Assembly: GCF_044704955.1 (NCBI RefSeq)
Contig: NC_092006.1
Span: 2,046,001-2,110,000, forward strand
Direction: 5' to 3'
From: Pristiophorus japonicus
Taxonomy: Eukaryota
Length of the DNA stretch: 64,000 nucleotides
This document shows positions 1-64,000 of this stretch, piece by piece. The notes below the pieces were generated by a model. That model searched no databases and was not told where the DNA came from. It was given only the letters and a program-made list of their open reading frames with translations. Numbering within the stretch: position 1 is the first letter of the stretch; every line of letters starts with the position of its first letter. A program made the position numbers and the translations under genes.

Positions 1-486
1 GAGAATGTGGGTAGAAAGGGGCCACTGGGCCCATCGAGCCCGTGCCGGCTCTGTGAAAGAGCGATGCAGTTAGTCCCACTCCCCTGCTCTTTCCCCGGAG
101 CCTTGCAAATATTTTTCTTTCAAACTAGCTATCCAACATATGGTTTATCTCCAATTGTCAGACCTGTTTTCCTGGTGGACACCGCATGCTCCATCTCCAG
201 GGACACCCTGGCTCGGATGTAACCGCGGAAGAGAGGCAGGCAGTCGGGCTGAACGACCCCCTCGACCGCCCACTGCCTGGACCGGCTGATGGCCCCGTTG
301 GCCAGGCCCTAACCTGTGAACATACTCACAGGTGCATACATTGCACCGAGTGCAATCACATCGTTCCTGTACGGACCGTGCTCAATTAACTGAGCGGGTA
401 GAGACATTGTTGGGGTAGGTTTATGGGAGCAGTGGGGTTGATGTGACGAATGACCTGTATCTCATTCTGTGCTTTCTTGTGTGCAG

Positions 487-2223
487 ATGGAAGCGAGCAA
501 GGCTGTCCATGTACTGATCCTCCTGGTGTGTCTGTGTGGCTGTGTGCAGGCCTGCCCTTCATTCTGTGACTGCTCGGCAGGCAATGGGACGGTCCTGTGC
601 TGCGGGAAGGAGCTGACTGCTGTTCCCCAAGGGGTTCCCTTGGAGGCGAGGGCGCTGGACCTCAGCAGGAACCTCATCACATCCATCAGGCTGGGCGAGC
701 TCGGCAGCCTCCCGGAGCTGGAGGAACTGGACCTGAGCGACAACCTGGTGTCCAACATCGAGCCGGGAGCCTTCGACGGCATCCGGGGTCTGCGTACGTT
801 GCGGCTGAGGAACAACCGCCTGAAGACCATCTGGCCGGGCGTGCTTGGAGCGACGGCCAATCTCACCGTGCTGGACCTCCGTGACAATCCACTGGTCATT
901 CTGCTGGACGGGGCCTTCCCAGAACTTGCCGGCCTCCGGCAGCTGGAGCTGGGGGAGGGGCTGCTGTATGTGGCGTCCGGGGCCTTGGTTGGTCTGGGTA
1001 GGCTGCAGCGGCTGGCACTGGGGAAGGCCAACTCCAGTACGCTCCCCACCACCGCGCTCGCCCACCTCCGCGGTCTGACATCGCTGAGGTTGGGCCCACT
1101 CAACGCCTTGGCGCTCCAGGATAACTCCTTCCAGGGCCTGCGCGCTCTCCGGGACCTGGTGATGGAGGGGTGGCCCCGGCTCGCCGCCCTGGCCCCCGAC
1201 TCGCTCTACGGCCTCAACCTGACCTCGCTCGCCATCACCCGCTGCAACCTCACGGCCGTCCCCGACCGCCCCCTGCGTCACTTGGTGTACCTCCGCTCCC
1301 TGGACCTCTCGCACAACCCCATCGCGGTTATCCGGGGCGGCATGCTGGGGCAGCTGGTGCGCCTGGGCGAGCTGCGCTTGGCCGGGGGGAGGCTGGCCAC
1401 CATCGAGCCCTCCGCCTTCCGGGGGCTGGGGCTGCTGCGGGCCCTCGACGTCTCGGGCAACAGGCTGGAGACGCTGGAGGAGTCGGCCTTCCAGTCCCCG
1501 GGGAGCCTGGCCTCCCTCCGGCTGGACGGCAACCCGCTGGCCTGCGACTGCCGGCTGCGGTGGCTGTCGGGGAGGCGGGCGGGGCCGAGCTTCGAGGGGC
1601 GGCAGCCCGCCTGCGCCAGCCCGGAGTCCGCCCGGGGCGAGGCGCTGGGGGACCTGGGGCCCGGGCGCCTGGCCTGCCGCGGGGCGCGGATCCCCGGCAA
1701 GGGGGCGCGGCAGACGGCGGCGGTGACAGAGGGGGAGACGGCGCGCTTGCGGTGCGCGGCCGAGGGCGACCCCGCCCCCGCCGTCCAGTGGTCCACCCCC
1801 GGCCGGCGGGTCCTGCGGGGCGGCGACGGCGGCCGGCTGCGGGTGTGGCCCGACGGCTCGCTGGAGGTGCGCTACGCCCAGGCGCAGGACGCCGGCACGT
1901 ACCGCTGCACCGCCCGCAATGCGGCCGGCAACGATACCGCCACCGCCGTCCTGTGGGTGAGGGTCTTCCAGCCCACCGCCACCCTCGGCCCCGCCACCCG
2001 ACCGCCGCCCGCCTTGATCCTCGACCAGGTGACCCTCTCGGTGGTCCTCACCATGGGCACGGTCTGCTTTGTGGGCGTGGTCGTCTGCTGCTTCAGCATG
2101 CTGCTGTTCTGGAGCAAGGTCAAGGGCCCCATCAAACGCACCAGCGAAGTCGACAACACGGTGCACTCCAGTGGCATGACCGCCCAGTCGGAAGCCGTCA
2201 AATACTCAACAAAAATGTTGTGA
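487..2223 (+). CDS. LINGO4: LINGO-family LRR and Ig domain-containing single-pass membrane protein, most likely LINGO4 (578 aa, single coding exon)
   Basis: ATG at 487 directly follows a pyrimidine tract and CAG acceptor (485-486). Signal peptide, LRRNT (CPSFCDC), tandem LxxLxLxxNxL repeats, LRRCT (NPLACDCRLRW), Ig-I domain (C-AAEGDPAPAVQW...DAGTYRCTARNAAGND), TM helix and a short tail ending KYSTKML (cf. LINGO KFNMKMI). Family is secure; the paralog call rests on adjacency to TDRKH. Confidence 0.85.
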   Translation: MEASKAVHVLILLVCLCGCVQACPSFCDCSAGNGTVLCCGKELTAVPQGVPLEARALDLSRNLITSIRLGELGSLPELEELDLSDNLVSNIEPGAFDGIRGLRTLRLRNNRLKTIWPGVLGATANLTVLDLRDNPLVILLDGAFPELAGLRQLELGEGLLYVASGALVGLGRLQRLALGKANSSTLPTTALAHLRGLTSLRLGPLNALALQDNSFQGLRALRDLVMEGWPRLAALAPDSLYGLNLTSLAITRCNLTAVPDRPLRHLVYLRSLDLSHNPIAVIRGGMLGQLVRLGELRLAGGRLATIEPSAFRGLGLLRALDVSGNRLETLEESAFQSPGSLASLRLDGNPLACDCRLRWLSGRRAGPSFEGRQPACASPESARGEALGDLGPGRLACRGARIPGKGARQTAAVTEGETARLRCAAEGDPAPAVQWSTPGRRVLRGGDGGRLRVWPDGSLEVRYAQAQDAGTYRCTARNAAGNDTATAVLWVRVFQPTATLGPATRPPPALILDQVTLSVVLTMGTVCFVGVVVCCFSMLLFWSKVKGPIKRTSEVDNTVHSSGMTAQSEAVKYSTKML

Positions 2224-2284
2224 GGAAGAGGAGAGAAGGGTGGGGGGGGGGGCAGAAATCATTGCATGGCCAGTCAGCCCCCTA

Positions 2285-2686
2285 TCATCATCATAGGCAG
2301 TCCCTCAGAATCGAGGAAGACTTGCCTCCACTCTTACAATAACTCCTTAGGTGGCTGAATATCCAATACGGGAGCCACAGTCCCCTGTCACAGGTGGGGC
2401 AGACAGTGGTTGAGGGAAGGGGAGGGTGGGACTGGTTTGCCGCACGCTCCTTCCGCTGCCTGCGCTTGGTTTCTGCACGCTCTCGGCGACGAGACTCGAG
2501 GTGCTCAGTGCCCTCCCAGATGCACTTCCTCCACTTAGGGCGGACTGGTCTTTGGGCCCAGGGACTCCCAGGTGTCGGTGGGGGATGTTGCACTTTATCA
2601 GGGAGGATTTGAGGGTGATCCCTTGTAACGTTTCCTCTGCCCACCTTTGGCTCGTTTGCCGTGAAGGAGTTCCGAGTAGAGCGCTA
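2285..2686 (-). mobile_element. RTE-clade LINE 3' fragment
   Basis: Minus-strand C-terminus [23 protein letters not shown] and an (ATG)n tail. Further minus copies at ~8550-8870, 12100-12300, 35265-35755, 44233-44697, 50633-51050; plus copy at ~52450-52853. Confidence 0.75.
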
Positions 2687-2789
2687 TAGTCATTGGGCAA
2701 ATGCACGGCTTAAGGTGCGGCTGCTGTGGTAAGCAGACCGGAAGGGTCCCAAATCCCTGACTGTTTGATCTCACCAAGGGCAGCAAGGG

Positions 2790-3110
2790 CGTAGATGTAG
2801 TGAGGATGTTTCCCCGGGCTGGGGAGTCTAGAACCAGGGGTCACACGGTCTCAGGATAAGGGGTCGGCCATTTAGGACTGAGATGAGGAGGAATTTCTTC
2901 ACTCAGAGGGTGGTGAATCTGTGGAGGGCTGTGGAGGCTCAGTCGTTGAGTATATTCAAGGCTGAGAACGATAGATTGTTGGACTCGAGAGGAATGGAGG
3001 GATCGGGCGGGAAAGTGTTGAGGTCGATGGTTGGCCATGATCTTATTAAGTAGCGGAGCAGGCTCGAGGGGCCGAATGGCCTCCTCCTGCTCCTAATTCT
3101 TATGTTCTAC
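2790..3110 (+). mobile_element. CR1 LINE 3' fragment
   Basis: [30 protein letters not shown] plus the 3' UTR GGCTCGAGGGGCCGAATGGCCT. Other short copies: ~15-140(-), 6005-6375(-), 7427-7697(-), 8920-9430(+), 11790-12095(+), 18313-18770(+), 22778-23160(-), 23161-23468(+), 40280-40740(-), 40870-41400(+), 42845-43320(-). Confidence 0.85.
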
Positions 3111-3539
3111 AATTGCCTTTAGTAGGGTTGTGAGAGTGGGGTGGTCGGGGGGGGTGCAAGAACCAGCCAGGGCCCCTCCTCCCGACTGCTATCCAGCTTT
3201 GTTATCGGCTCTGACTGCGACGGCCTGTGTCGAATATGCTGCTCACACCACGGCAAATTGTGAGGTGCAGGAGGGGTGGTGCAATCTATACCCCCAAACG
3301 TTAGGTGAGGAATGGCAGCAGTAAAGCTGAACACAAGCCTGACAACCATTGCCTATGTTGGAGGACCAGCTGGATAGTCAGTTGCCCTCTGATTTTGGCC
3401 AAGTGCAGGGTGGGTACCAGGGGATTTGTGCAACTCGCCACAGGAACAGTCAGCAGCACAGTGATAGGGTTAACAGAAAAACGTGCATTTCGATAGCGCC
3501 TTTCAGGGCCTCAGGATTTACAGCCAATGAAGTACTTTT

Positions 3540-4615
3540 CAAATCTCTACATGGCCTCGCCCCTCCCAATCTATGTAACCCCCTCCAGACCCTACACCCC
3601 TCCCTATCTGTAACCTCCTCCAGACCCTACACCCCTCCCTATCTCTGTAACCCCCTCCGGCCCCTACACCCCTCCCTATCTCTAACCTCCTCCAGCCCCT
3701 ACACCCCTCCCTATCACTGTAACCTCCTCCAGCCCCTACACCCCTCCCTATCTCTGTAACCTGCTCCAGCCCCTACACCCCTCCCTATCTGTAACCCCCT
3801 CCAGACCCTACACCCCTCCCTATCTGTAACCTCCTCCAGCCCCTACACCCCTCCCTATCTCTGTAACCTCCTCCAGCTCCTACACCCCTCCTTATTTCTG
3901 TAACCCCCTCCAGCCCCATACACCTCCCTATCTCTGTAACCTCCTCCAGCCCCTACACTCCTCCCTATCTCTGTAACCTCCTCCAGCCCCTACACCCCTC
4001 CCTATCTCTGTAACCCCCTCCAGCCCCTACACCCCTCCCTATCTCTAACCTCCTCCAGCCCCTACACCCCTCCCTATCTCTGTAATCTCCTCACAACCCC
4101 ACACCCCTCCCTATCTCTGTAACCCCCTCCAGCCCCTACACCCCTCCCTATCTCTGTAACCCCCTCCAGCCCCTACACCCCTCCCTATCTCTGTAACCTC
4201 CTCCAGCCCCTACACCCCTCCCTATCTCTGTAACCTCCTCCAGCCCCTACACCCCTCCCTATCTCTGTAATCTCCTCCAGCCCCACCACCCACCCTCCCA
4301 ACCCCTGCACCGAGATGCCTGCGCTCCTCTAATTCTGCCCTCTTGACCATCCCCGATTATAATTCCTCAACCATCGGTGGCCGTGCCTTCTGTTGCCTGA
4401 GCCCCAAGCTCTGGAACTCCCTCCCTAAACGCCTCTTTTTCCTCCTTTCAAGGTGCTCCTTAAAAGCGACCTCTTTGACCCAACTATTGGTTACCTGCGC
4501 TAATTTCTACTTAAGTGGCGTGGAGTCAATTTTTTTAATCTCAGAACCCTTTTGTGAAGCATCTTGGGTTGCACGTTTCACTACGTTAAAGTCGCTATAT
4601 AAATACAAGTTGCTG
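3540..4615 (+). mobile_element. L2-clade LINE 3' fragment containing a 37-bp minisatellite (~3560-4285)
   Basis: KSLHGLAPP..., then ~19 units of CTCCAGCCCCTACACCCCTCCCTATCTCTGTAACCTC, then TIGGRAF..LSPKLWNSLP and a GCTATATAAAT..GTTG tail. Unexpanded fragments at ~32410-32690 and 33345-33580. Confidence 0.8.
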
Positions 4616-5140
4616 AGGTTGTTGTGTGGTCAATGTGGGAAACGCAGCACCAATTTGCGCACAGCAAGCTCCCACAAACAGCAACGTGATAACGACCCAG
4701 ATTGTCTGTTTTAGTGATGTCGATTGAAGGATAAATATTGGCCCCAGGACTCCGGGGAGAACTTCCCCCAACTGCCCCACCACCCCCCTCCCCCCCACCC
4801 CCCCGCTCTTCTTCATATCGTGCCTCCCTCAGTGCTGCACTGCGAGAGTCAGCCTATGTTCTTGTGCTCAAGTCTCTGGAGTGGGACTAACTGAGGGGGC
4901 CTCCTCCTGCCCCCAGCAGTGTGAGTCGCCCCCTTTTCACACACCGTGCAAGGTCCTCGATCCCTGGGGAGAGTCCCAGAAGCGAAGGCGTGCCTCTACT
5001 ATTGCCGGTCTCAAACTCCGGGAGTAAAAAATCTGGAATCAAATAATACGCTATCATGACAACTGAGATCTTAATTGCAATGCTTCAGAATATTATGGGA
5101 TTGTTGAAGCTTCTTAAAAAAAGAATGTATTTTTATTCTC

Positions 5141-5146
5141 AATAAA
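5141..5146 (+). other. Candidate polyadenylation signal of the LINGO gene
   Basis: AATAAA in an AT-rich unique stretch (TGTATTTTTATTCTCAATAAA) followed by a T-rich tract; not verifiable without transcripts. Confidence 0.35.
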
Positions 5147-6723
5147 GTATTTTGCACAGTTTCACAGGGTATTTTCTTTTCTTATGGATACACCCATCAA
5201 TCCAACTCCACCCAATGGCTCTGTGGGTATATATGCATTGCCTGTTGGGGTACAGGGTCCCACAGGAAGGTCGGGCCCCTGGGTCCCATCCCCAATGAGG
5301 GCTCAGGGTGGCTGGACTCAAATGAGCCGGGGCGGTGAGCCCTCGGTTATTCGCACCTGGAAGGCATCGCGGCCGAGCCCAATACAGTCCTCGCCGCTGT
5401 CTCACGCGCACCTGGGTGGGTTGGGAGTCGGGGGTCTAGGGTCGACTTGCCTCCGCTGCCTAAAACCCCAACTGGACCCCCCTCCCGCAGCTGCTGCTCC
5501 GACAGATATCAGCAACGGTGACATAGGCCAGTGCTTGGACCTGGGACGTTCTAGCGCACGAGGCTCAGAACTGCAACGGGCGGTTCCTTTACTCATTGGG
5601 GCACTTACTGGGCAGGGGACAATTGTCTCCTGTTGTGACATAGATTGGAGCAGGACATTAATCGGGCACTGACCCACCCCCAGGCTGCCGGATCTCACAG
5701 CCAGACTTTTCTTCATTCATTCGCAGGATGTGGGCATCGCTGGCAAGGCCAGCATTTATTGCCCGTCGCTCATTGCCCTCGAGACGGTGGTGGTGAGCCG
5801 CTTTCTTGACACCCGAGTCTCTCGCTGGGCCATTTCAAAGTCAACCACATTGCTGTGGGTCTGGAGTCACGTATCGGCCAGACCGGGTAAGGGCGGCAGA
5901 TTTCCCTCCCGAAAAGGACATCAGTGAACCAGATGGGTTTTGACGACAGTCCGGTAGTTCCATGGTCACCATCACTGACACTAATTAAATCTGGAATAAA
6001 AAGCTAATAAGAACATAAGAATTAGGAGCATGAGTCGGCCATTCGGCCCCTCGAGCCTGCTCCGCCATTCAATAAGATCACGGCTGATCATCGACCTCAA
6101 CTCCACTTTCCCGCCCGATCCCTCGATATCCAACAATCTATCGACCTCAGCCTTGAATATACTCAGCGACTGAGCCTCCACAGCCCTCTGGGGCAGAGAA
6201 TTCCAAAGATTCACCACCCTCTGAGTGAAGAAATTCCTCCTCATCTCAGTCCGAAATGGCCGAGCCCTTATCCTGAGACTGTGTGACCCCTGGTTCTAGA
6301 CTCCCCAGCCCCGGGGGGGAAACACCTTCCCTGCATCTACCCTGTCAAGCTCTGTATGTTTCAATGAGATCACCTAACGAGGGGATCCTGGGGGGCGGGA
6401 ATCAGAGAGGAAGGTTCATGCTAAGTGGTCTTGCTGCTAGCTTGGCTGTGTGTGAATAATTAGAGAGCTCCTAACATGTCTGGCAGCATCAAGCTTTCCT
6501 CAACATTAGAACCAAATGGTATTGCCTGACCTTCAAAATAATCCTTATCCTTGCTGTGTGAGGAGGAGCTGGTTTTACAGAAATGGGGGCATGGGATCTA
6601 TCACTTGAGAGTAGTCTGAATAAGTAAAAGGAGCTTGTATTTTTATCGCAATATATAGAAATTTCACAGTGAGCAGTAAGGGGCACTCTTCCGATAATGA
6701 GGACATACACAGATTATTGGATC

Positions 6724-8320
6724 AGTGTAGAGGGAGCTTTACTCTGTATCTAACCCCCTGTACCTGCCCTGGGAGTGTTTGATGGGACAGTGCAGAGGGA
6801 GCTTTACTCTGTATCTAACCCCCTGTACCTGCCCTGGGAGTGTTTGATGGGACAGTGTAGAGGGAGCTTTACTCTGTATCTAACCCCCTGTACCTGCCCT
6901 GGGAGTGTTTGATGGGACAGTGTCGAGGGAGCTTTACTCTGTATCTAACCCCGTGCTGTACCTGCCCTGGGAGTGTGTGATGGGACAGTGTAGAGGGAGC
7001 TTTACTCTGTATCTAACCCCGTGCTGTACCTGCCCTGGGAGTGTTTGATGGGACAGTGTAGAGGGAGCTTTACTCAGTATCTAACCCCCTGTACCTGCCC
7101 TGGGAGTGTTTGATGGGACAGTGTAGAGGGAGCTTTACTCTGTATCAAACCCCCTGTACCTGCCCTGGGAGTGTTTGATGGGACAGTGTAGAGGGAGCTT
7201 TACTCTGTATCTAACCCCCTGTACCTGCCCTGGGAGTGTTTGATGGGACAGTGTAGAAGGAGCTTTACTCTGTATCTAACCCCCTGTACCTGCCCTGGGA
7301 GTGTGTGATGGGACAGTGTAGAGGGAGCTTTACTCTGTATCTAACCCCCTGTACCTGCCCTGGGAGTGTTTGATGGGACAGTGTACAGGGAGCTTTACTC
7401 TGTATCTAACCTGTACTGTACCTGCCCTTCGAGCCTGCACCACCATTCAATAAGATCATGGCTGATCATTCCCTCCGCACCCCTTTCCTGCTTTCTCTCC
7501 ATACCCCTTGATCCCTTTAGCCGTAAGGGCCATATCTAACTCCCTCTTGAATATATCCAATGAACTGGCATCAACAACTCTCTGCGGTAGGGAATTCCAC
7601 AGGTTAACAACGCTCTGAGTGAAGTAGTTTCTACTCATCTCAGTCCTAAATGGCCTACCCCTTATCCAAAGACTGTGTCCCTGGTTCTGGACTTCTCGAG
7701 CGAGCTTTACCCTGTATCTAACCCTGTGCTGTACTTGCCCTGGGAGTGTTTGATGGGACAGTGTAGAGTGAGCTTTACTCTGTATCTAACCCCGTGCTGT
7801 ACCTGCCCTGGGAGTGTTTGATGGGACAGTGTAGAGGGAGCTTTACTCTGTATCTAACCCCGTGCTGTACCTGCCCTGGGAGTGTTTGATGGGACAGTGT
7901 AGAGGGAGCTTTACTCTGTATCTAACCCCCTGTACCTGCCCTGGGAGTGTTTGATGGGACAGTGTAGAGGGAGCTTTACTCTGTATCTAACCCCCTGTAC
8001 CTGCCCTGGGAGTGTTTGATGGGACAGTGTAGAGGGAGCTTTACGCTGTATCTAACCCCCTGTACCTGCCCTGGGAGTGTTTGATGGGACAGTGTAGAGG
8101 GAGCTTTACTCTGTATCTAACCCCGTGCTGTACCTGCCCTGGGAGTGTTTGATGGGACAGTGTAGAGGGAGCTTTACTCTGTATCTAACCCCCTGTACCT
8201 GCCCTGGGAGTGTTTGATGGGACAGTGTAGAGGGAGCTTTACTCTGTATCTAACCCCGTGCTGTACCTGCCCTGGGAGTGTTTGATGGGACAGTGTAGAG
8301 GGAGCTTTACTCTGTACCTG
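6724..8320 (+). repeat. 65/68-bp minisatellite, interrupted by a CR1 at ~7427-7697
   Basis: Unit GGGAGTGTTTGATGGGACAGTGTAGAGGGAGCTTTACTCTGTATCTAACCCC(GTG)CTGTACCTGCCCT. Confidence 0.95.
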
Positions 8321-9678
8321 GCCGGGGTCCAGGCGCCCTACACCTTGTGTCAGCAAAGTTATGGGTAACATGAGGAGACGGTTACAGAGTTTGCAATTTT
8401 TGTTGTATGCACAGAGCATCACATTCCCATCAAATGAATGTTTTGCAGACAGCTGCTTGCTAAGTGCTCGCCAGCAGTGCCCAGTCAATGGCTGGCCTCA
8501 GCCACAGTGAGGTGGCTGCTGTGACTCGTGCTGCTATAGTTCATTCATTCATTCATAGGCAGTCCCTCATAATCAAAGAAGACTTGCTTCCACTCCTGAA
8601 GTGAGTCCTAAGGTGGCTGAACAGTCCAATATGAGAGCCACAGTCCCCGTCACAGGTGGGACAGACAGTGTTTGAGGGAAAGGGAGGGTGGGACAGGTTT
8701 GCCGCACGCTCCTTCCGCTGCCTGTGCTTGGTTTCTGCACGCTCTCAACGACAAGACTTGAGGTTCTCAGCGCCCTCCCGGATGCACTTCCTCCACTTAG
8801 GGCGGTCTTGGGCTCGGGACTCCCAGGTGTCAGTTGTACTTTATCAGGGTGGCTTTGAGGGTGTCCTTGTAGACTGCGATCGAAGACAGGGCTCCAGGTC
8901 CATTCCGGGCCTGGTCGCTTCAGGATATACTTGCCATGGAGGGAGTGCAGCGAAGGTTCACCAGACTGATTCGTGGGATGGCAGGACTATCGTATGAGGA
9001 GAGATTGGGTCGACTGGGCCTGTATTCACTGGAGTTTAGAAGAATGAGAGGGGATCTCATTGAAAGACATAAAATTCTGACGGGGTTGGACAGACTGGAT
9101 GCGGGAAGAATGTTTCCCGGGGCTGGGAAGTCTAGAACAAGGGGTCACAGTCTCAGGATACGAGGTAGGGAATTTAGGACCGAGATGAGGAGAAATTTCT
9201 TCACTGAGAGGGAGGTGAACCTGTGGAATTCTCGACCACAGAAGGCTGTGGAGGCCAAGTCACTGAATATAGTTAAGAGGGAGATAGATAGATTTCTAGA
9301 CACAAAAGGCATCCAGGGGTATGGGGAGAAAGCGGGAATATGGTGTTGAGAGCGAGGATCAGCCATGATCATATTGAATGGTGGTGCAGACTCGAGGGGC
9401 CGAATGGCCCACTACTGCTCCTATTTTCTATGGTCCGACTGCTTCCCCCAGTGACGCAGCGCCCTCTCGCTCCTGTTTAACCCTATCGCTCGGGGAACCT
9501 GCTTTACTCCCTGCTTTCCTCATCCAGCGTCGCTCCATCCTTTCTCTCCCGCAGACGCTGGCTCTCGCAGGCAGACGGTGTCCTCTGTTGTCTCACTCGC
9601 CCCAGCGGTCACTCTACAGGTGTGAGGTTGGACAGAGAGTACCCACAAAAATTCCCCCCCCCCCCCCGCCAAAAGACA

Positions 9679-11498
9679 GACTTGCATTTATATAGCGCCT
9701 TTCACAACCTCAGGAAGTCCCACACAGCCAATTAACTACTTTTTTGGTGAGTGCAGTCACTGTTGTAATGTGGGAAACGTGGCAGGCAATTTGTACACAG
9801 CAAGCTCCCACACACAGCAATATGATAATGACCCAGATCATCTGTTTTAATGATGTTGATTGAGGGATAAATATTGGCCCCAGGACACCGGGGATAACTC
9901 TCCCACTCTTTGTAATAGTGCCATAGGATCTTTTACATCCACCCGACAGTGCGGCGCTCCCTCAGTACCGCCCCTCCGACAGTACAGTGCTTCCTCAGTA
10001 CTGCCCCTCCGACAGTACGGCGCTCCCTCAGTACTGCCCCTCCGACAGTACGGCGCTCCCTCAGTACCGCCCCTCCGACAGTACAGTGCTTCCTCAGTAC
10101 TGCCCCTCCGACAGTGCGGCGCTCCCTCAGTACTGCCCCTCCGACAGTGCGGCGCACCCTCAGTACTGCCCCTCCGACAGTGCGGCGCTCCCTCAGTACT
10201 GCCCCTCCGACAGTGCGGCGCTCCCTCAGTACTGCCCCTCCGACAGTGCGCAGTTCCCTCAGTACTGCCCCTCCGACAGTGCGCAGTTCCCTCAGTACTG
10301 CCCCTCCGACAGTGCGGCACTCCCTCAGTACCGCCCCTCCGACAGTGCGGAGTTCCCTCAGTACTGCCCCTCCGACAGTGCGGAGTTCCCTCAGTACCGC
10401 CCCTCCGACAGTGCGGAGTTCCCTCAGTACTGCCCCTCCGACAGTGCGCAGTTCCCTCAGTACTGCCCCTCCGACAGTGCGGCACTCCCTCAGTACCGCC
10501 CCTCCGACAGTGCGGAGTTCCCTCAGTACTGCTCCTCCGACAGTGCGGAGTTCCCTCAGTACCGCCCCTCCGACAGTGCGGCGCTCCCTCAGTACTGCCC
10601 CTCCGACAGTGCGGCACTCCCTCAGTACCGCCCCTCCGACAGTGCGGCGCTCCCTCAGTACCGCCCCTCCGACAGTGCGGAGTTCCCTCAGTACCACCCC
10701 TCCGACAGTGCGGCACTCCCTCAGTACTGCCCCTCCGACAGTGCGGCGCTCCCTCAGTACTGCCCCTCCGACAGTGCGGCGCTCCCTCAGTACTGCCCCT
10801 CCGACAGTGCGGGGCTCCCTCAGTACTGCCCCTCCGACAGTGCGGCGCTCCCTCAGTACTGCCCCTCCGACAGTGCGGAGTTCCCTCAGTACCGCCCCTC
10901 CGACAGTGCGGCGCTCCCTCAGTACTGCCCCTCCGACAGTGCGGAGCTCCCTCAGTACTGCCCCTCCGACAGTGCGGAGTTCCCTCAGTACCGCCCCTCC
11001 GACAGTGCGGAGCTCCCTCAGTACTGCCCCTCCGACAGTGCGGCACTCCCTCAGTACTGCCCCTCCGACAGTGCGGCGCTCCCTCAGTACTGCCCCTCCG
11101 ACAGTGCGGAGTTCCCTCAGTACTGCCCCTCCGACAGTGCGGCGCTCCCTCAGCACCGCCCCTCCGACAGTGCGGAGCTCCCTCAGTACCGCCCCTCCGA
11201 CCAGTGCGGAGTTCCCTCAGTACTGCCCCTCCGACCAGTGCGGAGTTCCCTCAGTACTGCCCCTCCGACAGTGCGGCGCTCCCTCAGCACCGCCCCTCCG
11301 ACAGTGCGGCGCTCCCTCAGCACCGCCCCTCCGACGGTGCGGCGCTCCCTCAGTACTGCCCCTCCGACAGTGCGGCGCTCCCTCTGCACTGCACTGGAGT
11401 GTCAGCCTGGACTTTTGTGCTCAAGTCCCTGGAGTGGGACTTGAACCATGACCTCCTGACTCAGAGTTGAGCGTGCTACCCACTGAGCCACAACTGAC
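9679..11498 (-). mobile_element. DeuSINE (SacSINE1-like, tRNA-derived head) with an internal 33-bp minisatellite (~9944-11385, ~43 units)
   Basis: Head TGGCTCAGTGGGTAGCAC..GGTTCAAGTCCCACTCC; Deu-like body GATCCTATGGCACT..CCAATATTTATCCCTCAA..GGGAGCTTGCTGTG; tail GGCGCTATATAAATGCAAG; unit CAGTACTGAGGGAGCGCCGCACTGTCGGAGGGG. Family name from recall. Confidence 0.8.
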
Positions 11499-12780
11499 CT
11501 GGCCTCCGCTGTTCAGTTAACTGACCCATTCCCTCATCCATGCTGCTACACTAACTAACTCTGCACCGTAGCCCCGTTGCGAACTGGGCAGTGGTGAGCG
11601 AGGGCGGGGGGGGGGGGGGGGGGCGGGCGGGTGGCTTAGGTGATATCACAGCGATAAGGACCCAGAAAGTTCACTGCGGGTCGATCGCAATCTGTTGGAA
11701 GATTATTAACTCGCCATTCGCGGGCTCATCGACCATGGCAGTCATCACAGCCCAGCATGATCCTGTCCTGTGCTGTACTAATGGTCTAGGCAGAGTAGAT
11801 AGAGAGCAGAAGGGTGGAGAACCAGAGGGGTCAGAGATTTAAGGCGATTGGCAGAAGGCGACACGAGGGAAACACCTTTTTACGCGGGGAGTGGTCAGGA
11901 TCTGATCTGGAACGCGCTGCCTGAGGGGGCGCTGGAGGCAGACTCAATCGTGGCTTTCAAACGGGAATTGGATACGCAGCTGAAGGAAAAAATATTGCAG
12001 GGCTACGGGGAAAGGGCGGGTGAGTGGGACTGACTGAGTCGACATGGGCTCGACGGGCCGAATGGCCTCCTTCCCTGTTGTAACCGTTCTGTGATTCTAT
12101 CATCATCAGAGGCAGTCCCTCGGAGTCGAGGAAGACTTGCTTCCGCACTTAAAATGAGTCCTTAGGTGGCTGAACAGCCCAATACGAGAGCCACAGTCCC
12201 TGTCACAGGTGGGACAGATAGTTGTTGAGGGTAAGGGAGGGTGGGACTGGTTTGCCGCACGCTCCTTCCGCTGCCTGCGCTCGGTTTCCGCATGCTCTCG
12301 GGCGATAATTCTATGAAGATCTCATTGAATGGCGGAGCAGGCTCCAGAGGCCGAATGGCCTACTCCTGCTCCTATGTCTTATGTTCTGATATATAAATTC
12401 AGCTCCCCCAGCATGGACTGTGGCCGGGGGGGGGGGGAAAGAGCAGGAATATAAACACTGCAGTTCATTGCAGACTCAGCTTTCCCTGCACCGCCCCCCC
12501 AGCTGTGTCATAGGGACTCCACCCTAAGGAAGTGGGGAGGGGAGAACAGGAGGAACTGCGGCTCAGCCCAGCCCTCTCCCATCGCTGGGCTGCATTGAAC
12601 ACCAGCAGACACGTCGCCTGGAGGCTGAAACAGACAGACAGACAGAGGGAGAGGAGAGAGAGAAAGCAGAGCAGCCAGAGGCACAGACGCTCGTTGTCCA
12701 TGTGAAGAGAAGCAGAGACACAGGAGGTGGAGGAGATCGGAGGGGGGGCGGGGGGCACAGTTTGCTGATAAAGATCAGAG

Positions 12781-12868
12781 ATGCTGAACGCACGGCTTGT
12801 GTTGTTTGCTCACCTGCTGCTCCTGAGCACTACAGAAAGGACCCCCAGGCTGAAATTTACACTCAAAG
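12781..12868 (+). CDS. Semaphorin-7-like exon 1 (signal peptide)
   Basis: MLNARLVLFAHLLLLSTTERTPRLKFTLK, with the semaphorin PRL motif; donor AAG|GTAC, phase 1. Confidence 0.8.
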
Positions 12869-15800
12869 GTACAATTGCAAAGTCGAATTTATAATGCCAG
12901 CTATTTTAGATTGTGTGCGCGTAAATTTTGGTAAAATCCCCGAGAACAATTTTATCTGCACTCGGAGCCATTGTTTGCAGAGCAACCTGTCTCCCTGGTC
13001 CTTCCTGCCTCTGCTGCATAACTAGACTGTTTTAAAAAGAATTAGGATGAATTCCCCCCACCCCCTCCTGTTTTGGGATCTATTGCCTGCCGCAATCTGC
13101 ATTGCACCAAATTGCAATCCAATGGGACCACATTGCATCTGACCCTCCCAGATGGAGAGAGTGGGTGGGGGGACATAAATCTCCTTTTATGTTTCATCGC
13201 TTCTGCACTTGGGGGATGGGGGGGGGGGCTCTGTTGATGCTGAGGAAATTGGAGAGGCAGAGGGGGGCTGTTTTTTGTTTTAAATTTGCAAAGATTTTTT
13301 TTGTTGCAGAAATGCATTTGAGGGTGCAGAGGGAGGGGGAAGATTGAGTGAAGTGCAGATCCCAGCTGACCATGTTTCATTCTCCCCCCCCACTCCCTCC
13401 CCACAGATCTGCCTCACCTGGAGTTTGGTTCCCTGGAGAAGTACACGGTGCAGTTCCACGACCAGAGGGCAGACACCCTCTACATCGGAGTGACAGGGGC
13501 CGTGCTGAGAGTGACTTTCACCCAATTCAACGCCTCGCACACATCGGTACTGACTGAGCATCGTGTTGTCGATGTGCACCTTGCACTGTGGGGGGGCGGC
13601 TAGGGGGGCGTGCATTGTGTACACGCCTGGCGGCGGCTGCTGCTGCAGGGGTCATGTTTATAAAGATGGCACATCGGAAGATCATGGACGCTGGGAGTCT
13701 TGCCATCTAAAGGTGGAAGATGTCCCTCACTAGGTGGGGAGAGCAGTGTTGAGTGCTTTCAACTGTTGACTACAGAGGGTGGGAGAAAGGGGAGGGGAGG
13801 AGAGTGGTGGGGTGGAGGTGGGAGAGGAGGGGAGTGGGGGAGAGTGGGGGGGGGAGTGGGGGAAAGGGGAGGAGGGGTGGGGTGGAGGAGGAGGAGGGGT
13901 GGGGTGGAGGAGGGAGGAGGGGTGGGGTGGAGGAGGGAGGAGGGGTGGGGTGGAGGAGGGAGGAGGGGTGGGGTGGAGGAGGAGGAGGGGTGGGGGGAGA
14001 GGAGGGGGGGCGGGGGGAGAGGAGTGGGGGCGGGGGGGAGAGGAGTGGGGGCAGGGGGGAGAGGAGTGGGGGCGGGGGGAGAGGAGTGGGGGCGGGGGGA
14101 GAGGAGTGGGGGCGGGGGGGAGAGGAGTGGGGGCGGGGGGAGAGGAGTGGGGCGGGGGGGAGAGGAGTGGGGCGGGGGGGAGAGGAGTGGGGAGAGAGGA
14201 GTGGGGAGAGAGGAGTGGGGAGAGAGGAGTGGGGGAGAGAGGAGTGGGGGAGAGAGGAGTGGGAGAGGAGTGGGGGAGAGAGGAGTGGGGAGAGAGGAGT
14301 GGGGGAGAGAGGAGTGGGGAGAGAGGAGTGGGGGAGAGAGGAGTGGGGGAGAGAGGAGTGGGGGAGGGGGGAGAGAGGAGTGGGGGAGGGGGGAGAGAGG
14401 AGTGGGGGAGGGGGGGAGAGAGGAGTGGGGGAGAGAGGAGTGGGGGGAGAGAGGAGTGGGGGGAGAGAGGAGTGGGGGAGGGGGGAGAGAGGAGTGGGGG
14501 AGGGGGGGAGAGAGGAGTGGGGGAGGGGGGAGAGAGGAGTGGGGGAGGGGGAGAGGAGTGGGGGAGGGGAGAGAGGAGTGGGGGAGGGGGAGAGGAGTGG
14601 GGAGGGGAGAGGGGTGGGGAGGGGAGAGGAGTGGGGGAGGGGGGAGGAGAGAGGAGTGGGGAGGGGGGAGAGGGAGTGGGGGAGGGGGAGAGAGGAGTGG
14701 GGAGGGGGGAGTGGGGGGGGGAGGGGAGAGGATGGGGGAGGGGGGAGAGGAGGAGTGGGGGGGGAGGGGGGAGTGGGGAGGGGGGAGTGGGGGGAGGGGG
14801 AGAGGAGGAGTGGGGGGAGGAGGAGTGGGGGGAGGGGGAGAGGAGGAGGGGGGNNNNNNNNNNNNNNNNNNNNNNNNNNNNNNNNNNNNNNNNNNNNNNN
14901 NNNNNNNNNNNNNNNNNNNNNNNNNNNNNNNNNNNNNNNNNNNNNNNNNNNNNNNNNNNNNNNNNNNNNNNNNNNNNNNNNNNNNNNNNNNNNNNNNNNN
15001 NNNNNNNNNNNNNNNNNNNNNNNNNNNNNNNNNNNNNNNNNNNNNNNNNNNNNCACGGGAAAGCTGCAAGAGCAAAGGGCCCCCAAGCCAGGTAAGGCCG
15101 AGCGAGCGATCGCATCTGCCGGCGACTGCTCGGGGTTGAAGAGTCAGATTCTGCGGTATCTGTGCCAAACAGGGTCAGTGTGTAGTACAGCCACGCCCGC
15201 CCACCGTATGTCAGTGAGGCACACCCCACCCTGAAGCACTGCTGTGGAGAATAGTGATCGACGGACTGAGCTTGATAGCTGGTTGGAGATTGTGACGCTG
15301 CTGTTGTGTGCGGTTGCAACAGATCAGTCGTGATTCGCTGTCTGCCTACACAGGAACAGGAGGAGGCCATTCAGCCCCTCCAGCCTGCTGCGCCATTTTG
15401 CTGAGACCACGGCTGATCTGTACCTCGGTTATTCTGTGCGATCCCGTGCACGCACTGATGTGAATCAGATGCCCTAACTGTGCATCGCTGCGAATTATCG
15501 ACAGCACGGGAACAGGCCATTCGGCCCATCGGCTCCGTGCCGGGGTCTATGCCCCCTCCCACCCCTCTCCATCTCAACCCATCAGCAACATAACCACCAT
15601 GCCACTGCACCCCCTCATGGTTAAGTCACTGCACCAGTAATCCCGAGGTCTGGACTAATAATCTGGAATTGAGAGTTCAAATCACGGCAGCTGGGGTATT
15701 TAAATTCAGTTAATTCAATAAATCTGGAATGAAAAAGCTAGGATCAGTGAACGGTGATCATGAAACTACCAGATTGTCGTAAAAACCCGTCGGGTTCACT

Positions 15801-18800
15801 GATGTCCTTCAGTGAGGGAAATCTGACGCCCTTACCCGGTCTGGCCGATATGTGTCTCCAGACCCACAGCATGTGGTCGACTCTTAACGGCCCTCTGGCC
15901 CAGCGAGACGCTCAGGTGTATCAAACCACTACAACAAAGTCAGCACTGTGGGAGCACCTTCACCACACGGACTGCAGCGGTTCAAGGCGGCGGCTCACCA
16001 CCACCTTCTCAAGGGGCAATTAGGGAGGGGCAATAAATGCCGGCCTTGCCAGCGACCCCCACATCTCGTTAACCAATTTAAAAATATACATCTCCTTGTA
16101 TTCCTTTCTCCCTTTTGTGGGGGATCAAGCATCAGTGGAATCTGCTTCAACTGTGCACAGTGCTCCGAGTGTGGTCTAACCCAGGTATATGGAGACCAGA
16201 ACTGTGCGCAGTGCTCCGAGTGTGGTCTAACCCAGGTATATGGAGACCAGAACTGTGCACAGTGCTCCGAGTGTGGTCTAACCCAGGTATATGGAGACCA
16301 GAACTGTGCGCAGAGCTGCAAGTGTGGTCTGACTAAGGGTCGATATAAATTTAACATTACCTCCTTGCGTTTGTAATCTTATCCTCTAGAAATGAACCTT
16401 AGTACAATGTTTACACTTCTTTATTGTATGTTATCTTGGGTGTCATTCGTGGCTTGGTGGGCAGCACTCTCACCTCTGAGTCAGAAGGTCATGGGTTCAA
16501 GTTCTACTCCAGGCCGATATTCCCAGTGTTGTACTGAGGGAGCGCCGCACAGTCGGAGGGGCGGTACTGAGGGAGCCCCGCACTGTCGGAGGGGCGGTAC
16601 TGAGGGAGCGCCGCACTGTCGGAGGGGCGGTACTGAGGGAGCGCCGCACTGTCAGAGGGTCAGTACTGAGGGAGCGCCGCACTGTCGGAGGGGCGGTACT
16701 GAGGGAGCCCCGCACTGTCGGAGGGTCAGTACTGAGGGAGCGCCGCACCGTCGGAGGGGCAGTACTGAAGGAGTGCCGCACAGTCGGAGGGGCAGTACTG
16801 AGGGAGTGCCGCACAGTCGGAGGGGCAGTACTGAGGGAGCCCCGCACTGTCGGAGGGGCGGTACTGAGGGAGCGCCGCACTGTCGGAGGGGCGGTGCTGA
16901 GGGAGCGCCGCACTGTCGGAGGGGCGGTACTGAGGGAGCCCCGCACAGTCGGAGGGGCGGTACTGAGGGAGCGCCGCAGAGTCGGAGGGGCGGTACTGAG
17001 GGAGCCCCGCACTGTCGGAGGGGCGGTACTGAGGGAGCGCCGCACAGTCGGAGGGGCGGTACTGAGGGAGCCCTGCACTGTCGGAGGGGCGGTACTGAGG
17101 GAGCCCTGCACTGTCGGAGGGGCGGTACTGAGGGAGCCCCGCACAATCGGAGGGGCGGTACTGAGGGAGCCCCGCACAGTCGGAGGAGCGGTACTGAGGG
17201 AGCCCCGCACAGTCGGAGGGGCAGTGCTGAGGGAGCCCCGCACTGTCGGAGAAGCGGTACTGAGGGAGCCCTGCACAGTCGGAGGGGCAGTACTGAGGGA
17301 GTGCCGCACTGTCGGAGGAGCGGTACTGAGGGAGCCCCGCACAGTCGGAGGGGCAGTACTGAGGGAGCCCCGCACAGTTGGAGGGGCAGTGCTGAGGGAG
17401 TGCCGCACTGTCGGAGGAGCGGTACTGAGGGAGCACCGCACTGTCGGAGGGGCAGTGCTGAGGGAGCCCCGCACAGTCGGAGGGGCAGTGCTGAGGGAGC
17501 CCCGCACAGTCGGAGGAGCGGTACTGAGGGAGCACCGCACTGTCGGAGGGGCAGTGCTGAGGGAGCCCCGCACAGTCGGAGGAGCGGTACTGAGGGAGCC
17601 CCGCACAGTCGGAGGGGCAGTACTGAGGGAGCGCCGCACTGTCGGAGGGGCAGTGCTGAGGGAGTGCCGCACTGTCGGAGGGGCAGTACTGAGGGAGCCC
17701 CGCACAGTCGGAGGGGCAGTACTGAGGGAGCGCCGCACTGTCGGAGGGGCAGTGCTGAGGGAGTGCCGCACTGTCGGAGGGGCGGTACTGAGGGAGCCTC
17801 TAACCAATTGATCACTAGGCAGCCTGTTCAAGTCCTAAGACACCCCGCGGGCACTGCCAGTGTGGACGGACTGGTTGTTATTAAGGCCGTCAGCCTTGAC
17901 TGTAACACTGTGCTTTCCACTCCCCGTTCACAGGACGACTGTGAGAACGTGATCACGGTGATAGAGCGGGTGAACAGCAGCACGGTCATGGTCTGCGGGA
18001 CCCACGCTGGAAGCCCCACCTGCTGGTTTCTGGTAAAAAAAAAAGCTTTTGTCAAACTTTGTCGCGTTAAAACGAACCGGTTCGATCAGTAGTGAGGCTC
18101 GGCCCCGGTTTACCGTGCAGAGTCACTGTCTGTCTGTGACTGCCCACAAAGCAAATCTACTGTTTCTGGGAACATTCCCGGATGAGGGACTGTGTCCCCG
18201 GAAGTCTGCGCGATTCTTGAATCTCGTCCCCGAATAGACTAGAGCCATAATCGCTGGAATATATACATTTCTTCGTCTTCTTAGACAGTCCCTCGAATCG
18301 AGGATGACTTGCAGGACTATTGTATGAGGAGGGATTGGGTCGACTGGGCCTGTATTCACCGGAGTTTAGAAGAATGAGAGGGGATCTCATTGAAAGGTAT
18401 AAAATTCTGACGGGGTTGGACAGACTGGATGTGGGGAGGATGTTTCCCGGGGCTGGGAAGTCTAGAACAAGGGGTCACAGTCTCAGGATACGGGGCAGGG
18501 AATTTAGGACTGAGATGAGGAGAAATGTTTTCACTCCGAGGGTGGTGAACCTGTGGAATTCTCTACCACAGAAGGCTGTGGAGGCCAAGTCACTGAATAT
18601 ATTTAAGAGGGAGATAGATAGATTTCGAGACACAAAAGGCATCCAGGGGTATTGAGAGAAAGCAGGAATATGGTGTTGGGATAGAGGATCAGCTATGATC
18701 ATATTGAATGGCGGTGCAGACTTGAAGGGCCGAATGGCCTACTACTGCACCTATTTTCTATGTTTCTATGCTTCCATGCCAAAAAGGGATGTGTTCAATG

Positions 18801-21800
18801 AGTTCACAGGTGTTTCAATGAAGGACCTAATATTCCGGGTCCCGAACTACATCCTGAAGGGTGGAAGGTGCCTGTGCTTGGATTTTTTTAACGTGGGTGT
18901 GGCCGTTGTACATCAGCCACCACAGGGGCTTGACAGAGCTAGGGCTTGGTCCACTGGCAAGGATTACCCAAGACAACTGGAGACCTGCTCTGCTGCACGG
19001 ACCTAGTGCGCACACATATCGCAGTGTGGGCTGGGCCCGTGCTGCCCCTGGGCCCTCGCCTCTGCTGGGCCCCGAGCTCACGCCTCCCCTGGGCCACGAT
19101 CACATCGCTCTGCAATCTCTCGCCGCTCCTGCTGTACCTGCCCACGCTCCCATCACCGACCTTTGCAGCCATCGCCCTCCTGCCCCAGGCTCGCTGCTCC
19201 CTGGAGTGCTATGTTCCTTTTTGCTGCCATCTTGCCTGCTCACTTAATATGTCTGTATACCTTCGCAGCTTCTATACCTCCTCCTCACAGCTTACTTTCC
19301 CACCTAGCTTTGTATCGTCAGCAAACTTGGATACATTACACTCGGCCCCTTCATGGCAATACATATCACATAGCGTTAGTCATAATCACAGTTTCAGGTC
19401 AGTGGACTGAAGTGTTAGGGGCTGAAATCCGGCGTCTTAGTGCCAACCGTTAGCGGCCCAGAACGGGCGCTAAGCCCCTCCCACCCGAGCGCCGCGTTGT
19501 CAGCGCCTTCCGCGAACTCCAGCGCCGGTTTAGTGTCGGCACTGTCCGTCTGAGCTAAGCTCGCGAGCCCCACCGACCCGGTGACGTCAGTGAATGTGCA
19601 ATGCACCCTGTCAGCGCTATGATTGCAAGCCCCGCCCCACCCAGTGATGTCACCGAGTGTGCAGCGCCCCGTCAGCGCTACGATCGCAAGCCCCGCCCCA
19701 CCCAGTGATGTCAGCGCTACGATCGCAAGCCCCGCCCACCCAGTGATGTCACCGAGTGTGCAACGCCCTGTCAGCGCTACGATCGCAAGCCCCGCCCCAC
19801 CCAGTGATGTCAGCGCTACGATCACAAGCCCCGCCCACCTAGTGATGTCACCGAGTGTGCAACACCCTGTCAGCGCTACAATCGCAAGCCCCGCCCCACC
19901 CAGTGATGTCACCGAGTGTGCAACGCCCCGTCAGCGCTATGATCGCAAGCCCCACCCCACCCAGTGATGTCACCGAGTGTGCAGCGCCCCGTCAGCGCTA
20001 CGATCGCAAGCCCCACCCCACCCAGTGATGTCACCGAGTGTGCAGCGCCCCGTCAGCGCTACGATCGCAAGCCCCGCCCCACCCAGTGATGTCAGTGCTA
20101 CGATCACAAGCCCCGCCCACCCAGTGATGTCACCGAGTGTGCAACACCCTGTCAGCGCTACGATCGCAAGCCCCGCCCCACCCAGTGATGTCACCGAGTG
20201 TGCAACGCCCTGTCAGCGCTACGATTGCAAGCCCCGCCCCACCCAGTGATGTCAGCGCTACGATCACAAGCCCCGCCCACCTAGTGATGTCACCGAGTGT
20301 GCAACACCCTGTCAGCGCTACGATCGCAAGCCCCGCCCCACCCAGTGATGTCACCGAGTGTGCAACGCCCTGTCAGCGCTACGATCGCAAGCCCCGCCCA
20401 CCCGGTGACCGTGAACTTGACTCCTTTGGCCTGCCGTAGCACACGCCGCCACTTCTGACGGGGGAAGCAGTCGGTACGTTGGTGATCCCGGGGCGGTGTC
20501 GTCTGGAGAGCAAGACGTGTGGTGACAGGTCATTTTTTTCCTATTTATTTGTGGAGGCAAATATTTGGGGAAGTGGGAGGTGTGGGCCACTGAAATATTT
20601 TTACCAAGAATTTTTTTTTCCTTCTTCAGGCGCTGGGATGCCGGCATCCAGTCGGCCAAATATTGACTAGGCCCCATGCCCTATCGCTCAGTTAGCGCCC
20701 GAAGAGGAGTGTGGATCGCTTCTCTTCGTGCTCCACTCTCCTCTTAGGGTCATACGACTGAATATCGCACTTTGAGGCGATAGTGCCTGGCGCTAAAGTT
20801 AGCAACCAGCCAGTGCAACAATCTCAATGCAGGAGGCACCAAATTTTGGCCCTTATTGTATTACAGGCAACTCTCGATTACCTGGGTCCCTCGGGGATTG
20901 GGCTATGCCGGGTAAACGATTTCTCCGTTAGAGCGTTTGACATTATAAAGTTAAAACCCGATGCCTTCTCGGCCAAAATTTTAAATCCCGTTACAATGGT
21001 TTCCCGTTGGATCCATGTGCGGATAATCGGGAGTTTGCCTGTATTTCTGAATACACTTCAAAAGTGTGCCGTCACATCTGCAGCAAGGCTATGCAGGTTT
21101 GATTTGCATTTGTAGTGTGTATGTGCTAAGAAATCTTGCCTGCCAATGCTGCACACTTTCCGCCCCGGTAACTGTGCTGCGCTCCCACCCTATGTGTCCG
21201 CGAATTCGGTTTGGGAATTGCGGCCATCCTTCTTTCACCTCCCTCTTTTTCAGCGGAATAACGGGACTCAGCTGGTGATGGACAAAGAGGGGCACGGGTT
21301 TGTGATAGACGGGAAAGAGATCTCGCCCCCATCACCGGCTCAACGTCCAGTCACCATCGCAGTAGGTCAGTATCTGAGCTCAAGAAGGTTTCAAGGCCTT
21401 TTTTGGCGGGTGTCGGTGCAGAGCAAGACAGAGCACTCAGCTCTCCCGTTCAATCTCGGGGCGGTGCTGAGTCAGCTGAGCTTAGCCAGGGTAGGGGTAG
21501 GTGCCCTGGCTCAGTGGGAATCATATTCACCTCTGGGTCAGAGGGTTGTGGATTCGAGTCCCAATCCAGAGACACGAACACAAATTCCAGACTGGCACTC
21601 CCAGTGCCAGTACTGAGGGAGCGCTGCACTGTCGGAGGGCCAGTACTGAGGGAGTGCCGCACTGTCGGAGGGGCAGTACTGAGGGAGCGCCACACTGTCG
21701 GAGGGGCAGTACTGACGGAGCGCCACACTGTCGGAGGGCCAGTACTGACGGAGCGCCACACTGTCGGAGGGCCAGTACTGAGGGAGCGCCACACTGTCGG

Positions 21801-24800
21801 AGGGCCAGTACTGAGGGAGCGCCACACTGTCGGAGGGCCAGTACTGAGGGAGCGCCACACTGTCGGAGGGCCAGTACTGAGGGAGCGCCACACTGTCGGA
21901 GGGGCGGTACTGAGGGAGGGCCACACTGTCAGAGGGGCAGTACTGAGGGAGGGCCGCACTGTCGGAGGGCCAGTAGTGAGGGAGCGCCGCACTGTCGGAG
22001 GGGCGTTGCGATTGTGCACAGTGGGATTGAATGGGAAGGGGTTTGGGTCCATTGGGATTGTGTACAGTAGGAGTGAATGGGAAGGGGTTTGTGTCCATTG
22101 GGATTGTGTACAGTGGGAGTGAATGGGAAGGGGTTTGTGTCCATTGGGATTGTGTACAGTGGGAGTGAATGGGAAGGGGTTTGTGTCCATTGGGATTGTG
22201 TACAGTGCTAGTGAATGGGAAGGGGTTTGGGTCCATTAGGATTGTGTACAGTGGGAGTGAATGGGAAGGGGTTTGGGTCCATTGGAATTGTGTACAGTGG
22301 GAGCAACTGCCCTGACCCCAGGCATGCCAACACAATCGGCTGCCTATTGACCATTACGAATGAATGGAATGACGGGGGGCAGTTGGACCAGAGAATTGTA
22401 ATTCACTTCTCTCCTCTCTTGCCCGCAGAGGGAAACCTGTACTCAGCAATGACCAGCAGCGGCACCATTCAGCGCAGTTACTGGAAGGGGAAGCACCTGA
22501 GGACCGAGGACAAATGGTTCCAGAGTAAGTATCGCTCAGCAGACTCAGACAGTCACCGGTGACACACCGTAGTATTACAGTGAGTGACTGGGCCGCCTGC
22601 ACTGACCTGCTGCCTTGTTCGCAACATTTTCCCAAAACAGAAGATTGAAAAATGGTTGTGAGGAGTACGATGTCAGCTGTGGCTCAGTGGGTAGCAATCT
22701 CGGCTCGGAGTCAGAATTCTGTGGGTTCAAGTCCCACTCCAGGGACTTGAGAACATGCGAGTGAGGACAAGGATGAAGCCATTCGGCCCCTCGAGCCTGC
22801 TCCGCCAGTCAATAAGATCACGGCTGATCTTCGACCTCAGCTCCACTTTCCTGCCCGATCCCCATCTCCCTCGATTCCCCTCGAGTCCAAAAATCTATCG
22901 ATCTCAGCCTTGAATATACTCAACGACTGAGCCTCCACAGCCCTCTGGGGCAGAGAATTCCAAAGATTCACCCCCCTCTGAGTGTAGAAATTCCTCCTCA
23001 TCTCAGTCCGAAATGGCCGAGCCCTTATCCCGAGACTGTGACCCCTGGTTCTAGACTCCCCAACCCGGGGGAAACATCCTCCCTGCATCTACCCTGTCAA
23101 TCCCCCTCAGAATCTTATACGTTTCAATGAGATCGCCTCTCATTCTTCTAAACTCCAGAGTAGAGAACTAGGGGGCATATAATCTTAGAATAAGGGGCTG
23201 CCCATTTAAAACTGAGATGAGGAGGAATTTCTTCTCTCAGAGGGTTGTAAATCTGTGGAATTCGCTGCCTCAGAGAGCTGTGGAGGCTGGGTCATTGAGT
23301 AAGTTTAAGACAGAGATGGACAGTTTCTTAACCGCTAAGGGAATAAGGCGTTAAGAGAAGCGGGCAGGGAAGTGGAGCTGAGTTCATGATCGAATCAGCC
23401 ATGATCGTATTGAATGGCGGAGCAGGCTCGAGGGGCCGTATGGCCTGCTCCTGCTCCTATTTCTTATGTAGAGGCCAAATCTACTCAATATGAGCGCAAA
23501 ATCCAGGCTGACGCTCCCAGTGCTCGTACTGAGGGAGCGCTGCACTGTCGCAGATGCTGTCTTTCGGATGAGATGTTAAAACGTGGCCTTCTCTGCTCTT
23601 TCAGAACACTGTCTCGTTAACCTGTCTTTTCAAATGCAGCCCAATCTGGTGTGTGTTGCACTTCTCTTTGTCAATATGTAATTGCCCAACATCAATCACC
23701 AGCCTCAACTGTGGTTCCAATAAGGTTCTTGTATCGTCCGTGTTAGATCCAACGTTTGTGGGGTCAGCTTGGATTAAACTCAAAGACAGCAGTAAGGATG
23801 AGATTTACTTTTTCTTCAGCGAGACCGAGGACAGTGCAGGTTTGGATGGGAAGCCCTACAGGTCCCGCATTGGGCGTGTGTGCAAGGTAAGGCCAACCTT
23901 ACTGTACTGAGTACTTAGCAATACTGAGGGAGTGCCGCAGTGTCAGAGGGGCGGGACTGAGGGAGCGCCGCAGTGTCGGAGGAGCGGGACTGAGGGAGCG
24001 CCGCACTGTCGGAGGGGCGGGACTGAGGGAGTGCCGCACTGTCGGAGGGGCGGGACTGAGGGAGCGCCGCACTGTCGGAGGGGCGGGACTGAGGGAGCGC
24101 CGCAGTGTCGGAGGGGCAGTACTGAGGGAGTGCCGCACTGTCGGAGGGGCAGTACTGAGGGAGTGCCGCACTGTCAGAGGGGCGGTACTGAGGGAGCGCC
24201 GCACTGTCGGAGGGGCAGTACTGAGGGAGCGCCGCACTGTCGGAGGGGCGGTACTGAGGGAGCGCCGCAGTGTCAGAGGGGCAGTACTGAGGGAGCGCCG
24301 CACTGTCGGAGGGGCGGGACTGCGGGAGCGCCGCACTGTCGGAGGGGCGGGACTGAGGGAGCGCCGCACTGTCGGAGGGGCGGGACTGAGGGAGCGCCGC
24401 ACTGTCGGAGGGGCCGTATGAGGGAGCGCCGCACTGTCAGAGGGGCCGTACTGAGGGAGCGCCGCACTGTCGGAGGGGCGGGACTGAGGGAGCGCCGCAG
24501 TGTCGGAGGGGCAGTACTGAGGGAGTGCCGCACTGTCAGAGGGGCGGTACTGAGGGAGCGCCGCACTGTCGGAGGGGCGGGACTGAGGGAGCGCCGCACT
24601 GCGCTGTCGGAGGGGCCGTACTGAGGGAGCCCCACATTGTCGGAGGAGCAGTACTGAGGGAGTGCTACACTGTCGGAGGTGCCATCTTTTGGATGAGACT
24701 TTAAACCGAGGTCCCAAAGATCCCACGGCCACTATTTGGAAGAAGAGCAGGGGGAGTTCTCCCCGGTGTCCTGGGGCCAATATTTATCCCTCAACCATCA

Positions 24801-27800
24801 TCACTAAAACAGATGATCTGGGTCATTATCACATTGCTGTGTGTGGGAGCTTGCTGTGCACAAATTGGCTGCCGCGTTTCCCACATTACAACAGTGACTA
24901 CACGCCACAAAAAGTACTTCATTGGCTGTAAAGCACTTTGGGAGATACTGAGATTGTGAAAGGCGCTATCGAAATGCAAATCTTTCCTCTTTATGTGTAG
25001 CAGAAGAGATGACCACTCTGGGCCTTGAAAGACAATTCCTTTCGAAGGTTCCGTCCCACCCATCTCCTGAACCGATTGGCCACAACTGGAAAGCAGCGAA
25101 CCCTATTTACTTTCTGTTGCGTTTTCCCAGGTTGATGAGGGAGCATCAAAGACTGCCCAAGAGTCATGGACAACCTTCCTGAAGGCTCGATTAATCTGCG
25201 GCTTCCCAACTGAATTGAGACTTTTCAACAAGATCGAAGATGCCTTTGTCCTCCTGGTAGAAGATGACCCGAGGGGCAGTATCGTGTACGGGATCTTCTC
25301 CAGCTTGTGGTGAGCGCAACCCTCTGGGGGAAGGCAGGAGTTTGTCGGGTTTCGGGATGGTAGACCCCAGTCCATGTTTTGTGATTAACCATCCATTCCG
25401 CTCGCCTTGGTCAAGTCCAGTCCATCCTTGTGACCCATGCTGTCTCCCATCTTTCTCTTTATTCATTCACGGGATGTGGCAAGGCTGGCATTTATTGCCC
25501 CTCGAGAAGGTGGTGGTGAGCCGCCTTCTTGAACCGCTGCAGTCCGTGTGGTGAAGGTGCTCCCACAGTGCTGTTAGGGAGGGAGTTCCAGGATTGTGAC
25601 CCAGCGACGATGAAGGAACGGCCGATATATTTCCCAGTCGGGATGGTGTGTGACTGGGAGGGGAACGTGGAGGTGGTGATGTTCCCATGCGCCTGCTGCC
25701 CTTGTCGTTCTAGGTGGTAGAGGTGGCGGGTTTTGGAGGTGCTGCCGAAAGATACCAGTGCAGCTGCAAAATAAGCCGTTGTGTGCACAGTGAGATCGCA
25801 CAAACACCAATGGTGCAAATGGACATTTAGCCAACTTAGCTGACTAGCTGATACTCTTTCCTGCAGGAACTCCACTGCAATCTGTGCCTATTCACAAGTG
25901 GACATCGACCGGGCATTTAAAACCTCCAGACTGAAGGGTTACACCGGCAACCTGGCGGGGAACCAGAGACCAGGAACGGTAAGGCAGTGTTTTGTCTCGA
26001 GTTTGTCCCCGCTCTCCCCGGGGCTCAGCTGGGGAATTGACAACTGAGCTGGACTGATCTCGGGTTCAACCTCCAGTCTGTGCTGGGCAAGGGGATCGTT
26101 GCTGGGGTGGTGGTCGGTATCTCCGGGGGTGGGGGCGGTGAACATCGGAATAGGAGGAGGCCCATTCAGCCCCTCGAGGCTGTTACACAGGAACAGGAGG
26201 AGGCCCATTCAGCCCCTCGAGCCTGTTACACAGCAACAGGAGGAGGCCCATTCAGCCCCTCGAGGCTGTTACACAGGAACAGGAGGAGGCCCATTCAGCC
26301 CCTCGAGCCTGTTACACAGGAACAGGAGGAGGCCCATTCAGCCCCTCGAGCCTGTTACACAGGAACAGGAGGAGGCCCATTCAGCCCCTCGAGGCTGTTA
26401 CACAGGAACAGGAGGTGGCCCATTCAGCCCCTCGAGCCTGTTACACAGGAACAGGAGGAGGCCCATTCAGCCCCTCGAGCCTGTTACACAGGAACAGGAG
26501 GAGGCCCATTCAGCCCCTCGAAACTGTTACACAGGAACAGGAGGAGGCTATTCAGCCCCTCGAGCCTGGTACACAGGAACAGGAGGCCCATTCAGCCCCT
26601 TGAGCCTGTTCCGCCATTCAATGAGATCACAGGGGTAGTCAATACTGAGGAGGACTGCAACAAATGACAGGACATTAATAAATTTGCAGAATGGGCATAT
26701 AATTGGCAAATTAAGTTCAACACAGATATATGTGAGGTGTTATACTTTGGGAGGAAGAATAGGGAGGTCACTAATTACTGGGAGGGTGTGAGTCTATGTG
26801 GGGTAGCGGAACAAAGGGATCTCGGATACAAATACACAAATCACTAAAAGTTGCGACACTGGTTAGCAAGGCCGTAAAAAAGCAAACCAGGAACTAGGGT
26901 TTATTTCTAGAGGGATAGGATTGAAAAGTAGGGAAGTTATGCTGAACCTGTATTGAACCTTGGTTGGACCACACTTGGAGCACTGCATACAGTTCTAGTC
27001 GCCATATTATAAAAAGGATATAGAGGCACTGGAGAGGGTGCAGAGAAGATTTATTTACGAGGATGATACCAGAAATGCGAGGGTATATATATCAGGAAAG
27101 GATGAACAGGCTGGGTCTCTTTTCTTGAAAAGAGGAGGCTGAGAGGTGACCTAATATAGAGGTTTTAAAATGATGAAAGGTTTTGATAGAGTGGATACAG
27201 AGAGAATGTTTCCACTTGTGGGGAAGAGCATAACTAGAGGCCATCAATATAAGATAGTCACCCAGAAATCCAATGGGGAATTCAGGAAAAACTTCTTTAC
27301 CCAGAGAGTGGTGAGAATGTGGAACTCGCTGCCACAGGGAGGGGTTGAGGCGAATAGTATCGATGCGTTTAAGGGGAGGCTGAATAAACACATGAGGGAG
27401 AAGGGAATAGAGAGTTATGCTGATAGAGTTAGATGGGGAAAGACGGGAGGAGGCTCGAGTGGAGCATAAACGCCGGCATGGACTGGTTGGGCCGAACGGC
27501 CGGTTTCTGTGCCGTATATCCAATGGCTGATCTGCGACCTAGCTCCATATACCTGCCTTTGCCCCATATGCCTTAATGCCTTTAGTTAACAGAAAGCTAT
27601 CAATCTCAGATTTAAAATTGATTGACCCAGCATCGATTGCCGTTTGCGGGAGAGCGTTCCAAACCTCTACCGCCCGGTGTGTGTAGAAATGTTTCCTAAC
27701 TTCACTTCTGAAAGGTCTGGCTCTAATGTTTACACTCTGCCCCCTGGTCCGAGACTCCCCAACCAGCGGGAATAGTCTCTCTATCTGTACCCCTTAATAT

Positions 27801-30800
27801 CCTGAAAACCTCAATCAAATCACTCCGTAACCGTCTAAATTCCAGGGAATACAACCCAAGTTTGTGCAATTTCCCCTTGTAATTTAATCCTGGGGGAGGG
27901 AGAGAGGGAACCAGTTGGGGTTCCTGCTTCTCATGAGTAACCAGTGGTCCTTGCTGGAAATGAGGGGTTGGTATGTTAGCCTAGTGGTTTATGGTAGTGC
28001 ACTAATCAACCCAAAGGCCATCGCTTCCATAGAAACATAGAAAATAGGTGCAGTAGGCCATTCGGCCCTTCGAGCCTGCACCACCATTCAATATGATCAT
28101 GGCTGATCATTCCCTCCATACCCCTTGATCCCTTTAGCCGCAAGGGCCATATCGAACTCCCTTTTGAATATATCCAACGAATTGGCCTCAACAACTTTCT
28201 GCGGTAGAGAATTCCACAGGTTCACAATTCTCTGAGTGAAGAAGTTTCTCCTCATCTCGGTCCTAAATGGCTTACCCCTGATCCTTAGACTGTGACCCCT
28301 GGTTCTGGAACTCCCCAGCAACGGGAACATTCTTCCTGCATCTAACCTGTCCAATCCCATCAGAATTTTATATGCTTCTATGAGATCCCCTTTCATCCTT
28401 CTAAATTCCAGTGAGTATAAGCTCTAGTCAATCCAGTCTTTCTTCATATGTCAGTCCTGCCATCCCGGGAATCAGTCTGGTGAACCTTCGCTGCACTCCC
28501 TCAATAGCAAGAACGTCCTTCCTCAGATTAGGAGACCAAAACTGAACACAATATTCCAGGTGAGGCCTCACCAAGGCCCTGTACAACTGCAGTAAGACCT
28601 CCCTGCTCCTATACTCAAATCCCCTCGCTATGAAGGCCAACATACCATTTGCCATCTTCAGCGCCTGCTGTACCTGCATGCCAACTTTCAATGACTGATG
28701 TACCATGACACCCAGGTCTCGTTGCACCTCCCCTTTTCCTAATCTGTTACCATTCAGATAATAATCTGCCTTCTTGTTTTTGCCACCAAAGTGGATAACC
28801 TCACATTTATCCACATTATACTGCATCTGCCCATTGGCACAATCTCACTATGGCAAGTAGTAACAGTTCAGATCAATAGTAGAGACCCATTCAAGGGGTA
28901 TTTTCACCCACACGGGCCACCTATGTAAATAATTGATCCCCGGGAGTTGTGATCGAAATCGGAAAACGGGGAACAGGGATGCTCACGGCCTCGTACGTGT
29001 CATAAATGCTACTGATTGTCTTCCATTCCCACAGTGTACTACCGGCAACGTGCCGAAAAATGTGCTGTCGGCAATCAGGAACCACCCAGAGATTGAGGAC
29101 CCCATCTACCCCATCAAGAGGCACCCTCTCTATGTCATGAAACACAGTAGCTACACAAGGATCACTGCCGACAGAGTCAAGGGTGCCAGCCAGAACTTCT
29201 ACCAGGTCTTGTTCCTGGGCACAGGTTCGTTACGTGCTCTGTGGGTGGGGTATGTAACAGGGAGGTGGGGTATCGGCTCTATGGATGGGGTTTGTAACAG
29301 GGAGGTGGGGTATTGGCTCTGTGGGTGGGGTTTGTAACAGGGAGGTGGGGTATTGGCTCTGTGGGTGGGGTTTGTAACAGGGAGGTGGGGTATTGGCTCT
29401 GGGTGGGGTATGTAACAGGGAGGTGGGGTATCGGCTCTATGGGTGGGGTATGTAACAGGGAGGTGGGGTATTGGCTCTGGGTGAGATATGTAACAGGGAG
29501 GTGGGGTATTGGCTCTGAGTGGGGTATGTAACAGGGAGGTGGGGTATTGGCTCTGTGGGTGGGGTTTGTAACAGGGAGGTGGGGTATTGGCTCTGGGTGG
29601 GGTATGTAACAGGGAGGTGGGGTATTGGCTCTGGGTGGGGTATGTAACAGGGAGGTGGGGTATTGGCTCTGGATGGGGTATGTAACAGGGAGGTGGGGTA
29701 TTGGCTCTATGGGTGAGATATGTAACAGGGAGGTGGGGTATTGGCTCTGGGTGAGGTATGTAACAGGGAGGTGGGGTATTGGCTCTGAGTGGGGTATGTA
29801 ACAGGGAGGTGGGGTATTAGCTCTGTGGGTGAGATATGTAACAGGGAGGTGGGGTATTGGCTCTGAGTGGGGTAAGTAACAGGGAGGTAGGGTATTGGCT
29901 CTGTGTGTGGGGTATGTAACAGGGAGGTGGGGTATCGGCTCTGGGTGTGGGGTATGTAACAGGGAGGTGGGGTATTGGTTCTGTGGGTGGGGTATGTAAC
30001 AGGGAGATGGGGTATCGGCTCTGGGTGGGGTATGTAATAGGGAGGTGGGGTATTGGCTCTGGGTGGGGTATGTAACAGGGAGGTGGGGTATTGGCTCTGA
30101 GTGGGGTATGTAACAGGGAGGTGGGGTATTGGCTCTGTGGGTGGGGTTTGTAACAGGGAGGTGGGGTATTGGCTCTGGGTGGGGTATGTAACAGGGAGGT
30201 GGAGTATTGGCTCTGGGTGGGGTATGTAACAGGGAGATGGGGTATTGGCTCTATGGGTGAGATATGTAACAGGGAGGTGGGGTATTAGCTCTGTGGGTGA
30301 GATATGTAACAGGGAGGTGGGGTATTGGCTCTGAGTGGGGTAAGTAACAGGGAGGTAGGGTATTGGCTCTGTGTGTGGGGTATGTAACAGGGAGGTGGGG
30401 TATCGGCTCTGGGTGTGGGGTATGTAACAGGGAGGTGGGGTATTGGTTCTGTGGGTGGGGTATGTAACAGGGAGATGGGGTATCGGCTCTGGGTGGGGTA
30501 TGTAATAGGGAGGTGGGGTATTGGCTCTGGGTGGGGTATGTAACAGGGAGGTGGGGTATTGGCTCGGTGGGTGGGGTATGTAAAAGGGAGGTGGGGTATC
30601 GGCTCTGGGTGGGGTATGTAACAGGGAGGTGGGGTATTGGTTCTGTGGGTGGGGTATGTAACAAGGAGGTGGGGTATTGGTTCTGTGGGTGGGGTATGTA
30701 ACAAGGAGGTGGGGTATCGGCTCTGTGGGTGAGATATGTAACCGGGAGGTGGGGTATTGGCTCTGGGTGTAGGGTATGTAACAGGGAGGTGGGGTATCGG

Positions 30801-33800
30801 CTCTGGGTGTGGGGTATGTAACAGGGAGGTGGGGTATCGGCTCTAGGTGTGGGGTATGTAACAGGGAGGTGGGGTATCGGCTCTAGGTGTGGGGTATGTA
30901 ACAGGGAGGTGGGGTATTGGCTCTGGGTGAGATATGTAACCGGGAGGTCGGGTATTGGCTCTGGGTGGGGTATGTAACCGGGAGGTGGGCTATATGTTTT
31001 GCGGGTGTGTATGTTCTCAAGTGTTACTTCTTCTTGAAGGAAATGGGAAGATCCATAAAGTTCTGCACAGTAATGGCAAATCCTTCATCATTGCCGAGCT
31101 CAGCCCCTTTAAGGCCGAAGCTCCCATCTCGGTCATGACTCTGGACTCAAGCAAGGTAATATTCGGATAAGGGCGTCGCGGCCCCGGGGCTTCGGTGGGC
31201 GAGGTGGGACTGAGCCCCACACACGGGCCCGAGTTAGGGGGTGTTGAGTTAAGCCTCCTCGGCCGGGGAGGCCACAGGGGGAAGCTGCAACTGGCCTCGG
31301 GGTATCTGGGCTGGGGAAAGGACTCCTGCTGTTGGTTGCTATCCAGCGACTCCTTCAGGACAGTGAATGAGTGCATGGCAGGATCAGAAGAATTAGGAGC
31401 AGGAGTCGGCCATTCGGCCCCTCGAGCCTGCTCCGCCATTCAATGAGATCATGGCTGATCTTCTACCTCAACTCCACTTTCCCGCCCGATCCCCATATCC
31501 CTCGATTCCCTTAATAACCAACAATCTATCGATCTCAGCCTTGAATACACTCAACGACTAAGCCTCCACAGCCCTCTGGGGCAGAGAATTCCAAAGATTT
31601 ACCACCCTCTGAGTGAAGAAATTCCTCCTCATCTCAGTCCTCAATGGCCGACCCCTTATCCTGAGACTGTGTGACCCCTGGTTCTAGACTCCCCAGCCCG
31701 GGGGAAACACCCTCCCTGCATCTACCCTGTCAATCCCTGTAAGAATGTTGTATGTTTCAATGAGATCACCTCTCATTCTTCTAAACTCCAGAGAATATCG
31801 GCCCAGTCTGCTCAATCTCTCCTCATAGGACAATCCCCCCCATCCCAGGAATCAGTCTGGTGAACCTTTGTTGCACTCCCTTTGTGGCAAGTATATCCTT
31901 CCTTAGGTAAGGAGACTCAAACTGTGCACAATACTCCAGGTGTGGTCTCACCAGGGCCCGATATAATCGCAGTAAGGCGTCTTTACTCTTATACTCAAAT
32001 CTTCTTGTAATAAAGGCCAACAGGCCATTTGCTTTCTTAATTGCTTGCTGTACCTGCATGTTAACTTTCAGTGGTTCGTGTACAAGGACACCCAGGTCCC
32101 TCTGAACACCGACATTTCACAATCTCTCACCGTTTAAGATGTGATTGATCTCGAGGCTCAGCAGTGATGCCTCTCATGGCCAAACACCCTGCTGCCTCGC
32201 AGTCTAAATTCACTTGGGTGACCTACTGTAGGGGAGTCGCTGGAGTATATGGCCAGTGCAAGGAGGGATAGGGATAGGGAAATTGGAAAACAATCTCTTG
32301 TATTATTAAAATCAACATGTGTGTGTGTGTGTGTACCGCGCACACACTCCCTGTTGTCACAATTTGGGTCCTTTTCCGTCGACATTTAACACTGAAGTTC
32401 CCACCCTCCTGAGATTTCTGCTCTCCTCTAATCCTGGCCTCCTGCCCATCCCCCGATTTCCATCGCTCCACCATCGGTGGCCGTGCCTTTAGCTGCCTGG
32501 GCCCCAAGCTCCGGAACTCCCTCCCTAAACCTCTCCACCTCTTTCTCCTCCTTTAAGACGCTCCTTAAAACCGACCTCGCTCTTGGTCACCTGTCCGTAA
32601 TATCTCCCCGTGTGGCTCGGTGTCAAATTATGTTTGATAACGCGCCTTGGGACGTGTTACTACGTTAAAGAGACTGTATAAAAGCGAGTTATGATGTATC
32701 CGGTTAGAATGGAAAATTTGCATGTAAACAGTCGATGGTAACAATGTAGTTGCAGGATCTGAACACTAGAGGCACTATAGAGAGAGCTTTTGAAGTCTCT
32801 CTGCTGGGCAGGCCCTCCTTCCTGTACTTCACCCTCCTAGTTTGTCATGGATGAGCCTAAATAGAGCATGTCGGAAAGCTAGTTAGCCACCGGGGTATTG
32901 GAGCTTAACCCTATCCTGCCCTCACCTGGGACATTTCACGGTGTTAAAGGCGCTATATAAACGCAGGTTGTTGTTGCTGGTGCTGGCGACCTGGTACGCG
33001 GGACGCCAAGTGCTGACTCTGGACGGACCGATTCATTTCAGGGCCACCTGTTTGTGGGAACCTCGCGGGAGACCGTCCGACTACCACTGGCAGACTGCGA
33101 GGCCTACGGGAGCAGCTGTAAGCAGTGTGTTGCTGCCCGAGACCCCTACTGCGGATGGGACAGGGCCAGTGGGAAGTGCGTGGCCATCCCCTGGGACCTG
33201 AATGTCAGCAACAGGTAGGCCTCAATCAGCAGGCCCCGTTTGCAACGCGTTTTTGGCCAACCTCACCCGACTGCTTCCACTGCCCCCCTCGCCGTCTCAC
33301 GTTCAGCTGTCTCGGTTACTGTCTCGGTTATTTTTTCTATTGCTCCAACTGTTGAACATCCCTCATTATAATCGCTTAACCATCGCTGGCCTTAAGCTCC
33401 GGAATTCCCTCCCGAAACCTCTCGACCTCTCTCTCCTCCTTAAAACCACCTCTTTAAACAAGCCTTTGGCCACGTGCCTTTCTTCTTTTGTGGTTCGGTG
33501 TCAAATTTATCTGTTTGTCTGTAGCACTGCTGTGAAGCGCCTTGGGACGTTTTATTATGTTAAAGGCACTATATAAATAAGTTTTTATTATTATCGAAAA
33601 GAACCATCTTTCGTCCTGTTGCCTCATGATTGGACAAATCCCAGATCACAAATCTTTTAGCACTGGCAGTTAGAGAGCTATGTGCAGATTAACGGCATCA
33701 AGAACTTCACCTTTACTTCTGTCCGCAAAGCTCCATGAAGCCAACAAGAAGTCCATGGAGGTTAACGCTCGGACACTCCGGTTATACCGGCCCTGGGAGT

Positions 33801-36800
33801 GTTTGATGGGACAGTGTAGAGGGAGCTTTACACTCTGTATCTAAGCCCGTGCTGTACCTGCCCTGGGAGTGTTTGATGGGACAGTGTAGAGGGAGCTTTA
33901 CTCTGTATCTAACCCCCTGTACCTGCCCTGGGAGTGTTTGATGGGACAGTGTAGAGGGAGCTTTACTCTGTATCTAACCCCCTGTACCTGCCCTGGGAGT
34001 GTTTGATGGGACAGTATAGAGGGAGCTTTACACTCTGTATCTAAGCCCGTGCTGTACCTGCCCTGGGAGTGTTTGATGGGACAGTGTAGAGGGAGCTTTA
34101 CTCTGTATCTAACCCCCTGTACCTGCCCTGGGAGTGTTTGATGGGACAGTGTAGAGGGAGCTTTACTCTGTATCTAACCCCGTGCTGTACCTGCCCTGGG
34201 AGTGTTTGATGGGACAGTGTAGAGGGAGCTTTACTCTGTATCTAACCCCATGCTGTACCTGCCCTGGGAGTGTTTGATGGGACAGTGTAGAGGGAGCTTT
34301 ACTCTGTATCTAACCCCATGCTGTACCTGCCCTGGGAGTGTTTGATGGGACGGTGTAAAATATAAGAAATAGGAGCAGGAGTCGGCCATACGGCCCCTCG
34401 AGCCTGCTCCGCCATTTAATACGATCATGGCTGATCTAATCATGGACTCAGCTCCACTTCCCCGCCCGCTCCCCATAACCCATTATCGGTTAAGAAACTG
34501 TCTATTTCTGTCTTAAATTTATTCAATGACCCAGCTTCCACAGCTCTCTGAGGCAGCGAATTCCACAGATTTACAACCCTCAGAGAAGAAATTCCTCCTG
34601 ACCTCAGTTTTAAATGGGCGGCCCCTTATTCTAAGATCATGCTCTCGAGTTCTAGTCTCCCCCATCAGTGGAAACATCCTCTCTGCATCCACCTTGTCAA
34701 GCCCCCTTATAATCTTATACGCTTCGATAAGATCACCTCTCATTCTTCTGAATTCCAATGAGTAGAGGCCCAACCTACTCAACCTTTCCTCATAAGTCAA
34801 CCCCCTCATCCCCGAAATCAACCTTCTCTGAATTGCCTTCAAAGCAATTATATCCTTTCGTAAATATGGAAACCAAAACTGCACGCAGTATTCCAGGTGT
34901 GGCCTCACCAATACCCTGTATAACTGTAGCAAGACTTCCCTGCTTTTATACTCCATCCCCTTTGCAATAAAGGCCAAGATTCCATTGGCCTTCCTGATCA
35001 CTTGCTGTACCTGCATAATGTCCTTTTGTGTTTCATGCACAAGTACCCCCAGGTCCCGCTGTACTGCAGCACTTTACTCTGTATCTAACCCCGTGTTATC
35101 CCTGCCCTGGGAGTTATTCGGGGTGGGGGAGAGGGGAGCACACCTCAATGAGTACAGAACTTAACCCCACCTGAAAAAAACAAGACAAACTTCAATAATA
35201 TGCCAAATGTTCTGATTTAATTTGTTATCAGCGATGGCTGGTTACTCAATGTGCTGTGAAGATATCATCATCAGAGGCAGTCCCTCTGAATCGAAGAAGA
35301 CTTGCTTCCACTCTAACAATGAGTCCTTAGGTGGCTGAACAGTCCAATACGAGAGCCACAGTCCCTGTCACAGGTGGGACAGACAGTGGTTGAGGGAAGG
35401 GGAGGGTGGGACTGGTTTGCCGCACGCTCCTTCCGCTGCCTGCGCTTGGTTTCTGCATGCTCTCGGCGACGAGACTCCAATGGCTCAGCGCCCTCCCGGA
35501 TGCACTTCCTCCACTTAGGGCGGACTGGTCTTTGGCCAGGGACTCCCAGGTGTCGGTGGGGATGTTGCACTTTATCAGGGAGGCTTCGAGGGTGTCCTTG
35601 TAATGTTTCCTCTGCCCATTTTGGCTCGTTTGCCGTGAAGGAGTTCCGAGTAGAGCGCTTACTTTGGGAGTCTCGTGTCTGGGGCATGCGGACAATGTGG
35701 CCCGCCCAGCGGAGCTGATCGAGTGTGGTCAGTGCTTCGATGCTGGGGATGTTGGTCTGGTTGTATTGCAGGACTGAACAGGCTACAGGTCATTCACTGT
35801 GTGTTTTGTTCCCATTGCAGTACGATCGTCCAGAACGTTGAGCAGCTCAATGTCTCCATCTGTGACGGCTCCTCAGGTAACACCCGCCTCAGCTTTCGAC
35901 CCTGGCCCAGGAAACACGGCTTACATCAGCCCCGTGCCAACCGCTGGTGGTCTTTCCTTTTCCCAACTCGCTGTCTCTCCTGTTGGTGCCGACATTGGCT
36001 GCCATACAGTGCCACCCTCACCCGCCTGGCCATTTCTCAGGTGTGGGCGTTGGCGATGAGTGTCCACGGGCTATTCAGCTGTGAGGGGCATTACAACCAA
36101 GCACCAGCTGTCTTTACAGACCTGCCCTTTCCAGTCAGACAGCGATCTGCAGAGGGGCCCCGGCTGATTTATGTCATTCCCTAACCCATGGGGTCACAGG
36201 GCTCATTGCACAGAATCATAGCTTTACTCTGTATCTAACCCCGTGCTGTACCTGCCCTGGGAGTGTTTGATGGGACAGTGTAGAGGGAGCTTTACTCTGT
36301 ATCTAACCCCGTGCTGTACCTGCCCTGGGAGTGTTTGATGGGACAGTGTAGAGGGAGCTTTACTCTGTATCTAACCCCGTGCTGTACCTGCCCTGGGAGT
36401 GTTTGATGGGACAGTGTAGAGGGAGCTTTACTCTGTATCTAACCCCGTGCTGTACCTGCCCTGGGAGTGTTTGATGGGACAGTGTAGAGGGAACTTTACT
36501 CTGTATCTAACCCTGTGCTGTACCTGCCCTGGGAGTGTTTGATGGGGTTAGTGGGTGCAACAATTCTCCTCCCAATAAAGGTGGAATATTCTCGTTCGCA
36601 TATGCAGGAATGTTTGCCGTGCCTGGGTACTGATAGACGAACTGGTGGTTGGCGGTGAGGCCGGGGATAGGGAGCCCACTGGAATGTGTCGGAAAGAAGT
36701 TCAGTAACTTTCTCTGCTTTTCCCCCGGCCTCAGATGTCGTGGTGTTCAGCGAACGGCCCAAGGAGTTGAGCATTAACTCTGGCGCCTACCTGTACCTGC

Positions 36801-37069
36801 CGTGCCCAGTGAGGTCCTACCACGCCGTGTACACCTGGAGCTACAACCAGAAGGACCAGTTCGCCTGCACCATCAAGGATGGCTCGTGTCCGCTGATATT
36901 CAATGGGGAGGTCCCCATGAGCGAGGGGCTCTTCAAGTGCACCGCCAGCGAAGATGGACTGAAGGAGGAACTGGCCGTCTACAAGGTCACGTTGAACGAG
37001 GGGAGTGCGCCAATGCTGGAGCGCACGGCCCTCCTCCTCAGTCTGGCCGCCGTTTGCGCCCTGATGTAA
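12781..37069 (+). CDS. Semaphorin-7A-like GPI-anchored semaphorin, 14 coding exons: join(12781-12868,13407-13546,<15054-15091,17934-18032,21254-21365,22429-22524,23747-23886,25131-25309,25867-25978,29035-29224,31040-31155,33042-33214,35821-35876,36735-37069), ~630 aa
   Basis: All visible junctions are GT-AG with compatible phases and no stops. Sema motifs (DCENVIT, CGTHAGSPTCW, IYFFFSE, SRIGRVCK, WTTFLKARLIC), SEMA7A-like segments (DIDRAFKTSRLKGY, GKIHKV, YLPCPVRSYHAVYTW), PSI (CVAARDPYCGWD), Ig domain, hydrophobic C-terminus without cytoplasmic tail. No symbol given because it may be a paralog rather than the SEMA7A ortholog. Confidence 0.9.
13407..13546 (+). CDS. Semaphorin-7-like exon 2
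   Basis: CCACAG acceptor; DLPHLEFGSLEKYTVQFHDQRADTLYIGVTGAVLRVTFTQFNASHTS, resembling recalled SEMA7A DFGQTEPHTVLFHE...VWVGGRGKV. Confidence 0.85.
13780..14853 (+). repeat. G-rich polypurine low-complexity array (GGAGAGGAGTGGGG-like), followed by a 200-N gap (14854-15053)
   Basis: Direct reading. Confidence 0.95.
15054..15091 (+). CDS. Semaphorin-7-like exon 3 (5' part hidden in gap)
   Basis: RESCKSKGPPSQ then CAG|GTAAGG; matches the expected short Cys-containing exon, phase 0. Confidence 0.7.
15615..16070 (+). mobile_element. Unclassified SINE sharing its 3' tail with a CR1/L2-type LINE
   Basis: Head with GAGTTCAAATC (B-box-like), body TGATGTCCTTCAG..GGAAATCTG..CCAGACCCACAGCA, tail CTCACCACCACCTTCTC..GCAATAAATGCCGGCCTTGCCAGCGAC. 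Second copy at ~5713-6005(-); partner LINE ends ([30 protein letters not shown]) at ~25460-25760(-) and 55390-55795(+). Confidence 0.6.
16150..16335 (-). repeat. 51-bp tandem repeat derived from CR1 ORF2 (RPHxExCAQFWSP)
   Basis: Units start at 16150, 16201, 16252 and 16303. Confidence 0.85.
16440..17798 (+). repeat. DeuSINE head plus 33-bp minisatellite (~38 units)
   Basis: tRNA-like head followed by tandem 33-mers. Confidence 0.9.
17934..18032 (+). CDS. Semaphorin-7-like exon 4
   Basis: DDCENVITVIERVNSSTVMVCGTHAGSPTCWFL; AG/GT flanks. Confidence 0.92.
18268..19205 (-). mobile_element. Non-coding retroelement with an RTE-like 3' end, split by a CR1 (18313-18770)
   Basis: Ends GCAAGTCATCCTCGATTCGAGGGACTG plus an (AAG)n-like tail. 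Other copies at ~43545-44085(-), 52855-53113(+), 53305-53705(-), 54800-55105(+). Confidence 0.65.
19418..20852. mobile_element. Putative non-autonomous PIF/Harbinger-like DNA transposon with an internal 40/61-bp composite tandem repeat (~19580-20405)
   Basis: TTA|GGGGCTGAAAT ... AATTTTGGCCC|TTA: imperfect TIR (7/11) with matching TTA flanks. Confidence 0.5.
21254..21365 (+). CDS. Semaphorin-7-like exon 5
   Basis: RNNGTQLVMDKEGHGFVIDGKEISPPSPAQRPVTIAV; TTTTTCAG acceptor, GTCAGT donor. Confidence 0.8.
21503..22006 (+). repeat. DeuSINE head plus 33-bp minisatellite (~12 units)
   Basis: Head TGGCTCAGTGG..GGATTCGAGTCCC followed by the array. Confidence 0.88.
22010..22302 (+). repeat. 46-bp minisatellite
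   Basis: CCATTGGGATTGTGTACAGTGGGAGTGAATGGGAAGGGGTTTGTGT, ~6 copies. Confidence 0.92.
22429..22524 (+). CDS. Semaphorin-7-like exon 6
   Basis: EGNLYSAMTSSGTIQRSYWKGKHLRTEDKWFQ; GTAAGT donor. Confidence 0.88.
23747..23886 (+). CDS. Semaphorin-7-like exon 7
   Basis: NPTFVGSAWIKLKDSSKDEIYFFFSETEDSAGLDGKPYRSRIGRVCK; GTAAGG donor. Confidence 0.92.
23920..24990 (+). repeat. 33-bp minisatellite (~23 units) plus DeuSINE body and tail
   Basis: Array ~23922-24680 followed by the Deu-like domain and GGCGCTAT..AAATGCAA tail. Confidence 0.88.
25131..25309 (+). CDS. Semaphorin-7-like exon 8
   Basis: VDEGASKTAQESWTTFLKARLICGFPTELRLFNKIEDAFVLLVEDDPRGSIVYGIFSSLW; GTGAGC donor. Confidence 0.92.
25867..25978 (+). 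CDS. Semaphorin-7-like exon 9
   Basis: NSTAICAYSQVDIDRAFKTSRLKGYTGNLAGNQRPGT; GTAAGG donor. Confidence 0.92.
26147..26610 (+). repeat. 43-bp minisatellite derived from the CR1 3' end
   Basis: GGAACAGGAGGAGGCCCATTCAGCCCCTCGAGCCTGTTACACA, ~11 copies, running directly into CR1 UTR sequence CCGCCATTCAATGAGATCA. Confidence 0.9.
26630..27522 (+). mobile_element. CR1 LINE 3' fragment inserted into an older minus-strand CR1
   Basis: Degenerate ORF2 end (FDRVDTERMFPLVGKSITRGH...[15 protein letters not shown]); the host CR1 resumes at ~27523-27890. Confidence 0.8.
28028..28830 (-). mobile_element. CR1 LINE 3' fragment
   Basis: [17 protein letters not shown]...[15 protein letters not shown]... on the minus strand, with a TTTCTATG-type tail. 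Confidence 0.9.
29035..29224 (+). CDS. Semaphorin-7-like exon 10
   Basis: CTTGNVPKNVLSAIRNHPEIEDPIYPIKRHPLYVMKHSSYTRITADRVKGASQNFYQVLFLGT. Confidence 0.92.
29236..30990 (+). repeat. 38-41-bp G-rich minisatellite filling semaphorin intron 10
   Basis: GGGGTATGTAACAGGGAGGTGGGGTATTGGCTCT(GT)GGGT, ~44 copies. Confidence 0.95.
31040..31155 (+). CDS. Semaphorin-7-like exon 11
   Basis: GNGKIHKVLHSNGKSFIIAELSPFKAEAPISVMTLDSSK; GTAATA donor. Confidence 0.9.
31385..32135 (-). mobile_element. CR1 LINE 3' fragment
   Basis: QVQQAIKKANGLLAFI...[12 protein letters not shown] on the minus strand plus CR1 3' UTR. Confidence 0.88.
33042..33214 (+). CDS. Semaphorin-7-like exon 12 (PSI domain)
   Basis: GHLFVGTSRETVRLPLADCEAYGSSCKQCVAARDPYCGWDRASGKCVAIPWDLNVSN. 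Confidence 0.93.
33790..34357 (+). repeat. 65/68-bp minisatellite
   Basis: Same unit; a remnant resumes at ~35072-35113 after the CR1. Confidence 0.93.
34358..35072 (-). mobile_element. CR1 LINE 3' fragment inserted in a 65/68-bp array
   Basis: [47 protein letters not shown]; very similar subfamily copy at ~51235-51900(-). Confidence 0.88.
35821..35876 (+). CDS. Semaphorin-7-like exon 13
   Basis: STIVQNVEQLNVSICDGSS; TTGCAG acceptor, GTAACA donor; phases 2/1 fit the neighbouring exons. Confidence 0.85.
36220..36547 (+). repeat. 68-bp minisatellite
   Basis: Same unit, ~5 copies. Confidence 0.93.
36735..37069 (+). CDS. Semaphorin-7-like exon 14 (Ig domain and GPI-type signal)
   Basis: DVVVFSERPKELSINSGAYLYLPCPVRSYHAVYTW...GLFKCTASEDG...NEGSAPMLERTALLLSLAAVCALM*. 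Confidence 0.92.
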
Positions 37070-37614
37070 AGTGGTGGGGGGGGGGGGGGGGGGGGGGGGG
37101 GAGGGGGCTGAGGCACGCATGGAGTAAGCCAATTTTGTACTGAATGTAAACTCTCGATAGGCCGGAGAACAGAAGCTGGCACCGTGTCCCAAATGCAATA
37201 TATTCACGACCAAGTCGATCACAGTCGCTCCGACCCCACCCGCCTGCGCCCCTCTCTCGTCCCACCCCGACACCCGTCTACGCTCCCTCCGCACCGATTG
37301 GTTACGGCTCCGCGGAGTACGGGCCGCCAGTCGCTCCCGCGCAGTGAAGGATTACTGGGCCACAGGGTCGGTTCGGTCACGGTGTAGCCCGCCTCAGTTT
37401 GTCAGTCCGTTGCCGATCCTTCAGTGCTGGGGAAGGGGCCGGTGCCGTGGCGGAATTACTCCGCATGGAGTTAGGGGCATGCTCCGTCCATCGGGCGGCT
37501 CCACAGCGCAACAATGCCTCTCACTCGGCACTAAATGGGTCCTTTCACTCAGATACCGCCGGATGTGAAAACACACTGGGCTCATCTACAATTGGGAACA
37601 TAGGCATACTGGTG

Positions 37615-38575
37615 CAGAGTGCAGAGAGAGCTTTACTCTGTATCTAACCCCCTGTACCTGCCCTGGGAGTGTTTGATGGGACAGTGTAGAGGGAGCTTTA
37701 CTCTGTATCTAACCCCCTGTACCTGCCCTGGGAGTGTTTGATGGGACAGTGTAGAGGGAGCTTTACTCTGTACCTAACCCCGTGTTGTACCTGCCCTGGG
37801 AGTGTTTGATGGGACAGTGTAGAGGGAGCTTTACTCTGTATCTAACCCCCTGTACCTGCCCTGGGAGTGTTTGATGGGACAGTGTAGAGGGAGCTTTACT
37901 CTGTATCTAACCCCGTGCTGTACCTGCCCCGGGAGTGTTTGATGGGACAGTGTAGAGGGAGCTTTACTCTGTATCTAACCCCCTGTACCTGCCCTGGGAG
38001 TGTTTGATGGGACAGTGTAGAGGGAGCTTTACTCTGCATCTAACCCCCTGTACCTGCCCTGGGAGTGTGTGATGGGACAGTGTAGAGGGAGCTTTACTCT
38101 GTATCTAACCCCCTGTACCTGCCCTGGGAGTGTTTGATGGGACAGTGTAGAGGGAGCTTTACTCTGTATCTAACCCCCTGTACCTGCCCTGGGAGTGTTT
38201 GATGGGACAGTGTAGAGGGAGCTTTACTCTGTATCTAACCCGTGCTGTACCTGCCCTGGGAGTGTTTGATGGGACAGTGTAGAGGGAGCTTTACTCTGTA
38301 TCTAACCCCGTGCTGTACCTGCGCTGGGAGTGTTTGATGGGACAGTGTAGAGCGAGCTTTACTCTGTATCTAACCCCGTGCTGTACCTGCCCTGGGAGTG
38401 TTTGATGGGACAGTGTAGAGGGAGCTTTACTCTGTATCTAACCCCGTGCTGTACCTGCGCTGGGAGTGTTTGATGGGACAGTGTAGAGGGAGCTTTACTC
38501 TGTATCTAACCCCTGCTGTACCTGCCCTGGGAGTGTTTGATGGGACAGTGTAGAGGGAGTTTTACTCTGTAACTA
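37615..38575 (+). repeat. 65/68-bp minisatellite
   Basis: Same unit, ~14 copies, downstream of the semaphorin stop codon. Confidence 0.93.
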
Positions 38576-38924
38576 AGTCATTTCCATTTAAGCAGAATTG
38601 GTATTAAGAACAGATGTCCATCAACCTATACTGCCTTTCACAAACTGGGGTGTAGCATCCCTAGAGTTTGACGTCTTCACCATCACGAAATAAGGGAACG
38701 GAGTGTAATATTTGCAGACCCTACCCCTCCCAGAAGAGCACCTCCTGATGGCTCAGTTGGTAACTGCACTGTTTGTTAGGGAGTCAGAGCAAGAAAGGCC
38801 CGCCTTCGAATCTGCTCCATGCTGCGATAGCTGGGTTACCTCGGGTATGCTACAATTTCCAGGGTCCTGGAAAATAAAACTAGCCAAGGTCTGCCACCCC
38901 TGCTCACCGTCCAGTGACGGCAAC

Positions 38925-39592
38925 CATAGCTTGCATTTATATAGCGCCTTTAATGTAGTAAAACGTCCCAAGGTGCTTCACAGGAAGGTAAATCAGACAG
39001 AATTTGGCACCGAGCCACGTAAGGAGATATTAGGGACAGGTGACCAAAAGCTGGGTCGGAGAGGTTAGTTTTAAAGGAGGAGAGAGAGGCGGAGAGGTTT
39101 AGGGAAGGAGTTCCAGAGCTTGGGGCCCAAGCAGCTAAAGGCACGGCCACCGATGGTGGAGCAATGGAAATCGGGGGATGCTGAAAAGGCTAGAATAGGC
39201 GGAGCGCAGAGATCTCCGGAGGGGGATTGTAGGGCTGGAGGAGGTTACAGAGATAGGGAGGGGTGTAGGGGCTAGAGGAGGTTACAGAGATAGGGAGGGG
39301 TGTAGGGGCTGGAGGAGGTTACAGAGATTGGGAGGGGTGTAGGGGCTGGAGGAGGTTACAGAGATAGGGAGGGGTGTAGGGGCTGGAGGAGGTTACAGAG
39401 ATAGGGAGGGGTGTAGGGGCTGGAGGAGGTTAGAGAGAGAGGGGTGTAGGGGCTGGAGGAGATTACAGAGATAGGGAGGGGTGTAGGGGCTGGAGGAGGT
39501 TACAGAGATAGGGAGGGGTGTAGGGGCTGGAGGAGGTTACAGAGATAGGGAGGGGTGTAGGGGCTGGAGGAGATTACAGAGATAGGGAGGGG
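38925..39592 (-). mobile_element. L2-clade LINE 3' fragment with the same 37-bp minisatellite (~39228-39590)
   Basis: Reverse-complement counterpart of the 3540-4615 element, ~10 units. Confidence 0.8.
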
Positions 39593-39781
39593 CTTACTCC
39601 TGCTGTAACATGTCAGGAAAGAATACGTGATGCCCTCTACACATGGACACCGGGTTCCTTCGGTGAGGCACCAGCCTGGTGCCCGTGAAACTGCCTGGGC
39701 ACCAATCAGCATCATCAGAAGGGGGGAAAAGACTGGTGGGGAGGCGGCGGGGAAAGTTTTAGAAAGAGGGGAGAGCCTGCC

Positions 39782-40056
39782 TGTAACGTATTTGCTTCCT
39801 GGGTTCTTGGCTTAAGAATTCATAGCAACACATTGCTATTAAGAACTAGTTGGTTTATTAGCAAAAGGTTTAACAATCACACTACACATTACCGGTTCAT
39901 CCACCAGGCTCACAACCACCTGCCCCATCGAGAAACCCCGAACCCAACTGGCCGGGGTTTTATTGAGTCTTGTGAACATCACGTGACTGGCTAAGCCCCT
40001 CCCCAACTCAACAGCTCGACCAACCGGTGAGCTACTCACATGGTGCACACTTTACA
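39782..40056 (-). mobile_element. Solo LTR (275 bp) with 5-bp target-site duplication
   Basis: CTGCC|TGTAA...TTACA|CTGCC; minus-strand AATAAA (TTTATT near 39853). Confidence 0.8.
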
Positions 40057-43000
40057 CTGCCCAGACAGAGACGCGGGCCCATTACACCTGACGAGAGCGA
40101 TCCCGACATGTACAGGTCCCGGTGATGCTCACCTGAACAGGAAATGTAACGTAACTCCGAAACTAGCACAGACACTTGGCGCTCGCTGATTCCCCATGCC
40201 GCACTGTCCCACAGTAACATAACGGTGCAGGGTGCCCTCATTTAGGTATTCAACTTACCTGTGTGATACTTGTGTAATATTATCCAGCACTTTTTCCCTC
40301 AGAGCAGGAGCCGGCCATTCGGCCCCTCGAGCCTCCTCCACTATTCAATCAGACACGGCTGATCTTGCACCTCAACTCCACTTTCCCGCCCGATCCCTCG
40401 ATTCTCCTCGAGTCTGAAAATCTATCGATCTCAGCCTTGAATATATTCAACGACTGAGCCCCCACAGCCCTCTGGGGCAGAGAATTCCAAAGATTCACCA
40501 CCTTCCGAGTGAAGAAATTCCTCCTCACCTCAGTCCTAAATGGCCGACCCCTTATCCTGAGACTGTGTGACCCCTGGTTCTGGACTCCCCAGCCCGGGGG
40601 GAAACACCCTCCCTGCATCTACCCTGTCAATCCCCCTCAGAATCTTGTATGTTTCAATGAGATCACCTGATTCTTCTAAACTCCAGAGAGTATCGGCCCA
40701 ATCTGCTCAACCTCTCCTCATAGGTCAGCCCTCTCACCCCTTGCTGTTATTGTATTCTCCTCTCTCTAAGAGCTTTGATCTGCTATGCCAATCTCTGCCC
40801 GATTGTGGTGCCACTCAGCCGGCACTGCTACCGGCATCCGCCCTGATCTGGCAGCCCCCATTCCCAATGAGGGGGTGCAGCGGCAGTTTACCAGAATGAT
40901 ACCCGGGCTCCAGAGGTTAAACGAGGAAAGGTTACACTTAGGATTAATTTCTCCGGAATTTAGAAGGTGAAGCAGAGATTTGATCGAGGTTTTCAGGATA
41001 TTAAGGGGAACAGATAGAGAGAAACATTGTCCACTGGTTGGGGAGTCTGGGACCAGGGGGCAGAGTCTAAACATTAGAGCCAGACCTTTCAGGAGTGAAG
41101 TTGGGAAACATTTCGACACACACAGGGTGGGAGAGGTTTGGAACTCTCTTCCGCAAACGGCAATCGATGCTGGGTCAATTGTTAATTTTAAATCGGCGAT
41201 TGATAGATTTCTGTTAACCAAAGGTATTGAGGGATACGGGCCCAAGGCAGGTATACATTTCAGCCATGAACTCACAATGCATACGAGGGAGAGGGGAATA
41301 GAGGGTTATGCAGATAGATTTAGATGAGGAAAGAGGGGAGGAGGCTCGAGTGGAGCACGGACTGTCTGGGCTGAACGGCCGGTTTCTGTGCTGTATATCC
41401 TGTGTAATGGCTTGAGGGGCTGACTGGCCTCCTGTTCCCATTGTGAATGGACTTTGTTGCGGGGGGGGTGTGGGAGAGCCCTTTGCTGTTGCGGAAAGCG
41501 AATGTACCCAGAGCGCCACTCAGTCCCGCCACCCGTCCGCCATACTTCCCATCGGGAACTCACAGCAATGGACAGCGTGGTTCGGCATGGGACTCGCACA
41601 CGCCTGGGGGGGGTGGGGGCGATCAAATATTGCAGGCTCGGCCCAAAAGCTGCAGTGCCACCTTGCGAGCAGGGCATGCGATTCACCCTTTGGATAGGCT
41701 GGAGTTGGCACGGGCATGTCTCTTTGAGAGCGAGCGAGCGACAATGCAAACGACTTTGATATTTCAGTTGTGGCCAATGTATCACAGGTTTGGGTGTGTA
41801 TGTGCATGATTTTAGGATGCGATGTGCATTTACAGGAACCAGAGTGCAATTTATTTTTAAGAAACAGTGAGCTAAGGATTAAATACTTTCGTACCTTTGG
41901 AGGACAGACTGCATGGCACTACTGAACAATGGCCTCCCCTTTTTCTAACATCAGCGATCTGCTGCCAGAGAGATAACTTTCAAAAATAAAGAATTGCATT
42001 CCAATCTGTTACCTGTCCCTGTGTCCCATGGCCAATTCAGAAGGCGTTAAGGTCCAACCACATAGCATTCCAACAACTTAGAGCGTAATCGGGACACATG
42101 TTGAGGACGGGGCGGGGAAATGGGATTGTTGGCGGATATGATGCCTCACACATTTGAATAGCCGGCTCGCTCTCGACTCGCACGTCACTTGAGGCCGCTT
42201 GGGGGAAACCGGGACTTGTGGAATCGAGTGTGGATTCCGGAGGGTGAGGGAGGGGAATAATACATCCCAATAACAGGCAGGAGTGGAGAGGAGAGCCGAG
42301 CCGCCTATTACATGACCAGAATCGCTGCCCTCGGGAGTCACATGCTCCGATCGGTGCTGCCCAGCTTCCAGCTCCCTGCCCCGCCACCATCCCACGATAC
42401 GCAGCCACCGATGTTCAACCCTCAACATCACCCGGGCAAAAAAAATACTTAAAGCAGCCACGTTGGGTGTGTGTGTGACCTGCCTGCGAATGTGGGGCCA
42501 GGGGCATTTTAAAACTGCATTCCCCCATTTAAGATGCTTTGCACTGTAATGGACGTTATACTCCAAGTCCAAATAGGGACTCTTGTTTTTTAAATCAGTT
42601 TAATTTTGTAAGTGTATCAGCACCGTGACTGGTTACAATCGGAATATCTGGTCCAACAAAAATGAATGTTTAAATAAAGGACTGAATGTTGAAGCGCCTG
42701 CCTTTCGTTCAATCATTTAGATATCGGTGTGTTTTTATGTGGGGTATATCGGGTAGCAAGTGCTTTCGCTATCCCCTTCCCCCGAGGTCGCTGACCCTCA
42801 CTGGGATACGGGTTCCATGGATGCTGATACAAGACATCAATGTTCGGAGCAGGAGTCGGCCATTCGGCCCCTCGAGCCTGCTCCGCCATTCAATACGATC
42901 ACGGCTGATCATTGACCACAACTCCACTTTCCTGCCCGATCCCCAAAATCACTCGATTCCCCTCGAGTCCAACAATCTATCGATCTCAGCCTTGAATATA

Positions 43001-44783
43001 CTCAACGACTGAGCCTCCACAGCCCTCTGGGGGCAGAGAATTCCAAAGATTCACCACCCTCTGAGTGAAGAAATTCCTCCTCGTCTCAGTCCTCAATGGC
43101 CGAGCCCTTATCCTGAGACTGTGTGACCCCTGGTTCTAGACTCCCCAGCCCGGGGGGAAACATCCTCCCTGCATCTACCCTGTCAATCCCCCTTAGAATC
43201 TTGTACGTTTCAATGAGATCACCTCTCGTTCTTCTAAACTCCAGAGAGTATCAGCCCGATCCACTCAATCTCTCCTCATAGGACAGCCCTCCGATCACAG
43301 GGATCGATCGAGTGAACCTTCTGGGACCTTGCGTAAAGCGCTCTTGCTGTATGAACTGGGGAGTGGGGAAGGCAGGCTCTCCGACTGTACACAGTTTCTA
43401 GGCTGTGACCAATAATCTTCTCAAATCCACACAGGCATTGGCAGTATAGGGCCAGTGACAGCAGTCCGAGCGCTCGCCTTAAACTTGGCTTCAAGCAAAA
43501 AGGCAACTTATAAAAGCAGCCCGGGGCCCTTGCAAAACGATATCATCATTCTGTCCCTCGAATCGAGGATGACTTGCTTCCACGTCAGATGGTTCACAGG
43601 TGTTTCAATGATGGACCTAATATTCCAGATCCCGAACTACATGTAGAAGGGTGGAAGATGCCTGTGATTGGGGTGACCGTTGCACACCAGCCACCACACG
43701 GGCTTGACAGAGCGAGGTCTTGGTCCAGTGGCAAGGATTAACCAGGACGACTGGAGACCTGCTCTGCTGCACGGACCTAGTGCGCGCACACACATCGCAG
43801 TGTGGGCTGGCCCGTGCTGCCCCTGGGTCCCTGGCCCCGAACTCATGCCTCTCCCGGGCCCCGATCACGTCCCTCTACAATCTCTCGCTGCTCCTTCGCC
43901 CCGACCTCGCCGCTCCTGCTGAACCTGCCCACGCTCCAATCACCGACCTGGATCTTGGTGATGTCCAATTCAGTCGCCCTCTTTGCTGCCGTTACTCCCA
44001 TGCTCCAGCACGTGCTGCTCCCTGGAGTGGTACACCGCCACGCTGCTCCTTCCGCTCCCCGGCCTGCTCCGATGGTGCTCGCAGGCCAGGGGCCGCTCAG
44101 CCTGCTGGGCTAGACACCTGTACAGGTACGGTGACTGAGGGATTGGTGCTGGAGAGCGGTACGTACAGTCAATTAGGGCTGTGAGGATAGAGGCAGCTGT
44201 ATGTGTAATAAAAGTAAAAAGTCTTGCATTTCTATCATCATCTTCATAGGCAGTCCCTCAGAATCGAGGAAAACTTGCTTCCACTCTTAGAATGAGTCCT
44301 TAGGTGACTGAACAGTCCAATACGAGAGCCACAGTCCCTGTCACAGGTGGGACAGACAGGGGTTGAGGGAAGGGGAGGGTGGGACTGGTTTGCCGCACGC
44401 TCCTTCCGCTGCCTGCGCTTGGTTTCTGCACGCTCTCGGCGACGAGACTCGAGGTGCTCAGCGCCCCTCCCGGATGCACTTCCTCCACTTAGGGCGGACT
44501 GGTCTTTGGGCCAGGGACTCCCAGGTGTCGGTGGGGATGTTGCACTTAATCAGGGAGGCTTTGAGGGTGGTCCCTTGTAACGTTTCCTCTGCCACCTTTG
44601 GCTCGTTTGCCGTGAAGGAGTTCCGAGTAGAGCGCTTGCTTTGGGAGTCTCGTGTCTGGGGCATGCAGACAATGTGGCCTGCCCAGCGGAGCTGGTCGAT
44701 AGCGCCTTTCACAGTCTCAGGACGTCCCAAAGCGCTTTACAGCCAATGAGGTACTTTATTGGAACTGTGGTCACTGTTGTAAT

Positions 44784-46362
44784 ACCCAGGGCCTGATGGA
44801 CTGCATCCTAGAGTACTTAAGGAGGTGGCCTTGGAAATAGCGGATGCATTGACAGTCATTTTCCAACATTCCATTGACTCTGGATCAGTTCCTATGGAGT
44901 GGAGGGTAGCCAATGTAACCCCACTTTTTAAAAAAGGAGGGAGAGAGAAAACAGGGAATTATAGACCGGTCAGCCTGACCTCAGTAGTGGGTAAAATGAT
45001 GGAATCAATTATTAAGGATGTCATAGCAGTGCATCTGGAAAATGGTGACATGATAGGTCCAAGTCAGCATGGATTTGTGAAAGGGAAATCATGCTTGACA
45101 AATCTTCTGGAATTTTTTGAGGATGTTTCCAGTAAAGTGGACAAAGGAGAACCAGTTGATGTGGTATATTTGGACTTTCAGAAGGCTTTCGACAAGGTCC
45201 CACACAAGAGATTAATGTGCAAAGTTAAAGCACATGGGATTGGGGGTAGTGTGCTGACGTGGATTGAGAACTGGTTGTCAGACAGGAAGCAAAGAGTAGG
45301 AGTAAACGGGTACTTTTCAGAATGGCAGGCAGTGACTAGTGGAGTGCCGCAAGGTTCTGTGCTGGGGCCCCAGCTGTTTACATTGTACATTAATGATTTA
45401 GACGAGGGGATTAAATGCAGTATCTCCAAATTTGCGGATGATACTAAGTTGGGTGGCAGTGTGAGCTGCGAGGAGGATGCTATTAGGCTGCAGAGTGACT
45501 TGGATAGGTTAGGTGAGTGGGCAAATGCATGGCAGATGAAGTATAATGTGGATAAATGTGAGGTTATCCACTTTGGTGGTAAAAACAGAGAGACAGACTA
45601 TTATCTGAATGGTGACAGATTAGGAAAAGGGAAGGTGCAATGAGACCTGGGTGTCATGGTACATCAGTCATTGAAGGTTGGCATGCAGGTACAGCAGGCG
45701 GTTAAGAAAGCAAATGGCATGTTGGCCTTCATAGCGAGGGGATTTGAATACAGGGGCAGGGAGGTGTTGCTACAGTTGTACAGGGCCTTGGTGAGGCCAC
45801 ACCTGGAGTATTGTGTAGAGTTTTGGTCTCCTAACTTGAGGAAGGACATTCTTGCTATTGAGGGAGTGCAGCGAAGGTTCACCAGACTGATTCCCGGGAT
45901 GGCGGGACTGACCTATCAAGAAAGATTGGATCAATTGGGCTTGTATTCACTGGAGTTCAGAAGAATGAGAGGGGACCTCATAGAAACGTTTAAAATTCTG
46001 ACGGGTTTAGACAGGTTAGATGCAGAAAGAATGTTCCCAATGTTGGGGAAGTCCAGAACCAGGGGTCACAGTCTGAGGATAAGGGGTAAGCCATTTAGGA
46101 CCGAGATGAGGAGAAACTTCTTCACCCAGAGAGTGGTGAACCTGTGGAATTCTCTACCACAGAAAGTAGTTGAGGCCAATTCACTAAATATATTCAAAAG
46201 GGAGTTAGATGAAGTCCTTACTACTCGGGGGATCAAGGGTTATGGCGAGAAAGCAGGAAGGGGGTACTGAAGTTTCATGTTCAGCCATGAACTCATTGAA
46301 TGGCGGTGCAGGCTAGAAGGGCTGAATGGCCTGCTCCTGCACCTATTTTCTATGTTTCTATG
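44784..46362 (+). mobile_element. 5'-truncated CR1 LINE containing the reverse transcriptase domain
   Basis: NYRPVSLTSVVGK, YLDFQKAFDKVPH, GVPQGSVLGP, FADDTK; in frame except one TGA at 45641-45643; 3' UTR and TTTCTATG tail. Confidence 0.95.
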
Positions 46363-46830
46363 TGGGAAACAATTTGCGCACAGCAAGCTCCCACAAACTG
46401 CTGTGATAATCTGTTTTAGTGATGTTGGTTGAGTGATATTGTGTCCAGGACACCGGGGAGAACCTCCCCTGCTCTTCTTCAAGAGGCTTCGGTTTAACAT
46501 CTCATCCAAAAGACAGCACCTCCGACAGTGCGGCGCTCCCTCAGTACCGCCCCTCCGACAGTGCAGCGCTCTCTCAGTACTGCCGCTCCGACAGTGCGGC
46601 GCTCCCTCAGTGCCGCCCCCCCGACAGTGCGGCGCTCCCTCAGTGCCGCCCCTCCGACAGTGCGGCGCTCTCTCAGTACTGCGCTCCCTCAGTACTGTCG
46701 CTCCGACAGTGCGGCGCTCCCTCAGTGCCGCCCCTCCGACAGTGCGGCGCTCTCTCAGTACTGCGCTCCCTCAGTACTGCCCCTCCGACAGGGCGGCGCT
46801 CCCTCAGTACTGCCCCTCCGACAGTGACTC
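46360..46830 (-). repeat. DeuSINE body plus short 33-bp array
   Basis: Continuation of the SINE whose tail lies at 44697-44783, split by the CR1. Confidence 0.8.
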
Positions 46831-47348
46831 TGAAGCATCAAATGTTCCGGCAATGAAAGGTGCTATATAAATGCAGGGTTTTTGTAAACATTAACCTTAT
46901 TCACAGTGACTACTGCCAACGAACTGGAAGCTGTGCAGAAGCATTCTGCACGTAAATGTTGGGTCCCAAATAAGAAAAAGTAACGTAACAGGTGGAGGTG
47001 CGGATAGCGATAAGCATACTCGGCGAGAGGAACATAAAACTCTCACAAGCTGACAACATCCTAATATCGCCTTCAGGTCACATTTCCTCGGTAACTTGTG
47101 CTGGAGGTTTTAGCAGTTCATGCTGATGAATTAATCACACCGCTGCCACTCCCTCGCTCTCTCTCTCCCTCTCCTCACGTTCCCTCCCTCTCGTTTTCCT
47201 CCCCAGTCTGTGTCCTGTGCACATCCCTCTCTATCCCTCCGCAATGTCTCTACTCTCTTTCTCAATGATCCTTTTGCCAGCCGATTAAATCCTAACACCC
47301 TAACATCTGAGGAAAACACCAGGCTCTCAAATCTACCACCAGGTTCAT

Positions 47349-48022
47349 GGTCTACAGGTAATACCCGCCCTCCTGTACGGCTCAGAGACATGGACCATGT
47401 ACAGTAGACACCTCAAGTCGCTGGAGAAATACCACCAACGATGTCTCTGCACGATCCTGCAAATCCCCCGGGAGGACAGACGCACCAACGTTAGCGTCCT
47501 CGACCAGGCCAACATCCCCAGCATCGAAGCACTGACCACACTCGACCAGCTCCGCTGGGCAGGGCCACATTGTCCGCATGGTTCCCCCCCCAGACACGAG
47601 ACTCCCCAAAGTAAGCGCTCTACTCGGAACTCCTTCACGGGCAAACGAGCCAAAGGTGGGCAGAGGAAACGTTACAAGGGACCACCCTCAAAGCCTCCCT
47701 GATAAAGTGCAACATCCCCCACCGACACCTGGGAGTCCCTGGGCCCAAAGACCAGTCCGCCCTGAGTGGAGGAAGTGCATCCGGGAGGGACACTGAGCAC
47801 CTCGAGTCTCGTCGCCGAGAGCGTGCAGAAACCAAGCGCAGGCAGCGGAAGGAGCGTGCGGCAAACCAGTCCCACCCTCCCCTTCCCTCAACCACTGTCT
47901 GTCCCACCTGTGACAGGGGTCTGTGGCTCCCGTATTGGACTGTTCAGCCACCTAAGGACTCATTGTTAGAGTGGAAGCAAGTCTCCCTCCATTCCGAGGG
48001 ACTGCCTCTGATGATGATGATG
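47349..48022 (+). mobile_element. RTE-clade LINE 3' fragment (longest copy)
   Basis: LLYGSETWTMYSRHLKSLEKYHQRCLCTILQI...QLRWAG...[19 protein letters not shown] with frameshifts; ends GAGGGACTGCCTCTGATGATGATGATG. Confidence 0.85.
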
Positions 48023-48049
48023 TTGTTGCTTTTGTTGTTATTGCTCCCA

Positions 48050-48738
48050 TTCCAGGGACCCGCAGGCGCGCAGGCGCGCAGAAAAACGCCCCGCAGTGCG
48101 CGCGCAACCGTGTGCCGCTGCCCCGCAGCCTGCGCGCGCAGCTCCCTTTTCCACCCACCCACCCTTCAATTTGCCGGCGTCACGTGCGTCAATGCCAGCC
48201 AGCGCCTGCAACCTCCGCCACTGCGCACGCGCGCGCTCCGCAGGGCTGCCAATCATTCCGCCCCCCCCCCAGGGTCGGGACAGGCCCCGCCCTCCCGGCC
48301 TACCTGCCAATCGGAGCCTGGCTGTCCGCTGCGCGCCAGGGAGGCGGTGGGTGGTTGTTGTTGTGGTTGTTCTCCTCACAAACACCGTCTTCATGGGGAC
48401 GGAGCGGGGCCGCTTCTCCTCAGCCCTCGCACCGCGCGGCCTCGGGCCCCGGCCATTGCCCACAGCCCACACACAGGGCCGCGGGGCGGGAGGGCGGGAA
48501 GGGGATTGACAATCTCTCCAGCCGCGCCGCGCGACGGCGAGAGAGCGGGAGAACTACAACTGCCGGCGGGCCGCGCGCCGCGCCGCCTCCCCATTGGTCG
48601 TCGTCCCCGGCTCGGACGCGCCAATTGGTCGGCCACCGCCGCTGGGTGGTATCCCGGATGCGCTGCGGCTGATTGGTTGGCACTTCCAGCTCGCTGATAA
48701 GGCGGCGGCCTCCGGAGCTGCGCGGCGATTGGTCGACG
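48050..48738 (+). promoter_or_regulatory. CpG-island promoter of TDRKH
   Basis: Very CpG-dense. CCAAT/ATTGG boxes at 48249, 48307, 48593, 48621, 48672, 48728; GC boxes; NRF1-like TGCGCGCGCA (48131) and TGCGCACGCGCG (48222); E-box GTCACGTG (48179); GGCGGGA at 48485 and 48493; ZNF143-like ACTACAACTGCC (48553). Lies just upstream of the first visible TDRKH exon. Confidence 0.75.
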
Positions 48739-48938
48739 NNNNNNNNNNNNNNNNNNNNNNNNNNNNNNNNNNNNNNNNNNNNNNNNNNNNNNNNNNNNNN
48801 NNNNNNNNNNNNNNNNNNNNNNNNNNNNNNNNNNNNNNNNNNNNNNNNNNNNNNNNNNNNNNNNNNNNNNNNNNNNNNNNNNNNNNNNNNNNNNNNNNNN
48901 NNNNNNNNNNNNNNNNNNNNNNNNNNNNNNNNNNNNNN
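48739..48938. other. Assembly gap (200 N), expected to hide the first exon(s) of TDRKH
   Basis: Lies between the CpG island and a phase-1 internal exon; no start or TM-coding exon is visible elsewhere. Confidence 0.8.
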
Positions 48939-49035
48939 CCTCCCCCCCCATCCCATCAGCTTCCACCCCCCCTCCATCAGCAGTTTGCCTGCTCTGCACC
49001 CCGCCCCGCGCTGATTCTGCTCTGTGTTTGTGTAG

Positions 49036-49142
49036 AGGAGCACTGCGTGATGGTGGGCGACGATCAGATCACCATGGACATGAGGGTTCCTGGAGACACC
49101 GTGAAGTTTATCATCGGGCGGCAGGGCTCCACCATTAAACAG
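49036..49142 (+). CDS. TDRKH: TDRKH exon (KH1 start)
   Basis: [35 protein letters not shown]; TGTAG acceptor, GTGAGC donor. Confidence 0.93.
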
Positions 49143-49225
49143 GTGAGCCTGAGTACTCCGCGTCGGTCCCCTTGTACAACGTGCCACGCGCGCTCTCACT
49201 CTCTCGCTCGCGCACACGCTCGCGT

Positions 49226-49259
<34 letters not shown>

Positions 49260-52200
49260 CAGATGGCCGACCCCTCACCCTGACACTGTGAGCCCCCTCG
49301 TTCTACACTCTACGCTGCTTCATTTGCCAACTGCAAGGCCATTCTGCACATTGTGCTGCAGCAAGCCTGACACATCGAGTGTCCCCTCCCCCCCCCCCCC
49401 CCCCCCCCCGACCCCCTTCCATCAGATTTCTGTCAACTTATCTCAGACCTCTCCCCTTTCATTGTGTCAGCTGTGGCTCAGCGGGCAGCAGTGTCTCTCG
49501 CCTGAGTCAGAGGTCGTGGGTTCAAGTCCCACTCCAGGGGCTTGAGCACAAAAATCCAGGCTGACACACTCAGTGCAGTACTGAGGGAGCGCCGCACTGT
49601 CGGAGGGGCAGTACTGAGGGAGTGCCGCACTGTCGGAGGGGCAGTAGTGAGGGAGCCCCGCACTGACGGAAGGGCAGTACTGAGGGAGTGCCGCACTGTC
49701 GGAGGGGCGGTACTGAGGGAGTGCCGCACTGTCGGAGGGGCGGTACTGAGGGAGTGCCGCACTGTCGGAGGGGCGGTACTGAGGGAGTGCCGCACTGTCG
49801 GAGGGGCGGTACTGAGGGAGTGCCGCACTGTCGGAGGGGCGGTACTGAGGGAGTGCCGCACTGTCGGAGGGTCAGTACTGAGGGAGTGCCGCACTGTCGG
49901 AGGGTCAGTACTGAGGGAGTGCCGCACTGTCGGAGGGTCGGTACTGAGGGAGTGCCGCACTGTCGGAGGGGCGGTACTGAGGGAGCGCCGCACTGTCGGA
50001 GGGGCAGTACTGAGGGAGCGCCGCACTGTCGGAGGGGCGGTACTGAGGGAGCGCCGCACTGTCGGAGGGGCAGTACTGAGGGAGTGTTCACTGTCGAAGG
50101 GGCGGTACTGAGGGAGTGCCGCACCGTCGGAGGGGCAGTACTGAGGGAGTGTTCACCGTCGGAGGGGCAGTACTGAGGGAGGGGCAGTACTGAGAGTGTA
50201 TGGGAGCTTGCTATGCGCAATTTGTCTGCCGTGTTTCCCACATTACAACAGTGACTACGCTTCAAAAGTACTCCATTGTCGAAAGCGCTTCGGGACGTTT
50301 GGTGGTGGTGAAAGGTGCTATATAAATGCAAGTCTTCCTTTCTTTCCTCCTGCCTCAGCTGCGGAAGGACACGGGCGCACGGTTCGAGTTCGACGACAGC
50401 GAGGAGGCGGACGGGGACGAGGGGGTCGGGGAACGGGTGCTGACCATTGTGGGGACGCCGGTGCAGGTCTGCAAGGCCCAGGTGGCCATCCATCAGCTGC
50501 TGGCCAGCAGCGCCAAGATCACCGAGGTGCTGACCGTTCCCCATCGAGCGGTGGGCCGGATCATAGGTAATGGCCCATCTGGGAATCGACGCTTGCAGGC
50601 TCGCCACACAGCCAGCTTGCCCGCGCTTGTACTCCTCATCATAGGCAGTCCCTCGGAGTCGAGGAAGACTTGCTTCCACTCTAACAATGAGTCCTTAGGT
50701 GGCTGAACAGCCCAATACGGGAGCCACAGTCCCCTGTCGCAGGTGGGACAGACAGTGGTTGAGGGAAGGGGAGGGTGGGACTGGTTTGCCGCACGCTCCT
50801 TCCGCTGCCTGCGCTTGGTTTCTGCACGCTCTCGGCGACGAGACTCGAGGTGCTCAGCGCCCTCCCGGATGCACTTCCTCCACTTAGGGCGGACTGGTCT
50901 TTGGGTCAGGGACTCCCAGGTGTCGGTGGGGATGTTGCACTTTATCAGGGAGGCTTTGAGGGTGGTCCCTTGTAACGTTTCCTCTGCCCACCTTTGGCTC
51001 ACTTGCCCTGAAAGAGTTCCAAGTAGAGCGCTTGCTTTGGGAGTCTCGTGTTGGGCGTGAACTCACAGAATCAGACATTTACGGCACAGAAGGAGTCCAT
51101 TTTGGCCCATCGTGTCCGTGCCGGCCCAAACACTGCCATCCCAGCTTCATCCCACTTTGGTTGGTAGAGGCAGAAACCCTCACCACATTTAAAAAGTACC
51201 TGGATATGCACTTGATCTGCCATAACATAACATCAGAAATAGGAGCAGGAGTCGGCCATACGGCCCCTCGAGCCTGCTCCGCCATTTAATACCATCATGG
51301 CTGATCCGATCATGAACTCAGCTCCACTTCCCCGCCCGCTCCCCTTATCTCCTTATCGGTTAAGAAACTGTCTATCTCTGTCTTAAATTTATTCAATGAC
51401 CCGGTTCCACAGCTCTCTGAGGCAGCGAATTCCACAGATTTACAACTCTCCGAGAGAAGAAATTCCTCCTCATCTCAGTTTTAAATGGGTGGCCTCTTAT
51501 TCTCAGACCATGCCCCCTAGTTCTAGTCTCCCCCATCAGTGGAAACATCCTCTCTGCATCCACCTTGTCGAGCCCCCTCATTATCTTACACGTTTCGATA
51601 AATTCACCTCTCATTCTTCTGAATTCCAATGAGTAAAGGCCCAACCTACTCAACCTTTCCTCATAAGTCAACCCCCTCATCTCGGCAATCAGCCGAGTGA
51701 ACCTTCTCTGAACTGCCTCCAAAGCAAGTATATCCTTTCGTAAATATGGAAACCAAAACTGCACGCAGTATTCCAGGTGTGGCCTCACCAATACCCTGTA
51801 TAGCTGTAGCAAGACTTCCCTGCTTTAATACTCCATCCTCTTTGCAATAAAGGCCAAGATTCCATTGGCCTTCCTGATCACTTGCTGTACCTGCATACTA
51901 ACCTACAGGGACCGAGAGCTGGAAAGTGGGATTAGGCTGGGTGACTCTGTGGGCCGGCGCGGACACGACGGGCCGAACGCCCTCCTCCTGTGCCGTATGG
52001 TTCTGTGATTTGAGGTGGTAGGATCTGTACAGGGTTTGTCTCCTGTTGGGCGGTAATGGGTTTTTGCTCTTTTCCCCAGGTCGTGGCGGGGAGAGTATCC
52101 AAGCGATCTGTCGGAGCTCGGGAGCAAAGATCGTCTGCGAGAAGGAGAGCAGTGATCAGATCCTGGACATGAGGCGCTTGGTCAAGATCAGCGGCACCAG

Positions 52201-55200
52201 GCAAGAAGTAGCTTCAGCCAAAGTGAGTCCGTCTGTAAGATTTATAAGATCTGTCCGTGACCACAACAAACCACGTTGGGTACCGGTGTATATTGTAAAT
52301 AAGGACAACAGATTTTACCAAGTGATTTACTTCCAGTACAAAGAAATAATGCTTAACAAGGAAATAGACAGTCTGTCAATGGTAACCCACTGAGGTCTGT
52401 GGGGCTGTCTCTCGCAGTGTTCTGTTTCTCCACACTGCGATATGTGTGCTCCCAAAGCAAGCGCTCTACTCGGAACTCCTTCACGGCAAACGAGCCAAAG
52501 GTGGGCAGAGGAAACGTTACAAGGGACACCCCCAAAGCCTCCCTGATAAAACTGCAACATCCCCACCGACACCTGGGAGTCCCTGGCCAAAGACCAGTCC
52601 GCCCTAAGTGGAGGAAGTGCATCCGGGAAAGCGCTGAGCACCTCGAGTCTCGTTGCCGAGAGCGTGCAGAAACCAAGCGGAAGGAGCATGCGGCAAACCT
52701 GTCCCACCCTCCCCTTCCCTCAACCACTGTCTGTCCCACCTGTGACAGGGTCTGTGGCTCTCGTATCGGACTGTTCAACCACCTAAGGACTCGTGTTAAG
52801 AGTAGAAGCAAGTCTTCCTTGATTCTGAGGGACTGCCTACGATGATGATGATGAGGCCCATGCAGCGGAGCAGGTCTCCAGTCATCTTGGGTAATCCTTG
52901 CCACTGGACCAAGACCTCGCTCTGTCAAGCCCGTGTGGTGGCTGGTGTGCAACGGTCACCCCACGTTGAAACAATCCACGCACAGGCATCTTCCACCCTT
53001 CAGGATGTAGTTCGGGATCTGGAATATTAGGTCCTCATTGAAACACCTGTGAACTCATTCCCTTTTTGGTGTGGAAACAAGTCATCCTCGACACGAGGGA
53101 CTGCCTATGAAGAAGGAGTTCTTTCTCCAGTCATCCTCTGTGTTTGCGCTGCTTCCAGAGTTCAATAGTGCTAATCGTATACCTTTTCCTCCCAGTCAAA
53201 GGCTGTAAAGATCTGAGGCTGTGAGAGCCCTACAGTACATCATTCTAAGTCTACTGCCTTTGATCTATGTTACCTCTACTTCTCCTCTCACAACTTTTCT
53301 TCATCAGAGGCGAACGAGGATGACTTGCTTCCACACCAAAAGGGATGAGTTCACGGATGTTTCAGTGAAGGACCCAGTGTTCCAGTCCTGAACAGATGCC
53401 TGTGGGTGGATTTTTTGAACGTGGGGTGGCCGTTGCACACCAGCCACCACACGGGCTTGACCGAGCTAGGTCCTGATCCAGTGGCAAGGGTTAACCAGGG
53501 CGACTGGAGACCTGCTCTGCTGCACGGACCTAGTGCGCACACACATATCGCACAGTGTGGGCTGGGCCCGTGCTGCCCCTGGGCCCTCGGCTCTTCTGGG
53601 CCCCGATCTCTCGCCGCTCCTCCGCTGTGCCTATGCCCCGCCGATGTTCCTGCCCACACTCCACATGGCAAACTGGGCCTTGACGATGTCACCCAGTCGC
53701 CCACCTCGAAACATAAAAACTAGGTGCAGGAGTAGGCCATTCGGCCCTTCGAGCCTGCACCACCATTCAATAGGTACCCCACTCCCACCTTCTCGCCATA
53801 CTCCTTTAGCCGTAAGGACCACATCTAACTCCCTTTTGAATATATCGAATGAACTGGCCTCAACAACTTTCTGTGGTAGAGAATTCCACAGGTTCACCAC
53901 TCTCTGGGTGAAGAAATTTCTCCTCATCTCGGTCCTAAATGGCTTACCCCTTATCCTTAGACTGTGACCCCTGGTTCTGGACTTCCCCAACATCGGGAAC
54001 ATTCTTCCTGCATCTAACCTGTTCAATCCCATCAGAATTTTATATGTTTCTATGAGATCCCCTCTCATTCTTCTAAATTCCAGTGAATATAAGCCCAGTC
54101 GATCCAGTCTCTCCTCATATGTCAGTCCCGCCATCCTGGGAATCAGTCTGGTGAACCTTCGCTGCACTCCCTCAATAGCAAGAATGTCCTTCCTCAGATT
54201 AGGAGGCCAAAACTGAACACAATATTCCAGGTGTGGTCTCACCAAGGCCCTGTGCAACTGCAGTAAGACCTCCCTGCTCCTATACTCAAATCCTCTCGCT
54301 ATGAAGGCCAACATGCTATTTGCCGCCTTCACCGCCTGCTGTACCTGCATGCCAACTTTCAATGACTGATGAACCATGACACCCAGGTCTCGTTGCACCT
54401 CCCCTTTTCCTAATCTGTCACCATTCAGATAATATTCTGCCTTCGTGTTTTTGCCACCAAAATGGATAACCTCACATTTATCCACATTATACTGCAACTG
54501 CCATGCATTTGCCCACTCACCTAACCTGTCCAAGTCACCCTGCAGCCTCTTAGCGTCCTCCTCACAGCTCACACCGCCACCCAGCTTAGTGTCATCTGCA
54601 AACTTGGAGATATTACACTCAAGTTGTTGTATACTTGGATGGGCTCACGCTGGAAGTTGTGGTATGCCCACGATATTGTTGGGCCTGCGCTCCAGAACTT
54701 CTACACAGACCATGTCACACAGACTTCATCACTGAGCTTGGCTTTACAAAATCATGAAAAGAAATGGCGCACACTGTATACCTTTATCTTACCGGACCCT
54801 TGCTCCCCGCGCTCCCCACCGGCCGACTCAGCAGCTGCTCCAACTGATCCCTGTCGATCTCGACGGCGGTGGGCCGCCGATGGGCTTCAACTACAGGTTT
54901 GGGCCGTATCTTCACTGCTCGCCCTCACCACCTCACCGCTTACGGCCCACACCCTGCCGTAGGCAGCTAGACTCACAGCGGAGCCTGGTCTCCAGTCGTC
55001 TCGGACCCCCTTACCACTGGACCCAGACCTCGCTCTGCTAAGCCCGTGTGGTAGCTGGTGTGCAATGGCCACCCCACGTTAAAAGAACTCGCGCACAGGC
55101 ATCTTACCTTACCGATTTAATATTCTGGCCTTGACCATTCTAGTTCTAAATGAAGCTTGTATCAGCAGTTTAAAAAAAAAAAAATGGTTAACATAATAAT

Positions 55201-58200
55201 GGTTCAATCTACCATCATGCTTTGCTTCTCAGTGTTTACCATAGTTAGCTAAGCTTACACACATTTTACTTACTTTTATCATACAACAATTAAACAAAAG
55301 CATTATTAGAACACTATCACAATGTGCAGGTAGGTTTTATCTTACACGTGCGTCTGTTGAAGGCTAAGCCAGTGTCCTTTGACGCATCTTCAACACTCAC
55401 TCCCTCCACCACCGGCGCACCGTGGCTGCAGTGTGTACCATCTACAAGATGCACCGCGGCAACTCGCCAAGGCTTCTTCGGCAGCACCTCCCAAACCCGC
55501 CACTTCCACCACCTAGAAGGACAAGGGCAGCAGGCGCCTGGGAACACCACCACCTCCACGTTCCCCTCCCAGTCACACACCATCCCCACTTGGAAATATA
55601 TCGGCCGTTCCTTCATCGTCGCTGGGTCACAATCCTGGAACTCCCTCCCTAACAGCACTGTGGGAGCACCTTCACCACACGGACTGCAGCGGTTCAAGAA
55701 GGCGGCTCACCACCACCTTCTCACGGGGCGACGAGGGATGGGCAATAAATGCCGGCCTTGCCAGCGACGCCCACATCCCAGGAATAAATAAATAAATTGT
55801 ACAGCTCGGGGTGCATTGCATCACACGGCGTCCAGTACAGGGTTGCACTATGTCCCAGGACAAGGTATTAAGTTATAATCCACAGCAGAAGGCATAGGGT
55901 GTATTCTATTACGACTTATGACCGAGGGTGTATTCTAGTATACGACAACAACAACTTGTATTTATATAGCGCCTATAACGTAGTGAAACGTCCCGAGGCG
56001 CTTCACAGGAGTGTAATGAGATTAAAAAACTGACACCGAGCTATATAAGTAGAAATTAGCGCAGGTGACCAAAAGCTGGGTCAGAGGTAGGTTTTAAGGA
56101 GTGTCTTAAAGGAGGAAAGAGAGGTAGAGAGGTGGAGAGGTTTAGAGAGGGAGTTCCAGAGCTTGGGGCCCAGGCAACAGAAGGCACGGCCGCCGATGGT
56201 GGAGCGATTGTAATCAGGAGGACAGAATTGGAGGAGCGCAAACATCTCTGTGGGGGGTGGGGGGGATTTGTAAACGAGGATGAGAATTTTGAAATCGAGG
56301 TGAGTGGGTGAGTTGAACTCTGTGTGAGTTAGGACAAGGGGTCAGCGAGCACAGGGGGTGATGGGTGAGTGGGACTGGGTGCGAGTTAGGACACGGGGTC
56401 AGCGAGCACAGGGGGTGATGGGTGAGCGGGACTCGGTGTGAGTTAGGACACGGGGTCAGTGAGCACAGGGGGTGATGGGTGAGTGGGACTGGGTGTGAGT
56501 TAGGACATGGGGCAGCGAGCACAGGGGGTGATGGGTGAGTGGGACTGGGTGCGAGTTAGGACATGGGGCAGCGAGCACAGGGGGTGATGGGTGAGCGGGA
56601 CTCGGTGTGAGTTAGAACACGGGGTCAGCGAGCACAGGGGGTGATGGGTGAGCGGGACTGGGTGCGAGTTAGGACACGGGGCACAGGGGGTGATGGGTGA
56701 GCGGGACTCGGTGCGAGTTAGGACACGGGGTCAGCGAGCACAGGGGGTGATGGGTGAGCGGGACTGGGTGCGAGTTAGGACATGGGGCAGCGAGCACAGG
56801 GGGTGATGGGTGAGTGGGACTCGGTGTGAGTTAGAACACGGGGTCAGCGAGCACGGGGTGATGGGTGAGCGGGACTGGGTGCGAGTTAGGACATGGGGCA
56901 GCGAGCACAGGGGGTGATGGGTGAGCGGGACAGAGTGCGAGTTAGGACATGGGGCAGTGAGCACAGGGGGTGATGGGTGAGCGGGACTGGGTGCGAGTTA
57001 GGACACGGGGCAGCGAGCACAGGGGGTGATGGGTGAGCGGGACTCGGTGTGAGTTAGAACACGGGGTCAGCGAGCACGGGGTGATGGGTGAGCGGGACTG
57101 GGTGCGAGTTAGGACATGGGGCAGCGAGCACAGGGGGTGATGGGTGAGCGGGACTGAGTGCGAGTTAGGACATGGGGCAGTGAGCACAGGGGGTGATGGG
57201 TGAGCGGGACTGGGTGTGAGTTAGGACACGGGGCAGTGAGCACAGTGGGTGATGGGTGAGCAGGACTCGGTGCGAGTTAGGACACGGGGCAGTGAGCACA
57301 GGGGGTGATGGGTGAGCGGGACTGGGTGTGAGTTAGGACACGGGGCAGTGAGCACAGGGGGTGATGGGTGAGCGGGACTCGGTGTGAGTTAGGACACGGG
57401 GCAGTGAGCACAGGGGGTGATGGGTGAGTGGGACTGGGTGCGAGTTAGGACACGGGGACAGTGAGCACAGGGGGTGATGGGTGAGTGGGACTGGGTGCGA
57501 GTTAGGACACGATCAGTGAGCACAGGGGGTGATGGGTGAGTGGGACTGGGTGTGAGTTAGGACACGGGGCAGCCGAATGTAGAATCACCACTAGTTTACG
57601 TAGAGTTGAATGTGGGAGGCCAGCCAGGAGTGCGTTGGAATAGTCAAGTCTGGAGGTAACAAAGGCACGGATGAGGGCTTCAGCAGCGGATGAGCTGAGG
57701 CAGGGGTGGAGACGGGCGATGTTACAGAGGGGGAAACAGGCGGTTTTAGTTATGCTGTGGATATGTGGCCGGAAGCTCATTTCGGGGTCTACTGTGGCAC
57801 CAGGGTTGCGGACAGTCTGGTTTGGCCTCGGACAGGAGTTGGGTTGAGGGATGGAGTCAGTGGCTGGGAACGGAGTTTGTAGCGGAGACCGAAAGCAATG
57901 ACCGAGGGATGATATGATCTCTTGTATGAGTTACGGCAGCGGGTGGATTATAAAGCCGGGCGTGTCGCATGTGTTGTTGCCCTGGTTCAGATAAGCTCAC
58001 TCCTGACAGACCGGGAGCTTTACCGTTCTGTGGAAAGCCGGGAGAGCTGGGTGTCCTGGAGTTTTCCAGGATCACGGGTACTGCGGAAGGGATCCATGAT
58101 TCCTCTTGTCGTCGAAGAGTAGCTCTCCTGCTGGATAAAACGCGCTCGCTCTCTCTCCCTCCCTCCCTCCCTCTCTCCCTCCCTCCCCTACCCACCCCAC

Positions 58201-61200
58201 CATTCTCTTGCCCCTCAGGCCCTGATCGTGGCGAAGGTCGATGAGGAGGAAGTTTTCCGCCGTAAGCTGGCCTCCTCGGCCGCCAGCAGGAGGCAGCGCA
58301 AGCAGGTGCTGGGTACGCGGACAGAGCGGGTCTCGCCCGCTCACTCCGGGGACGGGAGCGCGGCCTCGCCGGGCAGCGAAGGGCCGGGCGCCAGTGACGA
58401 CAAGGGGCAGGAGCGCAGCACCAACCCCACCATCACCGTGGGGCAGCAGCAGGAGCAGGAGGAGGAGGAGGGAGCGTCGGAGGAGGGCGACCAACGAGGC
58501 AGCCACTCGAGCCACGTCTCCAAGTTTGAGAGTAAGTGTCGGTTACACAGGAACAGGAGGAGGCCCATTCAGCCCCTCGAGCCCGTTACACAGGAACAGG
58601 AGGAGGCCCATTCAGCCCCTCGAGCCTGTTACACAGGAACAGGAGGAGGCCCATTCAGCCCCTCGAGCCTGTTACACAGGAACAGGAGGAGGCCCATTCA
58701 GCCCCTCGAGCCTGTTACACAGGAACAGGAGGAGGCCCATTCAGCCCCTCGAGCCTGTTACACAGGAACAGGAGGAGGCCCATTCAGCCCCTCGAGCCTG
58801 TTACACAGGAACAGGAGGCCATTCAGCCCCTCGAGCCTGTTACACAGGAACAGGAGGAGGCCCATTCAGCCCCTCGAGCCTGTTACACAGGAACAGGAGG
58901 AGGCCCATTCAGCCCCTCGAGCCTGTTACACAGGAACAGGAGGAGGCCCATGCAGCCCCTCGAGCCTGTTACACAGGAACAGGAGGAGGCCCATTCAGCC
59001 CCTCGAGCCTGTTACACAGGAACAGGAGGGGGCCCATTCAGCCCCTCGAGCCTGTTACACAGGAACAGGAGGAGGCCCATTCAGCCCCTCGAGCCTGTTA
59101 CACAGGAACAGGAGGAGGCCCATGCAGCCCCTCGAGCCTGTTACACAGGAACAGGAGGAGGCCCATTCAGCCCCTCGAGCCTGTTACACAGGAACAGGAG
59201 GAGGCCATTTCTTTTTTCTCACCTGCGCTCATTTTTTTCAGTCTTGCTAATGTGCCGTAAGCTGGTTTCTTCATCCAGGGTTATGAATTTAAAAGAGATG
59301 TTAAATCTCACACCTCTCCAGCCCATCCGGAAGGGAACTTAGTCCCTGAAAATTGCAAACCCCCACCCCCCGGCTTCTAACACCTCTCCTGTTTTTCCTG
59401 ATGGGATTCCGTGTGTCTGACCTTGTCTTTATTCCCTCCCCTTGACCTGCAGTTCCCAGCCCCGACTTCAGCTTCCTGGCGGACGAACATTTGGAAGTGT
59501 ATGTCTCGGCCACGGAAAACCCCAACCACTTCTGGATCCAGATCCTGGGCTCGAGGTGCCTGCAACTCGACACTCTGACCTTCGAGATGTCTCGCTATTA
59601 TGGCGACATCATTGGCACGGTGAGTGCAGGTTATAAGGAGCACTGCGTGCGGTTGGGGGAAGTTAGAGCGGGGAAAGGAGAAGAGAGAGAAAGATTTACC
59701 TCGGGACCCCCCCCTAAAGTGCTTTACAGCCAATGAAGGGCTATTAAAGTGCAACATAAGCATTCACTCCAACTTCCCTTAGTCAGCTGGGGCTCAGTGG
59801 GCAGCCCTCCCCCTCTCTCACCGCGAGTCAAAAGGTCGCGTGTTCGAGTTCCACTCCAGAGACTTGAGCACAAAATCCAGGCCGACGCTCCCAGTGCAGT
59901 ACTGAGGGAGCACCGCACTGTCGGAGGGGCAGTACTGAGGGAGTGCCGCACTGTCGGAGGGGCAGTACTGAGCGAGCGCCGCACTGTCGGAGGGGCAGTA
60001 CTGAGGGAGCGCCGCAGTGTCGGAGGGGCCGTACTGAGGGAGCGCCGCACTGTCGGAGGGGCAGTACTGAGGGAGCGCCACACTGTCGGAGGGGCAGTAC
60101 TGAGGGAGCGCCGCACTGTCGGAGGGGCAGTACTGAGGGAGCGCCGCACTGTCGGAGGGGCAGTACTGAGGGAGGGCCGCACTGTCGGAGGGACAGTACT
60201 GAGGGAGTGCCGCACTGTCGGAGTGGCAGTACTGAGGGAGCACCGCACTGTCGGAGGGGCAGTACTGAGGGAGCGCCGCACTGTCGGAGGGGCAGTACTG
60301 AGGGAGCGCCGCACTGTCGGAGGGGCAGTACTGAGGGAGCGCCGCACTGTCGGAGGGGCAGTACTGAGGGAGCACCGCACTGTCGAAGGGGCGGTACTGA
60401 AGGAGCACCACACTGTCGAAGGGGCGGTACTGAAGGGAGTACTTCATTGGCTGTGAAGCACTTTGAGACGTCCTGAGGGGTTAAAAGGCGCTATAGAAAT
60501 GCAAGTCCGGCATTCCCCCTCTCTCTTCTCTCCCCCCCCCACCCCCCCACCCCCCCACCCCCCCAACTATCTGATTAACTCTTCCCTTCCCGAACGCCCG
60601 CAGGGGGAGGACTTTGCCCCGAAGGTGGGCGACATTGTGGCGGCCCCGTTCCAGGAGGACGGCTTCTGGTACCGGGCGCGAGTGTTGGGCTTCCTGGAGA
60701 GCGGCCGGGCCGACCTCTACTACGTGGATTACGGAGACAACGCCGAGGTTCCGGTCAGCAAGCTGCAGATCCTCAGGTTGGTGTGTTTCCCGCCCGCCCT
60801 CCGGCTCGCTCGCCCATTCTCCCTGCCTCGCTCTCTGTCTCCCTGTCTTGTTCTCTCTGTCTCTCTGTCTCGCTCTCTCTGTCTCCCTGTCTCGCTCTCT
60901 CTGTCTCCCTGTGTCGCTCTCTCTGTCTCCCTGTCTCGCGTTCTCTGTCTCCCTGTCTTGTTCTCTGTCTCCCTGTCTCGCTCTCTCTGTCTCCCTGTCT
61001 CGCTCTCTCTGTCTCCCTGTCTCGCTCTCTCTGTCTCCCTGTCTCGCTCTCTCTGTCTCCCTGTCTCGCTCTCTCTGTCTCCCTGTCTCGCTCTCTCTGT
61101 CTCCCTGTCTCGCTCTCTCTGTCTCCCTGTCTCGCTCTCTCTGTCTCCCTGTTTTGTTCTCTCTGTCTCCCTGTCTTGTTCTCTCTGTCTCCCTGTCTCG

Positions 61201-63674
61201 TTCTCTGTCTCCCTGTCTCGTTCTCTGTCTCCCTGTCTCGTTCCCTGTCTCGTTCTCTCTGTCTCCCTGTCTCGCTCTCTCTGTCTCCCTGTCTCGCTCT
61301 CTCTGTCTCCCTGTCTCGCTCTCTCTGTCTCCCTGTCTTGTTCTCTCTGTCTCCCGTCTTGTTCTCCCTGTCTCGTTCTCTGTCTCCCTGTCTCGTTCTC
61401 TGTCTCCCTGTCTCGTTCTCTCTGTCTCGCTCTCTCTGTCTCCCTGTCTCGCTCTCTCTCTCTCCCTGTCTCGCTCTCTCTGTCTCCGTCTCGTTCTCTG
61501 TCTCCCCGTCTCGTTCTCTGTCTCCCCGTCTCGTTCTCTCTGTCTCCCTGTCTCGTTCTCTGTCTCCCTGTCTCGTTCTCTGTCTCCCTGTCTCGTTCTC
61601 TGTCTCCCTGTCTCGCTCTCTCTGTCTCGCTCTCTCTGTCTCGCTCTCTCTGTCTCGCTCTCTCTGTCTCGCTCTCTGTCTCGCTCTCTCTGTCTCGCTC
61701 TCTCTGTCTCGCTCTCTCTGTCTCGCTCTCTCTGTCTCGCTCTCTCTGTCTCGCTCTCTCTGTCTCGCTCTCTCTGTCTCGCTCTCTCTGTCTCGCTCTC
61801 TCTGTCTCGCTCTCTCTGTCTCGNNNNNNNNNNNNNNNNNNNNNNNNNNNNNNNNNNNNNNNNNNNNNNNNNNNNNNNNNNNNNNNNNNNNNNNNNNNNN
61901 NNNNNNNNNNNNNNNNNNNNNNNNNNNNNNNNNNNNNNNNNNNNNNNNNNNNNNNNNNNNNNNNNNNNNNNNNNNNNNNNNNNNNNNNNNNNNNNNNNNN
62001 NNNNNNNNNNNNNNNNNNNNNNNNNNNNNNNNNNNNGCTCTCTCTGTCTCGCTCTCTCTGTCTCGCTCTCTCTGTCTCCCTGCCTCGCTCTCTCTGTCTC
62101 CCTGCCTCGCTCTCTCTGTCTCGCTCTCTGTCTCGCTCTCTGTCTCGCTCTCTGTCTCGCTCTCTGTCTCGCTCTCTGTCTCGCTCTCTGTCTCGCTCTC
62201 TGTCTCGTTCTCTCTGTCTCGTTCTCTCTGTCTCGTTCTCTCTGTCTCGTTCTCTCTGTCTCGTTCTCTCTGTCTCGCTCTCTCTGTCTCGCTCTCTCTG
62301 TCTCGCTCTCTCTGTCTCGCTCTCTCTGTCTCGCTCTCTCTGTCTCGCTCTCTCTGTCTCGCTCTCTCTGTCTCGCTCTCCCTGCCTCGCTCTCTCTGTC
62401 TCGCTCTCTCTGTCTCCCTGCCTCGCTCTCTCTGTCTCCCTGCCTCGCTCTCTCTGTCTCGCTCTCTGTCTCGCTCTCTGTCTCGCTCTCTGTCTCGCTC
62501 TCTGTCTCGCTCTCTGTCTCGTTCTCTCTGTCTCGTTCTCTCTGTCTCGTTCTCTCTGTCTCGTTCTCTCTGTCTCGCTCTCTCTGTCTCGCTCTCTCTG
62601 TCTCGCTCTCTCTGTCTCGCTCTCTCTGTCTCGCTCTCTCTGTCTCGCTCTCTCTGTCTCGCTCTCTCTGTCTCGCTCTCTCTGTCTCGCTCTCTCTGTC
62701 TCGCTCTCCCTGCCTCGCTCTCTCTGTCTCCCTGCCTCGCTCTCTCTGTCTCCCTGCCTCGCTCTCTCTGTCTCCCTGCCTCGCTCTCTCTGTCTCCCTG
62801 CCTCGCTCTCTCTGTCTCCCTGCCTCGCTCTCTCTGTCTCCCTGCCTCGCTCTCTCTGTCTCCCTGCCTCGCTCTCTCTGTCTCCCTGCCTCGCTCTCTC
62901 TGTCTCCCTGCCTCGCTCTCTCTCTGTCTCCCTGCCTCGCTCTCTCTCTGTCTCCCTGCCTCGCTCTCTCTCTGTCTCCCTGCCTCGCTCTCTCTCTGTC
63001 TCCCTGCCTCGCTCTCTCTCTGTCTCCCTGCCTCGCTCTCTCTCTGTCTCCCTGCCTCGCTCTCTCTCTGTCTCCCTGCCTCGCTCTCTCTCTGTCTCCC
63101 TGCCTCGCTCTCTCTCTGTCTCCCTGCCTCGCTCTCTCTCTGTCTCCCTGCCTCGCTCTCTCTCTGTCTCCCTGCCTCGCTCTCTCTCTGTCTCCCTGCC
63201 TCGCTCTCTCTCTGTCTCCCTGCCTCGCTCTCTCTCTGTCTCCCTGCCTCGCTCTCTCTCTGTCTCCCTGCCTCGCTCTCTCTCTGTCTCCCTGCCTCGC
63301 TCTCTCTCTGTCTCCCTGCCTCGCTCTCTCTCTGTCTCCCTGCCTCGCTCTCTCTCTGTCTCCCTGCCTCGCTCTCTCTCTGTCTCCCTGCCTCGCTCTC
63401 TCTCTGTCTCCCTGCCTCGCTCTCTCTCTGTCTCCCTGCCTCGCTCTCTCTCTGTCTCCCTGCCTCGCTCTCTCTCTGTCTCCCTGCCTCGCTCTCTCTC
63501 TGTCTCCCTGCCTCGCTCTCTCTCTGTCTCCCTGCCTCTCGCTCTCTCTGTCTCCCTGCCTCGCTCTCTCTCTGTGTAACTAGTAATGATTTCCCTGCTT
63601 CGGTTGCAGGAGTGATTTCCTGTGCCTGCCGTTCCAGGCTGTGGAGTGCAGCCTGGATGGAATCCAGCCCATCG
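49036..63674 (+). CDS. TDRKH: Tudor and KH domain-containing protein (TDRKH/TDRD2), partial: join(49036-49142,50359-50566,52080-52222,58219-58531,59453-59619,60604-60776,63610-63674); N-terminal exon not visible, 3' exons beyond the window
   Basis: KH1 ([24 protein letters not shown]), KH2 ([21 protein letters not shown]), extended Tudor ([31 protein letters not shown]; [25 protein letters not shown]; [16 protein letters not shown]). All junctions GT-AG with consistent phases. Confidence 0.95.
49465..50340 (+). repeat. DeuSINE with 33-bp minisatellite (~19 units)
   Basis: Head, array ~49575-50195, and a tail ending just before a TDRKH acceptor. Confidence 0.88.
50359..50566 (+). CDS. TDRKH: TDRKH exon (KH1 end/KH2 start)
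   Basis: [13 protein letters not shown]...[12 protein letters not shown]...[10 protein letters not shown]. Confidence 0.93.
52080..52222 (+). CDS. TDRKH: TDRKH exon (KH2)
   Basis: [48 protein letters not shown]. Confidence 0.93.
53710..54620 (-). mobile_element. CR1 LINE 3' fragment
   Basis: Open frame from [11 protein letters not shown] to [16 protein letters not shown] on the minus strand. Confidence 0.92.
55945..57900 (-). mobile_element. L2-clade LINE fragment containing a ~56-bp minisatellite (~56310-57570)
   Basis: [51 protein letters not shown] is typical L2 ORF2; unit GGGGCAGCGAGCACAGGGGGTGATGGGTGAGCGGGACTGGGTGCGAGTTAGGACAC, ~22 copies. Confidence 0.85.
58219..58531 (+). CDS. TDRKH: TDRKH exon (linker)
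   Basis: [29 protein letters not shown]...SKFE; GTAAGT donor. Confidence 0.9.
58541..59208 (+). repeat. 43-bp minisatellite (CR1 3'-end derived)
   Basis: Same unit, ~15 copies, starting ~10 bp after a TDRKH donor site. Confidence 0.92.
59453..59619 (+). CDS. TDRKH: TDRKH exon (extended Tudor, N-terminal part)
   Basis: [50 protein letters not shown]. Confidence 0.95.
59782..60505 (+). repeat. DeuSINE with 33-bp minisatellite (~16 units)
   Basis: Head, array ~59895-60440, tail. Confidence 0.88.
60604..60776 (+). CDS. TDRKH: TDRKH exon (Tudor core)
   Basis: [57 protein letters not shown]. Confidence 0.95.
60825..63575 (+). repeat. CT-rich compound micro/minisatellite (14-24-bp units) with an N gap at 61824-62036
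   Basis: TCTCGCTCTCTCTG-type units grading into near-perfect 24-mers TCTCCCTGCCTCGCTCTCTCTCTG. Confidence 0.95.
63610..63674 (+). CDS. TDRKH: TDRKH exon (post-Tudor)
   Basis: [23 protein letters not shown]; TTGCAG acceptor, GTGAGT donor. Confidence 0.93.
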
Positions 63675-64000
63675 GTGAGTCAACCATTCAAGCCCTCCGG
63701 CCTGCTGCGAGGGTGTGCCTGGGGTTGGGGTGGGGGCAGGGGAGGGTAGTCGGCGAGGTGGGGGGGGTGGGGGGGGGGAGGAGGGAGGAGGAGGGGGAAG
63801 GGAGGAGGAGGAGGAGGAGATGGGGGGGGGGAGAAAGGGGGGAGGGAGGGGGAGGAAGGGGGGAGGGAGGGGGAGGAAGGGAGGAGGAAGGGGGGGGAGG
63901 GAGGGGGAGGAGGAGGAGGGGGGGGGGAAGGGAGGAGGAAGGGGGGGGTGGGGGTCCCTGCGGGGGCGAGTGTGACTGAAGGGTTGTGGGATTGGGGCAA

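Follow-up and report, generated by a model that had tools for sequence, protein, structure and literature searches.

A second class-7 semaphorin, distinct from SEMA7A, between LINGO4 and TDRKH in the shark Pristiophorus japonicus

Class-7 semaphorins and the gene between LINGO4 and TDRKH

Class-7 semaphorins are counted as a single member, SEMA7A, in a review table (PMC10084454). Its domain order, its dimer, and its roles with Plexin-C1 and with integrins through an RGD motif are set out in passages of PMC6016892. A passage of PMC6374515 describes the Rap-GAP activity of plexins and derives the viral semaphorins (alcelaphine herpesvirus A3, avipox) from class 7. The stretch analysed here (the window) comprises 64,000 nucleotides of the Pristiophorus japonicus genome (GCF_044704955.1, contig NC_092006.1, positions 2,046,001 to 2,110,000), situated on the chromosome designated C32. 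It contains a 14-exon gene on the + strand, from the ATG at 12781 to the stop at 37069, which is referred to as Sema7B and represents a real, apparently unnamed paralog. The upstream neighbour is a coding exon of LRR-Ig-TM type (487..2223, +; 578 aa; Pfam LRR and I-set), which we take to be LINGO4 by elimination and from the human gene order. Downstream, TDRKH occupies approximately 49030..63680 and runs past the window end (+; Pfam KH_1 x3 and TUDOR), with its KH, KH, and Tudor exons at about 49–61 kb; the Tudor exon is without a close duplicate elsewhere in the genome.

Exon 1 (12781..12868) encodes the signal peptide, a hydrophobic N-terminus as expected of class 7, and exon 2 (13407..13546), flanked by AG and GT, belongs to the Sema domain. 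Exons 4 (17934..18032), 5 (21254..21365), 6 (22429..22524), 8 (25131..25309), 9 (25867..25978), and 13 (35821..35876) are placed by the splice chain, and exon 7 (23747..23886) terminates at the position of the human RGD. Exons 10 (29035..29224) and 11 (31040..31155) match Pfam Sema, exon 12 (33042..33214) matches Pfam PSI, and exon 14 (36735..37069) contains the Ig domain, the GPI-type tail, and the stop, as read from the sequence and the structure model. The chain of 14 exons is in frame with one stop, at its end; every one of the 13 donors is GT, and AG is found at 12 of the 13 acceptors. The remaining acceptor, that of exon 3, falls inside an N run, which masks the 5′ part of the exon and leaves only the 3′ part with its GT donor readable (15056..15091). 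Close relatives are approximately 9–11 residues longer at this point and the public Pristiophorus japonicus protein also lacks these residues, which fits an assembly gap. The spliced product matches that protein, a 623-aa UniRef entry named ‘semaphorin-7A’, at 100%. Exons 11, 12, and 14 are matched by contigs of sequencing runs X11 and X1; the offsets of the matches listed are compatible with spliced transcripts, and the match at exon 12 stops exactly at 33214. In runs X2 and X12, most matches were to repeats. The first-pass annotation had described an intact 14-exon Sema-PSI-Ig-GPI gene on the same strand as a flanking LINGO gene and TDRKH. The position, the exon chain, the domains, and the GPI-type tail all stand, but ‘intact’ has to be qualified for the unreadable 5′ part of exon 3.

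Phylogenetic position and distribution

In the main maximum-likelihood (ML) tree (LG+G4, 41 rows), Sema7B forms a clade supported at 100/100, bony-vertebrate SEMA7A a clade at 99/97, and the whole of class 7 a clade at 100/99; the second ML tree (LG+C20 PMSF, 31 rows) has the same topology. Class 7 with Sema7B included is monophyletic against classes 3 and 4 at 100/99 and 100/100 in the two trees, which contain no lamprey, hagfish, or amphioxus rows. The AU test rejects a single clade of shark Sema7B and bony SEMA7A (p=0.00104), as well as a single clade of shark Sema7B and the class-7 genes of a second shark chromosome, C21, which carries LINGO1 and STRA6 (p=3.7e-6). The first-pass proposal that the gene is not the SEMA7A ortholog is thus borne out; furthermore, the second test rejects a shark-specific duplicate, and with the C21 lineage the genome holds more than one class-7 gene. 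With alligator Sema7B the window protein shares 47% identity, compared with 30% for alligator SEMA7A and 29.5% for human SEMA7A, and Sema7B has evolved more slowly than SEMA7A in all seven matched taxon pairs. The duplication predates the split between sharks and bony vertebrates; its lower bound is not dated, as the search identified no sequence from lamprey or hagfish.

The database label would imply instead a shark SEMA7A ortholog that moved to another chromosome, a reading in accordance with the UniRef name, with human SEMA7A as the best PDB match, and with the lack of a class-7 gene within the 200 kb examined on C21 beside each of a CYP11A-like P450 and ARID3. However, besides the first AU rejection, the Sema7B clade contains genes of reptiles, amphibians, coelacanth, and fish in which SEMA7A is present as well, and a separate class-7 lineage lies on the LINGO1 chromosome, leaving this reading highly improbable. 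SEMA7A orthology is refuted by the tree and could be rescued only through a gross alignment artefact. Its expected location is likewise not that of the window gene, which lies on C32, whereas the LINGO1, STRA6, CYP11A, and ARID3 markers lie on C21.

Members of the Sema7B clade are found in sharks, rays, coelacanth, ray-finned fish, caecilians, salamanders, lizards, snakes, turtles, and crocodilians, and both clades are represented by a named protein in at least 24 bony-vertebrate species. The zebrafish member is si:ch211-113g11.6 (LOC559008, NP_001119863). Retention in cartilaginous fish, as first proposed, therefore applies to sharks and rays but was drawn too narrowly, since bony fish, amphibians, and reptiles have kept the gene as well. 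No mammal, bird, or frog occurs among 110 named close relatives (from the best 120 of 804 matches), in line with the loss in mammals also proposed in the first pass; on these sequences such a loss is likely, and losses in birds and frogs are less certain. Chicken chromosome 25-type microchromosomes are rich in GC and frequently poorly assembled, which bears on the apparent loss in birds. The lost arm of GPI-semaphorin signalling in immune or neural tissue that the first pass drew from the mammalian loss would be a possible consequence.

Public annotation already includes Sema7B proteins, under the incorrect names ‘semaphorin-7A’, ‘-7A-like’, or ‘Semaphorin-1A’. A literature search found no description of a class-7 paralog, of its origin by whole-genome duplication (WGD), or of a location between LINGO4 and TDRKH; a search on zebrafish si:ch211-113g11.6 found no paper, and the orthologs of the clade carry no gene name. 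The entry ‘sema7b’ in a table of a breast-cancer paper reads as a slip for SEMA7A. Most jawed vertebrates, zebrafish and axolotl included, possess a second, more conserved class-7 semaphorin that many databases call SEMA7A. This bears on orthology calls, on fish and reptile RNA-seq reports of ‘sema7a’, on zebrafish sema7a mutants, where the two genes may be redundant, and on the nature of the ancestral class-7 receptor before the mammalian RGD motif. Mammals have commonly lost ohnologs, and the finding is accordingly only moderately surprising.

Chromosomal context and origin of the duplication

Synteny was read in the Pristiophorus japonicus genome only. C32 also carries an insulin-receptor-family gene, an NTRK gene, and a SEMA4-type gene, and the placement of Sema7B on a chromosome resembling human 1q21-23 (LINGO4/TDRKH) is supported. 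No RORC-type nuclear-receptor zinc finger was found in the 120 kb upstream or among the 82 zf-C4 matches on C32; RORC is the human neighbour of LINGO4. Four LINGO genes exist in the genome, including that of the window, which matches PDB LINGO1 at 498 bits versus 941 bits for the C21 LINGO. The closest of the other three to the window LINGO is the C21 copy, at 46.9% identity versus 44.4 and 42.3%.

C21 corresponds to the LINGO1/IGF1R/STRA6 chromosome, carrying LINGO1, STRA6, ARID3, P450s, and an insulin-receptor-family gene. Its class-7 lineage, three copies at C21:80.2–80.55 Mb, shares the 14 exon phases of the window gene and is 35% identical to it; a sturgeon SEMA7A exon finds this lineage best in the shark genome (71 bits versus 52.9 for the window gene). 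The first-pass annotation had asked whether a separate SEMA7A lies next to CYP11A1 and LINGO1. A class-7 cluster is indeed located on the LINGO1 chromosome, consistent with an ohnolog pair, but STRA6 and the CYP11A-like P450 are approximately 10 Mb away from it and ARID3 approximately 8 Mb. No semaphorin lies in the 200 kb examined beside either the P450 or ARID3 (C21:70.215–70.415 and 71.99–72.19 Mb), indicating that gene-by-gene synteny with human 15q24 has not been kept; the interval between these two stretches was covered by genome-wide searches only.

The root of class 7 is weakly supported. In the two ML trees, the node uniting the C21 genes with bony SEMA7A receives no more than 80/47 and 81/80, and two other placements of the C21 lineage are not rejected (AU p=0.10 and 0.37). 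Together with the long stem of this lineage and its distance of 8–10 Mb from the expected neighbours, this leaves room for three class-7 lineages in the jawed-vertebrate ancestor, with C21 as a third paralog and the true SEMA7A lost or unassembled in sharks. Such a scheme is nevertheless rather unlikely: in agreement with the species tree, the best trees make the C21 lineage the sister group of bony SEMA7A, its genes share a chromosome with LINGO1 and STRA6, the 381 proteins classed include none of C21 type from a bony vertebrate, and none of the 16 genome matches (16/16) yields a further class-7 exon. Even with three lineages, the window gene remains a distinct paralog.

For the duplication itself, the first-pass reading was that of a WGD ohnolog. 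Two of the three families tested, LINGO and insulin receptor, pair C32 with C21, and the pre-split timing of the duplication fits genome doubling; however, C17 rather than C21, the 15q-like chromosome, carries the expected NTRK paralog. This, with RORC not found on C32 and a gene order around the C21 class-7 genes unlike human 15q24, could also follow if a single gene or a small segment had been duplicated before jawed vertebrates radiated. Class 7 moreover duplicates readily: C21 has three copies and coelacanth two, and the class has expanded in ray-finned fish. A small duplication is quite unlikely, since it is opposed by the two paired families, by the closeness of the window LINGO to the C21 LINGO, and by the timing. 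Genome duplication is therefore strongly favoured over another early duplication, and the window gene is very probably an ancient SEMA7A paralog that arose in an early WGD, predicted to be a GPI-anchored plexin ligand.

Protein features and comparison with known semaphorins

The Sema7B product contains Sema (E=2e-37), PSI (E=1e-8), and one Ig domain in the order of class 7, and its precomputed Pfam list also includes PF28354 (Ig_SEMA7A). The best solved relative by sequence is human SEMA7A (3NVQ; 279.5 bits versus 218.7 for SEMA3A), which also ranks first, narrowly above SEMA4D, in a fold search with the Sema7B model (pLDDT 88). Taken alone, exon 10 matches SEMA4D and SEMA3A in the PDB with SEMA7A not listed; the gene cannot be classified from individual exons. 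The 18 cysteines of the ectodomain, the Ig cysteines C536 and C581 included, show no variation across the Sema7B rows (53 of 53), and each of the 53 rows ends in small residues, a spacer, and a hydrophobic end without a cytoplasmic tail, with at most two charged residues among the last 17. From this C-terminal pattern, GPI attachment near N600–S603 is predicted as highly probable.

The RGD motif is absent from all 53 Sema7B rows, and its position in the shark protein is occupied by K-V-D, encoded where exons 7 and 8 meet. On the SEMA7A side, RGD occurs in just 3 of 16 rows and is hence not diagnostic outside mammals. The loop after this position, which we take to be the main Plexin-C1 contact of SEMA7A, differs between Sema7B and tetrapod SEMA7A and is not conserved in fish SEMA7A either. 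By analogy with SEMA7A, Sema7B would form a dimer and, as a GPI-anchored Sema-PSI-Ig ligand on the cell surface, would signal to neighbouring cells. Binding to a plexin is predicted as very likely, and Plexin-C1 itself is somewhat favoured by the same analogy. Engagement of the plexin may then produce Rap-GAP-driven changes in how migrating cells or axons adhere and arrange their cytoskeleton, presumably without RGD-dependent beta-1-integrin signalling. More tentatively, class 7 may have comprised two genes in the jawed-vertebrate ancestor: a slowly evolving Sema7B with a receptor surface of its own, carrying the conserved signal in development or the nervous system, and a SEMA7A evolving fast under immune and viral-mimic pressure. 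In mammals, SEMA7A would have acquired signalling through RGD and integrins while Sema7B disappeared, a loss that probably also occurred independently in birds and frogs. If so, ‘sema7a’ studies in zebrafish, axolotl, and lizard would miss or mislabel half of the pathway.

Among the known systems, the two viral semaphorin rows tested nest within the amniote SEMA7A clade, not Sema7B (FastTree). Class 4 (SEMA4D, 1OLZ) shares the Sema-PSI-Ig fold with a TM-score equal to that of SEMA7A and a raw identity of approximately 30%. However, class-4 semaphorins possess a transmembrane helix and a cytoplasmic tail, whereas the C-terminus of Sema7B is a hydrophobic tail, and the tree places the protein within class 7 (100/99). 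Zebrafish si:ch211-113g11.6 and the reptile, amphibian, and coelacanth ‘semaphorin-7A-like’ models are orthologs in the same 100/100 clade, 41–49% identical to shark Sema7B. SEMA7A/CD108 (3NVQ) is the sister clade and shares the signal peptide, the Sema, PSI, and Ig domains, the GPI-type tail, and the cysteine pattern. Compared with it, Sema7B is only approximately 30% identical to the human protein, forms its own clade, coexists with SEMA7A in the same species, resides on the LINGO4/TDRKH chromosome, lacks RGD, evolves more slowly, and presents another loop at the presumed Plexin-C1 contact.

Structure and transcripts of the window gene

The window semaphorin, here called Sema7B, is a real gene. 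Its 14 exons (12781–37069, plus strand), located via reading frames and splice signals, lie between a LINGO coding exon (487–2223) and KH-KH-Tudor exons starting at about 49 kb, both also on the plus strand. GT donors occur at all 13 junctions and AG acceptors at 12 of them; the exon-3 acceptor falls within a run of N. Relatives are approximately 9–11 residues longer at exon 3; hence, a short part of the window gene is unreadable. The spliced chain of 1872 nt contains a single, terminal stop, and its product is exactly P0001, the 623-residue UniRef entry named semaphorin-7A of Pristiophorus japonicus.

The protein runs from a hydrophobic N-terminus through the Sema, PSI and Ig domains to a hydrophobic C-terminus without a tail, and carries seven N-glycosylation sequons. 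Across 53 ortholog rows, 18 ectodomain cysteines are invariant (53/53), and the RGD motif is absent. The sequence predicts a secreted-pathway architecture with a GPI-type tail. Among solved structures, the best match by sequence is human SEMA7A (3NVQ; 279.5 bits versus 218.7 for the runner-up), and in a fold comparison of the predicted model (pLDDT 88) human SEMA7A also ranks first, with SEMA4D narrowly behind. The first-pass annotation described an intact 14-exon Sema-PSI-Ig-GPI gene on the strand of LINGO and TDRKH; the chain, the domains and the strand bear this out, but part of exon 3 is N and the GPI tail comes from a sequence pattern.

The sequencing runs compared with the window were all contigs. 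In run X11 (kind not recorded), a contig of 510 nt aligns to exon 12 with two differences and ends exactly at the donor at 33214. The 325 letters ahead of that match are consistent with exons 10 and 11 together with 19 letters of exon 9, and exon 11 is covered at the same depth value (8.97). In run X1, from a related organism and presumably RNA, a contig of 1891 nt aligns to exon 14 from its position 1612 onward, and exon 11 appears at the same depth (14.3). From these depths and offsets, both contigs would be spliced transcripts. Full-length orthologs on Logan contigs of 2.3–3.9 kb (zebrafish and Pleurodeles clusters) point in the same direction.

Long simple tandem arrays and LINE fragments, the latter presumably of CR1/L2 type, fill the introns and flanks (9850–11470, 16480–17830, 21500–22350, 23900–24700, 29250–31000, 49500–50150, 59750–60480 and 60800–63580), and most long ORFs in the window arise from them.

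Phylogeny and distribution of Sema7B

FastTree (158 and 73 rows) and IQ-TREE (41 rows, LG+G4; 31 rows, LG+C20 PMSF) trees agree; the smaller sets exclude viral rows, frogs, long-branched teleost expansions and redundant taxa. Class 7 forms a single clade (100/99), within which the clade of the window gene (100/100) and bony-vertebrate SEMA7A (99/97) are separate. A tree that unites shark Sema7B and bony SEMA7A is 128.6 log units worse (AU p = 0.00104), which rejects the window gene as the SEMA7A ortholog and upholds the initial proposal of a separate paralog. A single clade of shark Sema7B with the other shark class-7 genes is 106.1 log units worse and likewise rejected (AU p = 3.7e-6). Against alligator, the window protein shows 47% identity to Sema7B and 30% to SEMA7A. 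In all seven matched taxon pairs, Sema7B is more conserved than SEMA7A, by 7–15 points. The window gene is an ancient second class-7 semaphorin.

A protein search with P0001 gave 804 matches at E ≤ 1e-30, the best 120 of which were examined; all 120 score highest against the group of the window gene. The 110 named rows among these 120 comprise sharks, rays, coelacanth, bichir, sturgeon, gar, bowfin and teleosts (including zebrafish si:ch211-113g11.6), as well as caecilians, axolotl, lizards, a python, turtles and alligator, with no mammal, bird, frog or lungfish. Sema7B is kept in the majority of jawed vertebrates, with no member among the mammal records found; the supposed retention in cartilaginous fish and loss in mammals agrees with these rows, except that bony fish, amphibians and reptiles also keep the gene. 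Caecilian SEMA7A as query retrieves another set of proteins, among them those of human, further mammals and birds, with all 115 new rows scoring highest against the SEMA7A group. For at least 24 bony-vertebrate species, a named protein occurs in each of the two sets. In a search of 50%-identity representatives, the Sema7B group has only four full-length rows and three fragments, the ones looked up coming from shark and turtle. At this level, a Sema7B that had diverged in mammals, birds or frogs would be expected to form a cluster of its own, but one may be concealed inside a reptile cluster.

Public annotation names the protein and its orthologs semaphorin-7A, semaphorin-7A-like, Semaphorin-1A or si:ch211-113g11.6. 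Full-text literature searching did not turn up an account of this paralog; the pair may already be listed in gene-family or ohnolog tables of supplements, in subscription journals, in Ensembl or in ZFIN. A table in PMC10084454 lists class 7 with one semaphorin, and the main text of the zebrafish sema7a paper PMC11318972 lacks the terms "paralog", "ch211" and "duplicat".

Chromosomal setting and the other class-7 genes

The same genome carries three recent, inverted copies of another GPI-type semaphorin on C21, the LINGO1 chromosome (80218000–80543000): a complete 14-exon copy (minus strand), one with exons 2–12 and 14 found (plus) and a partial one (minus). Spliced, one copy encodes 637 residues; it has the 14 exon phases of the window gene, and the two proteins are 35% identical. 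A sturgeon SEMA7A exon finds the C21 copies best (71 and 68.7 bits), the window gene at 52.9 bits, and class 4, 5 or 6 in the remaining 13 of 16 matches. The C21 lineage is weakly sister to bony SEMA7A (80/47, 81/80), and alternative placements survive the AU test (p = 0.10, 0.37). Elsewhere, there are two SEMA7A-side genes in coelacanth and a second, expanded lineage on the SEMA7A side in ray-finned fish; the "single-member" class 7 has thus been repeatedly duplicated outside mammals.

Sema7B is likely an ohnolog of SEMA7A. The C21 LINGO matches PDB LINGO1 at 941 bits versus 498 for the window LINGO, and STRA6, an ARID3, two P450 loci and an insulin-receptor-family gene are on C21 as well. 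The window itself spans C32:2046001–2110000. An insulin-receptor-family gene (plus), an NTRK (minus) and a SEMA4-type gene (minus) occupy C32:1926000–2015000, at most 120 kb upstream of LINGO4. The LINGO genes and the insulin-receptor family each pair C32 and C21; NTRK paralogs lie on C1 and C17. The names CYP11A1, ARID3B, IGF1R, INSRR, NTRK1, SEMA4A and LINGO4, and the human counterpart positions 1q21-23 and 15q, are presumed from gene order. Two observations count against a tidy ohnolog picture: the C21 semaphorin cluster is 8–10 Mb from STRA6, P450 and ARID3, with no semaphorin in the 200 kb beside the P450 or the 200 kb beside ARID3, and RORC, sought by its nuclear-receptor zinc finger, was not found anywhere on C32. 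The first-pass annotation called for a check for a separate SEMA7A next to CYP11A1, UBL7, ISLR and LINGO1; the C21 cluster does share the LINGO1 chromosome, but at this distance from STRA6, the P450 and ARID3.

Several other loci were noted. An intronless semaphorin (C10:59407820–59409242) with stops and a frameshift, copied on C1361 and C3837, is a processed pseudogene. It shares about 61% identity with a class-4-type protein, the intron-containing gene for which is seemingly at C2:11.07 Mb. SEMA4D-like exons 7 and 8, joined without an intron and with one stop (C9:126408821–126409078), are probably a second processed pseudogene. Downstream of TDRKH, several minus-strand exon-like frames (C32:2127000–2166000) resemble otoancorin/mesothelin-type repeats; a Pfam search of them gave zero matches. 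An insulin-receptor exon duplicated with identical score at C18:7606081 and 8132699, 0.5 Mb apart, and unplaced contigs C2796 and C2893, which repeat C32 and C1 exons, are likely uncollapsed haplotypes.

Proposed mode of action

SEMA7A is described in PMC6016892 as a Sema-PSI-Ig-GPI protein dimerizing via Sema and Ig, with Plexin-C1 and RGD-integrin receptors, and plexin signalling runs via a Rap GAP domain according to PMC6374515. By analogy, Sema7B would be a GPI-anchored dimeric ligand of a plexin, steering adhesion and the cytoskeleton of axons or migrating cells; its signalling would bypass the RGD route. Plexin-C1 is our best guess for the receptor, by a slight preference. In the loop that we take to be the main Plexin-C1 contact of SEMA7A, Sema7B differs from tetrapod SEMA7A, so another plexin is possible; fish SEMA7A differs there too. 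Compared with SEMA7A, Sema7B has the same Sema-PSI-Ig order and a putative GPI-type tail, but is without the RGD of mammalian SEMA7A.
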